A stretch of DNA of 64,000 bases from Malacoraja senta (Eukaryota). Shown piece by piece: positions 1-64,000 of this stretch. A program made the position numbers and the translations under genes. The notes below the pieces were generated by a model that ran no database searches, had not been told where the DNA came from, and saw nothing but the letters and a program-made list of their open reading frames with translations. Position 1 is the first letter of the stretch. Each line of letters opens with the position of its first letter. The stretch covers positions 19,220,001-19,284,000 of the forward strand of contig CM075981.1 in NCBI GenBank assembly GCA_038087875.1. The letters run 5' to 3'.

Positions 1-270
1 ATCACACTTTTGACTCGACTGTAAACAGGACACAGTGGAGAGTTTGTGGATGAGTGCGGGCAGTGGTCGGGAAGGGAGCGCAGCAAGTGTGGACTTCCTC
101 CAGCAACAACTATCTGAACTGAAGGGGGAGGGAAGAGATAAACTGGTGGGTGGAAATGAACTGGCATTGGCTTAAAGTTCACTCGTGACTGTTGAAGACA
201 GGATGTTGGGTATCGAGGGGTCCACAAGTATCTCCTTTACTCATCTTTCTTCTCTCTGCCCCAACCTCAG

Positions 271-552
271 AGCCCGTGGCAGGAACACAGATCAAGGCTG
301 AGAACATCACCGAGATCTGCAACCTCTCCCTGACTTGCTTCGTGACCTCCGGCGGCCCCATCAACTTCACGTGGTGGAGGGAAGCTTTGGGAAATGACAG
401 CACCCACCACCTCGAGGGACACGGAAAGACAATACAGGTTTATCACACAGCAGAGGTCGGGGGCACTGTGTATACGTGTGAGGCCAGTAACCCGGTCAGT
501 AAGGGCACAGCACAGATCCGGCTGAGGGATATCTGTAAACAGTCCACATTTG
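271..552 (+). CDS. Gene A: CD2/SLAM-family receptor, IgC2 (second Ig) domain exon
   Basis: Polypyrimidine tract + ctcag acceptor; TTTG|gtgagt donor; 282 nt, phase 1-1. Encodes EPVAGTQIKAENITEICNLSLTC...W...YTCEASNPVS...DICKQSTF, with the four Cys and ASNPVS motif typical of SLAM/CD2 domain 2. Confidence 0.92.
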
Positions 553-869
553 GTGAGTGTCAAAGTGAGGATCCCAGGTTATTGGGAGGACAGTAGTTTA
601 TTTGTTCATTGGGACAGTGTATTGGGAGTGTGTGATGGGACAGTGTGGAGGGAACTTCACTCTATACCTAATCCATGCCAGGAGTGGGTGGGATAATGGC
701 ATAGAGGCACTAGGCCACATCTAACCCATGCCTTGGAAGGATTTAATACATAATTAACATTATTCTGTTCCCAAACCTTTCATCTCCATTTTTTTAAGCA
801 ACCACTGAGGCTTAATTAAAGTGGTACCTCTGCCCAGAATGCACTTCAGCTTTGTGGAGTCAACTCAGA

Positions 870-1525
870 TGTACCTTTGCTAATCCACTGCCTGGCCATG
901 TACAGGAGCAGAGTGATGAGAAGGTCCTTGTCCCCTTCTGCACTGACTGTCTATAGTTCAGGATCAAGGGGTTAAGTAGAGCCAAATCTTGATGACAGAC
1001 CCTTTAAACATTATAAACAGGCTGCAACCTCTCACTATCTGTGTGTACATGGAACATGTACTTGTCCAGGCTACAGAAAGCCAGGCAGGCTAAGGGGTTC
1101 ATGGGAGAATTAAAATCCTGTTAAACGAGACTGCTCTAAAACTAAAACTAAAACAAACAAAAACAGGTCTCTGAATGCCTCCAATGAACCAGTGGGCACT
1201 GCTTGCTCTCGCTTCTTTCACACCCATGGACGGATGTATCCTTGGAAGAAGGGCAGGCAGTCAGCCCAGATGGTACCTTCGACAATCCACTGCCTGACCA
1301 CGCACAGGAGCAGAGAGATGAGACGGTCCTTGTCCCCTTCTGCACGGACTGTCTACGGTTCAGGAGCAAGGGATTAAGTAGAGCCAAATCTTGAAGACAG
1401 ACCAAACAGGCTGCAACCTCTCATACGCTGTGTGTACATTAAACATGTACTTGTCCAGGCTGCAGAAAGGCAGGCAGGCTAAGGGTCCATAGGAGAATTA
1501 AAATCCTGTTGAATGGGACTGCTCT
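870..1525. repeat. Diverged direct duplication (~260 bp units, ~410 bp apart) in gene A intron
   Basis: caggagcagag...gtccttgtccccttctgcac...agagccaaatcttga...ggagaattaaaatcctgtt...gactgctct occurs at about 900-1137 and 1303-1525. Confidence 0.75.
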
Positions 1526-1659
1526 CTGCCACACTCTCCACCCTTGGTCCCATTCAGGCAGGGCTCCGCACCCACATCCACCATGCAGGATGATCATCAC
1601 AGTTTAAGTTTTGTTTTTAGTTTAGAGATACAACATGGAAACATACATTCACCGAACAT

Positions 1660-1921
1660 CGATCACCCATTCTCACTAGTTCTGTTTTATCCCACTTTTC
1701 ACATTGACTCCCTCCACATTAGGGGCAATTTACAGAGACCAATTAACCTGCAAACCCACACATCTTTGGGATGTGGGAGGAATCAGGAGCACCTGGAAGA
1801 AACCCATGTGGAGACAGGGAGAACATGCAAACTACACACAGACAACACCTAAGAGGATCAAACCCATGATCCTCTGACATTGTGAGGCAGCAGTTTTACC
1901 AACTACACCACGCTGCCGCCC
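1660..1921 (-). mobile_element. tRNA-derived SINE (HE1/V-SINE-like)
   Basis: Reverse strand begins ggcggcagcgtggtgtagttggt...gggtttgatcc (Pol III A/B-box-like), followed by the gtttgcatgttctccc core. A related copy is at about 41820-42030. Confidence 0.7.
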
Positions 1922-2815
1922 CAGTGTTTGTAAATGGCAAACAATGATGAAGAACTGGAGTGGGTGCTCGAACAGGTTGTACAGGGAACAACACCCTGTG
2001 CTGTGGAGCAGCATGGAAGGCATTTTTGAGAGACAGGACCACATTGTGTCAGACACAAAGAGGGTTTCAGAGCTGGAGTCCAATGAGCAATCCCAGCCAA
2101 ACAAGCTGTGCTCAGTTGGGAACATGCCACGCACCACCCTCCACTACATACAGTGATGTGGATCCCAAAAAACATCAGCAACAAGACTTGTTCAGCTCAC
2201 TCCTCCTCCATTTCATCTTTTCCCTGCCCAGTTACTGTGACTGGAGATGACCATGTCTCAGTCTCTGGAAAGATTCCAGTAAAAGACAGGCAATTCCCAC
2301 CGAGCAGCACAGCTATAAGGGTAAAAAAGACCCTAATGGGAGTTATTTATAGGTTCCGAAAATAGCCAGGATATAGGGTACAAGTTACATTAGGCAATAA
2401 AAGTGGCTTGTAAAAAAGGCAATGCTACGGTGGTCATAGGAGATTTCAATATGCAGATTGACTGGGAAAACCAGGTACTGGACCCCAAGAAATGAAATTT
2501 GCAGAGTGCCTTCGAGATGGATTTTCAGCAGCTTGTAGTGGAGCCTACCAGGGAAAATGCAATTTTGGATTTAGCATTATGTAATGAACCGGGTGTGATA
2601 AAGGGAACTCAAGGTAAAGGAACCAATTGGAGGTAGCAACCACAACATTATGTGTTTTAATCTGCAATTTGAGAGGGAGAAGATGAAATTGGATGTGTCA
2701 GTATTGCAGCTGGGCAAAGGGGACTATAGAGGCGTGAGGGAGGAGCTGGCCAAAGTTGACGGGAAAGGGACCCAAGGATGGATGACGGTGGAAGAGCAAT
2801 GGCAGGATTTTCTGC

Positions 2816-3906
2816 GAACCGACATCTACTACAAACCCACTGACTCCCATGGCATTCTGGACTACAATTCTTCCCACCCTGCTTCCTGTAAGGACCCTAT
2901 CCCCTACTCCCAATTCCTCCGTCTACGCCGCATCTGCACCCAGGATGAGGTGTTCCAAACCAGGGCATCGGAGATGTCCTTATTCTTTAGGGAATGGGGG
3001 TTCCACTCTTTGACGATAGATGAGGTTCTCACCAGGGTCTCTTCCATATCTCGCAGCTCTGCTCTCACTCCCCATCCTCCCACTCGTAACAAGGGCAGAG
3101 TCCCCCTTGTCCTCACCTTCCACCCTACCAGCCGTCACATACAACAGATAATCCTCCGACATTTTCGCCACCTCCAACGGGATCGGACCACTGGCCACAT
3201 CTTTCCATCTCCTCCCCTTTCGGCTTTCAGCAGAGACTGCTCCCTCCATAACTCCCTGATCAATTTGTCCCTTCCCACCCAAACCACCCCCTCCCCTGGT
3301 ACTTTCCCTTGCAACCGCAGGAAATGCTACACTTGTCGTTTTACCTACCCCCTCGACTCCATCCAAGGACCTAAGCAGTCTTTCCAGGTGAGGCAGAGGT
3401 TCACCTTCAACTCCTCCAACCTCATCTATTGCATCCGCTGCTCTAGGTGTCAACTGCTCCACATCGGTGAGACCAAGCGCAGGCTTGACGATTGCTTTGC
3501 CCAACACTTCCGCACAGTTCGCATTAACCAACTTGATCTCCCGGTGGCTCAGCACTTCATCTCCCCCTCCCATTCCAAATCTGACCTTTTCTGTCCCGGG
3601 CCTCCTCCATGGCCAGAGTGAGTCCCACCGCAAATTGGAGGGGCAGCACCTCATATTTCACTTGGGTAGTTTACACCCTAGCGGTATGAACATTGACCTC
3701 CAATTTCAGGTAGTCCTTGCATTCTCCCTCCTTCCCCTCCCCTGCCCAGCTCTCCCACAGCCCACTGTCTCAACTTTTCTTTTCTTCTTCCCCCACCCCA
3801 TCCCCCCCCCAAAAGTCTGAAGAAGGGTCTCGACCCGAAACGTCACCTATTCCTTCGCCCCATAGATGCTGCCTCACCCGCTGAGTTTCCCCACCATTTT
3901 TGTCTA
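2816..3906 (+). mobile_element. Penelope-like element, 5'-truncated (RT C-terminus + GIY-YIG endonuclease)
   Basis: TDIYYKPTDSH..LDYNSSHP..CKDPIPYSQFLRLRRIC; CNRRKCYTC; NLIYCIRCSRCQLLHIGETKRRL. Confidence 0.9.
3817..3844 (+). ncRNA. Minimal hammerhead ribozyme core in Penelope 3' end
   Basis: CTGAAGA-A-GGGT(CTCG)ACCC-GAA-ACGT-C: CUGANGA box, stem II, GAA, palindromic stem III and GUC cleavage triplet. Stem I is only about 2 bp. Confidence 0.7.
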
Positions 3907-5559
3907 TCAGGGAGAAAGTGCTTGGGAAGCTGAAAGGGCTGAAGGTGGATAAGTTACCTGGGCTGGATGGTACTGAGAGAGGTGGCTTTAGAGATTGTGG
4001 AGGCACTGATAGTGATTTTTCAGAAATCTCAGGAGTGGTCCCAGATGATTGAAAAATTGCCAATATTACCTCGCTGCACAAAAAGGGAGCAAGGCAGAAT
4101 AGTGGGAACTACCGGCCGGTTAGTCTGACTTCGGTGGTTGGTAAGATTTTAGAGACCATTATAAAGGATGAGGTTAGGAGTACTTAGAAGTTCACGATAA
4201 AATAAGTTGATGTCAGCATGACTTTGTGAAGGGGAAGTCTTGCTTGACCAATTTGTTGGAATTCTTTGAAGAAGTAAATAGCCGGACAGACAAAGGAGAG
4301 TCTGTAGAAGGTGTTTACTTCGATTTTCAGAAAGCCTTTGATAAGGTGCCACACGTTAGGCTGCTTAGGAAGATGAGAGTCCCCGGTATCAAAGAGCAGA
4401 TACTAGCAAGGATAGCAGGTTGGCTGAATGGCAGAAGACAAAGAGTGGTAATAAAGGGATCTTTTTCTGGTTGGCTGCCAGTGACTAGTCGAGTTCTGCA
4501 AGGGTCGGGACTGGGTCCGCTACTATTCACGTTGTATATTAATGATTTGGACGAGGGGATTGAAAACTTTGTGGTAGAATTTGTTAATGATATGAAAATA
4601 GGTGGAGGCGCAGGTAGTGTAGAGAAAGCAGGGACTCTGCAGAAGGACTTAGACAGGTTGGGAGAGTGGGCAAAGAAATGGCAGATGGAATATAGTGTAG
4701 CAAAGAGTGGAGTCATGCATTTTGGTAGTAGGAATAAAGGCATAGACTATTTTCTCAAAGGGGTGAGAATGCAGAAATCGGAGGTGCAAAGGGACTTGGG
4801 AGTGCTGATGCAGGATTCCCAAAAAGTTAATCTGCAAGTCGAATCGGTAGTAAAGAAAGCAAACTCAATGCTAGCATTTAGTTCAAGAGGACTTGTGTAC
4901 AAAAACAGTGATGTAATGTTGAGGCTCCATCAGGCGCTGGTCAGGCCGCCTTTGGAATATTGTGAGCAATTTTGGGCACCATATCTGAGGAAGAATGTGC
5001 TGGCTCTGGAGACGGTCCTATTCCTTATGACCTTATGAGCTGTCACTTGCCACTGGGTACTGCGTGTTGTCCCAAAGGCAGCACACCTGGAGGAAGAAAT
5101 TCATCACCAGTGCATGACATCTGGGAGGATGCTCAGTGTACAGAGTCCCAAGGCAGAGAGTCGCCACCTGGGTATGGACGCACACCTGCGACTAACCGCC
5201 CTCCTCAATCAGTAGATTCAGAACAGCAGCAGAGTCACATTGCTTTTCTTGCCCTGGAACAAAATCTCCATTGCTGGATCTTGGTGACATAGACAGCAAG
5301 TGGAACGAAAGTGACCAACTGGTACCACATGGTGATCACATGTAGGTTTATGATCAGCGATGGGCCCCTTTTGGAAAGCACTTGGAACAGTCCTGAACAA
5401 TGCAGGTGATTTCTACCTCCAGCTCCTGCCAGATTGTGAGAGTGCCCGTTTCCTGCACCCACACCGTATTCCCCAAAATATCTAAAATTCTGTCAAACTC
5501 TGTATTGACTAAAATAAAGGCACAAAGTGCTGCAGTCAAGACTCAACAGTCAAGAGAGT

Positions 5560-7490
5560 TTATTGTCAAGTCAAGTCAAGTCAAGTCACATTTATTTATA
5601 TAGCACATTTAAAAAACAACTCTCGTTGGCCAAAGTGCTTTACATTTGTTTTAAGAATAACACAAACAAAACAAGCTACATACATATATACATGTAGCCC
5701 TCACTCAGAGGACGTCAGGAAAGGCTTGGGAGTATAGATAAGTCTTTAGTCTTGACTTAAAAGAGTCGATGGAGGGGGCAGTTCTGATGGGAAAGGGGAT
5801 GCTGTTCCACAGTCTAGGCGCGGTCACCCCTGAGCTTATGCCTAGACCGTGGGATATTCAGCAACCCCAAGTCGGCCGATCTGAGGGGCCTGGAGGTCAA
5901 TTCAATTCAATTCAATTTATTTGTCTTTTGGACAAATTTGTCATTTGGACCCCTTGAGGTCCAAACGAAATGTCGTTTCTGCAGCCATGCAATACAAAAC
6001 GAAGAAGACCCGAGACACAACACAATTTACACATACATCCATCACAACGCTGTGATGGAAGGCAAAAAAAACCGTATCTCTCCACTGCACTCCCCCCCCC
6101 CGATGTCAGTCAAAGTCAAAGCCCCCGTCGGGCGATGGTGATTATCCCGCGGCCATTAAAGCCACGCCGGGTGATGCAAGGTCGCGCACCGGGTCTTGGT
6201 GTTAGAGCCCCGGCGCGCGCCCGCAAATTTCGGCGGCCATTCCAAGCCGCACGGCGGGATAAAGCCCCGCTCCAGGTGCTCTTCAACCCCGCAACTCGGG
6301 CGGGAGAAGTCGCCGCTGCGGAAGCCCCGAAAAGCGGTTTCCTACCAGGGGACCCGCGGGCTTCCGGTGTTGCCGTCCGCCAGACCCGCGGTTGTAGCCT
6401 CCGAATCTCCGGGGGTCGGGCCGCAGCAGCGCTCCATCACAGCTCCACCCGCTCCGGACTCGGCCAGCCCCGTGACGGTGAGTAGTCCGCAGCTCCACAA
6501 CTGGAGCCCCAGGTCCATCCTGCTGGAGGCCGCTCCACGTTGCCCAGCCCCAACGACAACGGAGACCCGACAAAGAAAAGGTCGGGTCTCCCGTGCAGGG
6601 GAAAGATTTCAAAGGTGGAGTGGTGGGTGAGAAGACTTTTTATGTAGGTGGGGGCAAGCCCATTGAGGGCATTGTAGACATGGAGGAGGATCTTGAAGTT
6701 TATACGGAACCGCACAGGGAGACAGTGGAGAGAGGCCAGGATCGGGGTGATGTGGTCCCTTTTTCGGGTGCCCGTATGGAGTGTTGCTGTGGCGTTTTGG
6801 ACCAGTTGCAGGTGGGACAGGGAAGATTGGCTGATGCCAGTGTAAAGGGAGTTGCAGTAATCTAGTCGGGAGGAGATGAATGTGTGGATGATCTTTTCGA
6901 GGTCATCAAACTGGAGGAATTGTTTTATTTTAGCTATCGTCCGAAGCTGAAAGAAGCTAGCTTTTACCACGGCATTGACTTGTTTGTCAAATTTCAGTGC
7001 TGAGTCAAATATTACGCCAAGGTTTTTGAAGTGAGGTTTGAGTAGTGGGGTAAGGCTTCCTAGGCTGCCTGCTATCATTTTGATTGAGTCCGAGGGGCCG
7101 AGAAGAATGACCTCAGTTGGAGGAAGTTCTGGGCCATCCAACACTTTATATCCTTGAGGCAGTGGGTAAGGTTAAACAGATTTGATTGGTTTTTGGGCTT
7201 CAGGGGGAGATAGAGTTGTGTATCGTCTGCATAGCAATGGGAGGAAATGCTGTGCCTTTCAATGACTTGGGCTAAGGGGAGCATATACAGGGAGAAGAGA
7301 ATGGGGCCAAGGATGGAACCTTGTGGAACCCCACAGCAGAGATTAGAAGGGGAGGAGAAAGAGTTGCCCATGTTAGTCGAGAAACTCCTACCTTTGAGGT
7401 GGGAGATGAACCAGCTCAGGGCAGTGCCATCAATACCAACCCCATACCGGAGACGGTCAATTAGGATGGTGTGGTCGATAGTAGTGTCCC
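5560..7490 (-). mobile_element. L2-clade LINE, 5'-truncated, with an unrelated GC-rich insert at about 5900-6610
   Basis: GVPQGSILGPILFSLYMLPL, CYADDTQLY, NLGVIFDSAL, FISSRLDYCNSL; 3' tail tgctatataaataaa-(tgact)n. Confidence 0.85.
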
Positions 7491-7941
7491 AGATAGGACA
7501 ATTCTTGCATTGCTGCAGCACAACAGGATATTGTAGTCATAAATACAGATCAGATCAGTGTGTCCAAATACCATAGAATATATAGATATAGAAACATAGA
7601 AACATAGAAAATAGGTGCGAGAGGAGGCCATTAGGCCCTTCATTGTGATCATGGCTGATCGTCCCCAATCAATAACCTGGGCCTGTAACCATATCCCTTG
7701 ATTCTACTAGCCCCTAGAGCTCTATCTAACTCTCTCTTAAATCCATCCAGTGATTTGGCCTCCACTGCCCTCTGTGGCAGGGAATTCCACAAATTCACAA
7801 CTCTCAGGGTGAAAAAGTTTTTCTCACCTCAGTCTTAAATGACCTCTGTTTATTCTAAGACTGTGGCCCCTGGTTCTGGTTCTTGATATACACACATCAA
7901 TAAACAGATAAAGTGCAATAGGCTGTTATAGTTCAGAGTTT

Positions 7942-8109
7942 TAAAGAAGGAACTGCAGATGCTGGAAAATCGAAGGTACACAAAAATGCTGGAGAAACTC
8001 AGCGGGTGCAGCAGCATCTATGGAGCGAAGGAAATAGGCAACGTTTCGGGCCGAAACCCTTCTTCAGTCTGAAGAAGGGTTTCTTCAGTCTCCAGCATTT
8101 TTGTGTACC
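7942..8109. mobile_element. Short palindromic hammerhead-bearing retroelement with 14-bp TSD
   Basis: Flanked by ATAGTTCAGAGTTT at 7928-7941 and 8110-8123. Minus-strand core CTGAAGA-AGGGTTTCGGCCC-GAAACGTT at 8067-8040, followed by a partial sense copy. Confidence 0.75.
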
Positions 8110-9327
8110 ATAGTTCAGAGTTTGTTTGAAGTTGTGTTTAATAGTCTGATAGCTGTGGGGAAAAGCTGTTCCTGAACCTAGATGTTGCAGATTTCAGGCT
8201 CCTGTACCTAATGGCAGCGGAGAGATGAGTGTGTGGCCAGGATGGTGTGGGTCCTTGATGATGCTGGCAACCTTTTTGAGGCAGCGACTGCGATAGATCC
8301 CCTCGATGGTAGGGAGGTCAGAGCCGATGATGGACTGGGCAGTGGTTACAACTTTTTGCAGCCTTTTCTGCTCCTGGACGCTCAGTAACTCAGCGGATGA
8401 GGCAGCATCCCTGAAGAACGTGTATAGGTGAAGTTTCAGTTGGGATACTTCTTTAGACTAATTGAGGCAGGGTGGGAAGAAGTATTGTCCAGATAACTGT
8501 GGGAGTTGTCAGGTTCTCACAGACAGTTGACACGAAGCGACGAATGGCCTGCACCTGCACCTATTGTCTGTTGTCTATTTTCTATTTATAGTAGTCTTGG
8601 CTATCGTCAGTGACCAAGTCTATACATCCTCAGGGGCTGTAAATTACAAACATTTACCCCTCTGGGTGAATACATTTATTCTCTAACCTCAGATGGTGTC
8701 CCATGGGTCCAGAGACACCAGCCAAGGAAAACATCCTTCCTGGGTCTAGTCTGTCAATCCTGTTAAATTTAATGACCTCAAAGCAATTGCTTCTCATTCT
8801 TCTGCTAAATTCTGCAGGGTTCAGGCCAGGCCTGCTTCATCTCTCCTCATGGGACATACCCAACACCACAAGAATCATTCTGCTTAACCTTTGGGCCATT
8901 GCCCCAAATCCACAAATATCCTTCCATAGGTTGGGAGACCAGATCCAGGACAGTGTGCTTCATTCTATGTCTGACCAGTGCCCTGGGAGTGAGTGTTTAT
9001 ATCTGGGCATATGGTTAACTACCCAGTACTGCGGGGGAGGAGATGGTGACTGAAAAATTGAGAGGTGATTTAGAATCAGAAGAAAATAGTCAGTATCAGA
9101 GGATGAGGAGGAGATGGGCTGCAGAGGGGCAATATTCAGAGAGGCAGAATTTGGCATGGGGAGGGATACAGGGGTGTGATGTGATGGGGTGGTTGGGGAA
9201 GCTGAGGCAGGGTGTTGGGGTGATGGGGACTTTTCCCCAGCCTGAGGTAGGATGGAGTGGATCCGTTGATCCCGTGTCACTCGGAGCGCGAGGATGGAGT
9301 AATCACGGAATCTTTTCTCCTCTCCAG

Positions 9328-9450
9328 ATCAAGATAATGGAGTGTTGACAATTACATTGATATTGGTCTTTGTCATTGTGGTCGTTGCCATTGTGGTCGC
9401 TGCCATTGTGATTCGCATCAAACGTCACTCAACAAGGGACGGGCCAGCAG
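9328..9450 (+). CDS. Gene A: transmembrane exon
   Basis: ttttctcctctccag acceptor, phase 1. Encodes DQDNGVLTITLILVFVIVVVAIVVAAIVIRIKRHSTRDGPA (hydrophobic helix + basic stop-transfer). Ends CAG|gcaagt (GC donor), phase 1, matching the next exon. Confidence 0.88.
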
Positions 9451-9991
9451 GCAAGTGTCTGACCCCCGAGGGCCAAAGGTCTCAGCCCAGGGGAGAATAT
9501 GGGGCGAGGGAGGGGGGGAGGTGTTCAGGGTACAGAAACATCACAACTCACACTCTCTAAACCAGAGGACTCAGTTCAGGGGAAAAGGTTGGCGGTGCAA
9601 GGTACAGGAAAGTGTCCCACACACGCCCCCTCTGGACCAAGGGTTACAGCCCAGGGGAGGAGGTTAGGGGTGGGTGGGGTTCAAGATACATGAAAGTCTC
9701 AGGCTGAGAGGTCACAGTTCTGGACAGGATATAGAAAGGGGGCTGGGGTCAGGGTGAGGGGCTGGGATGGCAGGAAAAGGGGCTAAGATTCAAGAAAGGT
9801 TGTGGGAGGGAGAGGAGATGAAGGTTGGAGGAGGAGGAGGATGGGAGGGTAGAAATAGCAGATGGTACGTGCAGTCGGCATGGAGGGAGGGAGAGAGAGG
9901 GGTGATCGGGAAGCGTCTTGGTGTGACTGGAGTGCGAAGGAATTGTTACATGGTGCGGGCAGGTCCTCGTTACTCTCTCTCTACCCCACAG

Positions 9992-10080
9992 ACCCAGGGC
10001 CCACAGAGACTATCTACGCACAGGTCGAGCAACCACAGAGACGTCCTGCCAAACGGCAGCCTCCGGAGGGATATGAGACG
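9992..10080 (+). CDS. Gene A: cytoplasmic exon with ITSM (TIYAQV)
   Basis: ctctctctaccccacag acceptor, phase 1. Encodes DPGPTETIYAQVEQPQRRPAKRQPPEGYET. Donor ACG|gtaacg, phase 0. Confidence 0.85.
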
Positions 10081-10189
10081 GTAACGGAACACGTTCTGAC
10101 CCATGGGAGAGGGGATCAGTGGGACTGAACCCTCAATCCTAGAGACCACTCTCACTATCCCCAGCCATGCCAGGGTTAAAAATGGGCAC

Positions 10190-10540
10190 ACACCCAGTTA
10201 CTGGAGTACACTGTCCTCCACCTACCCAGTTACTGGGGTATACTGTCCCCGCACACTAGTTACTGGGGTACAGGATCCCCCACACACACAATTACTGGTG
10301 TGCACTGTCCCCACACCCCCAGTTACTGGGGTTCACTGTCCCCGCACACCAGTTACTAGGGTACACTGTCCCCACACACCCAGTTACTGGGGTACACTGT
10401 CCCCGCACACCCAATTACTGGTGTACACTGTCCCCACACCCCCAGTTACTGGGGTTCACTGTCCCCGCACACCAGTTACTGGGGTACACTGTCCCCACAC
10501 ACAGTTACTAGGGTACACTGTCCCCACACACCCAGTCACT
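10190..10540. repeat. Minisatellite, ~28-30 bp unit (ccagttactggggtacactgtccccacac), about 12 copies
   Basis: Direct tandem array without spacers, in the last intron of gene A. Confidence 0.9.
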
Positions 10541-10626
10541 GTGCTATGCCTTCTTCTCTTTACACAGTTGAGTGTGTCTAGAGCACAACGTCCCTTTGCT
10601 GTGAACACTCTCTGCTTTCTCTACAG

Positions 10627-10785
10627 GTTCAGAGACAGGAGGAGAGAATGGAGATCATTGCCTCCGTATATGATACTGTCAACTTACCTGGGACCTCAGG
10701 CATTGGATCACTGGACGCCCCTGGAAAGTCCCTGCACTGTAAGCCAGGAGATGTCCATCCTCCACCCCAGCCCGGGGCCCACTGA
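10627..10785 (+). CDS. Gene A: terminal cytoplasmic coding exon with SVYDTV motif
   Basis: ctctgctttctctacag acceptor, phase 0. Reads VQRQEERMEIIASVYDTVNLPGTSGIGSLDAPGKSLHCKPGDVHPPPQPGAH then TGA at 10783-10785. This frame is not in the supplied ORF track. Confidence 0.75.
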   Translation, partial: VQRQEERMEIIASVYDTVNLPGTSGIGSLDAPGKSLHCKPGDVHPPPQPGAH

Positions 10786-11300
10786 TCCCAGACCGGGGCA
10801 GCGATCCTACACCACAGAAGAAGGTCCTTCAACACACCATGCACATGCTGACTATCCATTTAATACACTTGCTATGGGGCCGTCTGTGCCTTGGTTATTC
10901 AAGTGCTCCATAAGCAGTGTGAGAGTCTCTGCCTCCACCACCAAAGATACTAGAGCAGAGCAAGATAGACCACTCCTGCAAAATCCAATAGTGTAGTACG
11001 CTACAGAGTGTAACTTCCGCCATTTCAGTGAACCCGACCCGACTTCAGTTATGCCTCTCGCATTGTAATCAGCGTTGCGGGGGAAGAGTGTGTGTTTTTA
11101 AATGTTTTAAATGTTTTTTAGATGTTCTTTTTAAATGGCTCATGCCCTGTGTTTGAATCGACTTTTGTATTAAACATATATAAATGTGATATAGATGCAT
11201 ATAATTATATAACACACATATATATTTCTCTAGTTTCTTATATATATAAACACATATATATTCATTATATATTATATATATACATATGATGCATATATAT

Positions 11301-14300
11301 ATATTTATTTTTTATTTTTATTCGAAGCAATTGTACAAGAATAAAACATTCTGCATGTAAAATTATACAATTATTGTACAGCTTCAATTTTGACCTTTTA
11401 ACTTGAAAATGAGAGAAAACAAGAGAGAAGGAAAAGGTGAAAAGTGAAACGATAAGATCCCTAGACTACCAATGTAGTGTGGCCAAAGAGTGAGTAAAGG
11501 TACAAGAGAGGAAAAGGGGGGAAAAACAACAAAAAACAAAAACAAAGGGAAAAAAAGAAGGTGGGGATATACCTGCCCCTCGTTCCCCCCCCTCCCCCCA
11601 CCCACCTCACCCAACCCATAGTTGGATTTAAATCCAAATTAGTGTTGCGTCATACTATCCTTGTAAGAATTCGGTAAAGGGTGTCCATGTCTTGAAAAAT
11701 TGAACTGTTTTTTCTGCCAGGACAAGCCTAATATTTTCCAAATGTGGTGTCTCAGACATGTTTGTAATGCACATCTTTGCAGTAGGGACTGATGTGTGTT
11801 TCCAAAATGTAAGTATTAATTTTTTCGCCGTTATCAGGCCATAATTAAGGAATCGTCTTTGAAATAGTGTTAGCTCAGAACAGGCTTCTGACGGACCTAG
11901 AGTAATCAATTCTGTGTCGGGGTCCAATTTTATTTGAAGTATTTTAGAAAAAATTTCAGAAATTCCCCTCCAGAAATTATGTAGCTTTATACATGAGGCA
12001 AAAGAATGAGTTATGGTTGCTTCCTGAAGGAGACATTTATCACAGATAGGAGAGACATTTGGGAAGATCTTATTCAGTTTAGACTTTGAATAATAAAGTC
12101 TATGCAGGATTTTAAATTGTATTAACGAATGACTAACGTTAAGAGAACAGTTATGTATATGTAGAAGGCTTTCCTCCCATCTACCTTTTAAAATTGTTAG
12201 GCCCAATTCATCTTCCCAAGCTCGCCTAATTATTTCCGACGATGGGATTTGTATATTTAAAAGGGTATTATAAAGGTACGATATTAACTTATTTGAATCC
12301 GAGTTTCTATTCATGCATTCGTCCAGTATGTCTGGAACCATATATTGACAGTCTTGGGTATGTGATTTCAGATAGTCTCGTATTTGAAAATATCTAAAGT
12401 GTTGGCTACCTTTCAGGTGATATTTCAACTGTAATTCTTGAAATGAGAGGAGAGTACCCATCTCATAAAGATCTCCCAGTATTTTAATTCCTAATCTTTC
12501 CCAATGTGTGAACGCCTTGTCTAAAATAGACGGCTTAAACGAGGGATTGTTGTCGATTGGTGAGAGAAGAGATAAATTTCTCAATTTAAGGGTTGACTTC
12601 ACTTGTTTCCAGATTCGTATGGTACTGTGGATAATCAGGTTTTTCTCATATACTGATTTCTTCCGATTTATTGGAGAGAGAAGAATCGCGCCTATATTAA
12701 AAGGCGAGCAATTTTCTCCATTGTTAACCAATTTACCTGTTGGCATGTATTGTCCATCCAATAGATTAAGTTTTTAATATTCGTTGCCCAGTAATAGAAC
12801 AAATAATTAGGGAGAGCCAGTCCGCCAATTTCTTTGGGTTTACATAAATGTCGTTTATGGATTCTGTGTGTTTTATAATCCCAGTTTGTGATCACAGAAC
12901 TGAGTTTTAAAAAAAATGTTTTAGGGAGAAAAATCGGTTGAATTCAATCGGTATTGATTGAAATAGGTACAGGATTTGTGGAAGGAGGATCATCTTTATG
13001 GCATTTATTCTACCCATGAGGGAAATCGGAAGCGTTTTCCAAAATTGAATAAGGGCATTTAGTTAGGTAATTAATGGTGGAATGTTTGCTTGAAATAGAG
13101 AAGTATATTTTCTAGTTACATAAACTCCAAGATATTTAAATTGATTGAAATAGGTACAGGATTTGTGGAAGGAGGATCATCTTTATGGCATTTATTCTAC
13201 CCATGAGGGAAATCGGAAGCGTTTTCCAAAATTGAATAAGGGCATTTAGTTAGGTAATTAATGGTGGAATGTTTGCTTGAAATAGAGAAGTATATTTTCT
13301 AGTTACGTAAACTCCAAGATATTTAAATTTTACCGTAGCAATTCTAAAAGGAAATTTTAGAAGGTGTGTCGGATCTTGAGGTTTTATTGACATAATTTAA
13401 TTTTTGTTCCAATTTATTCTATATCCTGAAAAGGAACCAAATTCCTCTATAAGATTTAGTATGTTTGGAATACTCTTGGGAATTGGTGATATATAGTAGT
13501 ACGTCATCTGCATAAAACGATATTTTATTATTAGAATATTTAGTATTATAGCCATGAATATTCGGATGTACTCTTATGCTTTCTGCTAACGGTTCAATCG
13601 CAAGGGCAAATAACAGAGGTGATAACGTATAAACCCAGTTCGATCAGAATGTATTAATTTACTGACGTATATGCTTAGTCTTCTTGCCAGGGTTTTAGCT
13701 AATATTTATTTATTTATTTTTTTGCTTGGGCAGTTTTTTTTTAGTTTTTTTAATATTTTATTAGAAGTACAATTGTATACAATCATATTTTCATAATACA
13801 TTTTATGTACAGCTTTTTACTTTTTTATTATAGTAAAGAAGGAAAATAAAAAGAAATTAGATAATAAAGTATAGAAAAACGTGAGATATATAGTGCGTGG
13901 AGAAGAAGAATAGAGAATGAAAGAAGAAAGTTAAAGAGTAGAAAATAGAAAAAAGAGAGTAAAAAAAAAAGGAAAAAAAAGAAAAAAGAAGAAAGGAGAT
14001 CTTATTTATAATCTTGGCCATCCCTCGTCCAGTCCCGAGACAGTTAGCTTTTACAATTGTGTTGCACCATATGATTCCAAAAAGACGACAAATGGAGACC
14101 AACTCGTTATGAATTGGTCAGATATATCTATTAGGAGGAATCACATAAAGGTATAAAATTAGCATTGAATAATGCTTTATGTTTTCTAGTAATCTGAATA
14201 CCCAAATATTTAAATTTTCTGTTGCTATTTTAAAGGGGAACTTCAGTAAGTGTGTAGATTCTTGAGGTTTTAACGTCATGATTTCACTTTTATTCCAATT

Positions 14301-17300
14301 TATTCTATATCCAGAAAAGGACCCAAATTTCTCTATTAAGTTTAATAAATTTGGTATATTCGTTTGTGATTTTGTAATATATAAAAGAATATCGTCTGCA
14401 TATAATGAAATGTTATTATTTGAGTCCCTAGTATTATAACCCTGAATATTCAGATGACTTCTTATACTTTCAGCCAAAGGTTCTATCATAAGGGAAAATA
14501 GCAGGGGTGATAATGCACATCCCTGCCTATTACCCCTTGATAATTGAAATTTTTGAGATAACATATTATTAGTTAATATTCTTGCCATCGGTTTATCATA
14601 TAATAATTTTATCCATGTAATAAAATTCTCTCCCATATTAAATTTTTGCAATACTTTGTATAAATACTACCATTCTACCTGATCAAATGCTTTCTCTGCA
14701 TCCAGAGAAATAATTGATATATCTTCTTCCTCCACTTTATGTGAGTACATTATATTAAACAGGCGTCTCAAATTATTAAATGAATATCTTTTGGGTATAA
14801 ACCCCCGTTTGATCAGGGTTTATCAATTTACTAATATATTTGCTTAGTCTTCTTGCTAAAGTCTTTGCTAGAATTTACTGGTCTGTATTTAAAAGTGATA
14901 TAGCTCTATATGAGCCCGGATCCTCTAATTCTTTATCTTTTTTTGGAATAAGCGTAATAGTTGATTCTGCTAATGTTTCAGGTAGTTTATTTTCTTTAAA
15001 AGCGTGAGTATATAAATTAAATAAATAAGGAGTTGTTATCTCATGAAATTTTTTATCAAATTCATTACTAAAACCTGTCTTACCATTTTTCAACGATTTT
15101 ATTGTTTCACCTATTTCTTCGATTGTAATTTGAGCTCCAAGTTCCGCTTGTTCCAAAAGGTCAAGTTTTGGAAGATTACAATTATCTAAAAAAAAATTAA
15201 TTTTACTATCTTCTATTTTAGTTTTTGATGTATATAAATTTTGATAAAATTGAGCAAATCTTTTATTAATATCTTTAGGTAGTATTAGTAATTCACCTTT
15301 CTCTGATTTAATTTTATTTATAGTATTTTCTTTTTCTTGTTTATTCAGTTGACGAGCTAAAAGCTTATGTGGTTTGTCACCAAACTCCAAATGTTCCTGT
15401 TTTGTAATTTGGAATAATCTTATTATTTGATTAAGTTTAAATTTCAGTAATATTATCTTATTATGTTTATCTATAGTGGAGTCTTTAGCATTATCTAACT
15501 CTAACTGTCTAATTTCTTGTTCTAGCAACATTTGTTCTGTCTTATTCTTTTTATTTTGAAAAATGTTGTATGAAATTATAATTCCTCTAATAAATGCCTT
15601 AAAAGTTTCCCATAATAAAGAAGGCGAGGTACCTGGCATATCATTTGTATCAAAAAAAAGTTTCATTTGTTGTTTTAAATATTGATAACCTTGTATGTCA
15701 TTTAAAATATGTATTAAACCTCAAAAAAAAACTTTTACCCGGCATTCCCTCAAATTTTACTGAAAATGTCAATGGAGAGTGATCAGAAATACTACTAATG
15801 TGGTATGTTGGATTAATTGTATATGGCATTAATTTCATATCCATTAAAAAATAATCAATTCTTGAATAAGTTTTATGTACCGAAGAATAAAACGAGTATT
15901 CCCTTCCAGCTGGATTAGCAGATCTCCATACATCTACTATATTAGTATTTTTTATATATGTATTTAAAAGTTCACTAGTCTTAGATTTTAAATTACTCCT
16001 CTTTTGTTTTACTGATTTGTCTAGATACGGATCTAAAACACAATTGAAGTCCTCTCCTATTATCACATTCTGATAATTAAACTCTGATATTATATCTATA
16101 ATTTAATCAAAAAATTTGGGGTTGTCAAAGTTCGGAGCGTAAATATTTATCATAGTTAGTGGGGTTGCATAAATTTCTCCCGAAACTATAATATACCTTC
16201 CCTCTTTATCTGATATAGTATTCTTTAATTTAAAAGGTATACCTTTTCGGATAAGAATAGCCGTACCTCTAGATTTAGAAGTAAATGACGAATAGTATGT
16301 TTAAATATTAGCTAATATTTTCTGATCTGTATTTAGCAGAGCTATTGCTCTATATGATCCCGGCTCTTCGAGATCTTTATCTTTTTTGGGTATCAATGTA
16401 ATAGTTGATTCGGCTAAAGTTTGTCGTAGCATTTGTTCTTTAAATGTGTGTATATAAAGGGCTTGTAAACGCGGGTAGATTAAATCATAAATTTTTTAAA
16501 TAAAATTAATTACTAAACCCGTCTGGGCCTGGCGTTTTACCATTATTCAGTGAATTAATAGTCTCTTCAATTTCTTTTATTGTGATCAACGCTCCCAATT
16601 CTTCACGTTCCGCCACGTTAAGTGATGGAAGATTGCAATTGTCGAAGAAGTTTTTAATTTTTATCATTTCTACTGAAGTTTTAGATGTGTATAAATTTTG
16701 ATAGAATTGTAAAAATCTTTCATTAATATTTTAGGGAATGTAAACAACTCGCCTTTTTCTGGTCTAATTTTTTGAATAGTATGATCTTTTTCCATTTTTC
16801 TCAAGTGGCGTGCCAGAAGTTTATGCAGTTTGTCGCCAAATTCAAAGTTTTTCTGTTTAGTAATTTGAAATAACCTGATAACTCTTGCAGAGAGAATTTG
16901 ATTTAACTTGAATTTTAATACTGCTATTTTATTATGTTTATCCATTGAAGGATCTATAGCATTTTCTGAATCCAGCTGTCTGATCTGTTTTTCTAATTCC
17001 AGTTTTTCCATCCTATTCTTTTTATTTTGATATGCTTGATATGAAATAATAGAACCTCTAATAAAGGCCTTAAAAGATTCCCATAATAACAAAGCCGAGA
17101 TACCTGGTGTATCATTTGTCTCATAAAACAATTCCATCTGTTGCTTCAGATATTCACAGTATGCTGGGTCAGTTAATATTTGAGGATTAAATCTCCAGAA
17201 CATTTTTTTATTGTACATTCCTTCTAGTTTTAGGGAGAAAGTTAGAGGAGAATGATCCGAAATAATATTATTGTGATATTTGGGATTTGTTGTAAAAGGT

Positions 17301-19350
17301 ATTAATTTTGTGTCCACCAAAAAATAATCAATACGTGTATACGTTTTATGCATGGCTGAATAGAAAGAATATTCTCTTCCGGATAGATTCACAATCCTCC
17401 ATACGTCTGTTATATTTGTGTTTTTTATATACGTGTTTAGGAGTTTGCTAGATTTTGATTATGTATTATATCTCCTTTGTTGTGAGGATTTATGCAGATA
17501 TTGATCCAGAACACAATTGAAGTCTCCTCCAATTATCAGATTTTGCTGGGTGGAATCTGAGATTATATTAATTATTTTATTAAAAAATTGAGGGTTATCA
17601 AAGTTGGGAGCGAAAAATATTCACCATAGTAAGTGGGGTAGAATATATCTCCCCAGATACTAAGACGTACCTACCCTCCTTATCTGCTATAGTGGCTTTA
17701 TGTTTAAATGGTATACCTTTACGAATTATAATTGCAGTACCTCTGGATTTGGAGAGAAAGGTAGAGTGATATAATTGGCCAATCCAGTTAGCCTTCAGCC
17801 TGTTAAATTTAAATTTAAATTGTCTTCGCAGCTGAATTATTCAGGGAGACCTTGAACAATCTCCCTGCGCTTCTCTCACGAATCCTTCTCTTTTTTCCCC
17901 ACACACATTCCATTCTATCTCTGATAAGTTAGTCTAGACTTAACCGCCTGTGTACCTGTCGGCCATCTTATACAAAGATTTTTATACATCTTTTTTTTTT
18001 TTAAACACATATCACTCTACCCCCTTATAAATACATATAAAAGGGGTAAATTAAACACACAATATAACAAGCAGGTCCAGTAAAGCATAAACCTGGCTAG
18101 TAATCAAAATCAAAGCATTTTCATACAGAGCTATGCCGAATGTTACTTATCTACTTGTCCTTTGCTATACCTTTTGCTATGTCTTGCGCATATTTAAATG
18201 CATCTTCTGGGTCAATGAAGAAACGCTCCAATTCTCTGTATGTGACCCTTAATTTGGCTGGATACATTAGTCCATATCTTAAGCCTGGTATGTCTCTGAG
18301 GATAACACGAGACTTGGTGAAAAGTGCTCTCTTCCTGACAACCTCTGCTGGATAATCTCTGAAGATTCTTATGTTTTCTCCTTCAAACATCAGATTTCTT
18401 GTGCTTGCAACTTTCTTCATGATGTCTTCAAGAGCTGATGGGTGGTGTAGTTTCAGTATAAGTTGTCTTGGTGGAGCTCCAGCTCCTGGTCGGGCTCTCT
18501 GAGCTCGATGTGCCCGGACAATTTTCGGTCTCTCAGGCAGATTAAATACCTGTTGGAGTAAGTCGGCAGTAAATCTCCGAGAATCTTTTCCAACTTCCTT
18601 CCCTTCCTTCACCCCAACAATTCTTAAGTTTTGGCGTTTAGACCGACCTTCGAGATCTAGGCATTTTTCGGTCATTCTGGCCAATTGCCCAGAGACACGG
18701 TCAAGTTCCTTCTTCAGTCTTTGAGTTGTCGGAGAGATATCCGTAGTTGCAGCCTCCAGTTCTCTGATGGCATCATTTTGTTTTTTTGAGGTGAGGAGAA
18801 TGGGTTCCAACTTACTGCTGATATCCTCTTCGACCCTTTTAATTTCTCCTTTCAAAGAGGAATTCACCTCCTCGATTCGAGCTTGTAGAGTGTAAATTTT
18901 TCCACAGATTTCTGTTTTCCCAGCATTGTTGAACATCAAGTTTTGTTTCTAAGTTTCCAAGCTTTTCAGCCAGCACTTCTCCAAAGTCTTTTACCATAGC
19001 CAGTCTTAAAGCTTAATCATGTTCTTGCACTTCCATAGTAGAAATTAGTCCTTCTTCCTCAGATTCTTGAAAAGTTTCTTCACCTTCCTCTTGTGGAACC
19101 TGCCTTCGAGTTCTGTATCTACTCAGAGGTGGAGTAGGCAGACTCCTTCTGTGAGCCCATTTTTTCATTTTAAAATACTGATATCCAGTCGGTATCGCGT
19201 AGATTTCTGATGACGCCACTTACGCAACGTCGGGCATCTGCCAGTAAGTGTTTTTCCTTCAGACCGTTTTTATTTTTCAGGTATTTTAACGCGTTTTACG
19301 AAGCGGAGCTAAATGGAGCGCCTCTTACTGCTCCATGGCGCCACCGGAAC
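11301..19350 (-). mobile_element. Full-length but degenerate L1 LINE with 17-bp TSD
   Basis: TSD ATATGATGCATATATAT at 11284-11300 and 19351-19367. GC-rich 5' UTR starting gttccggtgg; ORF1 (DLEGRSKRQNLRIVGVKEG) at 18151-18939; endonuclease, RT and ORF2 C-terminal remnants; A-rich tail. Contains a 187-bp near-perfect tandem duplication at 12954-13327. Confidence 0.92.
13708..16307 (-). mobile_element. Second L1, 5'-truncated and internally deleted, nested in ORF2 of the first
   Basis: TSD TTAGCTAATATTT at 13695-13707 and 16308-16320. Has its own 3' UTR and tail. Closely similar to the 60423-63060 copy but lacks roughly 1.3 kb near 14145. Confidence 0.88.
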
Positions 19351-20764
19351 ATATGATGCATATATATGTATGACATATACGTACATAAATATATAACACA
19401 CATATATATATATATATTCTCCCGTTTCTTTCTTGTGACCTCTAATTATTTGTTGAGCAACCTTTTTCTTTCTTTCTTTCTTTCATTCATTCAACCTCTC
19501 TCTCCCTCTATGAAATCCTAATATTAAGAATAAAATATCAATGAACACAAAGGCTGGTGGGACAGGATCAAGGGTTTGGTTTAGTCCAGGGTTCGGCAAC
19601 CTTTTTTGCATAAGGGCCCGGACCCTCTGGGACTAGCTGCAGCTTCCAGGTCGCCTGCGAGCCCCTGGTCCAGCTGCAGTTCCGCTGTCCGGTCCGGGCG
19701 GCTGAGTGAGTTGCTGGCATGATCCCCCGACCCCCCACTTCTCAACACACCTGCCCTCCCCGCAACTTTACCCATGGCGGCCCAACCGTGCTGACCCTGG
19801 CCAGATTCCCCACGTGCTGTGGAAGGAAAATAGGCACATTTTGGCTTTTTATTGTGATTTATGGATTATGCACCAACCCACTCAATTTGAAATAATTCAA
19901 CATCGAAATTCATAAACAAGGATAACAATTTTTATTTCTGTCATTCATGGTAAGATTTACATAGTTGACATTGTTTTGTGTGTGAGATATACAGGGTTGC
20001 AGTGTTTCGAATATCAGCTAACCAAAGATGGCAGTACTTTGACAAGTACTCCGTAGTTCGGTGTAGGAGATCTTGTTGACGAGTATTCTGGACCCTCTGT
20101 CGACATCTGAAATCACAGAAAATATCATATTGGATTAACATAAGAACAATCTTATTATGATTAACATTAATTTATAAGAATATCTTATAGGATTAACTTA
20201 TGAGAACTAATTTGATAATAACTACATACCTGCAGAATGGATAACATATCACTTAAATGCAAAAATTGTTTTCAGGGGTGGGGAGAGACATGTATATTGA
20301 AGACGCATTTTTCCACTAATATGTCAATTTATCTTAAATGTAGAAGAGCTTATTAAAATCTTCTTACACTAGCATGCATGCCTTACAACAAGAGCATAAC
20401 CAAAAATGTACAGCAGGTGCATAAATCCTGTAGGAGGTGGAGCAGGTTGACAGAGCAATTAATACAGCAAATAGGATGCTGGACATTAACAGAGACATTA
20501 ATATGAAAAAATCTAAAAATATGTCATGTAATATAATACATTATTGGGATCATAAGTAGAATTGTATATGGTTATATGTTACATGTATATGGTTACAGGC
20601 ATCATACATTAGGAAGGAAATTAAGGCTTTAATGTGTGCTCCTCGTGTTCCCTTGGTATGGGAACTGTACAAGTGCAAGAGTCTAGATCACAGATCATAG
20701 TCCCTTCTACGATCTTTGGTCTAGATGTTCTGCTGAATTTGTATGAGAGGCAGAAAGAAATTAC

Positions 20765-20870
20765 ATTATTTAGCCTTCCCCATCTCTCCCACTTGATAGC
20801 TCAGATAGTCGAGTCCTGGCAACGACTCGACTAGCTGAGCTATAGGGAGAGAGCGGGCAGGCTAAATAAT
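20765..20870. repeat. Isolated ~106-bp imperfect hairpin
   Basis: attatttagcct...tctctccc...tagctcagatagtcgagtc[ctggcaac]gactcgactagctgagcta...gggagaga...aggctaaataat. Confidence 0.75.
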
Positions 20871-22379
20871 ATTTTCATTACACGACAGAAAGTAATACAT
20901 TTTTCCTAACCTTTCGTTTTTCATGGGGATCCTGAAGAAAGACTGGCCGGGTCGCCAAGTACATGCTTGGTGATTCGAGCAGTACGCTCCGCTTGTAGAT
21001 GTGGACGCCGCCATGACAGAAGCCGGTTAGGGAAATGGCGCTGAGGATTACCCATCAGCTACTACGGCTTTATCGTGGAGTGGACCATCTTGCTCTGCTC
21101 TAGTATCTTTGTCCACCACACTCTCATGCGGTGTGGTCCAGTCTCCAACCACCCTTTGGGTGAAACAATCTTTTCCTCAGATCGCTCTTATTCCTCACCC
21201 TAACCTTATGCCCCCTTACTGTGAACAGTTCTATTGTGGGGTTAGGGAACATACTGATGAATCTCCTCTGCACTCTCACCAGTGCAATGAAATCCATCCT
21301 TTAGTGCGGTGACCCGAACTGTATATAATACTCTCACTGAATTCTAATCACTATGTTATAAAGTTGCACCATAATGTCTCTGTTCTGTATTAAATGTCCC
21401 AGGTAATGAACCCCACACACAGGATGGTGTGCCTCCCTGGTGCCAGAGTTGGGGATGTGTCTGAATGGAACAGAACATTCGCAAAGTGAGGGGTGGGGTG
21501 GGGGTCGGTCGGGAGTGGCCTGAAGTTGTTGACAGGTAGAAAAACGCTGAGATCCTGTGGACCAGAAAGGATTTACTAGGATGTTGCCAAGATAATAGGG
21601 ACTGAGTTACAGGGAAAGGATGGCCAGTCTAGGAATTTATTCATTGAACGGACAAGACTAATCGTATCGAGGTATCTAAAATCATGAATAACATAGATAG
21701 GATGACTACACATAGTTTTTTTCCTGGTGTTGGGGAATTAAGAACTTGAGGGCATAGCTCTAAGATGGGAAAGATTGAACAGGAACCTAGGGGGCATATT
21801 TTTCACATAGAAGGAGGGGGTGGAATATATATATATATAATACTGTATATGGAATGCTGCCCGAGGTAGGTACATCGTAACATTTAAGACTTTTGGACAG
21901 GTACGTGAAATGGTTTAGAGGGATAAGTCAAATTTTGGCAAATGGTATCAGCTTAAGTTAGGAAGGATGAGTTGGGCCGAAGAGCCTATCTTCTTGGAGA
22001 CCCAAGGAACTGCTGAATTTGGTTTATTATAAAGGGGGGAGGGAGGCAGTTGGGTGGAGATATAGATAGCTGGAAGAGAGGTGGGGGCAGGACAATGTTT
22101 GGGAAGTGATAGGTTGGTGCAGGTGAGGTGGGATTTGATTGGCAGTTGCATAATTCTCCGACATTTCCGCCAACTTCAATGTGATCCCACCACTAGTCTC
22201 ATATTCCCATCCCCACCCATTTCCACCTTCTGCAGAGACCACTCCCTTCACAACCTGGTTTCATTCATCCCTTCCCACATTTTCCACCCCTTCCCTCGTT
22301 ATTTACATGTGACACCTGCCCTATAATGTGAATGGTCGGCATGAATTAGGTGGGCCAAAGGGCCTGTTCCATGCTGTAT

Positions 22380-25010
22380 CTCCTACCTAAACTAAAATAT
22401 AGTTAAATATATTAAAATATTGTAACCATTTGCTGTTTTTCTTGCTCTCATATTCTGCTTCCCCTTTCTTTGTCAATGTCTTGATCCTTTGCTCAACTGT
22501 GAAATGTTTTGCAGTCCTTAGGTCTAATATTCATTGGTATGGGTCTAATATTCATAAGTATGAGTTTATTATTGTTATGTGTGGTGAGGTACAGTGTAAA
22601 TCTTTATTTTGCATGCTACCCAAACAGATCAGTTAGTCCATGCACAGACACAATCATTTCAAACTGAGTACAATAGATAGAGCAAAGATAAAGATAGAGT
22701 GCAGAATATAGTTCCCAGCATTGTGGCACCAGTTTTCGACATTTCCTTTGATCTAATCTCTTTAATCTTATTAACCACAGTTGTCGTACTTATGTTTGTG
22801 TTCCGGTGTGGAAATTTTCTAACTACTGGCTCAGTCTAGTTAATGGGTGGCATTACTGGCTCCTACCATGTTTTTGAAGGTAGAAACTCAGTCAAACAGT
22901 CATCGCAGTCTGTGCTTTCAGTTTGCTTTATTCAGATATATTCACACTAGTCGGGAGGGGGGAGCGGGGGGGAGGGATGTCCGTCGTTACAGACAAACTG
23001 GCAATTTCATCACAGAACAAAAACAATTGGAAACCTTTGCAACTGCCGTTGGTTCCAGCAACAGTCCATTATTTCTCGGGGTCATTGATCTGACACAGGC
23101 TCTGTTCTGATCCTGTGCCCACGGTGTTATCCCTCTCCCGGTCTCACCTGCTCCACTCGCAGACACTCCACCTCCATGTTTCATTCATCCCTTCCCACAT
23201 TTTCAATCTCCTCCCCAGGTATTTACATGTACTGTAACAAATGCCCTATCGTGTGAATAGGTAATCGATGGTCTGCATGGACTGGGTGGGCTGAAGGGCC
23301 TGTTCCACGCTGCATTTCCTACCTAAATTAAAATATAGTTTCTCCTGATTCCATATCAACATTAGTCAATCATTGCCACTCTACAGATCTACAGATGTTT
23401 GTAAACATTTGCTGTTTTTCTTGCTCTTTTATTCTGCTTCCCCTTTCTTTGCCAATGACTTGATCCTTTTCTCAACTGTTAAACGTTTTACAAACCGTGG
23501 GTACAAATATTACAAACTTTAGTAAAATTTTAAGTTTGTGTTTATTATTGTCACGTGCGGTGAGGTACAGTGGATAGCTTTATTTTGCAAGCTACCCAAA
23601 CAGATTAGATAGTCCATACACAGACAATAACTTCAAACTAAAGTACAGTAGATAGAGCAAAGGTAAATATATAGCGAGCAGAATATAATTCCCAGCAGTG
23701 CAGCTCATCAGTTTTAGGCCTATTTTAAAATCTCTTTCATCTTATTAACCACAGCTGTAGTACTTCTGTTGTTTGTGTTCAGGTGTGGAAACCTTTTGAA
23801 CAACTGGCTCAGTCTAGTTAAAGGGTGCTCTCGCTGGCTCCTACCGTGTGTTTGAAAGTAGTTTCTCAGTCAACCAGAGTCATCTCACTCTCTATGCTTT
23901 CATAGTTTGCTTCAGATATATTCACACTTAAGGGCCTGTCCCACGTGGGCGACATTTTCGGCGACAGCCTGAAAAGAGGTTGTCTCGGTGTGACGCGGGG
24001 TGACGCATGTAGTGACGCGCGGTGTCTCCCTGCCGCCCCTGGATTTTGGAATGTTCAAAATCTTCAGGCGACATCTGGGTGTCTTGTCATGTTGTGCGCC
24101 CTGTCACACGCTGACGTATGCTGTCCTGCGGGTGATGCCCGGTGACGCGGGTATATAAAGCGCCGACTTTCAAAGCTTTTTAGATTATTTGGCTGAAGAT
24201 AGCCAGGGCCAAAGTGGCTATAAAGAATGAAAAGTACAAAAGTACATAAATGTACAAAGTACATTATTAAGAACATCTGAAATGATGTTCTTTCTAATAT
24301 GGTGAAAAAATAAAGACATTTTTGTCTTGTTGAAGTTCATTGGAATTGATGAAAATTGTAACATTATTGTCAGATCTGACTAATTGAACTGTTGAATAAA
24401 ATTTTTGCATAAGTATGATGTTCTTTGAAATATGCCGTTAAATATATACAGTTACTTTTGTTGACGTTAAACCTTTCTTGTTAAACAAATTGTTGTTTTT
24501 CAATATGATGTTATTTTTAAGCTGATGTTTAATAAACAATTTATTTCTTTAAAAGTTATTGGTCCTTAGATTTATTGTAGATAAAATCAGTCCAATGTGA
24601 TTATTCTACTTCAGTGCAACCTTCCTGTTGTGAAGGCGGGTGACGAGGAATGTCATAGCCTGTCGTAGATTGACGTACATCTTTACGTTTTTTAGGGCGT
24701 CTACGGGCGTCAGTCACTGACACTCGCAGTCGCCGAAAAAAATCGCAAAGTGGGACAGGCCATTTACAGTTGGCAAGGGGAAAGGTGGAGAGTGAAGAAA
24801 GGAGGGGAGGAGGGGATGTCCGGTCGTTACTGACAAACTGGCAATTTCTTCACAGAACAAACACAATTGGAAACCTTTGCAGCCGTCTTTGGTTCCAGGA
24901 ACGGTCCGTTGTTTCTTGGGATCATTGGTTGGGCACAGGTTCTCTTCTGATTCTGTGCCCACGGCGCTCTCCCTCTCCCGGTCTCACCTGCTCAACTCGC
25001 AGACACAACA
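22380..25010. repeat. Diverged tandem duplication of a ~0.9-kb unit; second copy split by a MITE
   Basis: catttgctgtttttcttgctc at 22427 and 23407; ttcagatatattcacact at 22931 and 23911; acaaactggcaatttc...ggtctcacctgct at about 22993-23152 and 24833-24992. Confidence 0.8.
23931..24763. mobile_element. Non-autonomous PIF/Harbinger DNA transposon (MITE)
   Basis: Imperfect ~35-bp TIRs AGGGCCTGTCCCAC...TTTTCGGCGAC / GTCGCCGAAAAA...GTGGGACAGGCCAT; TTA TSD on both sides; absent from the paralogous site at about 22948. Confidence 0.85.
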
Positions 25011-26199
25011 CCTCACCACCTCAAACCCTCCTCTCCTTCCCAGACTCTCTCACACTCCAACCTCTGTCCTATCTCCTCCCAGCTTCCCGACCCCTGCTCA
25101 CTCTGTCACCTGCCATTCCCAATCAACATTCTCTCCCTCTCTCCCCATCAGGCAGCCTCCTTTCCAATGCTCTCCCAATCCACAGCCCCACCCAGCCATC
25201 CTCATTCTGCTCTTTACACCTCCAGACCTCCTTCTGCTCTCTGTCCTTCCCCCACTCTCTGTTCCTATGATCCTCCCTCATTCATCTGTCCTTCCCCATG
25301 CCACCCATCTTCCTTCCAACCCCTCCATCTCTCTTCTTATTCCTGACACCTCTGCCCCCCCCCCCGAACCCTCTACATTCATTCCCTCTTATTCTTTGTC
25401 ACTTCCCTCTATCTCTCCTCCATATCTGTCCCTCACCCTCCCCACCTCTGGCTGCCTTAACTCTTCTCACACTCCCGATCTTCCTGCTGACTTCCCTTTG
25501 TAGAGTAGGGAGTGCGAGAGGGTAAGTAAGGAGAGGTGCGCAGGGAAGGAGAGGGATGGGAAAGAGAAAAATGGGGAAGGGGAGAGGGGAGAGGAAGGGA
25601 AGTGAGTGAGGAGCAGTGGCAGAGGTTGGTGGAAAAGCAGATGTGGAGAAGGAAAGAGGTGAGGGGAAGTCATTCAGTCTTGTGAGGCCTGTCTGCAGTT
25701 CCACGGATAGGGCGGAGCCTGTGGGGAGAGAGATAGGAGAGGTCAGTGACCCTACGGGGGTCCGCAGGAGATGAAACACCTATCCGTATACCTTCACTCT
25801 CGCCTCTATCCATCTATCCATAGGTAACTAAAACTCTGATCTTGTGCTCTTCCGTTGTGCGCGGTTTTTCTATTTGAGCAAAAATGGTACAGGATAGCAC
25901 TACGATTTTTCGCCACCTTACTCAACATTCTGCTGTGCGCATGTGTGACAAGTTTTGTTCTGATCGATGGTATATTGTAAAATTTATTAAGAATTGAAAT
26001 TACTAAAAACCTCTCATGCGCAGATTGGTCTCCTTTCCTGTCGGTCGCCGCCACGTAGATTGGTCTCCTCTCACGTCAGTCAGGAAGGGGCGTCGCCGTG
26101 ACACTGACACCTCTTCCTGCACCATCGCCGCACTGATTGACCGCGTCAGTGAAGGAGTGGTGGCGGCCGGATCGGGAGGGTGTGGTGCCGCACGCTGAG

Positions 26200-26771
26200 C
26201 CTGGGACTGGGACTGGGACTGGGCTCGGTCTGGAGCCAAGCCGAGCCCGGGACTGGGACTGGGACTGGGCTGGAGCCGAGCCGAGCCTGGGGCTGGAGCT
26301 GAAGTGAGGGTCGAGCCCGAGGCTTGGGATGGAGCCGTGACTGGGGCCTAGAAAGAAGCCGCGGCCTGGGATGGAACCAAGGACAGCCTGGGTCTGNNNN
26401 NNNNNNNNNNNNNNNNNNNNNNNNNNNNNNNNNNNNNNNNNNNNNNNNNNNNNNNNNNNNNNNNNNNNNNNNNNNNNNNNNNNNNNNNNNNNNNNNNNNN
26501 NNNNNNNNNNNNNNNNNNNNNNNNNNNNNNNNNNNNNNNNCCCTCCCTCTCAACCCCTCCCTCTATCCACCCACTCTCTTTCCCTCCCCTCTCTCTACCC
26601 CCTCCCCTCCCTTTTCACTGTAAAACAGATACACAACTCACTCACCCTCCCTCTTTCCCTCCCTCACTTACTCCCTCCCTCACCCTCAATCTTTCTTTCC
26701 TCCCTCTCTCTCTCAGCCTCTCTCACACTGTCTCCATCCCTCCCTCCCTCTCCCCCTCTCTCTCCCACCCT

Positions 26772-26802
<31 letters not shown>

Positions 26803-27070
26803 CCTCCCTCTCTCCTTCCCCCTCCCTCTTTCTCTCCCCCTCACTCTCTCTCCTTCCCTCCCTCCCTCGCACCCCTCTCTCTCTTTCCCTCCCTTCCTTT
26901 TCCCCTCCCTCCCTTATTCGCTCCCTCGCTCCCTCGCTCCCTCCCTCTCTCTCTCTCCCTCCCTCTCCCTCTCTCTTCCTCCTCTCTCTCTCTCTTCCTC
27001 TATCTCTTCCTCTATCTCTTTCTTCCTCTCTTGCCCCCTCCCTCCCTCCCTCTTCCTCCCTTCTTCCGTC
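26200..27070. repeat. Short-period (ctggga/gagcc) repeats followed by a CT-rich low-complexity tract, with gaps
   Basis: Directly visible periodicity; N gaps at 26397-26540 and 27072-27200. Confidence 0.85.
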
Positions 27071-27200
27071 TNNNNNNNNNNNNNNNNNNNNNNNNNNNNN
27101 NNNNNNNNNNNNNNNNNNNNNNNNNNNNNNNNNNNNNNNNNNNNNNNNNNNNNNNNNNNNNNNNNNNNNNNNNNNNNNNNNNNNNNNNNNNNNNNNNNNN

Positions 27201-28241
27201 AGGTGCGGGGCCCAATTGGGAACAATTTTGGTGAGCCCCAGGTTCCCAGCCAAGGTCTGTAAATTTATAGAAATATAATTAAAGTCTTTTATAGACTTTA
27301 TATCTCTATGGCAGAATGGAAAGTAATCAAAATGTGCTCTTAAAAAGTGCCTGCGACTTAATGGACCAAACAGATCTAAGCTACATTTTACTATAATATT
27401 GCATATATGTAAGCCTACAAGTAACAAACAAAATGTGTAGACCACCTCTGAAAAGTACATAGTTACAATACCACTTGTTTTAGTGACTGAAATGGAAAAA
27501 AAAGTAATTTAATTAAATAGATCCTGGAAAACCAATAACCATTGGTGAAAAACCATTCCAGGCATTAAATTTTGGGCTTCAGCCCCATCCTACCCTTTGG
27601 GCTTCTACCCCATCCTAACTTAGTTGTGTGTGTTAGTTGTCTGTGCGTGATGTGTGTGTGTTAGTTGTCTGTGCGTTATGTGTGTGTGGGAGGGAAGGGG
27701 AGAAGGGAGGGTGGGAGGGAGAGAAGGGAGGAAGGACGGGGGGGGGAGGGAAGTAGAGAAAGGAGGGAGGGAAGGAGAGAAAGAATGGATGGAGCGAATG
27801 AGAGAAGGGAAAAGAGAGAGGAAGGAGGGAGGGAATGAGAGAAGGGGAGAAGGGAGGGAGAGGGCCGGCGGCGGGAGCGGATGCCGAGGTCCGGGCGGAC
27901 GGGTGTGAGCTGAGGCCGAGGTTTGTAAACGTTGCTCCCACCGCCGGCCCGGCCCTCTGCATCTCCCCGGGGTGAGAGAGGAGTGGAGCCCGGGCTGTGT
28001 GCGTGAAGCACGGCGACTGGAGGGGGCGGGAGCGCTGTCCCGGGACTGTGAGGGAACGACCCACCTCCCACCTCCCCCTTCTCCATTCCCCCTCACACCC
28101 CCCTCCCCGTCAACCACTCTCTCCCCCCTCCACCCCGGGTAGATCTACCCGAGCCGAGAGTAGATTACTCAAGCGCGGGGCCCCCTTACTCGCGGGGCCC
28201 AATTGGGAGCAATCGGTCCAATCGGCTTAAGGCCGGCCCTG
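27201..28241. mobile_element. Non-autonomous hAT-like element; left terminus probably in the gap
   Basis: Right end TAAGGCCGGCCCTG (CAGGGCCGG-type TIR). The sub-terminal motif gcggggcccaattggga occurs both just after the gap and near the right end. CT-rich sequence on both flanks. Confidence 0.55.
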
Positions 28242-28879
28242 CCTCTCTCCATCCCTCTCTCCCTCCCTCCCTCCCTCCCTCCCTCCCTCCTCTTTCTCCC
28301 TCCCTCTTTCTTTCCATCCCTTTCTCTCTGTGCCTCTTTCCCTCCCTCCCTCCACCTCTCCCTCCCCCCCCCCCCCCCCGTCTCCCAGGTGAAAAAAGAG
28401 GAAATGTCAAGAGGAGGGAGCTGGAGTGCTGGGGGATGAGGGGGAATGGAGGAGGATAGGATTAGGAAGAGAGATGGCGGGGTAATGGAAATATTACATG
28501 CAAAGTTATTAACTTTAACTTAACTTCTGCTGTTATTGCGGGACTGTCAGCTGATCATGCGCAGTTGGGGGCTTTGGCTCAGTGATGGAATATTGCTTTG
28601 GAAGACCAGGCCTCCCATGTGACCACTTGCTAATTATCCCCATCTGCCTATCAACATCCCCCCTCTCCCGCCTTTGTCAATCTTTTACCTGCCGGGCTTT
28701 GTCCAGCCTTCCCCATTCCACCTTTCCTCTCCCGCCCCTACAACCAAGGATCTCGAACTGAAACGTCACCTATCCATGATCCCCAGAAATGCTGCCTGAA
28801 CTGCTGAGCTACTGTTATACTGTTTAAAGCCCATAGCGCTGTGGCCAGTGGCGCTATATTTAAACCCCATAGCGCTGCA

Positions 28880-29430
28880 GTCGGGGGAGGAGGTGGTTTG
28901 AGTGGGAAGGGACAAGTTGACCAGGGAGTTGTGGAGGGAACGGTCTCTGCCGAAAGCAGAAAGGGGTGGAGATTGGGAAGAAGTTGCCAGTAGTGGGATC
29001 CCGTTGGAGGTGGTGAAAGTGTTGGAGATTATATGCTGTTTGCAACGGCTGGTGGGGTGGAAGGTGAGGGCAAGGGGGACTGTCCTTGTTGTGAATGGGA
29101 GCAAGAGCAGAGCTGCAGGGTATCGGGAGAGCCTAGTGAGAGCCTCATCTATAATGGAAGAGGGGAACCCCCATTTCCTAAAGAATGAGGACTTCTACGA
29201 TGATCTAGTATGGAAAACCTCGCCCTGTGTGCAGATGCGGCATAGATGAAGGAATTGGGAGTAGATGATAGAGTCTTTACAGGAAGCAGGGTGGGACGAA
29301 GTGTAGTCTAGATATCTATGGGAGTCAGTAGGTTAGTAGTAGATGTCGGTCAATAGTCTGTCTCCTGTGATGGAGTGGGCAATATTCAGAAACGGTCAGG
29401 AGATGTCGAAGATGGTCCAAGTGAACCTGC
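28880..29430 (-). mobile_element. Penelope-like fragment
   Basis: Reverse-strand homology to 2816-3300 (VPLALTFHPTSR, SPPLSAFGRDRSLHNSLV). A decayed hammerhead-like end lies at about 28745-28810 on the + strand. Confidence 0.8.
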
Positions 29431-29440
29431 TCCTTTGCTA

Positions 29441-29612
29441 AAGAAGGAACTGCAGATGCTGGAAAATCGAAGGTACACAAAAATGCCTGAGAAACTCAGC
29501 GGGTGCAGCAGCATCTATGGAGCGAAGGAAATAGGCAACGTTACGTTGCCTATTTCCTTCGCTCCATAGATGCTGCTGCACCCGCTGAGTTTCTCCAGCA
29601 TTTTTGTGTACC
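29441..29612. mobile_element. Palindromic short retroelement of the 7942-8109 family, hammerhead core deleted, 13-bp TSD
   Basis: About 70-bp near-perfect arms centred at about 29541; TG(C/T)TCCTTTGCTA at 29428-29440 and 29613-29625. Confidence 0.8.
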
Positions 29613-29724
29613 TGTTCCTTTGCTACATCTACACCAGCAGTTTGTGTCCTTTTCTGAAATTAATCAATGCCTGCAGTTCTTTGTTTCTACATTTTCACTG
29701 GAAACACTTAAAAACAGCACTCAC

Positions 29725-29822
29725 TGATGATGTGGGTGGCGACAGTGACTGATAGGAGAATCAGAAGCAGGACGGCTGTAATCGTGGCCCTCAACCAACA
29801 TCACAGAGACAGCTTCTCAACC
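29725..29822 (-). pseudogene. Gene B: candidate transmembrane exon, out of frame with IgC2 as assembled
   Basis: cctctctttcaccag acceptor and ATCA|gtgagt donor. One frame encodes CWLRATITAVLLLILLSVTVATHII. The exon is 98 nt and the phase-1 reading gives GLRSCLCDVG*; one extra base would join the frames. Confidence 0.6.
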
Positions 29823-30019
29823 CTGGTGAAAGAGAGGGGATCACTCATCAGGGAGACTGCACTGGGCCTTTTCACAAACTCAGCAAGAACTTAGGGCCCG
29901 CACCGTAGACTGACATCAAATAACTGTGACAGCGCTGTCCATTCACACACTCCCAGAGCACGGATAGACACAGAGTGAAGCTCTCAAGGTCGGATACAGA
30001 GTAGCACTGCTCAGACGCC

Positions 30020-33000
30020 TGAGTGTTTTAAAAGTAACTTTTGAAAGATTTTTTGTCGAAGGAAGAGGGACAGAAGCAGTGAGAATTCAAGGATAGACTA
30101 ACGTCGGACTGCGGGGACTTTTCTTTCCAAAGGATTTCTCCATTTAGTGAGGAATTCCAGTGCTTTTCCGGAGTGCCGTGGGAGCGGCAGTGGCAGGTGA
30201 ATTGCCAATTGTACCTGGAGACCGGGAGTCGGAAAAAGCGGTGTTTGTGGTTTCTAACATCGTAACCCTGCTCCCATACCATTTTGCCCAGACCAGGTTG
30301 CCTGGGTATAAACGAAGAGAAGGTACTTTTGAAACTGGCAGTTTCTGGAGGCTCGGAAGACCTGGAAAAAGCCTCCCAAAGCTGCTCTCGACAGAGAAGA
30401 TAAGTATAGGCGTTTTCCTTGCGTTGACCTGGGTGGGGATCACATACGGGATCAAAGTCCAAACCGGGTACCAGCGGATCAAGGAGGCAAATAGGGGGGT
30501 TGCACGTAATGTCACTGGGTCATAGGGCATGACGCACGGAGCCGCTCAATCCATCTGGAGGACATCCGTAACTTCCGGTATATGTTATTAATGCAAGAAA
30601 CGCGTACTTTCCTACCTGTTAAAAACCGCCAAAATGTTCAATTTTTGCGCTGTAAAAAATTGTGGAAGTCGGGGTAAGTGTGAGAGACACGTACCCAACT
30701 TCAGAATTCCAAAGGTGAAGCGAAATGAAGGTAAAGAGAAGCGAGAGCTGAAGGGACAACAACAGCTAAAGTGCTTGGCGAACATTGGCCGTGCAGATAT
30801 CGGAATTGAAAATATCGGGAATTATCGCGTTTGCTCACTGCATTTAATCAACAGTAAGGCATTATTTGTGGTTTTTCTTGATTCCTTTGGTATCTAAAAA
30901 GTCTCAGAAGTGATAAATCTGGCTGTAAATTTTGCTTCAGAGGCGTTTTCTTTTTGTATGTAAAAACCCACTTGAGAACCATGGGCGATTTTAAACTTTT
31001 ACAGCCAGATTTATCACTTCTGAAACTTTTTAGATGCAAAGGAATCAAGAAAAACCACAAATAATTCCTATTGATGAAATGCAGTGAGCAAATGGCCAAT
31101 GTTCGCCAAGCACTCTGGCTGTTGTTGTCCTTTCAGCTCTCGCTTCTATCTACTGTCATTTCTCCTCACTTTTGGAATTCTGAAGTATTCTAAATGTCTC
31201 TCACACTTATTCCCGATTTCCATAATTATTTACAGCGTAAATATTGACAATTTCGGCGGGTTTTAACGGGCCCGCTACGCTGGAAACAATGGTAAGTGCT
31301 TACCTGCAGTTCATCGCGTGTACTCCACTTGGCGTAGCGTAGCAACAGTACGAGTCATGGGTCGTGACCCGACTGCCGTGAAACCTTCCCTATAGCATTG
31401 AGCTACACGATCTGTTTCTGAAGAACGTGATTGCCTCATCCAAGATTGGAGGGGGAAATATGAATGTACTTTAAAGTCACTGCAGGAGCTGGCCCTAGTA
31501 TTGGGAGAAGGGGCTCACAGTGGGGCGGGGTCTTATTACCGGTGGAAACGTGGGTGTCTCCCTTGAGTACCGTTCTCCTGCGTTCCCACTTTTGTCCGGG
31601 ATACGCTCCTATCCATGCCCGGCAAAGAAAGGAGAGGTGCGGTCAAGCCTGACTAGGATTTATGCATCCCTGGCGCGACCTGCGTCTTAAAGGGATCCTT
31701 TTACAATCTTTCCACATTCATAAACACGCGTCTCTAGTTTTAAGAGACAGCGTGTTTATGAATGGGGAAACAGGAGTGCGTGGAGGGGGTTTCTTCGTTG
31801 AGCACGAGGGGATCCCCTACTGCGTGCTTTGGAGTTGGGGTTATGTACGGTGTCATGCGTGCAAGGTGTTGGACTCTTTCATAGAGATTGTCCCAATAGC
31901 CGGTATGCTGCGAGAAATCCCAACTGCAACAGCCCAGGAATCTCTGCTGGCCCATCCCGGGCTGCCAGTTCCACCTTGGCAGCCCAGGAAAGCACTGCTG
32001 GCTCATCCAGGGCTGCGGTTCCACCTCCGCGGCCCGGGACTGCACTGCTTCCCCATCCCCACGTCCTGTACCTGCGGCGGCGGACGCCGGTGAAGCACAG
32101 GGGGAGGACGAGGGATGGCAGACGCAGATGGGGAAAGAAGAAGAACAAACGCCTTAGGGCGAGACCAAGCTCACCCCTGAGTCTACCTAAAGGGTGACTG
32201 TTGACCCCGGAGTCAAAAAGCGGGCCAGGAAGGTCCAAAGACATTTGGGGAGGTCAAACAGGGAGCTGAGGAGGTCCAAAAGGGGGCTGGGGAGGTTCAG
32301 CAAGGAGTTGGAGAGGCTGAACCAGGAGCTGGAGAACAGGAAGCTGGTGGTGTGGAGGCGGAGGACTCTTCCTTTACGGAGGTCACCGTACCACCGCACA
32401 TCAGTGGGATGAAGAGAAGGAGCGGTGCCCAAGGTCCAGGGGTGACCTGATTCGACTTTCAACCCCTGCCGTGGCTGGGGACCCAGGACTTGTGTCCTCT
32501 GGGCCGGAGGATGTCTGCTCAGTTCAGGAGCCTTCCGAGGGTGTCATCTCACCAGTTGTTGGGGTTGGTACTCCTGGGAACGTGTCCCCTGGTTTGGAGG
32601 CCTGTGCTGATCAGGGCTGTGGGTGTAGTTGAGGGGTGTGTGCTGCCCCACCGGTTGAGGAAATAGGGGAGACTCCACAAACATCGGCTCCTTTAGTGGG
32701 CCATAGTGAGGTTACTCCCCAGGGCTAAATGGGCTGAACGTAGAGTTTGTGAGAGCCTTCTAGGGTGTCCTAGGGGGAGATTATATGATGGCCCTGGGGG
32801 AGAGCCTGGCGACCGGGGAGATGCCCCTCTCGTGGTGCAAGGCAGTCGTTGTCCTACTGCCCAAAAAGTATGATCTCCACCTGTTGATGAACAGGCGCCC
32901 GGTCTCTCTCCTCAGTACAGAGTATAGAGTTTTTGCCCCGTCAATGGCAAATCGCCTGGGTTCCGTGCTGTCCCAACTGATCCACCCGGACCAGTCCTAC

Positions 33001-34590
33001 ACAGTGCCAGGCTGGTCCATTCAAGATAACATCCACCTGGTTATGGACCTGATCCATCTGTCCCAGAGGGCTGGGCAGTCAGTTGCTTTTCTGTCCCTTG
33101 ATCAGCAGAAGGCATTTGACAGGGTAGATCATGACTACCTTTTCGGGACGCTGCAGGCGTTTGGATTTGGACCGCATTTTGTGGCCCGGGTCTGGCTTTT
33201 GCAGGCCAGAGAGGAGCGCCTCGTAAAGGTGAACGGTTCGTCGTTGGCACCCATTCACTTTGGGAGGGGGATACGCCAGGGGTGTCCCATGTCTGGTCAG
33301 TTGTACTCAGACTGTGTGGAGCCATTCATGTGTCTTCTTCGGAGGCGGTTGACAGGCCTGACTTTGCCAGGACCGGGTGTGGGGTGGTTCTCTCGGCCTA
33401 TGCCAACGATGTACTCCTTACGTTCACTGACCCTGTTGACCTGCGGAGGATGCGTGAGTGCCAGCAGGTTTTCTCGGCCGCATCCTCCGCCAGGATCAAC
33501 TAGAGTAAGTGTTCCTGACTTTTGCTGGGTCAGTGGTAGGTGGACTCCCTGCCAGAGGACATGACATCTTATGAATGCCACCTCGCACCTCCTCTACCTG
33601 GGGGTCCACCTGAGTCCCACTGAGGATGCTTGGCTGGCGAACTGCAGGAGTGGGAGACGAAAGTCGTCGCCTGGCTGGGGCGCTGGTCAGACTTGAGTGC
33701 AGGTCATAAACCAGCTGGTGGCCTTCATGTTATGGTACCGGCTGGCCACTCGTCCTGCCTTGTACCTTTGCTACCACGATACAGAAGAGGTTAGTGTGTT
33801 TCCTCTGGGAGACAAGAAGCACTGGTTTCGCAGCGGTCCAGAGTCTCCCGTTAGAGGAAGGTGGCCAGTCCTTGCTTTGCGTGCGTACCCAGGTGGCGGC
33901 CCTCCATCTCAGGACCCTGCGGAAGTACGTGTATGCGGAGCACCCTCCTAAATGGCACGCTCTGGCCACGTATATTTTCCGCCAGGGCCGTTGCCTAGAG
34001 AGGGTTCGTGGATCCCGGTGGCGGCCATCAGTCGACCCGCAACACGGGATCTGCCCAGCTTCTACCGTGATGTCTTGAGAGCTATGAATCTGGTCACCTT
34101 CAGCCAGCGCATTGCTCCTCAAGGGGAGGAGGGTGTTGTAACTGCGAGGGTGGCCGGTCCTCACCCTGTCATGGTGGGTGTCGGGGAGAGGCATGTGCTC
34201 GGAACGATTCTGACCGAGCTTACCCCCGCTCCGTCGGAATTGCTCATTGGGACCAGGCCCCGGAATCTTTCCCGGGAGCCGGCCCTACACAAAATGAACC
34301 GCCTTTCCAAGATGCCCAGCGTGCCATTCCGTGACACGGAGAGACGTTTACCGTGCAGATTGCTCCTGCACACTCTCCACTTCCTCACCCTCGTCTTCCA
34401 TCCGGACACGCCCTGGCGGTCCGAATTACCACCTGACGGCGGGAGCGGTCCCCAGAGGAGGTCTCCCCCTTTACATCGGAGACCCGGGGTGGAGAGCGTT
34501 GCTCAGAGCCGTGGTGTGTAACAGATATTTAAGTGACACGGAGAGACGTTTACCGTGCAGATTGCTCCTGCACACTCCTCACTTCCTCTC
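30020..34590 (+). mobile_element. Tx1-type (L1 clade) non-LTR retrotransposon, degenerate, in gene B intron
   Basis: ORF1 remnants; RT region SWCKAVVVLLPKK..RPVSLLSTEYRVF..LIHPDQSYTVPG..LSLDQQKAFDRVDH..GIRQGCPMSGQLY..SAYANDV. Boundaries approximate. Confidence 0.8.
30493..31391. mobile_element. Non-autonomous fold-back DNA transposon with a THAP-coding start in both arms (ISL2EU-like)
   Basis: Termini AGGGGGGTTGCACG / CGTGAAACCTTCCCT with a 2-bp (AT or TA) duplication. Arms about 30620-30920 and 30985-31265 are inverted copies. ORF 30634-30897 reads MFNFCAVKNC...FRIPKV...RVCSLH (THAP C2CH). Confidence 0.7.
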
Positions 34591-34626
34591 ATTCTTCAAA
34601 CCTGGGATCCTCACTTTGACACTCAC

Positions 34627-34908
34627 CAAATGTGGTCTGTTTACAGATATCCCTCAGCCGGATCTGTGCTGTGCCCTTACTGACCGGGTTACTGGCCTCA
34701 CACCTGTACACAACGCCCCCGACCTCTGCTGTGTGATAAACCTGTATTGTCTTTCCGTGTCCCTCGAGGTGGTGGGTGCTGTCGTTTCCCAAAGCTTCCC
34801 TCCACCACGTGAAGTTGATGGGGCCGCCGGAGGTCGTGAAGCAGGTCAGGGTGAAGTTGCAGATCTCGGTGATGTTCTCAGCCTTGATCTGTGTTCCTGC
34901 CACGGGCT
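34627..34908 (-). CDS. Gene B: IgC2 domain exon (paralogue of 271-552)
   Basis: Same splice sites and 282 nt length as the gene A exon; 6 substitutions in 94 aa; all four Cys retained. Upstream intron homology extends to about 35160. Confidence 0.9.
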
Positions 34909-35369
34909 CTGAGGTTGGGCCAGAGAGAAGAAAGATGAGTAAAGGAGTTACTTATAAACCCTTCGATACCCAATAACCCGTCTCCGACAGTCACGAGCCA
35001 CGAATGAGCCGATCCCAGCTCATTTCCACCCACCAGTTTAATTCTTCCCTCCCCATTCTATTCAGCCAGTTGTTGCTGGAGGAAGTCCACACGTGCGCTG
35101 CGCCCCCTTCCCGAACACTGCCCGCACTCATCCACAAACTCTCCACTGTGTCCAGTTTATGGCTCTGTATCCTGGGAATCTCTTCAGTTCCATATCTTTT
35201 GTCACGCTTGTGAGTGGTGCCAGTGTTCCTTAAAACCTGAGGGTGACCCAGCTCAGACCGGCCCTGAACCTGGCCAACCGTGGCAGCCTTGGGACTGTGA
35301 CGGGCACAGACCCAGACTGGGTAGCTTGCTGTGTTCCAGAGTGAATCCAGCACCGTGCAGATCCTGGGT

Positions 35370-36600
35370 CACGTATTGTAGTGGGATCTTGATTGGTTGG
35401 GCAGGTGAGCTCATGGATGGTTAATGGAGTTCAGGTTTGGTCACCCTGCTACAGGAAGGATGCTGTTCGGCTGGAAAGAATGCAGAGAAGATTTACAAGA
35501 ATGTGGTCAGGATGTGAGGGCCAAAGCTATAGGGAGAGTTTGGGCAGGGACGTTGCTGGTGTCTTCCACTGTGAAGACTGACGCAAAAAGTTATTCAGCT
35601 CCCCTGCCATTTCTTTATTCCCCATTATCATTTCTCCTGCATCATTCTCCAGTGGCCCAACATCCACTCTTGCCTCTTTCTTACTCTTTATATAACTGAA
35701 GAAACTTTTGCTCTCCTCTTTTATATTATTGGCTGGCTTACCTTCGTATTTCATCTTTTCTCCCCATATTGCCTTTTTAGTTATCTTCTGTAGTTCTTTA
35801 AAAGCTTCCCAATCCCCCCACTAATCTTTGCTATGTTATATCCCTTCTCTCTTAGTTTTATACTGTCCTTGATTTCCCTTGTCAGCCACGGTCACCACTT
35901 TCTCCCCCAAAAATTTTTCTTCCTCTTTGGAATGAAAAGATCCTGCATCTTCCGGATTATGCCCAGAAATTCCTGCCATTGCTGTTCCACTGTCACCCCT
36001 GCTAGGGTCTCTTTCCAGTGAACTTTGGCCAGCTCCTTCCTCATGCCTCTGTAGTCCCCTTTACTCAGCTGCAATACTGACACATCCGATTCTCCCTCTC
36101 AAATTGCAGACTGAAACTTATCATGTTGTGATTGTTACCTCCTAATGGTTCCTTTACCTTGAGTTCCCTTATCAAATCCGGTTCATTACATAACAGAATC
36201 CAGAATTGCCTTTTCCCTATTAGGCTCCAGTAGAAGCTGCTCTATGAATCCATCTTGGAGGAACTCTACAAATTCCCTTTCTTGGGTCCAGTACCAACCT
36301 GATTTTCACAGTCTATCTGCATATTGAAATCTCCCATGACCACCGTTGCATTGCCCATTTTTAAATGCCAATTTTATCTCCTGATGTAACTTGTACCCTA
36401 TATCCTGGCTACTGTTTGGGGCCTGTAAATAACTACCATTAGAGTATTTTTACCCTTATAATTTCTCAGCTCTATCCACAATGACTCTACATCTTCTGAT
36501 CCAATGTCACCCTTCATCAAAGACTGAATTTAATTCCTAACTAACCCCACCCCCTCTGCCCACCTTTCTATCTTTCCGATAGGACGTATAACCCTGAATA
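35370..36600 (-). mobile_element. CR1 LINE fragments
   Basis: Endonuclease and RT-flanking remnants (MSVLQLSKGDYRGMRKELAKV; ESKSFFSYIKSKK) homologous to the other CR1 copies. Confidence 0.8.
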
Positions 36601-38031
36601 CTTGAATGGCCAAATGGCGTACTTCTACTCCTAGAAGTTATGAACATGATCAACTGATGCCAAGTCGTAAAGACATGACAAAGTGTTCTGCAAAAGACAG
36701 AGGGGGGTGGGGCTGACATCTGACCACATCTCCACTAGAGGGCGCAGGTGGGGAGGAGGAGCACATCAGGTATGAAGAGCAGGACGTTGTAAACAGTGTG
36801 TTTATAGGTTCAGAAGCTCATAAGCGATAGGAGCAGAATTAGGCCATTCGGCCCATCGTCTACTCCGCCATTCAAACATGGCTGATCTATCTCTCCCTCC
36901 TAACCCCATTCTTCTGCCTTCTCCCCCTAAACTCCATTGGAACATCGTATACCCAGTGGCAGGAAAACCTCACCAATCGCGACCCCGTCACTCGGGGCCA
37001 GGCACAGTCTTCATTGGCTTTCCTGACATCTTGGAGGCTGAAGGGCCAACAACCCCAGACATCTCTATTTTAGATATATCTGGTTATATATATAAGAGCG
37101 AGCGTCAATTACTCAGCCTACGTATTTGGCGCTGCCTCGCTCTCCCTCCACGTTAGCAGTCGGGGAGCGCAGCGGCCCGGGGCTGCTCTTAGTGTTGTTA
37201 CCGGTTAGATCCCTCGAATTGTCAGAGCCGGGACATGACTGGGCCGCCGTGAAGAAGGGTGCAATGGTGCGGTGGGGGGTTCGGCGGCGGTCAGAATGGG
37301 ATGGCTGCGGGTTATAATGTGCCATCGTTCCTCTCTCCCTTGTCTCTCTCTCCCTTGTCTCTCTCTCTCTTGTCTCTCTCCCCCTTCTCTCTCTCTCTCT
37401 CCCATTCTCTCTCTCTCCCCCTTCTCTCTCTCGCCCCATTCTCTCTCCTTTCTCTCGCACCTCTCTCTCCTTTCTCTCTCTCTCCTTTCGCTCTCTCTCT
37501 CTTCTCTCTCTCTCACCCTTCTCTCTCTCCCAGGGCCGGATTTAGATGAAGAGAGGCCCTAAGCTGTTCCAATTGTGAGGCCCCTCCAAATCCCCCTCCC
37601 CCACAACTAGAGGAAGATGGTCCACCAGATTGACACCGATTTGCAGCCGAGCGTGACCTAAGGGGCTGGAAAGCTGTGCTTTTATTTATTTATTTATTGC
37701 CAGTACTAGTGTCGAGTTATTGGCTTAAAACACTATTATTCTGAAATGGAAGGCAAGGAAAATTACTGACGGGTTGTTTAGAGACTACAGTGCGTTTTGA
37801 CAGCATAGGTAAGAAAGGCCTATGACAGTGTCAAAAATATTATACACCTTGCAGGGCTCTCACTTAACTTTTTTCCCCTGTTGTCAGCCGGGCAACCTTG
37901 GCAGCTTTTTAAGTTGTCAAATGACAGTTTAGGTGGTCATTTAAGACGGCTTGCATGACGTGTGCGATAATGTGCTCGGACGAAGTGCGTAGTTACCAGT
38001 CGGAATTATGCTCAATGAAGCATTCACATAT

Positions 38032-40492
38032 TATTTTACTTCGGAGTCACGTGAGTGACTACGTGAAGAAGACACGTCAGGGCGCCTGTGCGTCATTACA
38101 TCAGATGCATTGGTGCTCACGGACGTGAGGAGCAGAGTTCCTCTAGTGGAATGTACCAGCAGCTACCGACGGCAAAAAGAAAAGGCACTAAGATGCATGG
38201 CGGCTATTTTGATAGGCTATGCAGTTAAACAACAAATGCTGCTTCTGATTTGCAGTGGTGGATTTAACATGTCTCCAGTAGTTCGAGCAAAATACTGATT
38301 GAACAGCCTTCCATGGTCTTACAGACTGATGTCAGTGCACTAGGATTGGTGCCACTGAAATGGTATCCATCTGTGGACAGATGGAATATGGAAGAGGCAT
38401 TATTTTTTGCAGACATGGAGAATCAACGTTTTACAGCTGTTGGAAGGCTTATGAGCTCCAAACTTGTTGTTAATACAACTAATCTGCATGTTCAGCTTCA
38501 AATTTACAATACTACAGCAATGGCATGTATTAATCGTATGGGTGGAATTAAGTCGGTGTCATGTGACAAATTGGCTAATCAATTCTGGACTTGGTGTGTT
38601 GACAAATATTTGGTTTCAGCTATTTATCTACCAGGTTGATTCAATATAGTAGCAGACACCAGGTTACAGAAATTCCCATGATAACAAAGAATGGATGTTG
38701 AATCTTAAGATTTTAATGATATAGTAGTCAGATTTGGGAAGCCAGATACGACTTGTTTCCATCCAGACTCAATCACCAGTTACAGAGGTATGTGTTATGG
38801 GAACTACATCGGGAGACAGTAGTGATTGATGCTTTCTCGCTACATTAGGGTGGTATGTTTTTATATGCATTTTCCATCATTCTGTCTCATAAACCGGTGT
38901 CTGCTTAAAATGAAGCAGGATGCTGCCTCTGGGGTACTGGTGGTACCGGACTGGTCTACGCAGCCATGGTTCCCTTTGATATTGGAATTAATGACACAGT
39001 TTCTGATAAAGGTTCCCAAAAGAAGGGATTTACTGGTGTATCCGATAATTGGAGAGTAACATCCGTTATATGCCTGTATGGATCTGTTAATTTGCAGGTT
39101 TTAAAAAGAGTATTGTCTGGGCATACTGTGGACATGCTTGCAGCAGTCTGTGTGCAAAAGAATATTGAATGTTGTACGGCACATGTCTCAAATGTCTTAT
39201 GTTTTCTCAACACTCTATTATGAGGGGTTGAGTTATAGTGCGATTTATTCAGCCAGAAGTACATTGTCCTCGTTTTTTATTGATGGGGTCGGAAAGACAT
39301 CCTGTTGAGTCTCGTTCTTTCGTTTCCAGATTAATGAAAGGAATTTTATTCCAGACCTTCTAACCTAGGTATGGCAATCTGGAATATAGAGTGGTTTTAA
39401 GCTACTTCATCAATGGACTCTTGGTACGATTCTGATTTTGGCCAAATTCAGCATGAAGGTAGTCATGCTTATGGCACTTGTAACAAGCACAGAGAGTGCA
39501 GACATTACAAAAGTTACAGATACACAGGATGGAAGTACCTCAGGATAATCTTATGTTTTACATTTATGACCTACTCAAATGAAGTAGGGTCAGGTGTGAC
39601 AGGATTCAAGAGTGTTTTATTAGCATATTCCATGGATCCATGTCTATGTGTTAAGACATATTTGTTGCAATGCATTGAGGCTACAAAGGTCTTATGAAAT
39701 ATGAAAACAAGATTGCTTATCATTCAAGAAAAACCATACAAAATAGTGTCAGTTCAGACTATTTCAAGATGGTTAAAACAAGTCTTGGTTGCTGCAGGTG
39801 TGAACAGTGATGTTTTTACATCCCATCGATTTAGCAGCAACATCGGTGGCCAGGGCGAAGGACGTCCCGTCGACCATATTCTCGCAGCCGCCGGGTGATC
39901 TAATAAGTTGGTGTTTCAACACTTTTACCATCGGCCTATTGCCAATACGGGGCTGTTTGCAGATACTATATTAAGTTCTGCTTAAATTGCCCTGGGTTAA
40001 AGGGGATACTGTTAATTCTATGATTCAAATAAATGAATTACTGCATTTTGTCATGCAAATGTCATTAATGCATTATTGATTATTTCTCGTACCGAGTCAA
40101 TCAATGCAGTGAGAAGCCGGGATTTGTTTCTGCGGCATGAAATCACAAAGCTTTAAAATCTTCACGTAGTCACTCACGTGACTCCAAAGTAAAATAGTAA
40201 GATTAAACGAGAACTTACCAGTTTGAGGTTTGATCTTTATTTTATGAGGAGTTACGTTGGTGATTACGTGCCCACCACGTCCAACCCTCTTTCATAAAGG
40301 TCAGCTGGAAGTTCTAAATTTACTCGTTTTACTATGTTTCTTCGTTATTGTTGTTTGTGATTTCACACCGCTGCTTTGAAGATTGACGCGCAGGCGCCCT
40401 GACGGGTCTTCTTCACGTAATCACCAACGTAACTCTTCATAAAATAAAGATCAAACCTCAAACTGGTAAGTTCTCGTTTAATCTTACTATTT
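38032..40492 (+). mobile_element. DIRS1-like tyrosine-recombinase retrotransposon, internally deleted and degenerate
   Basis: Left ITR (ttcggagtcacgtgagtgactacgtgaagaaga), internal complementary region at about 40160-40270 and extended right ITR. Remnants of RNase H (TDVS..NTTAMACINRMGG), methyltransferase-like domain (LVVPDWSTQPWFP) and recombinase (QTISRWLKQVL..ILAAAG). Confidence 0.88.
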
Positions 40493-40986
40493 CTGCTTCA
40501 AATAAGGTCACAAACTAAACATATTCACCAATCAAGACATGATATATACCACAATGAAATGCAGCAAAGTTTTAATACAGTATCTCAACTCTTTTTACAC
40601 GTTGCAATGAATGCAATTTCTATTATTTCTTTCCACTTCCAAACAAAAATGTGGTTGGATTATTCAGCGTATGATCAACCTCGGTGAGACCAAGCGCAGG
40701 CTTGGCGATCGCTTCGCACAACACCTCCACTCAGTTCGCAATAACCAACCTGATTTCCCGGTGGCTCAACACTTCAACTCCCCCTCCATTCTGAATCCGA
40801 CCTTTCTGTCCTGGGCCTCCTCCATGGCCAGAGTGAGGCCCACCGCATATTGGAGGAGCAGTACCTCATATTTGCTTGGGTAGTTTACACCCCAGCGGTA
40901 TGAACATTGGCTTCTCTAATTTCAGGTAGTCCGCCTCTTCCTTTGTTTTTTGTGTGTGCCCGCCTCCCCCCCCCCCCATCATCAAT

Positions 40987-41014
40987 CTGAAGAAGGGTCT
41001 CGACCGGAAACGTC
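40987..41014 (+). ncRNA. Minimal hammerhead ribozyme core
   Basis: CTGAAGA-AGGGTCTCGACCG-GAAACGTC, with one stem II mismatch. Confidence 0.6.
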
Positions 41015-41716
41015 GTCTATTCTTTCGCTCCATAGATGCTGCCTTACCGGCTGATTTTCTCCAGCTTTTTGGTCCACCAATGGGATCCCACCACTGGCCA
41101 CATCTTCCCATCTCCTCGCTTGTTGGCTTTCCACAGAGACCGCTCCCTCCGTAACTCCCTGGTCAATTTGTCCCTTCCCATGCAAACCACCCCCTCTCCT
41201 GGTATTTTCCCTTGCAACCGCAGGAAACGCTACACTTGTCGCTTTACTTCCCCCCTTGACTCCATTCAAGGACCCAAGCAGTCTTTCCAGATGCGGCAGA
41301 GGTTCATTTGCACCTCCTCCAACAGCCTCTATTGCATCCACTGCTCTAGGTGTCAGCTGCTCTACATCAGTGAGACCAAGCTTAGGCTTGGCGATCGCTT
41401 CGCCCAACACCTGTGCTCGGTCCACAATAACCAACTTGATCTCCCAGTGGCTCAGCACTTCAACTCCCCCTCCCATTCTGAATCCGACCTTTCTGTCCTG
41501 GACCTCTTCCATGGCCAGAGTGAGGCCCACCATAAATTGGAGGAGCAGCACCTCATATTTCGCTTGGGCAGTTTACACCCCAACGGTATGAACATTGACT
41601 TCTTCAATTTCAGGTAATCCCTGCTTTCTCCTCCCCTTCCCAGCTCTCCCTCAGCCCACTGTCTCTGCCTCTTCCTTTCTTCTTCCCGTCCCCCCCCCCA
41701 CCACCCTCACATCATT

Positions 41717-41744
41717 CTGAAGAAGGGTCTCGACCCGAAACCTC
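41717..41744 (+). ncRNA. Hammerhead core, stem III variant
   Basis: CTGAAGA-AGGGTCTCGACCC-GAAACCTC; the ACGT palindrome is lost. A further core-mutated copy (CTAAAGA) is at 42881-42908. Confidence 0.5.
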
Positions 41745-43642
41745 GCCTATTTCCTTCGCTCCATAGATGCTGCCTCACCTGCTGAGTTTCTCCAGCATTT
41801 TTGTCTACCCATTTACACAAGTTCTGTTATCCCAATTTCCTCACCCACTCCCTACATATTAGGGGCAATTTTACAGAGACAAGTTAAACTACAAAGCCAA
41901 TGCGTCTTTGGGATTTGGGAGGAAACCCACACGCTTGCAGAGAGAATGTAACACAGACAGTGCCTGAGGACAGGATCGAACACAGATCTCTGGCGTGTGA
42001 GGCAGCAAGTCTACCAGCTGTGCCACTATATTTTGTTTTCCAACAAACAAAAAATTATAGGTTGATAACTTTGGTTACTAAAAAAATGAAAATATCCATT
42101 TTCAGTTTTAAATCTCCAAGTGACGCTATGTCCCCTTTACAGCTACTGTATGTTTAATTAAATTCAAGACTATGGGGCAGTACATTGGCCATAAAGTTGC
42201 TACCTAAAAGTGCCAGAGGCCCGTGAATTGATCCTGAATATGGGTGCTCTCTGTATGGAGTTTGCTCTTTTTCCCTTTGATCGCATGGTTTTCTCTGGGT
42301 GCTCTTGTTTCCTTCCACATTCCAAAGGTGTGCAGGAACCTATTTCAGACCCAACCCAAAACATAATATTTTCCATTTGTCCAGAGATTCTGTCTGACTT
42401 GTTGAGTTACTTCAGCTTTTTGTGTCTATCTTCAGTTTACACCAGCATCTGCAGTTCCTTCCTGCACGCACAATACTATATATTAGAACTTNNNNNNNNN
42501 NNNNNNNNNNNNNNNNNNNNNNNNNNNNNNNNNNNNNNNNNNNNNNNNNNNNNNNNNNNNNNNNNNNNNNNNNNNNNNNNNNNNNNNNNNNNNNNNNNNN
42601 NNNNNNNNNNNNNNNNNNNNNNNNNNNNNNNNNNNNNTCTCGTTTATAACATTGTTTACAGAGTACTATGTTTACATATTCTGTTGTGCTGCTGCAAATA
42701 AAGATTTCATAGTTCTAACTGGGACGTGAGAGAATAAAACACTCTTGACTTACTCCGCTAATGTGTGGAATAGAACTAGTGTACGGGTGATCGGTGGTCG
42801 GCGTGGACTCGGTGGGCCGAAGGGCCTGATTCCATGCTGTATCTTTAAATTAAACTAAAAACACTAAAACCACAGGGAGTCTAAAGAAGGGTCTTTACCC
42901 GAAACGTCACCCAATTTCTTCTATTCAGAGTTGCTGGCTGCTCCATGGAGCTCCCCCGCACAATTAAAGCATGGAATAGTCTTCACCCTACCATAGTTAC
43001 ACAACCAGACGCAACTAAATTTAAGGTACCTCTTTTTTCCCCCAAGAACCCTTTTTTGCTTAAGTCCAAGTCAAGAGTCAAGAGAGTTTTATTGTCATGT
43101 GTCCCAGATAGGACAATGAAATTCTTGCTTGCTGCAGCACAACAGAATAGGTAAACATAATACAGAACAGGAGATAAAAGTTCAGTGTGTTTATATACTA
43201 TAGACCATATATATACACAATAAATAAACAGATAAAATGCAATAGGCTGTTATTGTTCAGCCCTCCACCACCTCCAGTTTAAATTCCATTTAGAATATTT
43301 ATGGAGGACCAGGAAACCATAAGCAAGAGTTACTCCAGGAGTTACTCCAGATCCAGGGTCAGGGAGTGATTCTGCGTTGGTTTTCAGCGGTCGCGGCCGT
43401 GGTTGTGCGCATGTGCAGGGAGAGGATGTGCTGGTCGTAGCAGTGCGCACGTGCAAGGCGGCCTGCTGTGCCGGCGGATGAGGAGCGAGCGGAGACCTGA
43501 TGGAGACGGAGAGTGACAGAGAGAAAGAGAGATAGAGAGTGGGTCCTATGAAGCCTAGTGGTAAATCCAGCTCTGCGAGGCCCCCCTGGATATCGAGGCC
43601 CTAAGCTTAAGCTTGTTAAGATTATACCTAAATCCGGCCCTG

Positions 43643-46600
43643 CTCTCTCCCCTCTCTCTCTCTCTCCCTTCCTTCTCCCCCTTCCCTCTCTCACCCCCTT
43701 CTCTCTCCCCCTTCTCTCTCTCTCTCCCTTCTCTTTATCTCTCCTGTCTCTCTCTCCCTTCTCTCTCTCTCTCCCTTCACCTTCTCTCTCCCTCTCCCAC
43801 CCTCTTCTCTCTCTCTCCTTCTCTCCCCTCTCTCCTTTCTCTCCCTCTCTCCCTTCTCTCCCTTCTCTCCCTCTCTCTCTCCCATTCTCTCTCTCCCTTA
43901 TCCCCCCCTTCTATCTCCCCTTCTCTCCTTTCTCTCTCTTTCCCTCTGTTCTCTCTCCTTTCTCTCTCTCTCTCCCTTCTCTCTCCCCTTCTCTCTCTCT
44001 ATCTCCCTTCTCTCTCTCCCTTCTCTCTCTCCCCTACTCTCTCCCCCCCAATTCTCTTGATCTCTCCTGTCTCTCTCTCGCTCCCTTCTCTCTCTCTCTC
44101 CCTTCACTCTCTCTCTCCCTTCTCTCCCCCTTCTCTCTCCCCCCTTCTCTCTCTCTCCCCCTTCTCCCCCTCTCTCCCCATTCTCTCTCTCCTTTCTCTC
44201 TCTCCTTCCTTCTCTCTCCCTTCCCTCTCTCTTGCTTCTCCATCTTTCTTCTCTCTCTCTCCCTTCTCATCTCACTCCCTTCTCTCTCTCCCTCTCTCCC
44301 CTCCCTTCTCTCTCTCTCCTTCTCTCTCGCTCTCTCTCCATCCCTTCTCGCTCTCTCTCCCTTCTCGCTCTCTCTCCCTTCTCTCCCCTCTTCTCTCTCT
44401 CTCCCCCTTCTCTCTCTCTCTCCTCTCTCCCTTCTCTTTCTCCCTTCCCTCGCTCTCCCTTCTCCCTCTCTCACCCTTCGTCCCTTCTCTCTCTCTCTCC
44501 CCTCTCCTTCTCTCCCTTCTATCCCTCTCTCCCATCCGTCTCCCTCTGCTCACTCTCACCCCCTTCTCTCTCTCTCTCTCCCTTCTCTCTCTCTCCTCAT
44601 TCTCTCTTCTCTCTCTCTCCCCTTCTCTCTCTCTCCCCATTCTCTCTCTCTCCTTTCTCTCTCTCACCCTTCTCTCTCACCCCATCTCTCCCCCTTCTCT
44701 CTCTCTATCTCCCTTCTCTTTCCCTCTCTCCACTCTCCCCATTCTCTCCCTCTCTCCCTTCTCTCACTCCCCCCTTCTCTCTCTCCCGTCTCTCTCTTCT
44801 TTCTCTCTGTTCTATCTCTCCTTTCTCTCTCTCTCTCCTCTCTCACCTTCTCTCTCTCCCCTTCTCTCCCCCTTCTCTCTCTATCTCCCTTCTCTCTCTC
44901 CCTTCTCTCTCTTCTCTCTCTCCCCATTCTCTTTATCTCTCATGTATCTCTCCCTCTCTCCCTCTCTCCCTTCTCTCCCCTTCTCTCTCTCCCCATTCTC
45001 TCTCTCTCACTCCCTTCCTCTCTCTCTCCCTACCTTCTCTCTCTCCCTTCTCTCTCTCTCCCCTCTCTCTCCCCTTCTCTTCCTCTCTCTCCCTTCCTTC
45101 TCTCTCCCCATTCTCTTTATCTCTCCTGTATCTCTCTCTCTCTCCCTTCTCTATCTCTTCTCTCCCCCTCTCTCTTCTCTCTCTCTCCCCATTCTCGTTA
45201 TCTCTCTCTCTCTCCTCTCTCTCCCTTCTCTCTCTCTCTTCTCTCTCACCCTTCTCTCCCTTCTCTCTCTCCCCCTTCTTTCTCTCCCCCTTCTCTCTCT
45301 CCCCATTCTCTCTCTCTCCTCTCTCTCCCTTCTCTCTCTCCTCTCTCTCCCTTCTCTCTCTCCTTTCACCTTCTCTCTCCTCTCTCGTTTCTTTCTCTCC
45401 CTCTCTCCCTTCCATCCTCTCCCCCCTCTCTCTCCCCTTCGCTCTCTCTCCTCTCTCCCTCTCCCTTCCTCTCACCCCACTCTCCCTCCCTTCTCTCTCG
45501 CTCTCCCCGTTCTCTCTCTCCCCCATTCACTCCTTCTCTCTCCTTTCTCTCTCCTCTCTCTCTTCTCTCTCACCCTTCTCCTCTCCCTTCTCTCCCTTCT
45601 GTCTCTCTCTCTCTCTCTCCCATCTCTCTCTCCCCATTCTCTCTCTCCCATGTCCCCCCCCTTCTATATCTCTACTCTCCCATGTCCCCCCCTTCTATAT
45701 CTCTACCCCGCTTCTCTCTCTCTTTCCCACCGTTCTCTCCCCCCCCTCTCTCTCTTTACCTCCCTTCTCTCCCCCTTCTCTCTCTCTCTCTCCCTTCTCT
45801 CTCTCTTCTCTCTCTCCCTTCCCTCTCTCTCGCTTCTCCCTCTCTCCCTCCCTCTCACTCCTCTCTCTCCCTCTCTCTCCCCTCCCTTCTCTCTCTCTCT
45901 GTGTCCCTTCTCTCTCTCTTCCTCCCTTCTCTCTCTCCCCCCCTCTCCCTTCTCTCCTTCTCTCCCTCTCTTCTCTCTCTCCCTTCNNNNNNNNNNNNNN
46001 NNNNNNNNNNNNNNNNNNNNNNNNNNNNNNNNNNNNNNNNNNNNNNNNNNNNNNNNNNNNNNNNNNNNNNNNNNNNNNNNNNNNNNNNNNNNNNNNNNNN
46101 NNNNNNNNNNNNNNNNNNNNNNNNNNNNNNNNNNNNNNNNNNNNNNNNNNNNNNNNNNNNNNNNNNNNNNNNNNNNNNNNNNNNNNNNNNNNNNNNNNNN
46201 NNNNNNNNNNNNNNNNNNNNNNNNNNNNNNNNNNNNNNNNNNNNNNNNNNNNNNNNNNNNNNNNNNNNNNNNNNNNNNNNNNNNNNNNNNNNNNNNNNNN
46301 NNNNNNTCTCTCCCTTCTCTCTCCCCCTTATCCCCTTCTCTCTCTCCCCATTCTCTCTCTCCTCTCTCCCCCTTCCTTCTCTCTCTTCGTTCCCTCTCTC
46401 TCGCTTCTCCCTCTCTCGTCTCTCTCTCTCCCCCCTTCTCTCTCACTACCTTCTCTCTCTCTCCCTCTCTCTCTCCCCTCCCTTCTCTCTCTCTCTCTCT
46501 CCCCATTCTCTTTATCTCTCCTGTATCTCTCTCTCTATCTCCCCCTTCTCTCTCTCCCTTCTCTCTCTCCCTTCTCTCTCTCTCTCCCTTCCTTCTCTCT

Positions 46601-46860
46601 CTCTCCCTTCCCTCTCTCTCCCTTCCCTCTCTCTCCCTTCTCCCTCTCTCTCCCTTCTCTCTCACCCCTCCTCTCTCCTCTCTCTCCCTTCCCTCNNNNN
46701 NNNNNNNNNNNNNNNNNNNNNNNNNNNNNNNNNNNNNNNNNNNNNNNNNNNNNNNNNNNNNNNNNNNNNNNNNNNNNNNNNNNNNNNNNNNNNNNNNNNN
46801 NNNNNNNNNNNNNNNNNNNNNNNNNNNNNNNNNNNNNNNNNNNNNNTCTCTCTCCCTCCC
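43643..46860. repeat. Very long CT-rich polypyrimidine low-complexity tract (continuation of 37330-37530)
   Basis: Almost only C/T on the + strand, with recurring ctctctcccttct-like units and two N gaps. Confidence 0.95.
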
Positions 46861-46959
46861 TGCCACGGCTCCACCCCTCTCTCGCCTCGGGGAGACGCGG
46901 TGATGAATACACTGGGAGGGCCGAGCCACTGATACTGTCCAGTGCCTCCCCAGCCATAG

Positions 46960-47132
46960 ACATCACCGCATACCCACAAATATTTATAGCGCCAAAAAAG
47001 ACGATTCCAGCGGTTTTTAAAGAAGGTACGCGTTCCGTGTGAGTGTGCCGAGGCGGCCATGTCCTCCACATGGATTGTGCTGCCCCGTGCGTCACGCCCT
47101 TTGACCCGATGACCTTACGTGCAACCCCCACT
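46960..47132 (-). mobile_element. Terminal fragment related to the 30493 element
   Basis: atgtcctccacatggattg...ccgtgcgtca.gccct.tgaccc..tgac.ttacgtgcaacccc is the reverse complement of the 30493-30565 terminus. Confidence 0.65.
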
Positions 47133-47292
47133 ATACAAAACATTTGCTGTAGAGCAGAGCACTAGGGAACGTTTCTGGCAGTCAGTGGGGTTCAGTAAAC
47201 TGGGGAACGCACAGGATCTGCCGCACATTAATTGGGCGGGGGGTGGTTCAGGAGCTGGTGAATCCCGGGACCTCTGTGGCAGTCTCACTCAC

Positions 47293-47610
47293 CGTACACC
47301 TCCAGTCGGACTCTTGCATGAGTTTCATCTCCTGAACTTGTTCCAAAAGTCACCTCATATTCACCAGCGTCCTCTCCCCGTAGATTACGGATTTCCAGAC
47401 TGAAGTTCCTGCGGTGAAGAGTTACCCGTCCCTTGTAATTGACGTTATAGTATTCAATCTTCCCATTCGAGTGTTCCGCTATCTTGATTCTGGGCGATGC
47501 CCGCCTCCACACAACTTCCGTAATGTCCGATGAGACTGTGATCCCAGCAGGTAAGGAGACCGAGTGTCCCCGAGCTCCGGTCACGGTGCCAGCGGCGGAC
47601 CCAGTCCCAG
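47293..47610 (-). CDS. Gene B: CD2/SLAM-family IgV (first Ig) domain exon
   Basis: tctcttgtctcctcag acceptor; TACG|gtgagt donor; 318 nt, phase 1-1. Encodes GTGSAAGTVTGARGHSVSLP...VVWRR...YKGRVTLHRRNFSLEIRNLRGEDAGEYEV...RLEVY. Cys-less V domain with SLxIxNL..EDAGxY, characteristic of CD2/SLAM domain 1. Confidence 0.9.
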
Positions 47611-49499
47611 CTGAGGAGACAAGAGAGGCAGTCAGCAGGAGAGCTCAGTGACTGGAGGAGGAATCGGAGCTGGGAGAATCACAGAGCACAGGAGCAGGCC
47701 ATGCGGCCCATCGTCTGGCTNNNNNNNNNNNNNNNNNNNNNNNNNNNNNNNNNNNNNNNNNNNNNNNNNNNNNNNNNNNNNNNNNNNNNNNNNNNNNNNN
47801 NNNNNNNNNNNNNNNNNNNNNNNNNNNNNNNNNNNNNNNNNNNNNNNNNNNNNNNNNNNNNNNNNNNNNNNNNNNNNNNNNNNNNNNNNNNNNNNNNNNN
47901 NNNNNNNNNNNNNNNNNNNNGTGTGCGGAGCAGAAGGAACTGGGAGCGGGCACTTGGGGGTGTACAGATCCCTGAAAATGGAGGTAGAGGCCAATAGGCA
48001 GATGGGCTGCTTTCCTTTAGTCGAGGCTCAGTGTAAGTACTGGAGATGGTAGTGCTGTAACTGTGGTGCCCAACAGTAGTTAGACTCAGCCTGACACTGG
48101 GCACCACCACCCAGGAGAGACGGGTCACACTGGAGAAAGTGCAGGGAGATTTACCAGAACGTTGCCGGGACTGGAACTGTCTCTGTGAGGAAAAACCATG
48201 GAGGCTGAGGTTGTTTGCCGTAGAACAGAGCAAGGGGGACGATCGAGGGGGTATGAAGTGATGAGGGACCTGAACAGAGTAAATGGAATGGAGCATTTTG
48301 CATTACAGAAGCAGAGAATAAGGCCAGACATTTACTGGCACTGGGAAGGTTTAGAGGGGGGAGGATGGAAGGCGTGAACCCAGAGGGTGTTTCCCTATAA
48401 GATAGACACAAAATGCTGGAGTAACAGCGGGACAGGCAGCATCTCTGGTTAGAAGGAATGGGTCATCTTTATCAGTAATACATTCCATCTGTCATTGTTC
48501 CGTCCATCTTAACAGCTCATCAATATCATCCTGCAGTCCCTAGTTGTTGTCCTTTATGTCAACACAATAAACAATGTTTGTGTTATCTGTGAACTTATTA
48601 TTAACACCTCCTACATTTACATCCAAGTTACTAATGTGTCAATAGACATTATAGGTCACAGCACTGATCTCTATGGGACAAAGCTGGTGGTAATCTGTCG
48701 ATCACTGAAGCAACCTTCCACCATCATTCTGCTTCCCATTAGCGAACCAATATTGTCAACTTGCTCTGGGTCCCGTGGACCTTCACCTTTTGTCTAGTCT
48801 CCAATGTCAAAGGTCTTATAGGTAGGATTATATGCCCTAATTAATACATGTTGTCACCACTTCCTAATAGGTCACAGTGGATTACCCACAAATAAAACCA
48901 AGCTGACAATCTTTGACTAATCCCGGACTTTCAAAGTGATTAATCATGTCTCATTTTATTCCAATAACTCCCCTACCTCTGATGTGAGGCCTGTAATTAC
49001 TGGAGCATCCTCGATATACTTCACTCCTAAAGTGAAGGTACACCATCAAGGACAAATACGTATACCTTCACCAAGCATCCTGTGGCTATGTACTAAAGAC
49101 AGAGCCTGGCCACAAAATGTGGCCTAAGCCCAACAGCGTGCAGGATTCCAAGAAGTTAGCTGTGATCTACCCTGTCAAACACCTTGTCCAAGTAGAGGGA
49201 TGGAAAGGCAATTAGCAAATTTTAGGTTTAGGTTTATTATTGTCACGTGTACCTAGTCCAATGAAAGGCTTTGTTTGATATACAAACTATACAGAAATAC
49301 AACCAAGCCAAACACAAGTACAATAGGTTGAACAAAGGGACAGAAACAAAGTGCAGAATATATTTCTCAGCATTGTAGCACACCAGTTCCATATACAAAG
49401 TCCAATCACGGCCATGGGGTAGAGGTGAAAGGAGGGTTCCCTAGCTTATGGAAGGGTTCTAAAACTCATTACGGAGGGGAAGAAGCCATTCATGAGACC

Positions 49500-50270
49500 G
49501 AGGCCAGCTTTCGGAGACAACATAGTGAGCTACCAGTTCTGCCCACCTGCCTGTCTTTTCAATAGGGTGTGTATCCTTGGATGTTTAGCTCCCAGCTCTG
49601 ACCTTCCTTCAACCACATCTCTGTGATGACCACAATGTCATAACTACCAATTTCTACTTACGCTCCCTGCTCATCGATCTTATATATACTGCGTGCATTC
49701 AAATTTAAGACCTTTAGTTCTGTGGTCACCACTCCTATTCTCACATTGGTCCCCATTTTGTCTGAACTTAGACTCTTATCAATTTTTAAACTTTCTGTCC
49801 TGTTACTTCTTCTGGACTTCCTCTGAGTAGCCTCTCTTGGGCACTCCTGGGCAACTTCATTTATACATTTTAAATTTGTTGAGCCCACTCCCCCACGGTT
49901 TAGTTTAAAGCCCTATCTACAGTCCTGTTTATACAGATCAACAGGATCCTGATCCCACCATGGTTCAGGTGGATTCCATCCCATGGGAACAGCTCCCTCC
50001 TTCCCCAATACTGATGCCAGTGTCTCACAAAGTGAAACCCAATTCTCCCACACCAATCTTTCCCACCACGTACCATACCTGCCCGTACTTATGACAATAA
50101 ACCCCGCTTGACTTGTCTGCAAGATTCGAGTTTCCAGTCTGCAAAAGCAAAGCAGTCCCCAGAGGGGGAAGTGAAGCACAAAAACAAATTCAAAATAAAC
50201 TCACAGATTGAGACGGGGAGAGACAGCCAGAAGCAGCTGAGCAGGCACCTGATATCCATCAGTATCCAGG
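49500..50270 (-). mobile_element. CR1 fragment spanning the ORF1 end and ORF2 endonuclease start
   Basis: LKVLNLNARSI motif and ORF1 esterase-like remnants on the reverse strand. Confidence 0.6.
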
Positions 50271-50467
50271 AACCAGTGTGAGGGCACACCTGACTTGTCA
50301 CGACAGACACAACGAGGAAGGGATGTGTGTCAGTAGAGCATTGGGAGAGAGGACAGAGGTAGACTTCCCTCAGAGTCAACGCCCTTCCTTCTCTGCTTGT
50401 TCCTTGCAAGTAAGTAGACAAATGAGAGATGGACAGGAAGCCACTGTTGGAGGAGGCAGATTCTTAC

Positions 50468-50534
50468 GAGAAGCCACAAAGAAAAGCAGAGTGCAGTAGA
50501 ATAGCTGGAGGAAGTACAGGCAATAAGAGCACAG
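50468..50534 (-). CDS. Gene B: candidate signal-peptide exon (no ATG; begins CTG)
   Basis: LCSYCLYFLQLFYCTLLFFVAS followed by a phase-1 donor C|gtaaga, which joins the IgV exon as ...VASPGTGSAA. No in-frame ATG back to the previous stop. The true leader could instead lie in the N gap at 47721-47920. Confidence 0.4.
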
Positions 50535-51781
50535 TCCTGAGGCTCCCACTTCAGGGGCACCAAAGAGCTTCTCCTTGGTCTAGTTAGTCTCATCTTCTCT
50601 CTTCCCACTTCTAACACAGCCCAATTGCTGCTCATTATCACAACCACCTTAAAAGGAGTAAGACTAATGTCTCTCAGTCCCTCTCTCTCTTTGGATGACA
50701 TTTGTGCACACTGGTGTCTCTCAGTCCCTTTCACTGATGGGGGAATATCTGTACACTGACTGGTGTGTCTCAGTCCCCCTCTCTCAAGGTGATATCTGTA
50801 CACTGATGGGTGTCCCTCAGTCTCTCTCTCCAGGGGCATCTACATGAGTCCCCAGGTTACCACAGATTCCGTTCCTCAGAACTCTGTTGGTTGGAAATGA
50901 TCATCTATGGTGTGTGGAAGAGAATCAGAGAAACAGCTGTGACTGGAGAGCTAGAAGGCATGGGGTAAACAGGCCCGTACGAAGCTTTTCAAAAAAGGGG
51001 GTGGCATGACAGGATTATAAAAATGTTAATGTGAAATAATGTGCGCACTGTGCACATCATGAGTACGAAGCGTGAGGTTCCTCGATGCCGGGGTCCTTAA
51101 GCGGGCCCTGGAAGTTCAGGGGTTTTAGATGCTCTCTGATGCATTCTGAGCCTTATTTTAGAGCATTTCTGCACCAAATTTATGACCAATATTTCAGAAA
51201 TTAACAGGAATCTGAGAGGTGGCTTTTTCGCACGTGGGCGTATGGAACGAGCTGCCAGAGGAGGTAGTTAAGGCTGGGGCTATCCTAATATTTAAGAGAC
51301 ATTTGGATAAGTACATGGATAGGACAGGTTTAGGTGGATATGGGCCACACGCGTGTGAGTGGGACTAGTGTAGATGGGACATGTTGGTCGGTGTGGGTAA
51401 GTTGGGCTAAAAGGCTTGTTTCCACACTGCATCACTCTCTGACTAAAACGTTAAGAAGAAAAATGCATGTAGATAAGTAGAGCAGATTTGAAAGAGGAGT
51501 GAAATGTAAAGACAGAGAGAGGTTTATGGGTGGAAAGGAACATAGGAAAGGAGGGGGGAGTGTGGGCTTGGGCAGATGGGTGAAGGGAAAATAGACACAA
51601 AGTGCTGGAGTAACTCAGTGGGTCAGGCAGCATCTGTGGAGAACATGGATACATGACGTTTCACAGAGTGGAGTAACTCAGCAAGTCAGGCAGCATCTCT
51701 GGAGAACATGGTTAGGTGACATGCAACAGAGTGCTGGAGTAACTCTGGGTCAGGCAGCATCTCTGGAGAAACGGTATAGAT

Positions 51782-54700
51782 TGCAGCAGCGGCGCCTACT
51801 GGCGCATGCAGGTATCGAACCCGGCGTTCGGAAGCCGCAGTCACGTGACTCGGGAGGGGCTGCTTATTTTCGTGCGTTTTTGCTTTCGCGCAGTTAGTTC
51901 AGCGCTGGCCACACGTGTCTAGAGAACCTGTGTACTGAAAACCGAACTTTTGAATAAAGATCCGTTTGAAACTTCAGTTGTCGTTCTTCAGACCGCCAAA
52001 TTGGTGACCCCGACCTGTCTAGCCGTTGTTAGACAAGAGAATTATGCAGGAATACAGCGTTCCCGCAGAATCAGCCAGCACGTGGCAGGGCTCACCGGCC
52101 TTCAAATTGCCATAGTTTTGGCCTGACCAACCTCAGGTGTGGTTCGCCCACGTTGAGGCACAGTTTCACCTCCATCGCATCGTAGCGGTCGACACAATGT
52201 ATTTCCATGTGGTGGGGGCATTGCCGCAGGACTGTGCCTCGAGGCTGTTACCCTACATCAGGGACCCGCCGTCCATCGCCAAATACGAAGGGTGAAGGCC
52301 CTGCTGCTCCAAGCTTACGGTCTCAGCCGCAGAGACAGGGCAGCGAGGCTGCTGCACATGGACTGTGTCGCCGATCGGCGGCCATCCACCATCATGGCGA
52401 AGATGTTAGCCCTGATGGACGGGCACTGCCCATGTCTGCTTTTAGAACAGGCGTTACTGGCGATGCCTGACGAAGTCCAACTATTGCTCGCCGGAGCCGA
52501 TTTCAGCGACCGCGCAACAACTTGCGGAGAGAGCTGATGAACTGTGGGCACACAGACGGTGGGACGTGTTTGCTTTCGCCCGCCCCCTGGTCACACAGCG
52601 GCTGCCGCCGAACCGACATCGGGAGGAAGAAGTAGCCCAGCCCAGCGCCAAAGAAGAATCGCCGTGGCCAGTGGTCTACAGCCAACGTTGCTGGTTTTAC
52701 TACCATCAACGATATGTACCCGAAGCCCGAAGATGTCGGAGCCCCTGCTCGTACCCGGGAAATGCCTCGGCCGATCGTCCATAGAGGGGAACGCGATCGG
52801 CCCAAATGAACGCCTCTACGTCCGCGATCGCCATTCCGGCCACCATTTCCTGGTGGACTCCGGTGCCCATGCCAGCATCCTGCCTCCGAGCGCCCGACAT
52901 ATTCGCGCCGGTAAGGTAGGACCCGTCCTCTCGGCTGTTAACGGGAGCGACATTCGCACTTACGGTACGCGAACCATGGACTTAAATTTCGACTCCCGCC
53001 AGTACAGGTGGAATTTTATCGTTGCTGACGTCGCCCAACCGATCCTGGGGGCCGATTTCCTGCGCCCGTTCTCCCTTCTAGTCGATGTGCGAGGTGAACG
53101 CATGGTCCCTGTGTCGGACCTGTGCTCTGCCAAGCCGCGCGTTCCGTCCACGCCCCTACAGCAACTCGACGAGGTAGCTGAGATCCAGCAACGTTTCGCA
53201 GCCCTGCTCGCTGACTTTCCAGCATTGCTCACGCCGCAGTTCAACGGGGCCGCGTCCCGTCATGGCGTGGTCCACCACATTCCCACCGAGGGCCCACCGG
53301 TACACGCCCGCGCGCGCTGTCTCCCGCCCTATAAACCGCATCGCACGAGACGAGTTCCAGCTTATGGAGGACATGGGGATTGTCCGGCGGTCGGATAGCC
53401 CTTGGGCTTCCCCGCTACACATGGTGCCCAAAGCGTCCGGGGGTTGGAGTCCTTGTGGTGATTACAGCCTATCGGTACCCAGTCTCGAACATCCAGGATT
53501 TCTCGGCCCATCTGTAAGGCAGAACCTTCTTCTAGAAGGTCGACCTCATTCGCGGGTATAATCAAATTCCGGTCCATCCCGACGATGTCCCTAAGACGGC
53601 CACCATCACCCCTTTCGGCCTTTTCGAATGGCTAAGAATGCCTTTTGGCCTGAAGAACGTTGCTCAGGCGTTCCAAATGTAAATGGATCAGGCCGGTCGG
53701 GGTTTGCCGTTCATATTCATCTGCCTCGATGATATTATGGTGGCCAGCAGCTCGCAGGCAGAGCATGTCAGGCACCTCCGCCTGCTTTTCGAACGGCTGC
53801 GCAAACACAGGTTGGTGATCAAGCCCGCGAAGTGCCAGTTCGGATTGCTTTGCATTTCATTCTTGGGTCACAGCATCAGCTCCCACGACGCACAGCCGCT
53901 GCCCGTTGAGGTCGACACTATCCGTCGCTTCCCAAGGCCCCTATCGGCCATGGGTCTACAGGAGTTTATCGGGATGGTTAATTTCTACCACCGATTCGTC
54001 CTGTCAGCAGCCGCCATCATGCGGCCGTTGATCCAATGCCTGGCCGGTAAGACTAAGGATCTGGTCTGGTCCAAGGAGGCGCAGAAGGCGTTCGAGGGGG
54101 CTAAGACTGCATTGGCCAACGCCACTATGCTAGAACACCCTAGGGCGTCAGCCCAAACGGCCCTCACCGTGGACGCATCCAACGTCGCGGTAGGCGCCGT
54201 CCACGAGCAATGCGTAGGTAGTCGCTGGGAGCCACTGGCATTTTTCAGCAGGCAGCTGCGAGCCCCCGAAGTTAACTAGAGCGCTTTCGACCGGGAGCTC
54301 CTTGCACTCCTGGAGGGACGCACTTTCATCGCATTCACAGACCACAAGCCACTAACGTTCGCCTTGATCAAGGTATCTGACCCCTGGTCTGCCAGACAGC
54401 AACGGCACCTCGCCTACATTTCCGAATTCACGTCCGATATTCGGCATGTGGCAGGGAAGCTGAACGTTGTGGCTGACGTATTGTCCCATCCAGTGCTGCC
54501 CGAAGTTTCAGCGCTAAGTCTAGGCGTAGATTGTGAGGAGCTGGCCGCTGCCCAACAGGCAGATGCCGGTATGGAGGTTTACCGCAATGCTGAATCAGGT
54601 CTCAAGCTGGCTAAGGTGCCTTGCGGCGCCGCCGGCGTGCGAGCCCTTTGCGATATCTCCACGGGCTAAGCCCGTCCCATTGTCTCGGTTGCTTGACGGC

Positions 54701-55841
54701 TTCGGATTTTCGACACTATCCACAGCCTAGCGCACTCGTCCATTCGCGCCACCTCTGCCTTGGTCGCGGCAAAGTTCGTCTGGCATGGGTTGAGGAAGCA
54801 GGTCGCAGCATGGGCCCGTTCCTGCGTCCCATGCCAGACTTCCAAGGTGCAGAGACATGTGCGCCTGCCGGTACAGGATTTCGCTGTCCCGGACGGCAGG
54901 TTCCTGCACATCCATGTCGACCTGGTGGGTCCCTTGCCGTGTTCGCATGGGGCTACTCACCTACTGACTATCGTGGACAGGTTTACCAGGTGGGCGGAGG
55001 CAATACCGTTAACGGATACCTCAGCTGAGGCATGCGCGAGGGCCATTGTCTTGAATTGGATCGCTCATTTCGGGGTACCCTCCGATATCACTACCGATCA
55101 TGGGGCCCAGTTCACGTCCTCCCTGTATGGCGCAGCTGTATGGCACGAAGCTGCACCAGACCGCCGCGTATCACCCAGAGTCCAACGGTTTGGTTGAGCG
55201 TTTCCACAGGCACCTCAAGTCGGCGTTGAAAGCTCACCGCTCGCCGTTGCAGCAGGTGTACGAAGGTCTGTACAGGGTGCTGAGTACTGGTGCCTCGACG
55301 TTTACGTTGGACATGGGTGGCAAGGAGGAGTTTGTCTCTGTGAGGCGCCTTAAGCCAGCACATGTCGACAGATAGCCCAGTGACAGTGGCTACTCCGAGG
55401 CGTAGAGAACATCCACCGGCCGTTTTACCGCCCTCTGCACCTGTTACCCCCGATTATGTTTCTCCTGTCCCCTTTGTTACGCCCGTCCCTCGTTCGCGTT
55501 TTTCGCGTCCCTCCGGTTCTGTTTTGCCGGCCCCTACTGTTCGCTCGCTCCACGACCTCGGACTATGCGTTCCGGTCGAACCGTCCAGTTACCCGTGCGT
55601 TTCCGTACCATGGATTCTGGGGGGGGCCATGTAGCAGCGCCTACTGGCGCACGCAGGTACCGAACCCGGCGTTCGGAAGCCGCGGTCACGTGACTCGGGA
55701 GGGGCTGCTTGTTTCCGTGCGGTTAGTTTAACGCTGACCACCGATGTGGCCACACGTGTCTAGAGAACCTGTGTACTGAAAACCGAACTTTTGAATAAAG
55801 ATCCGTTTGAACCTTCAGTTGTCGTTGTTGAGACCGCCAAA
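51782..55841 (+). mobile_element. Complete but degenerate Ty3/Gypsy LTR retrotransposon
   Basis: LTRs 51782-52000 and 55630-55841; AGAT TSD; PBS TGGTGACCCCGAC at 52002 (complementary to tRNA-Trp 3' end); G-rich PPT. Order gag, protease (FLVDSGA), RT (WASPLHMVPK, CLDDI), RNase H, integrase (H..C..C, HVDLVGPLP, TDHGAQF). Stops and frameshifts present. Confidence 0.95.
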
Positions 55842-55845
55842 AGAT

Positions 55846-55873
55846 TATATTTCGGGTCAAGACCCTTCTTCAG
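55846..55873 (-). ncRNA. Decayed hammerhead core adjacent to the Gypsy insertion
   Basis: CTGAAGA-AGGGTCTTGACCC-GAAA with stem III mutated. The arm of the host element continues at about 51590-51781. Confidence 0.45.
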
Positions 55874-56049
55874 TAATATTCATGATGTGACCTGCAGACA
55901 TTCCTGAATGTTATCCAAACCATTGTGAGCTACTTTGTGACGGTGCTTGCCCTCTCCTATAACGTCTCTGCTGCCTTGGGTGATGCAGGACAGGACATGA
56001 GCTATGGGACATGGTGTGAAGCTGTTGCAGTCTGTTCCAGCCTGTTAAA

Positions 56050-57280
56050 AGCCTGGATGGAGTGGATGTGGAGAGGATGTTTCCACTAGTGGGAGAGTAT
56101 AGGACCAGTGGCCACAGCCTCAGAATTAAAAAACATTCCTTTAGGAAGGAGATGAGCAGGAATTTCTTAAGTCAGAAGGTGGTGAACTGTGGAATTCATT
56201 GCCGCAGACAGCTGTGGAGGCCAAGTCAGTGGACATTTTTCAGGAGGAGATTGATAGATTCTTGATTGTCAGAGGTAATGGGGAGAAGACAGGAGAATGG
56301 GTTTGAGAGGGAAAGATAGATAGTCATAGAGTGATACAGTGTGGAAACAGGCCCTTCGGCCCAGCCTGTCCCATCTACACTAGTCCCATCTGCTCATGTT
56401 TGATCCATATCCCTCCAAACCTGCCCTATCCATGTACTTGTCTAACTGTTTCTTAAATGTTGCGATAGCCCCTGCCTCAACTACCTCCTCTGGCAGCTTG
56501 TTCCATACACCTATCACCCTTTGTGTGAAAAATATACCCCTCAGATTCCTATTAAATCTTTTCCCCTTCACCTTAAACTTATGTCCTCTGCTCCTCGATT
56601 CACCTACTCTGGGCAAAATACTCAACCTGATCTATTCAAATCATGATTTTATACACCTCTATTAGATCATCCCTCATCCTCCTGTGCTCCAGGAAATAGA
56701 GTCCCAGCCGACTCAACCTCTCCTTATAGCTCTGGCCCTCTAGTCCTGGCAACATCCTCATAAATCTTCACTGTACCCTTTCCAGTTTGATGACATCTTT
56801 CCTATAACATGGTGCCCAGAACTGAATACAATACTCTGAATGCGGTCTCACCAACTTCCTATGTAACTGAAACATGACCTCCCAACTTCTGTACTCAGCC
56901 GGACCCGCTCAGTTACTCCAGCACTCTGTGAAACGTCACAGAACAGGGCAAGATTAGCAAGTTTGCTGATGATACAGAAGTGATTGATTTTGCAGATAGT
57001 GAAGATGGTTGTGAAAGATTGCAGCAGGATCTGGATCAATTAGCCAGGTGGGCAGAGGAATGGTTGATGGTTGCATGGTTCCTTGAAGGTCGAGTCGCAG
57101 GTTCATCAGGTGGTCAAAAAGTATTTTGGCACTTTGGCCTTCATCAGTCAGAGTATTGAGTATAGAAGTTTGGGAGGTCATGTTGCAGTTGTATACGACG
57201 TTGCTGAGACCGCATTTAGAATATTGTGTTCAGTTCTGGGAACCATGTTATAGGAAAGATGTCAAACTGAAAAGAGTACA
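56050..57280. mobile_element. Cluster of CR1 3' fragments in both orientations
   Basis: DVERMFPLVGEYRTSGHSLRIK (+); VGESRSRGHKFKVKGKRFNRNLRG (-); [13 protein letters not shown] (+). Confidence 0.8.
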
Positions 57281-57282
57281 GA

Positions 57283-57905
57283 GATCCCCATCCTGGAACA
57301 GTACAATCAGGGTTGTGTCATCCGCAAACTTGAGAAGCTCAACAGAGGTGTCTGTGGAGGTGCAGTCATTGGGTGTAGAGAGAGTAGTGGAGAGAGGAGA
57401 GCACGCAGCCATGCGGTGCTCCTATGCTGAGCGTTTGCGGGTCCGAGATGTGCTTTCCCAGCCTCACATGCTGCTTCCTGTCTGTGATGTGAAGCTGGTG
57501 ATCCACCGACAGAGTGGTTCAGGCACAGTCAACTCGGAAAGTTTGGAGCGTAGTAGCTCTGGCACAATGGTGTTGAATGCAGAGCTAAAATCAACAAACA
57601 AAATCCTTGCATAGGTGCCCTGGCGGTCTAGGTGCTGGAGGATGAAATGCAGGGCCAGATTGACTGCGTCGTCCACAGATCTATTGGCCCAATATGCAAA
57701 CTGCAGAGGGTCCAGCAGGGGGATTGTCATATTTTTCAGCTTGCCCAGCACAAGCCTTTCAAGGGTATTCATGGCTACAGAGGTCAGAGCGACAGGCCTG
57801 TAGTCATTAAGACAAGTAACCCTTACCTTTTGGGTATAGGGACAATAGTGGAGACTTTGAAGCAGGCAGGGACAGTACATGTTTGCAGGGATTGGTTAAA
57901 AATGT
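57283..57905 (-). mobile_element. Rex1/Babar LINE RT fragment
   Basis: [52 protein letters not shown]. Confidence 0.85.
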
Positions 57906-58249
57906 CTGAGATTTCCGGCTTTTCTGTCTTCTGAAAAACTTCTCCACCTCCTCTATTTTTATTGTTGATGAAGTGATGTTGGAGTGAGTGAATAATTGGG
58001 TGTGAAGTGGTGATTGGAGTGGGGTGGGTGTAGAAGGGCCCAGTCTTTGCAGACTGAGGCCAGGATGTGAGTGGGTGTGAAGTGTTGGTTGGGGTGCGAA
58101 AGCATCCAGTCTTTTCATACTGGAGTCTTGCCTTAAGTAGGTGTGAAGTGGTGAATGGGAAGGAGAGGGTGCAGGGTCCATTCCTTGTAGACTGGGGTCT
58201 GGCTTTGTTTGTTGGGGGGGGGGGGTACCAGGGTTATATAAGCAGGATG

Positions 58250-61200
58250 GCTCTTCGGGAGCAGCAGTGAGGGAGCGGCCTTGTGAGGGAAGTGCCCTGT
58301 GGCTCGAGAGTCTTCAGCGAGGAGGCTGAGGGGAGGAGGCTACGCATAAAGCTCGAGAGGACAGAACGCGGGGAACACATGTTGGGGCAGATGAGACAGT
58401 GTGAGGCTTGCAGAATGCGGGAGCCCAGGGACACAGATGGAGCCTCTGGCTGCTACAACTGTGGCAATTGGGTCCAGCTTCAGCTCCTAAAGGATCGTGT
58501 TGGGGCACTCGAGAAGCAGCTGGATGACCTCAGGGCCATCCTGGAAAATGAGAGTTTCCTAGACAGGACCTTAAGTGAGGTTGTCACGCCAAGGATACGC
58601 GAAGAACCAAGGTGTGTGACGGAGAGAAAGGGTGGAAATCGTGGAGTGCAGAAGTCCCAGGTGGCTGTGACTAATGAAAACAAGTACGCCCTCTTGGGAA
58701 CTGTCCGGGGAGATGATGTTTCCAGTCCGAGCGGCGGACATGTCGGTGGCTCCAATCCTAGAGATGGGACTCGACCGGCGAGACCGACGTCGGGCAGATC
58801 CCTAGTGGTGGGTGACTCCATTATCCGAGGAGCGGACAAGAGATTCTGTGGTGGCAGACGAGATGCGAGGATGGTCTATTGCCTCCCTGCTGCCAGGGTT
58901 CAGGATGTCACGAGCTGAATTCTGAACATCCTTGAGAGAGAAGGTGAACAGCCGGCAGTAGTTGTGCATGTAGGCACAAACGACATCGGGAAGAAGAGGA
59001 AGGAGGTTCTCCAACATGACTTCTGAGAGTTGGGAAGAAGAGTGAAATGCCAGGCTTCTAGGGTGGTTATCTATGGATTGCATCCAGTACCTCGTGCTAG
59101 TGAGGACAGGAACAGGGAGATAGGGGATCTGAATGTGTGGCTGAGGGGCTGGAGCAGGGAGCAAGGATTTAGATTTATAGACCACTGGGATCTCTTCTGG
59201 GGTAGGGGTGACCTGTCCAAAAGGGACGGGTTACACCTTAACTGGAGGGGGACCGACATTCTTGCAGGCAGGTTTGCTAGGGCTACATGTGTGGGTTTAA
59301 ACTAAATAGTGGGGGGGAGGGATTGACAAATTGGGAGTATAAAGATGGAGTTGAAGGGGAAGTGGCTGCAGGTGAAATTACAAAAGATTCTCGAATTAAA
59401 GGGAAGGAAAGCCCGAGAATGGACAACAGAATTGTGAGCGGTTCGAGGGGGGAAGTGAATACGGAGGTCAAAGTGCTGTATATGAATGCACGAAGTATAA
59501 GGAATAAAGTGGATGAGCTTGAGGCTCAGTTAGAAGCTGGCAAGTATGATGTTGTGAGAATTACTGAGACATGGCTGCAAGAGGGCCAGGGTTGGGAACT
59601 GAATATTCAAGGGTATACCTCCTATTGAAAAGACAGCCAGGTGGGCAGAGGGGGTGGGGTTGCCCTGTTGGTGAGGAATGAAATCCAGTCCCTTGCAAGG
59701 GATGACATTGAAACAGGAGATGTGGAGTCAGTATGGATAGAATTAAGGAATTGTAAAGGTAAAAAGACCCTAATGGGACTAACCTACGGGCCCCCAAACA
59801 GTAGCCTGGACATAGGGCGCAAGTTGAACCAGGAGTTAAAATTGGCATGTAGTAAAGGTAATGCTGTGGTTGTTATGGGAGATTTCAACATGCAGGTAGA
59901 CTGCGAAAATCAAGGTGGTACTGGACCCCAAGAAAGGGACTTTGTAGAGTGCCTTCGTGATGGATTCTTAGAACAGCTTGTATTGGAGCGTACCACGGAG
60001 AAGGCAATTCTGGATTTAGTGTTATGTAATGAACCGGATTTGATAAAGGACCTCGAGGTTAATGAGCCATTCGGAGGCAGTGACCATAACATGGTCAGGT
60101 TTAATCTACAATTGGAGAGGGAGAAGAGTAGATCAGAGGTGTCAGTGTTGCAGTTGAATAATGGGGCCTAGAGGGATAACAGTTATACAAAAATAGCAGG
60201 TGTTTCTAGGAATAATACAGAAGGTGCAGGATCAGTTCATTCCTAGGAGGAAGAAAGATTCCAAGGGGAGAAAGGGACGACCATGGCTGACAAGGGACGT
60301 CAGGGACAGTATAAAAATTAAAGCGAAGAAGTACAACTTAGCAAAGATGAGCGGGAAGCAAGAGGATTGGGTAATGTTTGAAGAACAACAGAAGATAACT
60401 AAAAAGACAATACGGGGAGAAATTATATCTTTTTAAAAAAAAATTATTTTATTAGAAGTAAGTACAATTGTATACAATCATATTTTCATAATACCTTTCA
60501 TGTACAGCTTCTTATTTTTTAATTTTTTTGAAATAAAGAAGAAAAAGAAAAAAGTTAGATAATGAAAAATAGAAAAATGTGAGACATATAGTGTGTGAAA
60601 AATAAAAATAAAGAATGAAATAAGAAAGTTGAGACATAGAAAATAGAAGAGAGAGAATAAAAGAAAAGATGAGAAGAAAAGAAAATAGAAGGAGATCATT
60701 TATAATCTTGACCATCCGCAGTCACGGATTAGCTTTTACACCTGTTTTGCACCATACGTTTCCAAAAAGACGACAAATGGAGACCAACTCGTTATGAATT
60801 GGTCAAATTTATCTATTAGGAGGAATCGCATTTCCTCAAGATGTGCGGTATCCAACATACTTGCAATCCACATTTTGAGCGTTGGTATTGGTGTATTTTT
60901 CCAAAATTTCAATATTAATTTTTTTACTATTATTAAACCATAATTAAAAATTGACTTTTGAGATGAACTCAATTTGTTCCCGTCTTCCATTGCCCCAAAT
61001 ATAATCAATTCATTATTGGGTTCCATTTTTGTCTTAAATAGTTTTGTAAATATTTCGAAAATATCACTCCAAAATCCATGAAGTTTTATACAAGAAACAA
61101 AAGAGTGTGTTATAGTTGCTTCTTGGGTTAAACATTTATCGCAAATGGGCGATATATTTGGATAAAATGTATTTAATCTTGTTTTTGAGTAATATAATCT

Positions 61201-63685
61201 ATGTAAAATTTTAAATTGGATTAGATTATGTCTTGCGTTAATCGAACACTTGTGAATGTATGTCAAATACTTTTCCCATGTAGCCTTCGTAATTTTTATC
61301 AATAGTTCCCGTACCCACTCTTCTCTACCTCGGTCACAGGTAAATCTATATTTAAGATATTATTATATAAATATGCTATTAATTTTTGTGTATCAGCTTT
61401 TATATTCATTACTTCTTCTAGTAAATCAGGAGTTATTTTTTGATATCCCTGTATGTAAGTCTTCAAAAAATTACAAATCTGAAAATATTTAAAATAATGA
61501 GTGTTTTTCAGTTTAAATTTTAATTGTAATTGTTGAAATGATAATAAATCTCCCATTTCATACATATCCCCGATCCTTTTAATTCCTAAACTTTCCCATT
61601 GATTATATATTTTGTCCATCATAGATGGTTTAAATAAAGGTTTATTCGCTATCGGTGTTAACAATGATAGGTTTCTTAATTTTAAGGATAGTTTTATTTG
61701 TTTCCATATTCTTATTGTATCTTGTATAATTGGGTTTTTCTTATATATTGTATTGTTCATTTTTTTCGGGGAGAAGAGGATTGTTCCTATATTACAAGGA
61801 TAACAATCCTCTTTCTCCATTTTTATCCATTCTGTCTGTTGAGTTGAACTATCCAACCAGTAAATTATATTCTTAATATGTATTGCCCAATAGTAATACA
61901 AAAAATTAGGGAGTGAAAGTCCCCCGACATCTTTTGGTTTACATAAGTGTTCTTTTTTAATTCTATGTGATTTGTAATCCCAAACAAAATTAGTAATATT
62001 AGCATTCAGTTTAGAAAAAAAATATTTTGGTACATATACTGGTATAGATTGAAATAGGTATAATAACTGTGGTAAGAAGCTCATTTTAATAGCATTTATT
62101 CTGCCTATTAATGATAAAGGGAGTGTTTTCCAAAATTTTATCATTATATTAAGTTTATTTATTAAGGGTATAAAATTAGCATTGAATAAAGCTTTATGTT
62201 TTCTAGTAATCTGTATACCCAGATATTTGAATTTTTCTGTTGCTATTTTAAAGGGGAATTTCAATAAGTGTGTGGATTCTTGAGGTTTTAACGTCATAAT
62301 TTCACTTTTGTTCCAGTTTATTCTATATCCTGAAAAGGACCCAAATTCCTCTATTAAATTTAATAAATTTGGTATGCTCGTTTGTGAATTTGTTATATAT
62401 AACAAAATATCGTCTGCATACAATGAAATTTTATTATTTGAGTCCCTAGTATTATAACCCTGAATATTCGGATGGCTTCTTATACTTTCAGCCAGAGGTT
62501 CTATCATAAGGGCAAATAGCAGGGGTGATAAAGCACATCCCTGCCTATTACCCCTTGATAATTGAAATTTTTGAGATAACATGCTGTTAGTTAATATTCT
62601 TGCCATCGGTTTATCATATAATAATTTCACCCATGCAATAAAATTCTCTCCCATATTAAATTTTTGTAATACTATGTATAAATACTGACATTCTACCTGA
62701 TCAAATGCTTTCTCTGCGTCCAAAGAAATAATTGCTAAGTCTTTTTCTTCCTTTTTATGTGAGTACATTATATTAAACAGGCGTCTCAAATTATTAAATG
62801 AATATCTTTTGGGTATAAACCCCGTTTGATCAGGGATTATCAATTTACTAATATATTTGCTTAGTCTTCTAGCTAAAGTCTTTGCTAGAATTTTCTGGTC
62901 GGTATTTAAAAGTGATATAGCTCTATATGAGCCCGGTTCCTCTAGATCTTTATCTTTCTTTGGAATAAGCGTAATAGTTGATTCTGCTAATGTTTCAGGT
63001 AATTTATTTTCTTTAAAAACGTGAGTATATAAATTAAATAGATAGGGGGTCGTTATCTCACTAAAAAGACAATACGGGGAGAAAATATGAGGTACGAGTG
63101 TAAGCTAGCCAAGAATATAAAGCAGAATAGTAAAAGCTTCTTTAGGTATGTGAAGAGGAAAAAATTAGTTAAGACCAAAGTTGGACCCTTGAAGACCGAA
63201 AAAGGTGAATTTATTATGGGGAACAAGGAAATGGCAGATGAGTTGAACAGATACTTTGGATCTGTCTTCACTGAGGAGGACACAAACAATCTTCCTGATA
63301 TAGTAGTGGCCAGAGGATCTGGGTGACAGAGGAACTGAAGGAAATCCACATTAGGCAGGAAATGGTGTTGGGTAGACTGATGGGACTGAAGGCTGATAAA
63401 TCCCCTGGGCCTGATGGTCTGCATCCCAGGGTACTTAAGGAAGTGGCTCCAGAAATCGTGGATGCATTGGTGATAATTTTCCAACGTTCTATAGACTCAG
63501 GATCCGTTCCTGTGGATTGGAGGGTAGCTAATTTTATCCCACTTTTTAAGAAAGGCGGGAGAGAGAAAACGGGGAATTATAGACCAGTTAGCCTGACATC
63601 GGCGGTGGGGAAGATGCTGGAGTCATTTATAAAAGATGAGATAGCCGCACATTTGGATAGCAGTATCAGGATCGGTCCGAGTCAG
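58250..63685 (+). mobile_element. CR1 LINE with Zn-finger/SGNH-esterase ORF1 and ORF2 5' part, interrupted by L1 and truncated by DIRS
   Basis: ORF1 has CEAC..CYNC and VVGDSIIRG..GTND. Endonuclease has YMNARSIRNK..TETWL, MGDFN and SDHN. RT start ADKSPGPDGLHPRVLKE..NYRPVSLTS. Confidence 0.9.
60423..63060 (-). mobile_element. Young 5'-truncated L1 with 24-bp TSD
   Basis: CTAAAAAGACAATACGGGGAGAAA at 60399-60422 and 63061-63084. ORF 61299-62843 (SLDAEKAFD, NRQGCALSP, LYADD) plus 60736-61302, separated by one frameshift. Confidence 0.93.
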
Positions 63686-64000
63686 AATAGTAAGATTAAA
63701 CGAGAACTTACCTAAGTTTGAAGTTTGATCTTTATTTTATGAGGAGTTACGTAGGTGATTACGTGAAGAACCCCGCCAGTGCGCCTGCGCGTCAATCTTC
63801 AAAGCAGCGGTGTGAAATCACAAAAAACAACAACCGAAGTAATATAGTCTCATACTAAAATGAGTAAGACAAGAACTTCCATCTGACCTTTATGATAGAG
63901 GGTAGGGTCGTGGTGGGCACGTAATCACCTACGTAACTCCTCATAAAATAAAGATCAAACTTCAAACTTAGGTAAGTTCTCGTTTAATCTTACTATTTTA
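63686..64000 (-). mobile_element. 3' end (right ITR and ICR) of a second DIRS1-like element, running out of the window
   Basis: Reverse-complement homology to 40195-40492; internal inverted repeat 63686-63760 versus 63920-63997. Confidence 0.85.

What the first reader, a model, noticed from the sequence alone, without database searches (positions are those of the whole stretch)
271..47610. Convergent CD2/SLAM paralogue pair: shared ectodomain, unrelated membrane and signalling ends (paired-receptor architecture)
Seen: IgC2 exons at 271-552 (+) and 34627-34908 (-) are 88/94 aa identical, with homologous upstream introns. Gene A continues into an uncharged TM and a Tyr-motif tail (TIYAQV, GYETV, SVYDTV). 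Gene B continues into a different TM-like exon with an Arg at the outer face and no visible Tyr tail. Established: near-identical ectodomains with divergent signalling ends define paired immune receptors (LILR, KIR, SIRP, CD300); this is not the usual organisation of the mammalian SLAM cluster. Inference: a signalling receptor plus an adaptor-coupled or decoy partner in a cartilaginous-fish SLAM locus.
Basis: partly seen in the sequence, partly recalled or inferred. Interest (0 to 1): 0.8.

Follow-up and report, generated by a model that had tools for sequence, protein, structure and literature searches.

The report
Skate SLAM paired-receptor gene module
Two neighbouring skate immune-receptor genes of the SLAM/CD2 family face each other tail to tail and share a nearly identical outer domain, but one ends in a tyrosine signalling tail and the other in a very conserved charged membrane anchor with a stub tail; this "paired receptor" layout recurs in skates, a sawfish and probably sharks, though the second gene is broken by two single-base gaps in this assembly.

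Summary
The IgC2 exons at 271-552 (+) and 34627-34908 (-) are 271/282 nt and 87/93 full codons identical, inside a 560-bp inverted repeat.

- **Gene A (+)** continues into an uncharged TM exon (9328-9450) and two tail exons carrying TIYAQV and SVYDTV. A spliced transcript from a related skate confirms the junctions.
- **Gene B (-)** is exon 1 (50259), V (47610-47293), C2, a TM exon (29822-29725) and a last exon (25718-25670).
- **Gene B's tail is a real, conserved type.** Its TM and tail, CWLRAT..VATHIIS + RPxxGTADRPHKTE, match annotated SLAM-like genes of skates, rays and sawfish at 77-92% identity. A Lys version occurs in sharks.
- **The tail-to-tail module recurs.** ITSM gene and charged-TM gene face each other in Rhinoraja (twice) and Pristis; in Amblyraja only tail exons show it.
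- **Heads follow species, not tail type.** C2 and V trees group by species (AU test p 0.002), the signature of paired receptors.
- **Caveat.** In this assembly gene B lacks one base in the TM exon and one in the last exon. An independent DNA run has an extra base near the first site, so assembly error is likely but unproven.
- **Not shown.** No RNA evidence for gene B; adaptor coupling is inferred.

A sibling note (s1-141065) already flagged the frame slip, and other SLAM-like genes in this genome were noted before.

The parts
22..580 (+). Left arm of the inverted repeat (partner 35159-34599); holds gene A's C2 exon plus about 250 bp of upstream intron
   Evidence: Self-blastn gives 92% identity over 561 bp. 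Identity is highest in the exon, 96.1%, against about 82-88% in the intron.
271..552 (+). Gene A IgC2 exon (phase 1 at both ends; four Cys)
   Evidence: Pfam ig/Ig_3. Aligns to the spliced transcript L002 at 91% nt.
9328..9450 (+). Gene A transmembrane exon (uncharged TM, then RIKRHSTRDGPA); the donor is GC (AG|GCAAGT)
   Evidence: The L002 transcript alignment ends exactly at 9450. The P0153 junction reads RDGPA|DPGPTE.
9992..10080 (+). Gene A cytoplasmic exon 1 with ITSM TIYAQV (10009-10026)
   Evidence: tblastn identity is 82% to P0153 and 87% to Rhinoraja P0004.
10627..10785 (+). Gene A last coding exon with SVYDTV (10663-10680) and stop at 10783-10785; the 3'UTR runs to at least 11029
   Evidence: L002 aligns over 10626-11029 at 92%.
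50205..50259 (-). Gene B exon 1 coding part (MDIRCLLSCFWLSLPVSI, signal peptide; phase 1 donor GTGAGT)
   Evidence: tblastn with P0160, P0022 and P0172; sequence.
47293..47610 (-). Gene B IgV exon (no cysteine, as in CD2/SLAM V domains)
   Evidence: Pfam V-set E 4e-11 and Receptor_2B4 E 0.0027, the latter below cut-off. 90.9% nt identity to the V of the A-type transcript L002.
34627..34908 (-). Gene B IgC2 exon
   Evidence: X6 DNA contig over 34599-34916 with 2 differences.
29725..29822 (-). Gene B transmembrane exon of the conserved 'CxxR...H' type. It is 98 nt here against 99 nt in Amblyraja: one G of TGTGGATG is absent at about 29802/29801, giving a stop after GLRSCLCDVG.
   Evidence: Alignment A1 shows 97% identity with identical splice sites. 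tblastn identity to P0158, P0161 and P0174 is 88-92%. The X6 contig over 29703-29842 has one extra letter. No run was listed for the assembly's 31-mers at the site.
25670..25718 (-). Gene B last coding exon (conserved tail RPIRGTADRPHKTE, stop at 25672-25670). It lacks one C of GCTCCCGCC at about 25715, so it is out of register with a phase-1 entry.
   Evidence: tblastn; alignment A2 against four skate copies.

Best explanation
The window holds one copy of a conserved elasmobranch module: two CD2/SLAM-family receptor genes lying tail to tail.

**Gene A (plus strand; its 5' end is off the window)** is a classical SLAM-type receptor. It has a V-C2 ectodomain, an uncharged and poorly conserved TM, and a cytoplasmic tail with switch motifs (TIYAQV, SVYDTV). 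By analogy with mammalian SLAM receptors, these motifs would recruit SH2 adaptors or phosphatases when phosphorylated.

**Gene B (minus strand)** carries the same kind of head. Its end is different:
- a Cys-rich stalk (SCLCGC);
- a highly conserved TM with an Arg at the outer boundary and a His near the inner boundary;
- a 16-residue tail without tyrosine.

The likeliest mode of action is that B senses the same or a similar ligand as its ITSM partner but signals through the membrane. Either it pairs its basic TM residue with an acidic ITAM adaptor (activating counterpart), or it acts as a tail-less or soluble decoy. Ray orthologues have annotated isoforms that skip the TM exon in frame.

The heads (V and C2 exons) are kept alike within each species, while the two tail types are kept apart. 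The mechanism would be gene conversion or unequal exchange. In this window the C2 exons form a 560-bp inverted repeat bracketing both 3' ends.

**Shown:** gene structures, conservation of both tail types, recurrence of the module, and head trees that follow species rather than tail type.

**Inferred:** adaptor coupling, ligand sharing, the conversion mechanism, and that the two one-base gaps in gene B are assembly errors (about 60%) rather than a real pseudogene.
For: **Exons, phases and identity:**

**Gene A.** A spliced A-type mRNA from a related skate (L002, SRR13269356) matches gene A's C2, TM, cyt1 and last exons at 87.5-93% nt, with breaks at the predicted junctions.

**Gene B tail type.**
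- The TM is 88-92% identical to P0158 (Rhinoraja), P0161 and P0152 (Amblyraja), P0174 (Hemitrygon) and P0186 (Mobula), and 77% identical to P0183 (Pristis) and P0182 (Mobula). The final exon is 79-86% identical to P0152, P0158 and P0161.
- All of these end ...SCLCGC(W/R)LRAT..H(I/V)IS-S(R/H)P..G....HK(T/A)E.
- Sharks have a homologous PC(L/T)(V/A)K...HVIS TM.
- The TM exon is 97% nt identical to Amblyraja's, against about 90% for the C2 exon and introns. Gene A's TM is only about 53% aa identical to its skate relative.

**The convergent module recurs.**
- Rhinoraja L003: P0004 faces the P0160 locus, which has an intact TM-B and last exon.
- Rhinoraja L004: P0158 faces A-tail exons.
- Amblyraja L001: a B last exon faces A-tail exons.
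- Pristis L005: P0183 faces P0166.

**Heads follow species.**
- C2 nt identity is 96.1% for window A-B, 83-91% for the same tail type across species, and 93.5% between window gene B and the other-type transcript P0153.
- The C2 ML tree puts window A with window B at 100/95*. The B label needs 14 changes on that tree, and the AU test rejects B monophyly (delta lnL 524, p 0.0023).
- In the V tree each B-type V sits closest to a same-species ITSM-type V: well supported in Pristis (100/100*), S. torazame (100/99*), Hemitrygon (99/93*, 95% identity) and Rhinoraja (99/97*), weakly in the two Mobula species; the window's B falls in a clade with skate-X P0153 and Amblyraja unit 2 (100/98*).

**Family membership.** Best PDB matches are CD2, CD48, SLAMF6 and SLAMF5.

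**Frame breaks as probable errors.**
- The X6 contig has one extra letter over 29703-29842 with no mismatch.
- X6 differs from the assembly by 18 one-base gaps against 13 substitutions in 2.2 kb.
- No run was listed that holds the assembly's words across 29802.

**Precedent.** Charged-TM CD2/SLAM genes are known in Xenopus (PMC4536121, citing Guselnikov 2011).
Against: - Gene B is broken twice in the only sequence of this species that could be read: the TM exon is 98 nt instead of 99, and the last exon lacks one C.
- The exact place of X6's extra base was not displayed, and the second break has no read evidence.
- No RNA evidence for gene B. The RNA-labelled runs laid hold only repeats, two of them look like DNA, and no transcript-derived B-type protein was found.
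- Gene A's V exon is outside the window, so a shared V is inferred from other species only.
- In Rhinoraja the convergent neighbours share only 73% of V residues, and the closest ITSM partner by V is another gene, P0154.
- The Arg sits at the very edge of the hydrophobic core and could be merely juxtamembrane. The Asn of the NxxR FcR-gamma motif is replaced by Cys.
- No adaptor was examined.
Confidence: 0.65

Rival explanations
1. Gene B is a decaying pseudogene in this species, or at most encodes a truncated secreted V-C2 protein ending GLRSCLCDVG. The shared C2 exon is then a relic of duplication, and only gene A is a working receptor.
For: There are two independent one-base deletions relative to all orthologues, in the TM exon and in the last exon. 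No transcript evidence exists for gene B. C2 replacement changes are relatively frequent between A and B: 6 replacement codons against 3 synonymous-only codons.
Against: Everything else in gene B is intact: start codon, signal peptide, V, C2 and all splice sites. The TM exon is 97% identical to Amblyraja's with only conservative changes. X6 has an extra base within the stretch that contains the first break, and no run was listed that holds the assembly's version. The assembly differs from X6 by more one-base gaps than substitutions, which points to consensus errors. Another note on this genome also reports a frame slip in an otherwise good gene (s1-182906, not tested).
Confidence: 0.3
2. Gene B is intact but is not adaptor-coupled. 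It would be a short-tailed adhesion or decoy member like mammalian SLAMF8, SLAMF9 or CD48, and the Arg is only a juxtamembrane residue. The TM would be conserved for another reason, such as dimerisation through the SCLCGC stalk or membrane sorting.
For: NCBI pipelines name some orthologues 'SLAM family member 9-like' or 'CD48 antigen-like'. The Arg or Lys precedes a 21-residue hydrophobic core rather than lying inside it. The NxxR Asn is absent. Soluble TM-skipping isoforms are annotated in rays (P0194, P0188).
Against: The TM is conserved far more than the ectodomain: 77-92% against 55-68% for C2 in window-versus-ray comparisons. The basic residue is invariant as R or K and the Cys at -3 is invariant from sharks to skates. 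This pattern is typical of TMs that contact a partner, and the Arg lies at the same depth as in FcR-gamma-coupled receptors (my own knowledge, not tested).
Confidence: 0.3
3. The second C2 copy is an assembly artefact: a false inverted duplication.
For: The region is gap-rich and repeat-rich, with six N runs.
Against: The copies differ at 11 of 282 exon sites and 12-18% in the flanks, and each lies in unique flanking sequence. X6 has a contig specific to copy B. Related species show the same convergent layout: Rhinoraja and Pristis with both genes, Amblyraja with the facing tail exons.
Confidence: 0.02

Closest known systems
Mammalian SLAM family receptors (SLAMF1-7: SLAM, 2B4, Ly-9, CD84, NTB-A, CRACC) and CD2/CD48/CD58
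   Same: A V-C2 ectodomain with one exon per domain in phase 1, a V domain without the canonical disulfide, a C2 with four Cys, and an ITSM-type tail (TxYxxV) in gene A. The best solved-structure matches are CD2, CD48, SLAMF6 and SLAMF5.
   Different: No mammalian SLAM gene is described, to my knowledge, as having a near-identical twin with a basic TM residue and a stub tail. The tail-to-tail module and species-wise homogenised heads are not features of the mammalian cluster.
Expanded CD2/SLAM family of Xenopus (Guselnikov et al. 2011, Immunogenetics 63:679, as cited in PMC4536121)
   Same: A non-mammalian expansion of the CD2/SLAM family in which some members carry ITSM tails and others carry TMs with a basic residue of the type that binds FcR-gamma.
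   Different: The Xenopus TMs carry the NxxR motif. The elasmobranch TM has Cys at -3 (CxxR/K), a conserved His near the inner face, a Cys-rich stalk and its own conserved 16-residue tail. I could not read the 2011 paper itself.
Classical paired receptors (KIR, LILR/PIR, SIRP, CD300, and CEACAM pairs; Kammerer and Zimmermann 2010, PMC2832619)
   Same: Closely linked genes with similar ectodomains. One has a tyrosine-motif tail; the other has a short tail and a charged TM. The ligand-binding exons evolve in concert within species.
   Different: A different Ig family. The inhibitory side is an ITSM (switch) tail rather than a pure ITIM tail. Ectodomain identity varies from pair to pair, with V at 73-95%. 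Adaptor use is unknown.
Automatic annotations in related species (NCBI: 'SLAM family member 5-like', 'T-lymphocyte surface antigen Ly-9-like', 'SLAM family member 9-like', 'CD48 antigen-like' in Amblyraja, Rhinoraja, Pristis, Hemitrygon, Mobula, Cetorhinus, Scyliorhinus)
   Same: These are the orthologues and paralogues of genes A and B.
   Different: They are named only by similarity. No source points out the two tail classes, the module or the concerted heads. Some models are visibly incomplete or chimeric: P0160 stops by read-through although TM-B lies downstream, and P0161 joins the V of one unit to the C2 of the next.

Membership tests
CD2/SLAM family of Ig receptors | N-terminal V-set domain followed by a C2-set domain, each on its own phase-1 exon | tested here: met
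   V exon 47610-47293 and C2 exons 271-552 and 34908-34627, with AG/GT borders and phase 1. Pfam V-set E 4e-11 and ig E 7e-6.
CD2/SLAM family of Ig receptors | V domain lacks the canonical intradomain disulfide; C2 domain has two disulfides (four Cys) | tested here: met
   Gene B's V exon has no Cys. Each C2 exon has four Cys (translations).
CD2/SLAM family of Ig receptors | Closest sequence relatives are CD2/CD48/SLAMF proteins | tested here: met
   Solved-structure search with the A-type relative P0153: CD2 9.7e-8, CD48 2.6e-5, SLAMF6 8e-5, SLAMF5 2.8e-4. CEACAM1 also scores, at 4e-7. Source names of homologues agree.
SLAM subfamily (ITSM-bearing) | Cytoplasmic TxYxx(V/I) switch motifs | tested here: met
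   Gene A has TIYAQV at 10009-10026 and the S-variant SVYDTV at 10663-10680. Both are conserved in P0153, P0004 and shark P0047/P0203.
SLAM subfamily (ITSM-bearing) | Phosphorylated ITSM binds SAP/EAT-2 | not testable with these tools
   Needs biochemistry.
Paired activating/inhibitory immune receptors | Two linked genes with highly similar ectodomains | tested here: inconclusive
   C2 is 96.1% nt identical and the genes are linked tail to tail. Gene A's V exon is off the window. Indirect support: the A-type mRNA of a related skate has a V 90.9% nt identical to gene B's V, and B-type and ITSM-type V domains are sisters within species elsewhere.
Paired activating/inhibitory immune receptors | One partner with a tyrosine-motif tail, the other with a short tail and a charged TM residue | tested here: inconclusive
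   Gene A meets this. Gene B encodes the conserved Arg-TM and a 16-aa tail without Tyr, but in this assembly both exons are one base short. Orthologues are intact.
Paired activating/inhibitory immune receptors | Charged-TM partner associates with an ITAM adaptor (DAP12, FcR-gamma, CD3-zeta) | not testable with these tools
   No adaptor was examined; needs co-expression or co-precipitation.
Paired activating/inhibitory immune receptors | Concerted evolution of ectodomain exons between the partners | tested here: met
   C2 identity matrix. In the C2 tree the B-type rows are scattered, and the AU test rejects B monophyly at p 0.0023. V tree.
NxxR-type FcR-gamma-coupled TM (LILRA, OSCAR, GPVI, NKp46; Xenopus CD2/SLAM members) | Asn three residues before the TM Arg | tested here: not met
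   Position -3 is Cys in all 13 elasmobranch sequences: C(W/R)LR in batoids and C(L/T)(V/A)K in sharks.

The most novel reading that the evidence does not exclude
Elasmobranchs have an ancient SLAM-family paired-receptor system that predates the shark-ray split. Its parts would be a dedicated, deeply conserved CxxR/K...His membrane exon that couples to an ITAM adaptor, and ITSM tails. These are kept as separate tail cassettes in tail-to-tail modules, while the V-C2 heads are repeatedly copied between them. Because the C2 exons form inverted repeats bracketing both 3' ends, the exchange could even happen by inversion that swaps tails. This would be an early example of activating/switch pairing in the SLAM family, with a new adaptor-binding TM motif.
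Probability: 0.35. Interest if true: 0.7.

Novelty: new variant of a known kind. Interest (0 to 1): 0.55.

Why it matters
Paired receptors are a recurring answer to pathogen pressure: an inhibitory or switch receptor that a pathogen can exploit is shadowed by an activating or decoy twin. They are well studied in mammalian KIR, LILR, SIRP and CEACAM families. In the SLAM family they have only been hinted at in frogs.

This locus suggests that skates, rays and probably sharks keep a SLAM-type version with its own, very conserved membrane exon, arranged as a repeatable two-gene module. If so, the paired logic in this family goes back to early jawed vertebrates. It also yields a concrete testable motif (CxxR/K...H) for adaptor coupling in cartilaginous fish. 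The case further shows that public gene models for these loci are incomplete.

Tried and rejected
- **Read laying.** The three RNA-labelled runs hold only transposon-like repeats at 29.4-29.8 and 30.4-31.4 kb. They give no cover of the C2 or TM exons, and two of them look like DNA.
- **Second run search.** A search on 61 nt around the frame break listed nothing. This is informative only indirectly.
- **tblastn of gene A's TM and tail exons.** No A-like exons were found in gene B.
- **Third homologue search.** The query was a C2+TM-B piece, meant to catch short transcript ORFs. It returned nothing.
- **ESM Atlas search on the TM plus tail.** It gave only generic single-pass hits below 0.9, so it was not used.
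- **NCBIfam scan.** Empty; this is a prokaryote-oriented library.
- **blastp-short of the TM ORF against the first 150 hits.** It was not significant by itself. The link became clear only with the second set of homologues.
- **Literature searches.** Searches for SLAM family in sharks or cartilaginous fish found no relevant paper.
- **Loci for Hemitrygon P0174 and Scyliorhinus P0204.** No DNA was returned.
- **Rejected idea.** I considered that the whole 2314-3296 stretch marks collinear A/B introns. It is a dispersed repeat with copies at 35964-36460, 28884-29350 and 59754-60153.


Full report
**1. The observation**

Each has an AG acceptor and a GTGAGT donor and is in phase 1 at both ends. 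They share 271 of 282 bases and 87 of 93 complete codons.

A self-comparison shows an inverted repeat, 22-580 against 35159-34599, at 92% identity. The homology covers about 250 bp of upstream intron and stops about 28 bp after the exon. Identity is highest in the exon (96.1%) and lower in the intron (about 82-88%). Of the nine codons that differ, three are synonymous only and six change the residue.

**2. The assembly gaps**

All six N runs lie in introns. None is nearer than 110 bases to an exon. Exon order and orientation on both sides of the gaps match the orthologous Amblyraja radiata locus.

Five of the gaps sit in satellite-rich stretches that Amblyraja lacks: about 37.0-47.1 kb and 25.8-28.6 kb. 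Continuity across those cannot be verified. No reading frame depends on them.

**3. Gene A (plus strand; the 5' end lies upstream of base 1)**

| Exon | Coordinates | Notes |
|---|---|---|
| C2 | 271-552 | phase 1 at both ends |
| TM | 9328-9450 | uncharged core, then RIKRH; GC donor AG\|GCAAGT |
| Cytoplasmic 1 | 9992-10080 | TIYAQV |
| Last coding | 10627-10785 | SVYDTV, then stop |

GYETV spans the last junction. Relatives have Asn in place of that Tyr, so the motif is not conserved.

A 1361-nt transcript contig from another skate supports the structure. It is L002 (run SRR13269356), whose product is P0153. It aligns to these four exons at 87.5-93% and breaks at the predicted junctions. The Rhinoraja longicauda protein P0004 has the same tail.

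**4. Gene B (minus strand)**

Homologues pointed to a signal-peptide exon at 50259-50205, reading MDIRCLLSCFWLSLPVSI. Next come the V exon 47610-47293, which has no cysteine (Pfam V-set E 4e-11), and the C2 exon.

Entered in phase 1 it reads GLRSCLCDVG-stop.

The decisive result came from the second set of homologues. Annotated proteins of Rhinoraja (P0158, P0172), Amblyraja (P0161, P0152), Hemitrygon (P0174), two Mobula species (P0182, P0186) and Pristis (P0183) all end in this pattern:

...SCLCGC(W/R)LRAT..AVLLLIL.S.TVA.H(I/V)IS-S(R/H)P..G....HK(T/A)E

The window encodes both conserved pieces:
- CWLRATITAVLLLILLSVTVATHIIS at 29800-29723, 77-92% identical to these.
- RPIRGTADRPHKTE plus stop at 25714-25670.

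Gene B's 3' end is therefore a bona fide, conserved tail type.

**5. The two frame breaks**

- **TM exon.** A base-level alignment with Amblyraja shows 97% identity and identical splice sites, apart from one missing G in TGTGGATG. The exon is 98 nt here and 99 nt there.
- **Last exon.** It lacks one C of GCTCCCGCC relative to four skate copies.

Several observations make assembly error the more likely cause:
- An independent DNA-like run (X6) has a contig over 29703-29842 with no mismatch and exactly one extra letter.
- A search with the 61 bases centred on the break listed no run at all, X6 included. This places X6's extra letter inside the sampled words that span the break.
- In X6's listed contigs, 18 one-base gaps stand against 13 substitutions in 2.2 kb. 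That ratio suggests consensus errors in the assembly rather than natural variation.

I put assembly error at about 60%. I could not see the exact position of X6's extra base, and there is no read evidence for the second break.

If the breaks are real, gene B could still produce a soluble protein. Ray orthologues have annotated isoforms that skip the symmetrical TM exon, for example P0194 and P0188, which end ...GSHPGTGAEGRLHKAE.

**6. How conserved each membrane exon is**

The B-type TM is much better conserved than the domains around it:

| Comparison | B-type TM | C2 | V |
|---|---|---|---|
| Window versus rays and sawfish | 77-88% | 55-68% | 46-51% |

Sharks (Cetorhinus, Scyliorhinus torazame, Mustelus) have a homologous TM, PC(L/T)(V/A)K...HVIS. 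It keeps the basic residue, a Cys three residues before it, and the His-(V/I)-I-S end.

Gene A's TM behaves the opposite way. It is only about 53% identical to its closest skate relative.

A membrane segment conserved more than the ectodomain, with an invariant basic residue, is what is expected of a TM that contacts a partner. That is my argument for adaptor coupling. It is an inference. The classical NxxR context is not met, because the position holds Cys rather than Asn.

**7. The module recurs**

| Locus | Arrangement |
|---|---|
| Rhinoraja L003 | A-type P0004 faces a B-type gene whose TM-B and last exons are intact. The public model P0160 stops by read-through after C2. |
| Rhinoraja L004 | B-type P0158 faces a second set of A-tail exons |
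| Amblyraja L001 | A B-type last exon faces A-tail exons |
| Pristis L005 | B-type P0183 faces the ITSM gene P0166 |

In Rhinoraja L003 the inverted homology is again confined to the C2 exon: 16904-17227 against 28896-28574, at 90%.

**8. Heads follow species, not tails**

C2 nucleotide identities:

| Pair | Identity |
|---|---|
| Window A versus window B | 96.1% |
| Two Amblyraja units | 96.8% |
| Same tail type across species | 83-91% |
| Window gene B versus P0153 (other tail type, other species) | 93.5% |

In a 71-row C2 tree, window A and B are sisters (100/95*). The B-type label needs 14 changes, the maximum possible. Forcing B-type C2 domains into one clade costs 524 log-likelihood units (AU p 0.0023).

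In the V tree, each B-type V sits closest to an ITSM-type V of the same species; the two Mobula pairings are weakly supported:
- Pristis P0183 with P0166: 100/100*.
- Hemitrygon P0174 with P0179/P0184: 95% identity.
- Rhinoraja P0160 and P0158 with P0154: 99/97*.
- S. torazame P0204 with P0203: 100/99*.

The window's gene B falls in a clade with the Amblyraja B-type unit and the A-type mRNA of the other skate (100/98*; its sister join to that mRNA has only 92/25 support).

This is the signature of paired receptors. Two tail classes are kept distinct for a very long time, while the ligand-binding heads are homogenised or re-assorted within lineages.

The convergent neighbour is not always the closest partner by V. 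In Rhinoraja, P0004 and P0160 share only 73%.

**9. Family and literature**

The ectodomain's best solved relatives are CD2, CD48, SLAMF6 and SLAMF5, with CEACAM1 close behind.

I found no paper on SLAM genes in cartilaginous fish.

The nearest precedent is the expanded Xenopus CD2/SLAM family, where some members have NxxR transmembrane segments. This comes from Guselnikov 2011 as cited in PMC4536121. The nearest conceptual analogue is the CEACAM activating/inhibitory pairs kept alike by gene conversion (PMC2832619).

**10. What was not shown**

- No transcript of gene B.
- No view of gene A's V exon.
- No adaptor test.
- The idea that the inverted C2 exons could mediate an inversion swapping the two tails is a geometric inference only.

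**11. Verdict**

Function, and the integrity of gene B in this individual, remain open.

It is a new variant of a known kind. The genes are already auto-annotated as SLAM-like in related species, but the two tail classes, the module and the concerted heads are not described there.

Noticed in passing
window 43638-46695 (also 26637-27071 and 37322-37531): A roughly 3-kb C/T-rich satellite on the plus strand, with GC skew about -0.95. N runs interrupt it, and shorter related arrays lie in two other gene B introns. Amblyraja lacks these stretches at the matching places.
   Followed up: partly
window 4226-5035 (+), 32785-33561 (+), 61302-62843 (-): ORFs with reverse-transcriptase domains (Pfam RVT_1, E 3e-15 to 1.5e-30). 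These are retroelement copies inside and beside the two genes.
   Followed up: partly
window 10187-10541: A tandem array with a period of about 31 nt in gene A's intron between the two cytoplasmic exons. Self-matches occur at offsets of about 63, 94, 125, 156 and 186 nt.
   Followed up: no
L001 (Amblyraja radiata CM021389.1) 9553-10756 (-) and 21461-35257 (+): A-type tail exons with no visible TM or head on their strand. Beside them is a signal-V-C2 unit with no membrane exon, in the opposite orientation. The public model P0161 joins this unit's V to the next unit's C2 and TM. This is either a rearrangement, possibly an inversion, or a mis-assembly or mis-model.
   Followed up: partly
L003 (Rhinoraja longicauda CM130186.1) 1-3585 versus 11039-14601: A 3.5-kb inverted duplicate (93-97%) of the 5' part of the A-type gene P0004. 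It includes a second V exon copy whose tblastn match is split into two frames.
   Followed up: no
P0194 (Mobula birostris) and P0188 (Hypanus sabinus): Annotated isoforms of B-type genes that go from the C2 exon straight to the last exon. They skip the TM exon in frame and would be secreted.
   Followed up: partly
window 29001-35000 versus run X6: The listed contigs of an independent DNA-like run differ from the assembly by 18 one-base gaps and only 13 substitutions in about 2.2 kb. Several of the gaps lie next to short homopolymers. This suggests the assembly has frequent one-base consensus errors.
   Followed up: partly
window 10069-10080 + 10627-10629: The Tyr of GYETV is specific to this sequence. 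Relatives have Asn (EGNEKV, EGNKTV, EGNEMV), so this third 'Tyr motif' is not a conserved signalling site.
   Followed up: yes
window 7941-8067: A short element that is 96-97% identical to copies in the Amblyraja locus (L001 28675-28801 and 45580-45703). That is far above the roughly 90% background, so it is a young or highly conserved mobile element. Another note of the scan (s1-141229) covers it.
   Followed up: no
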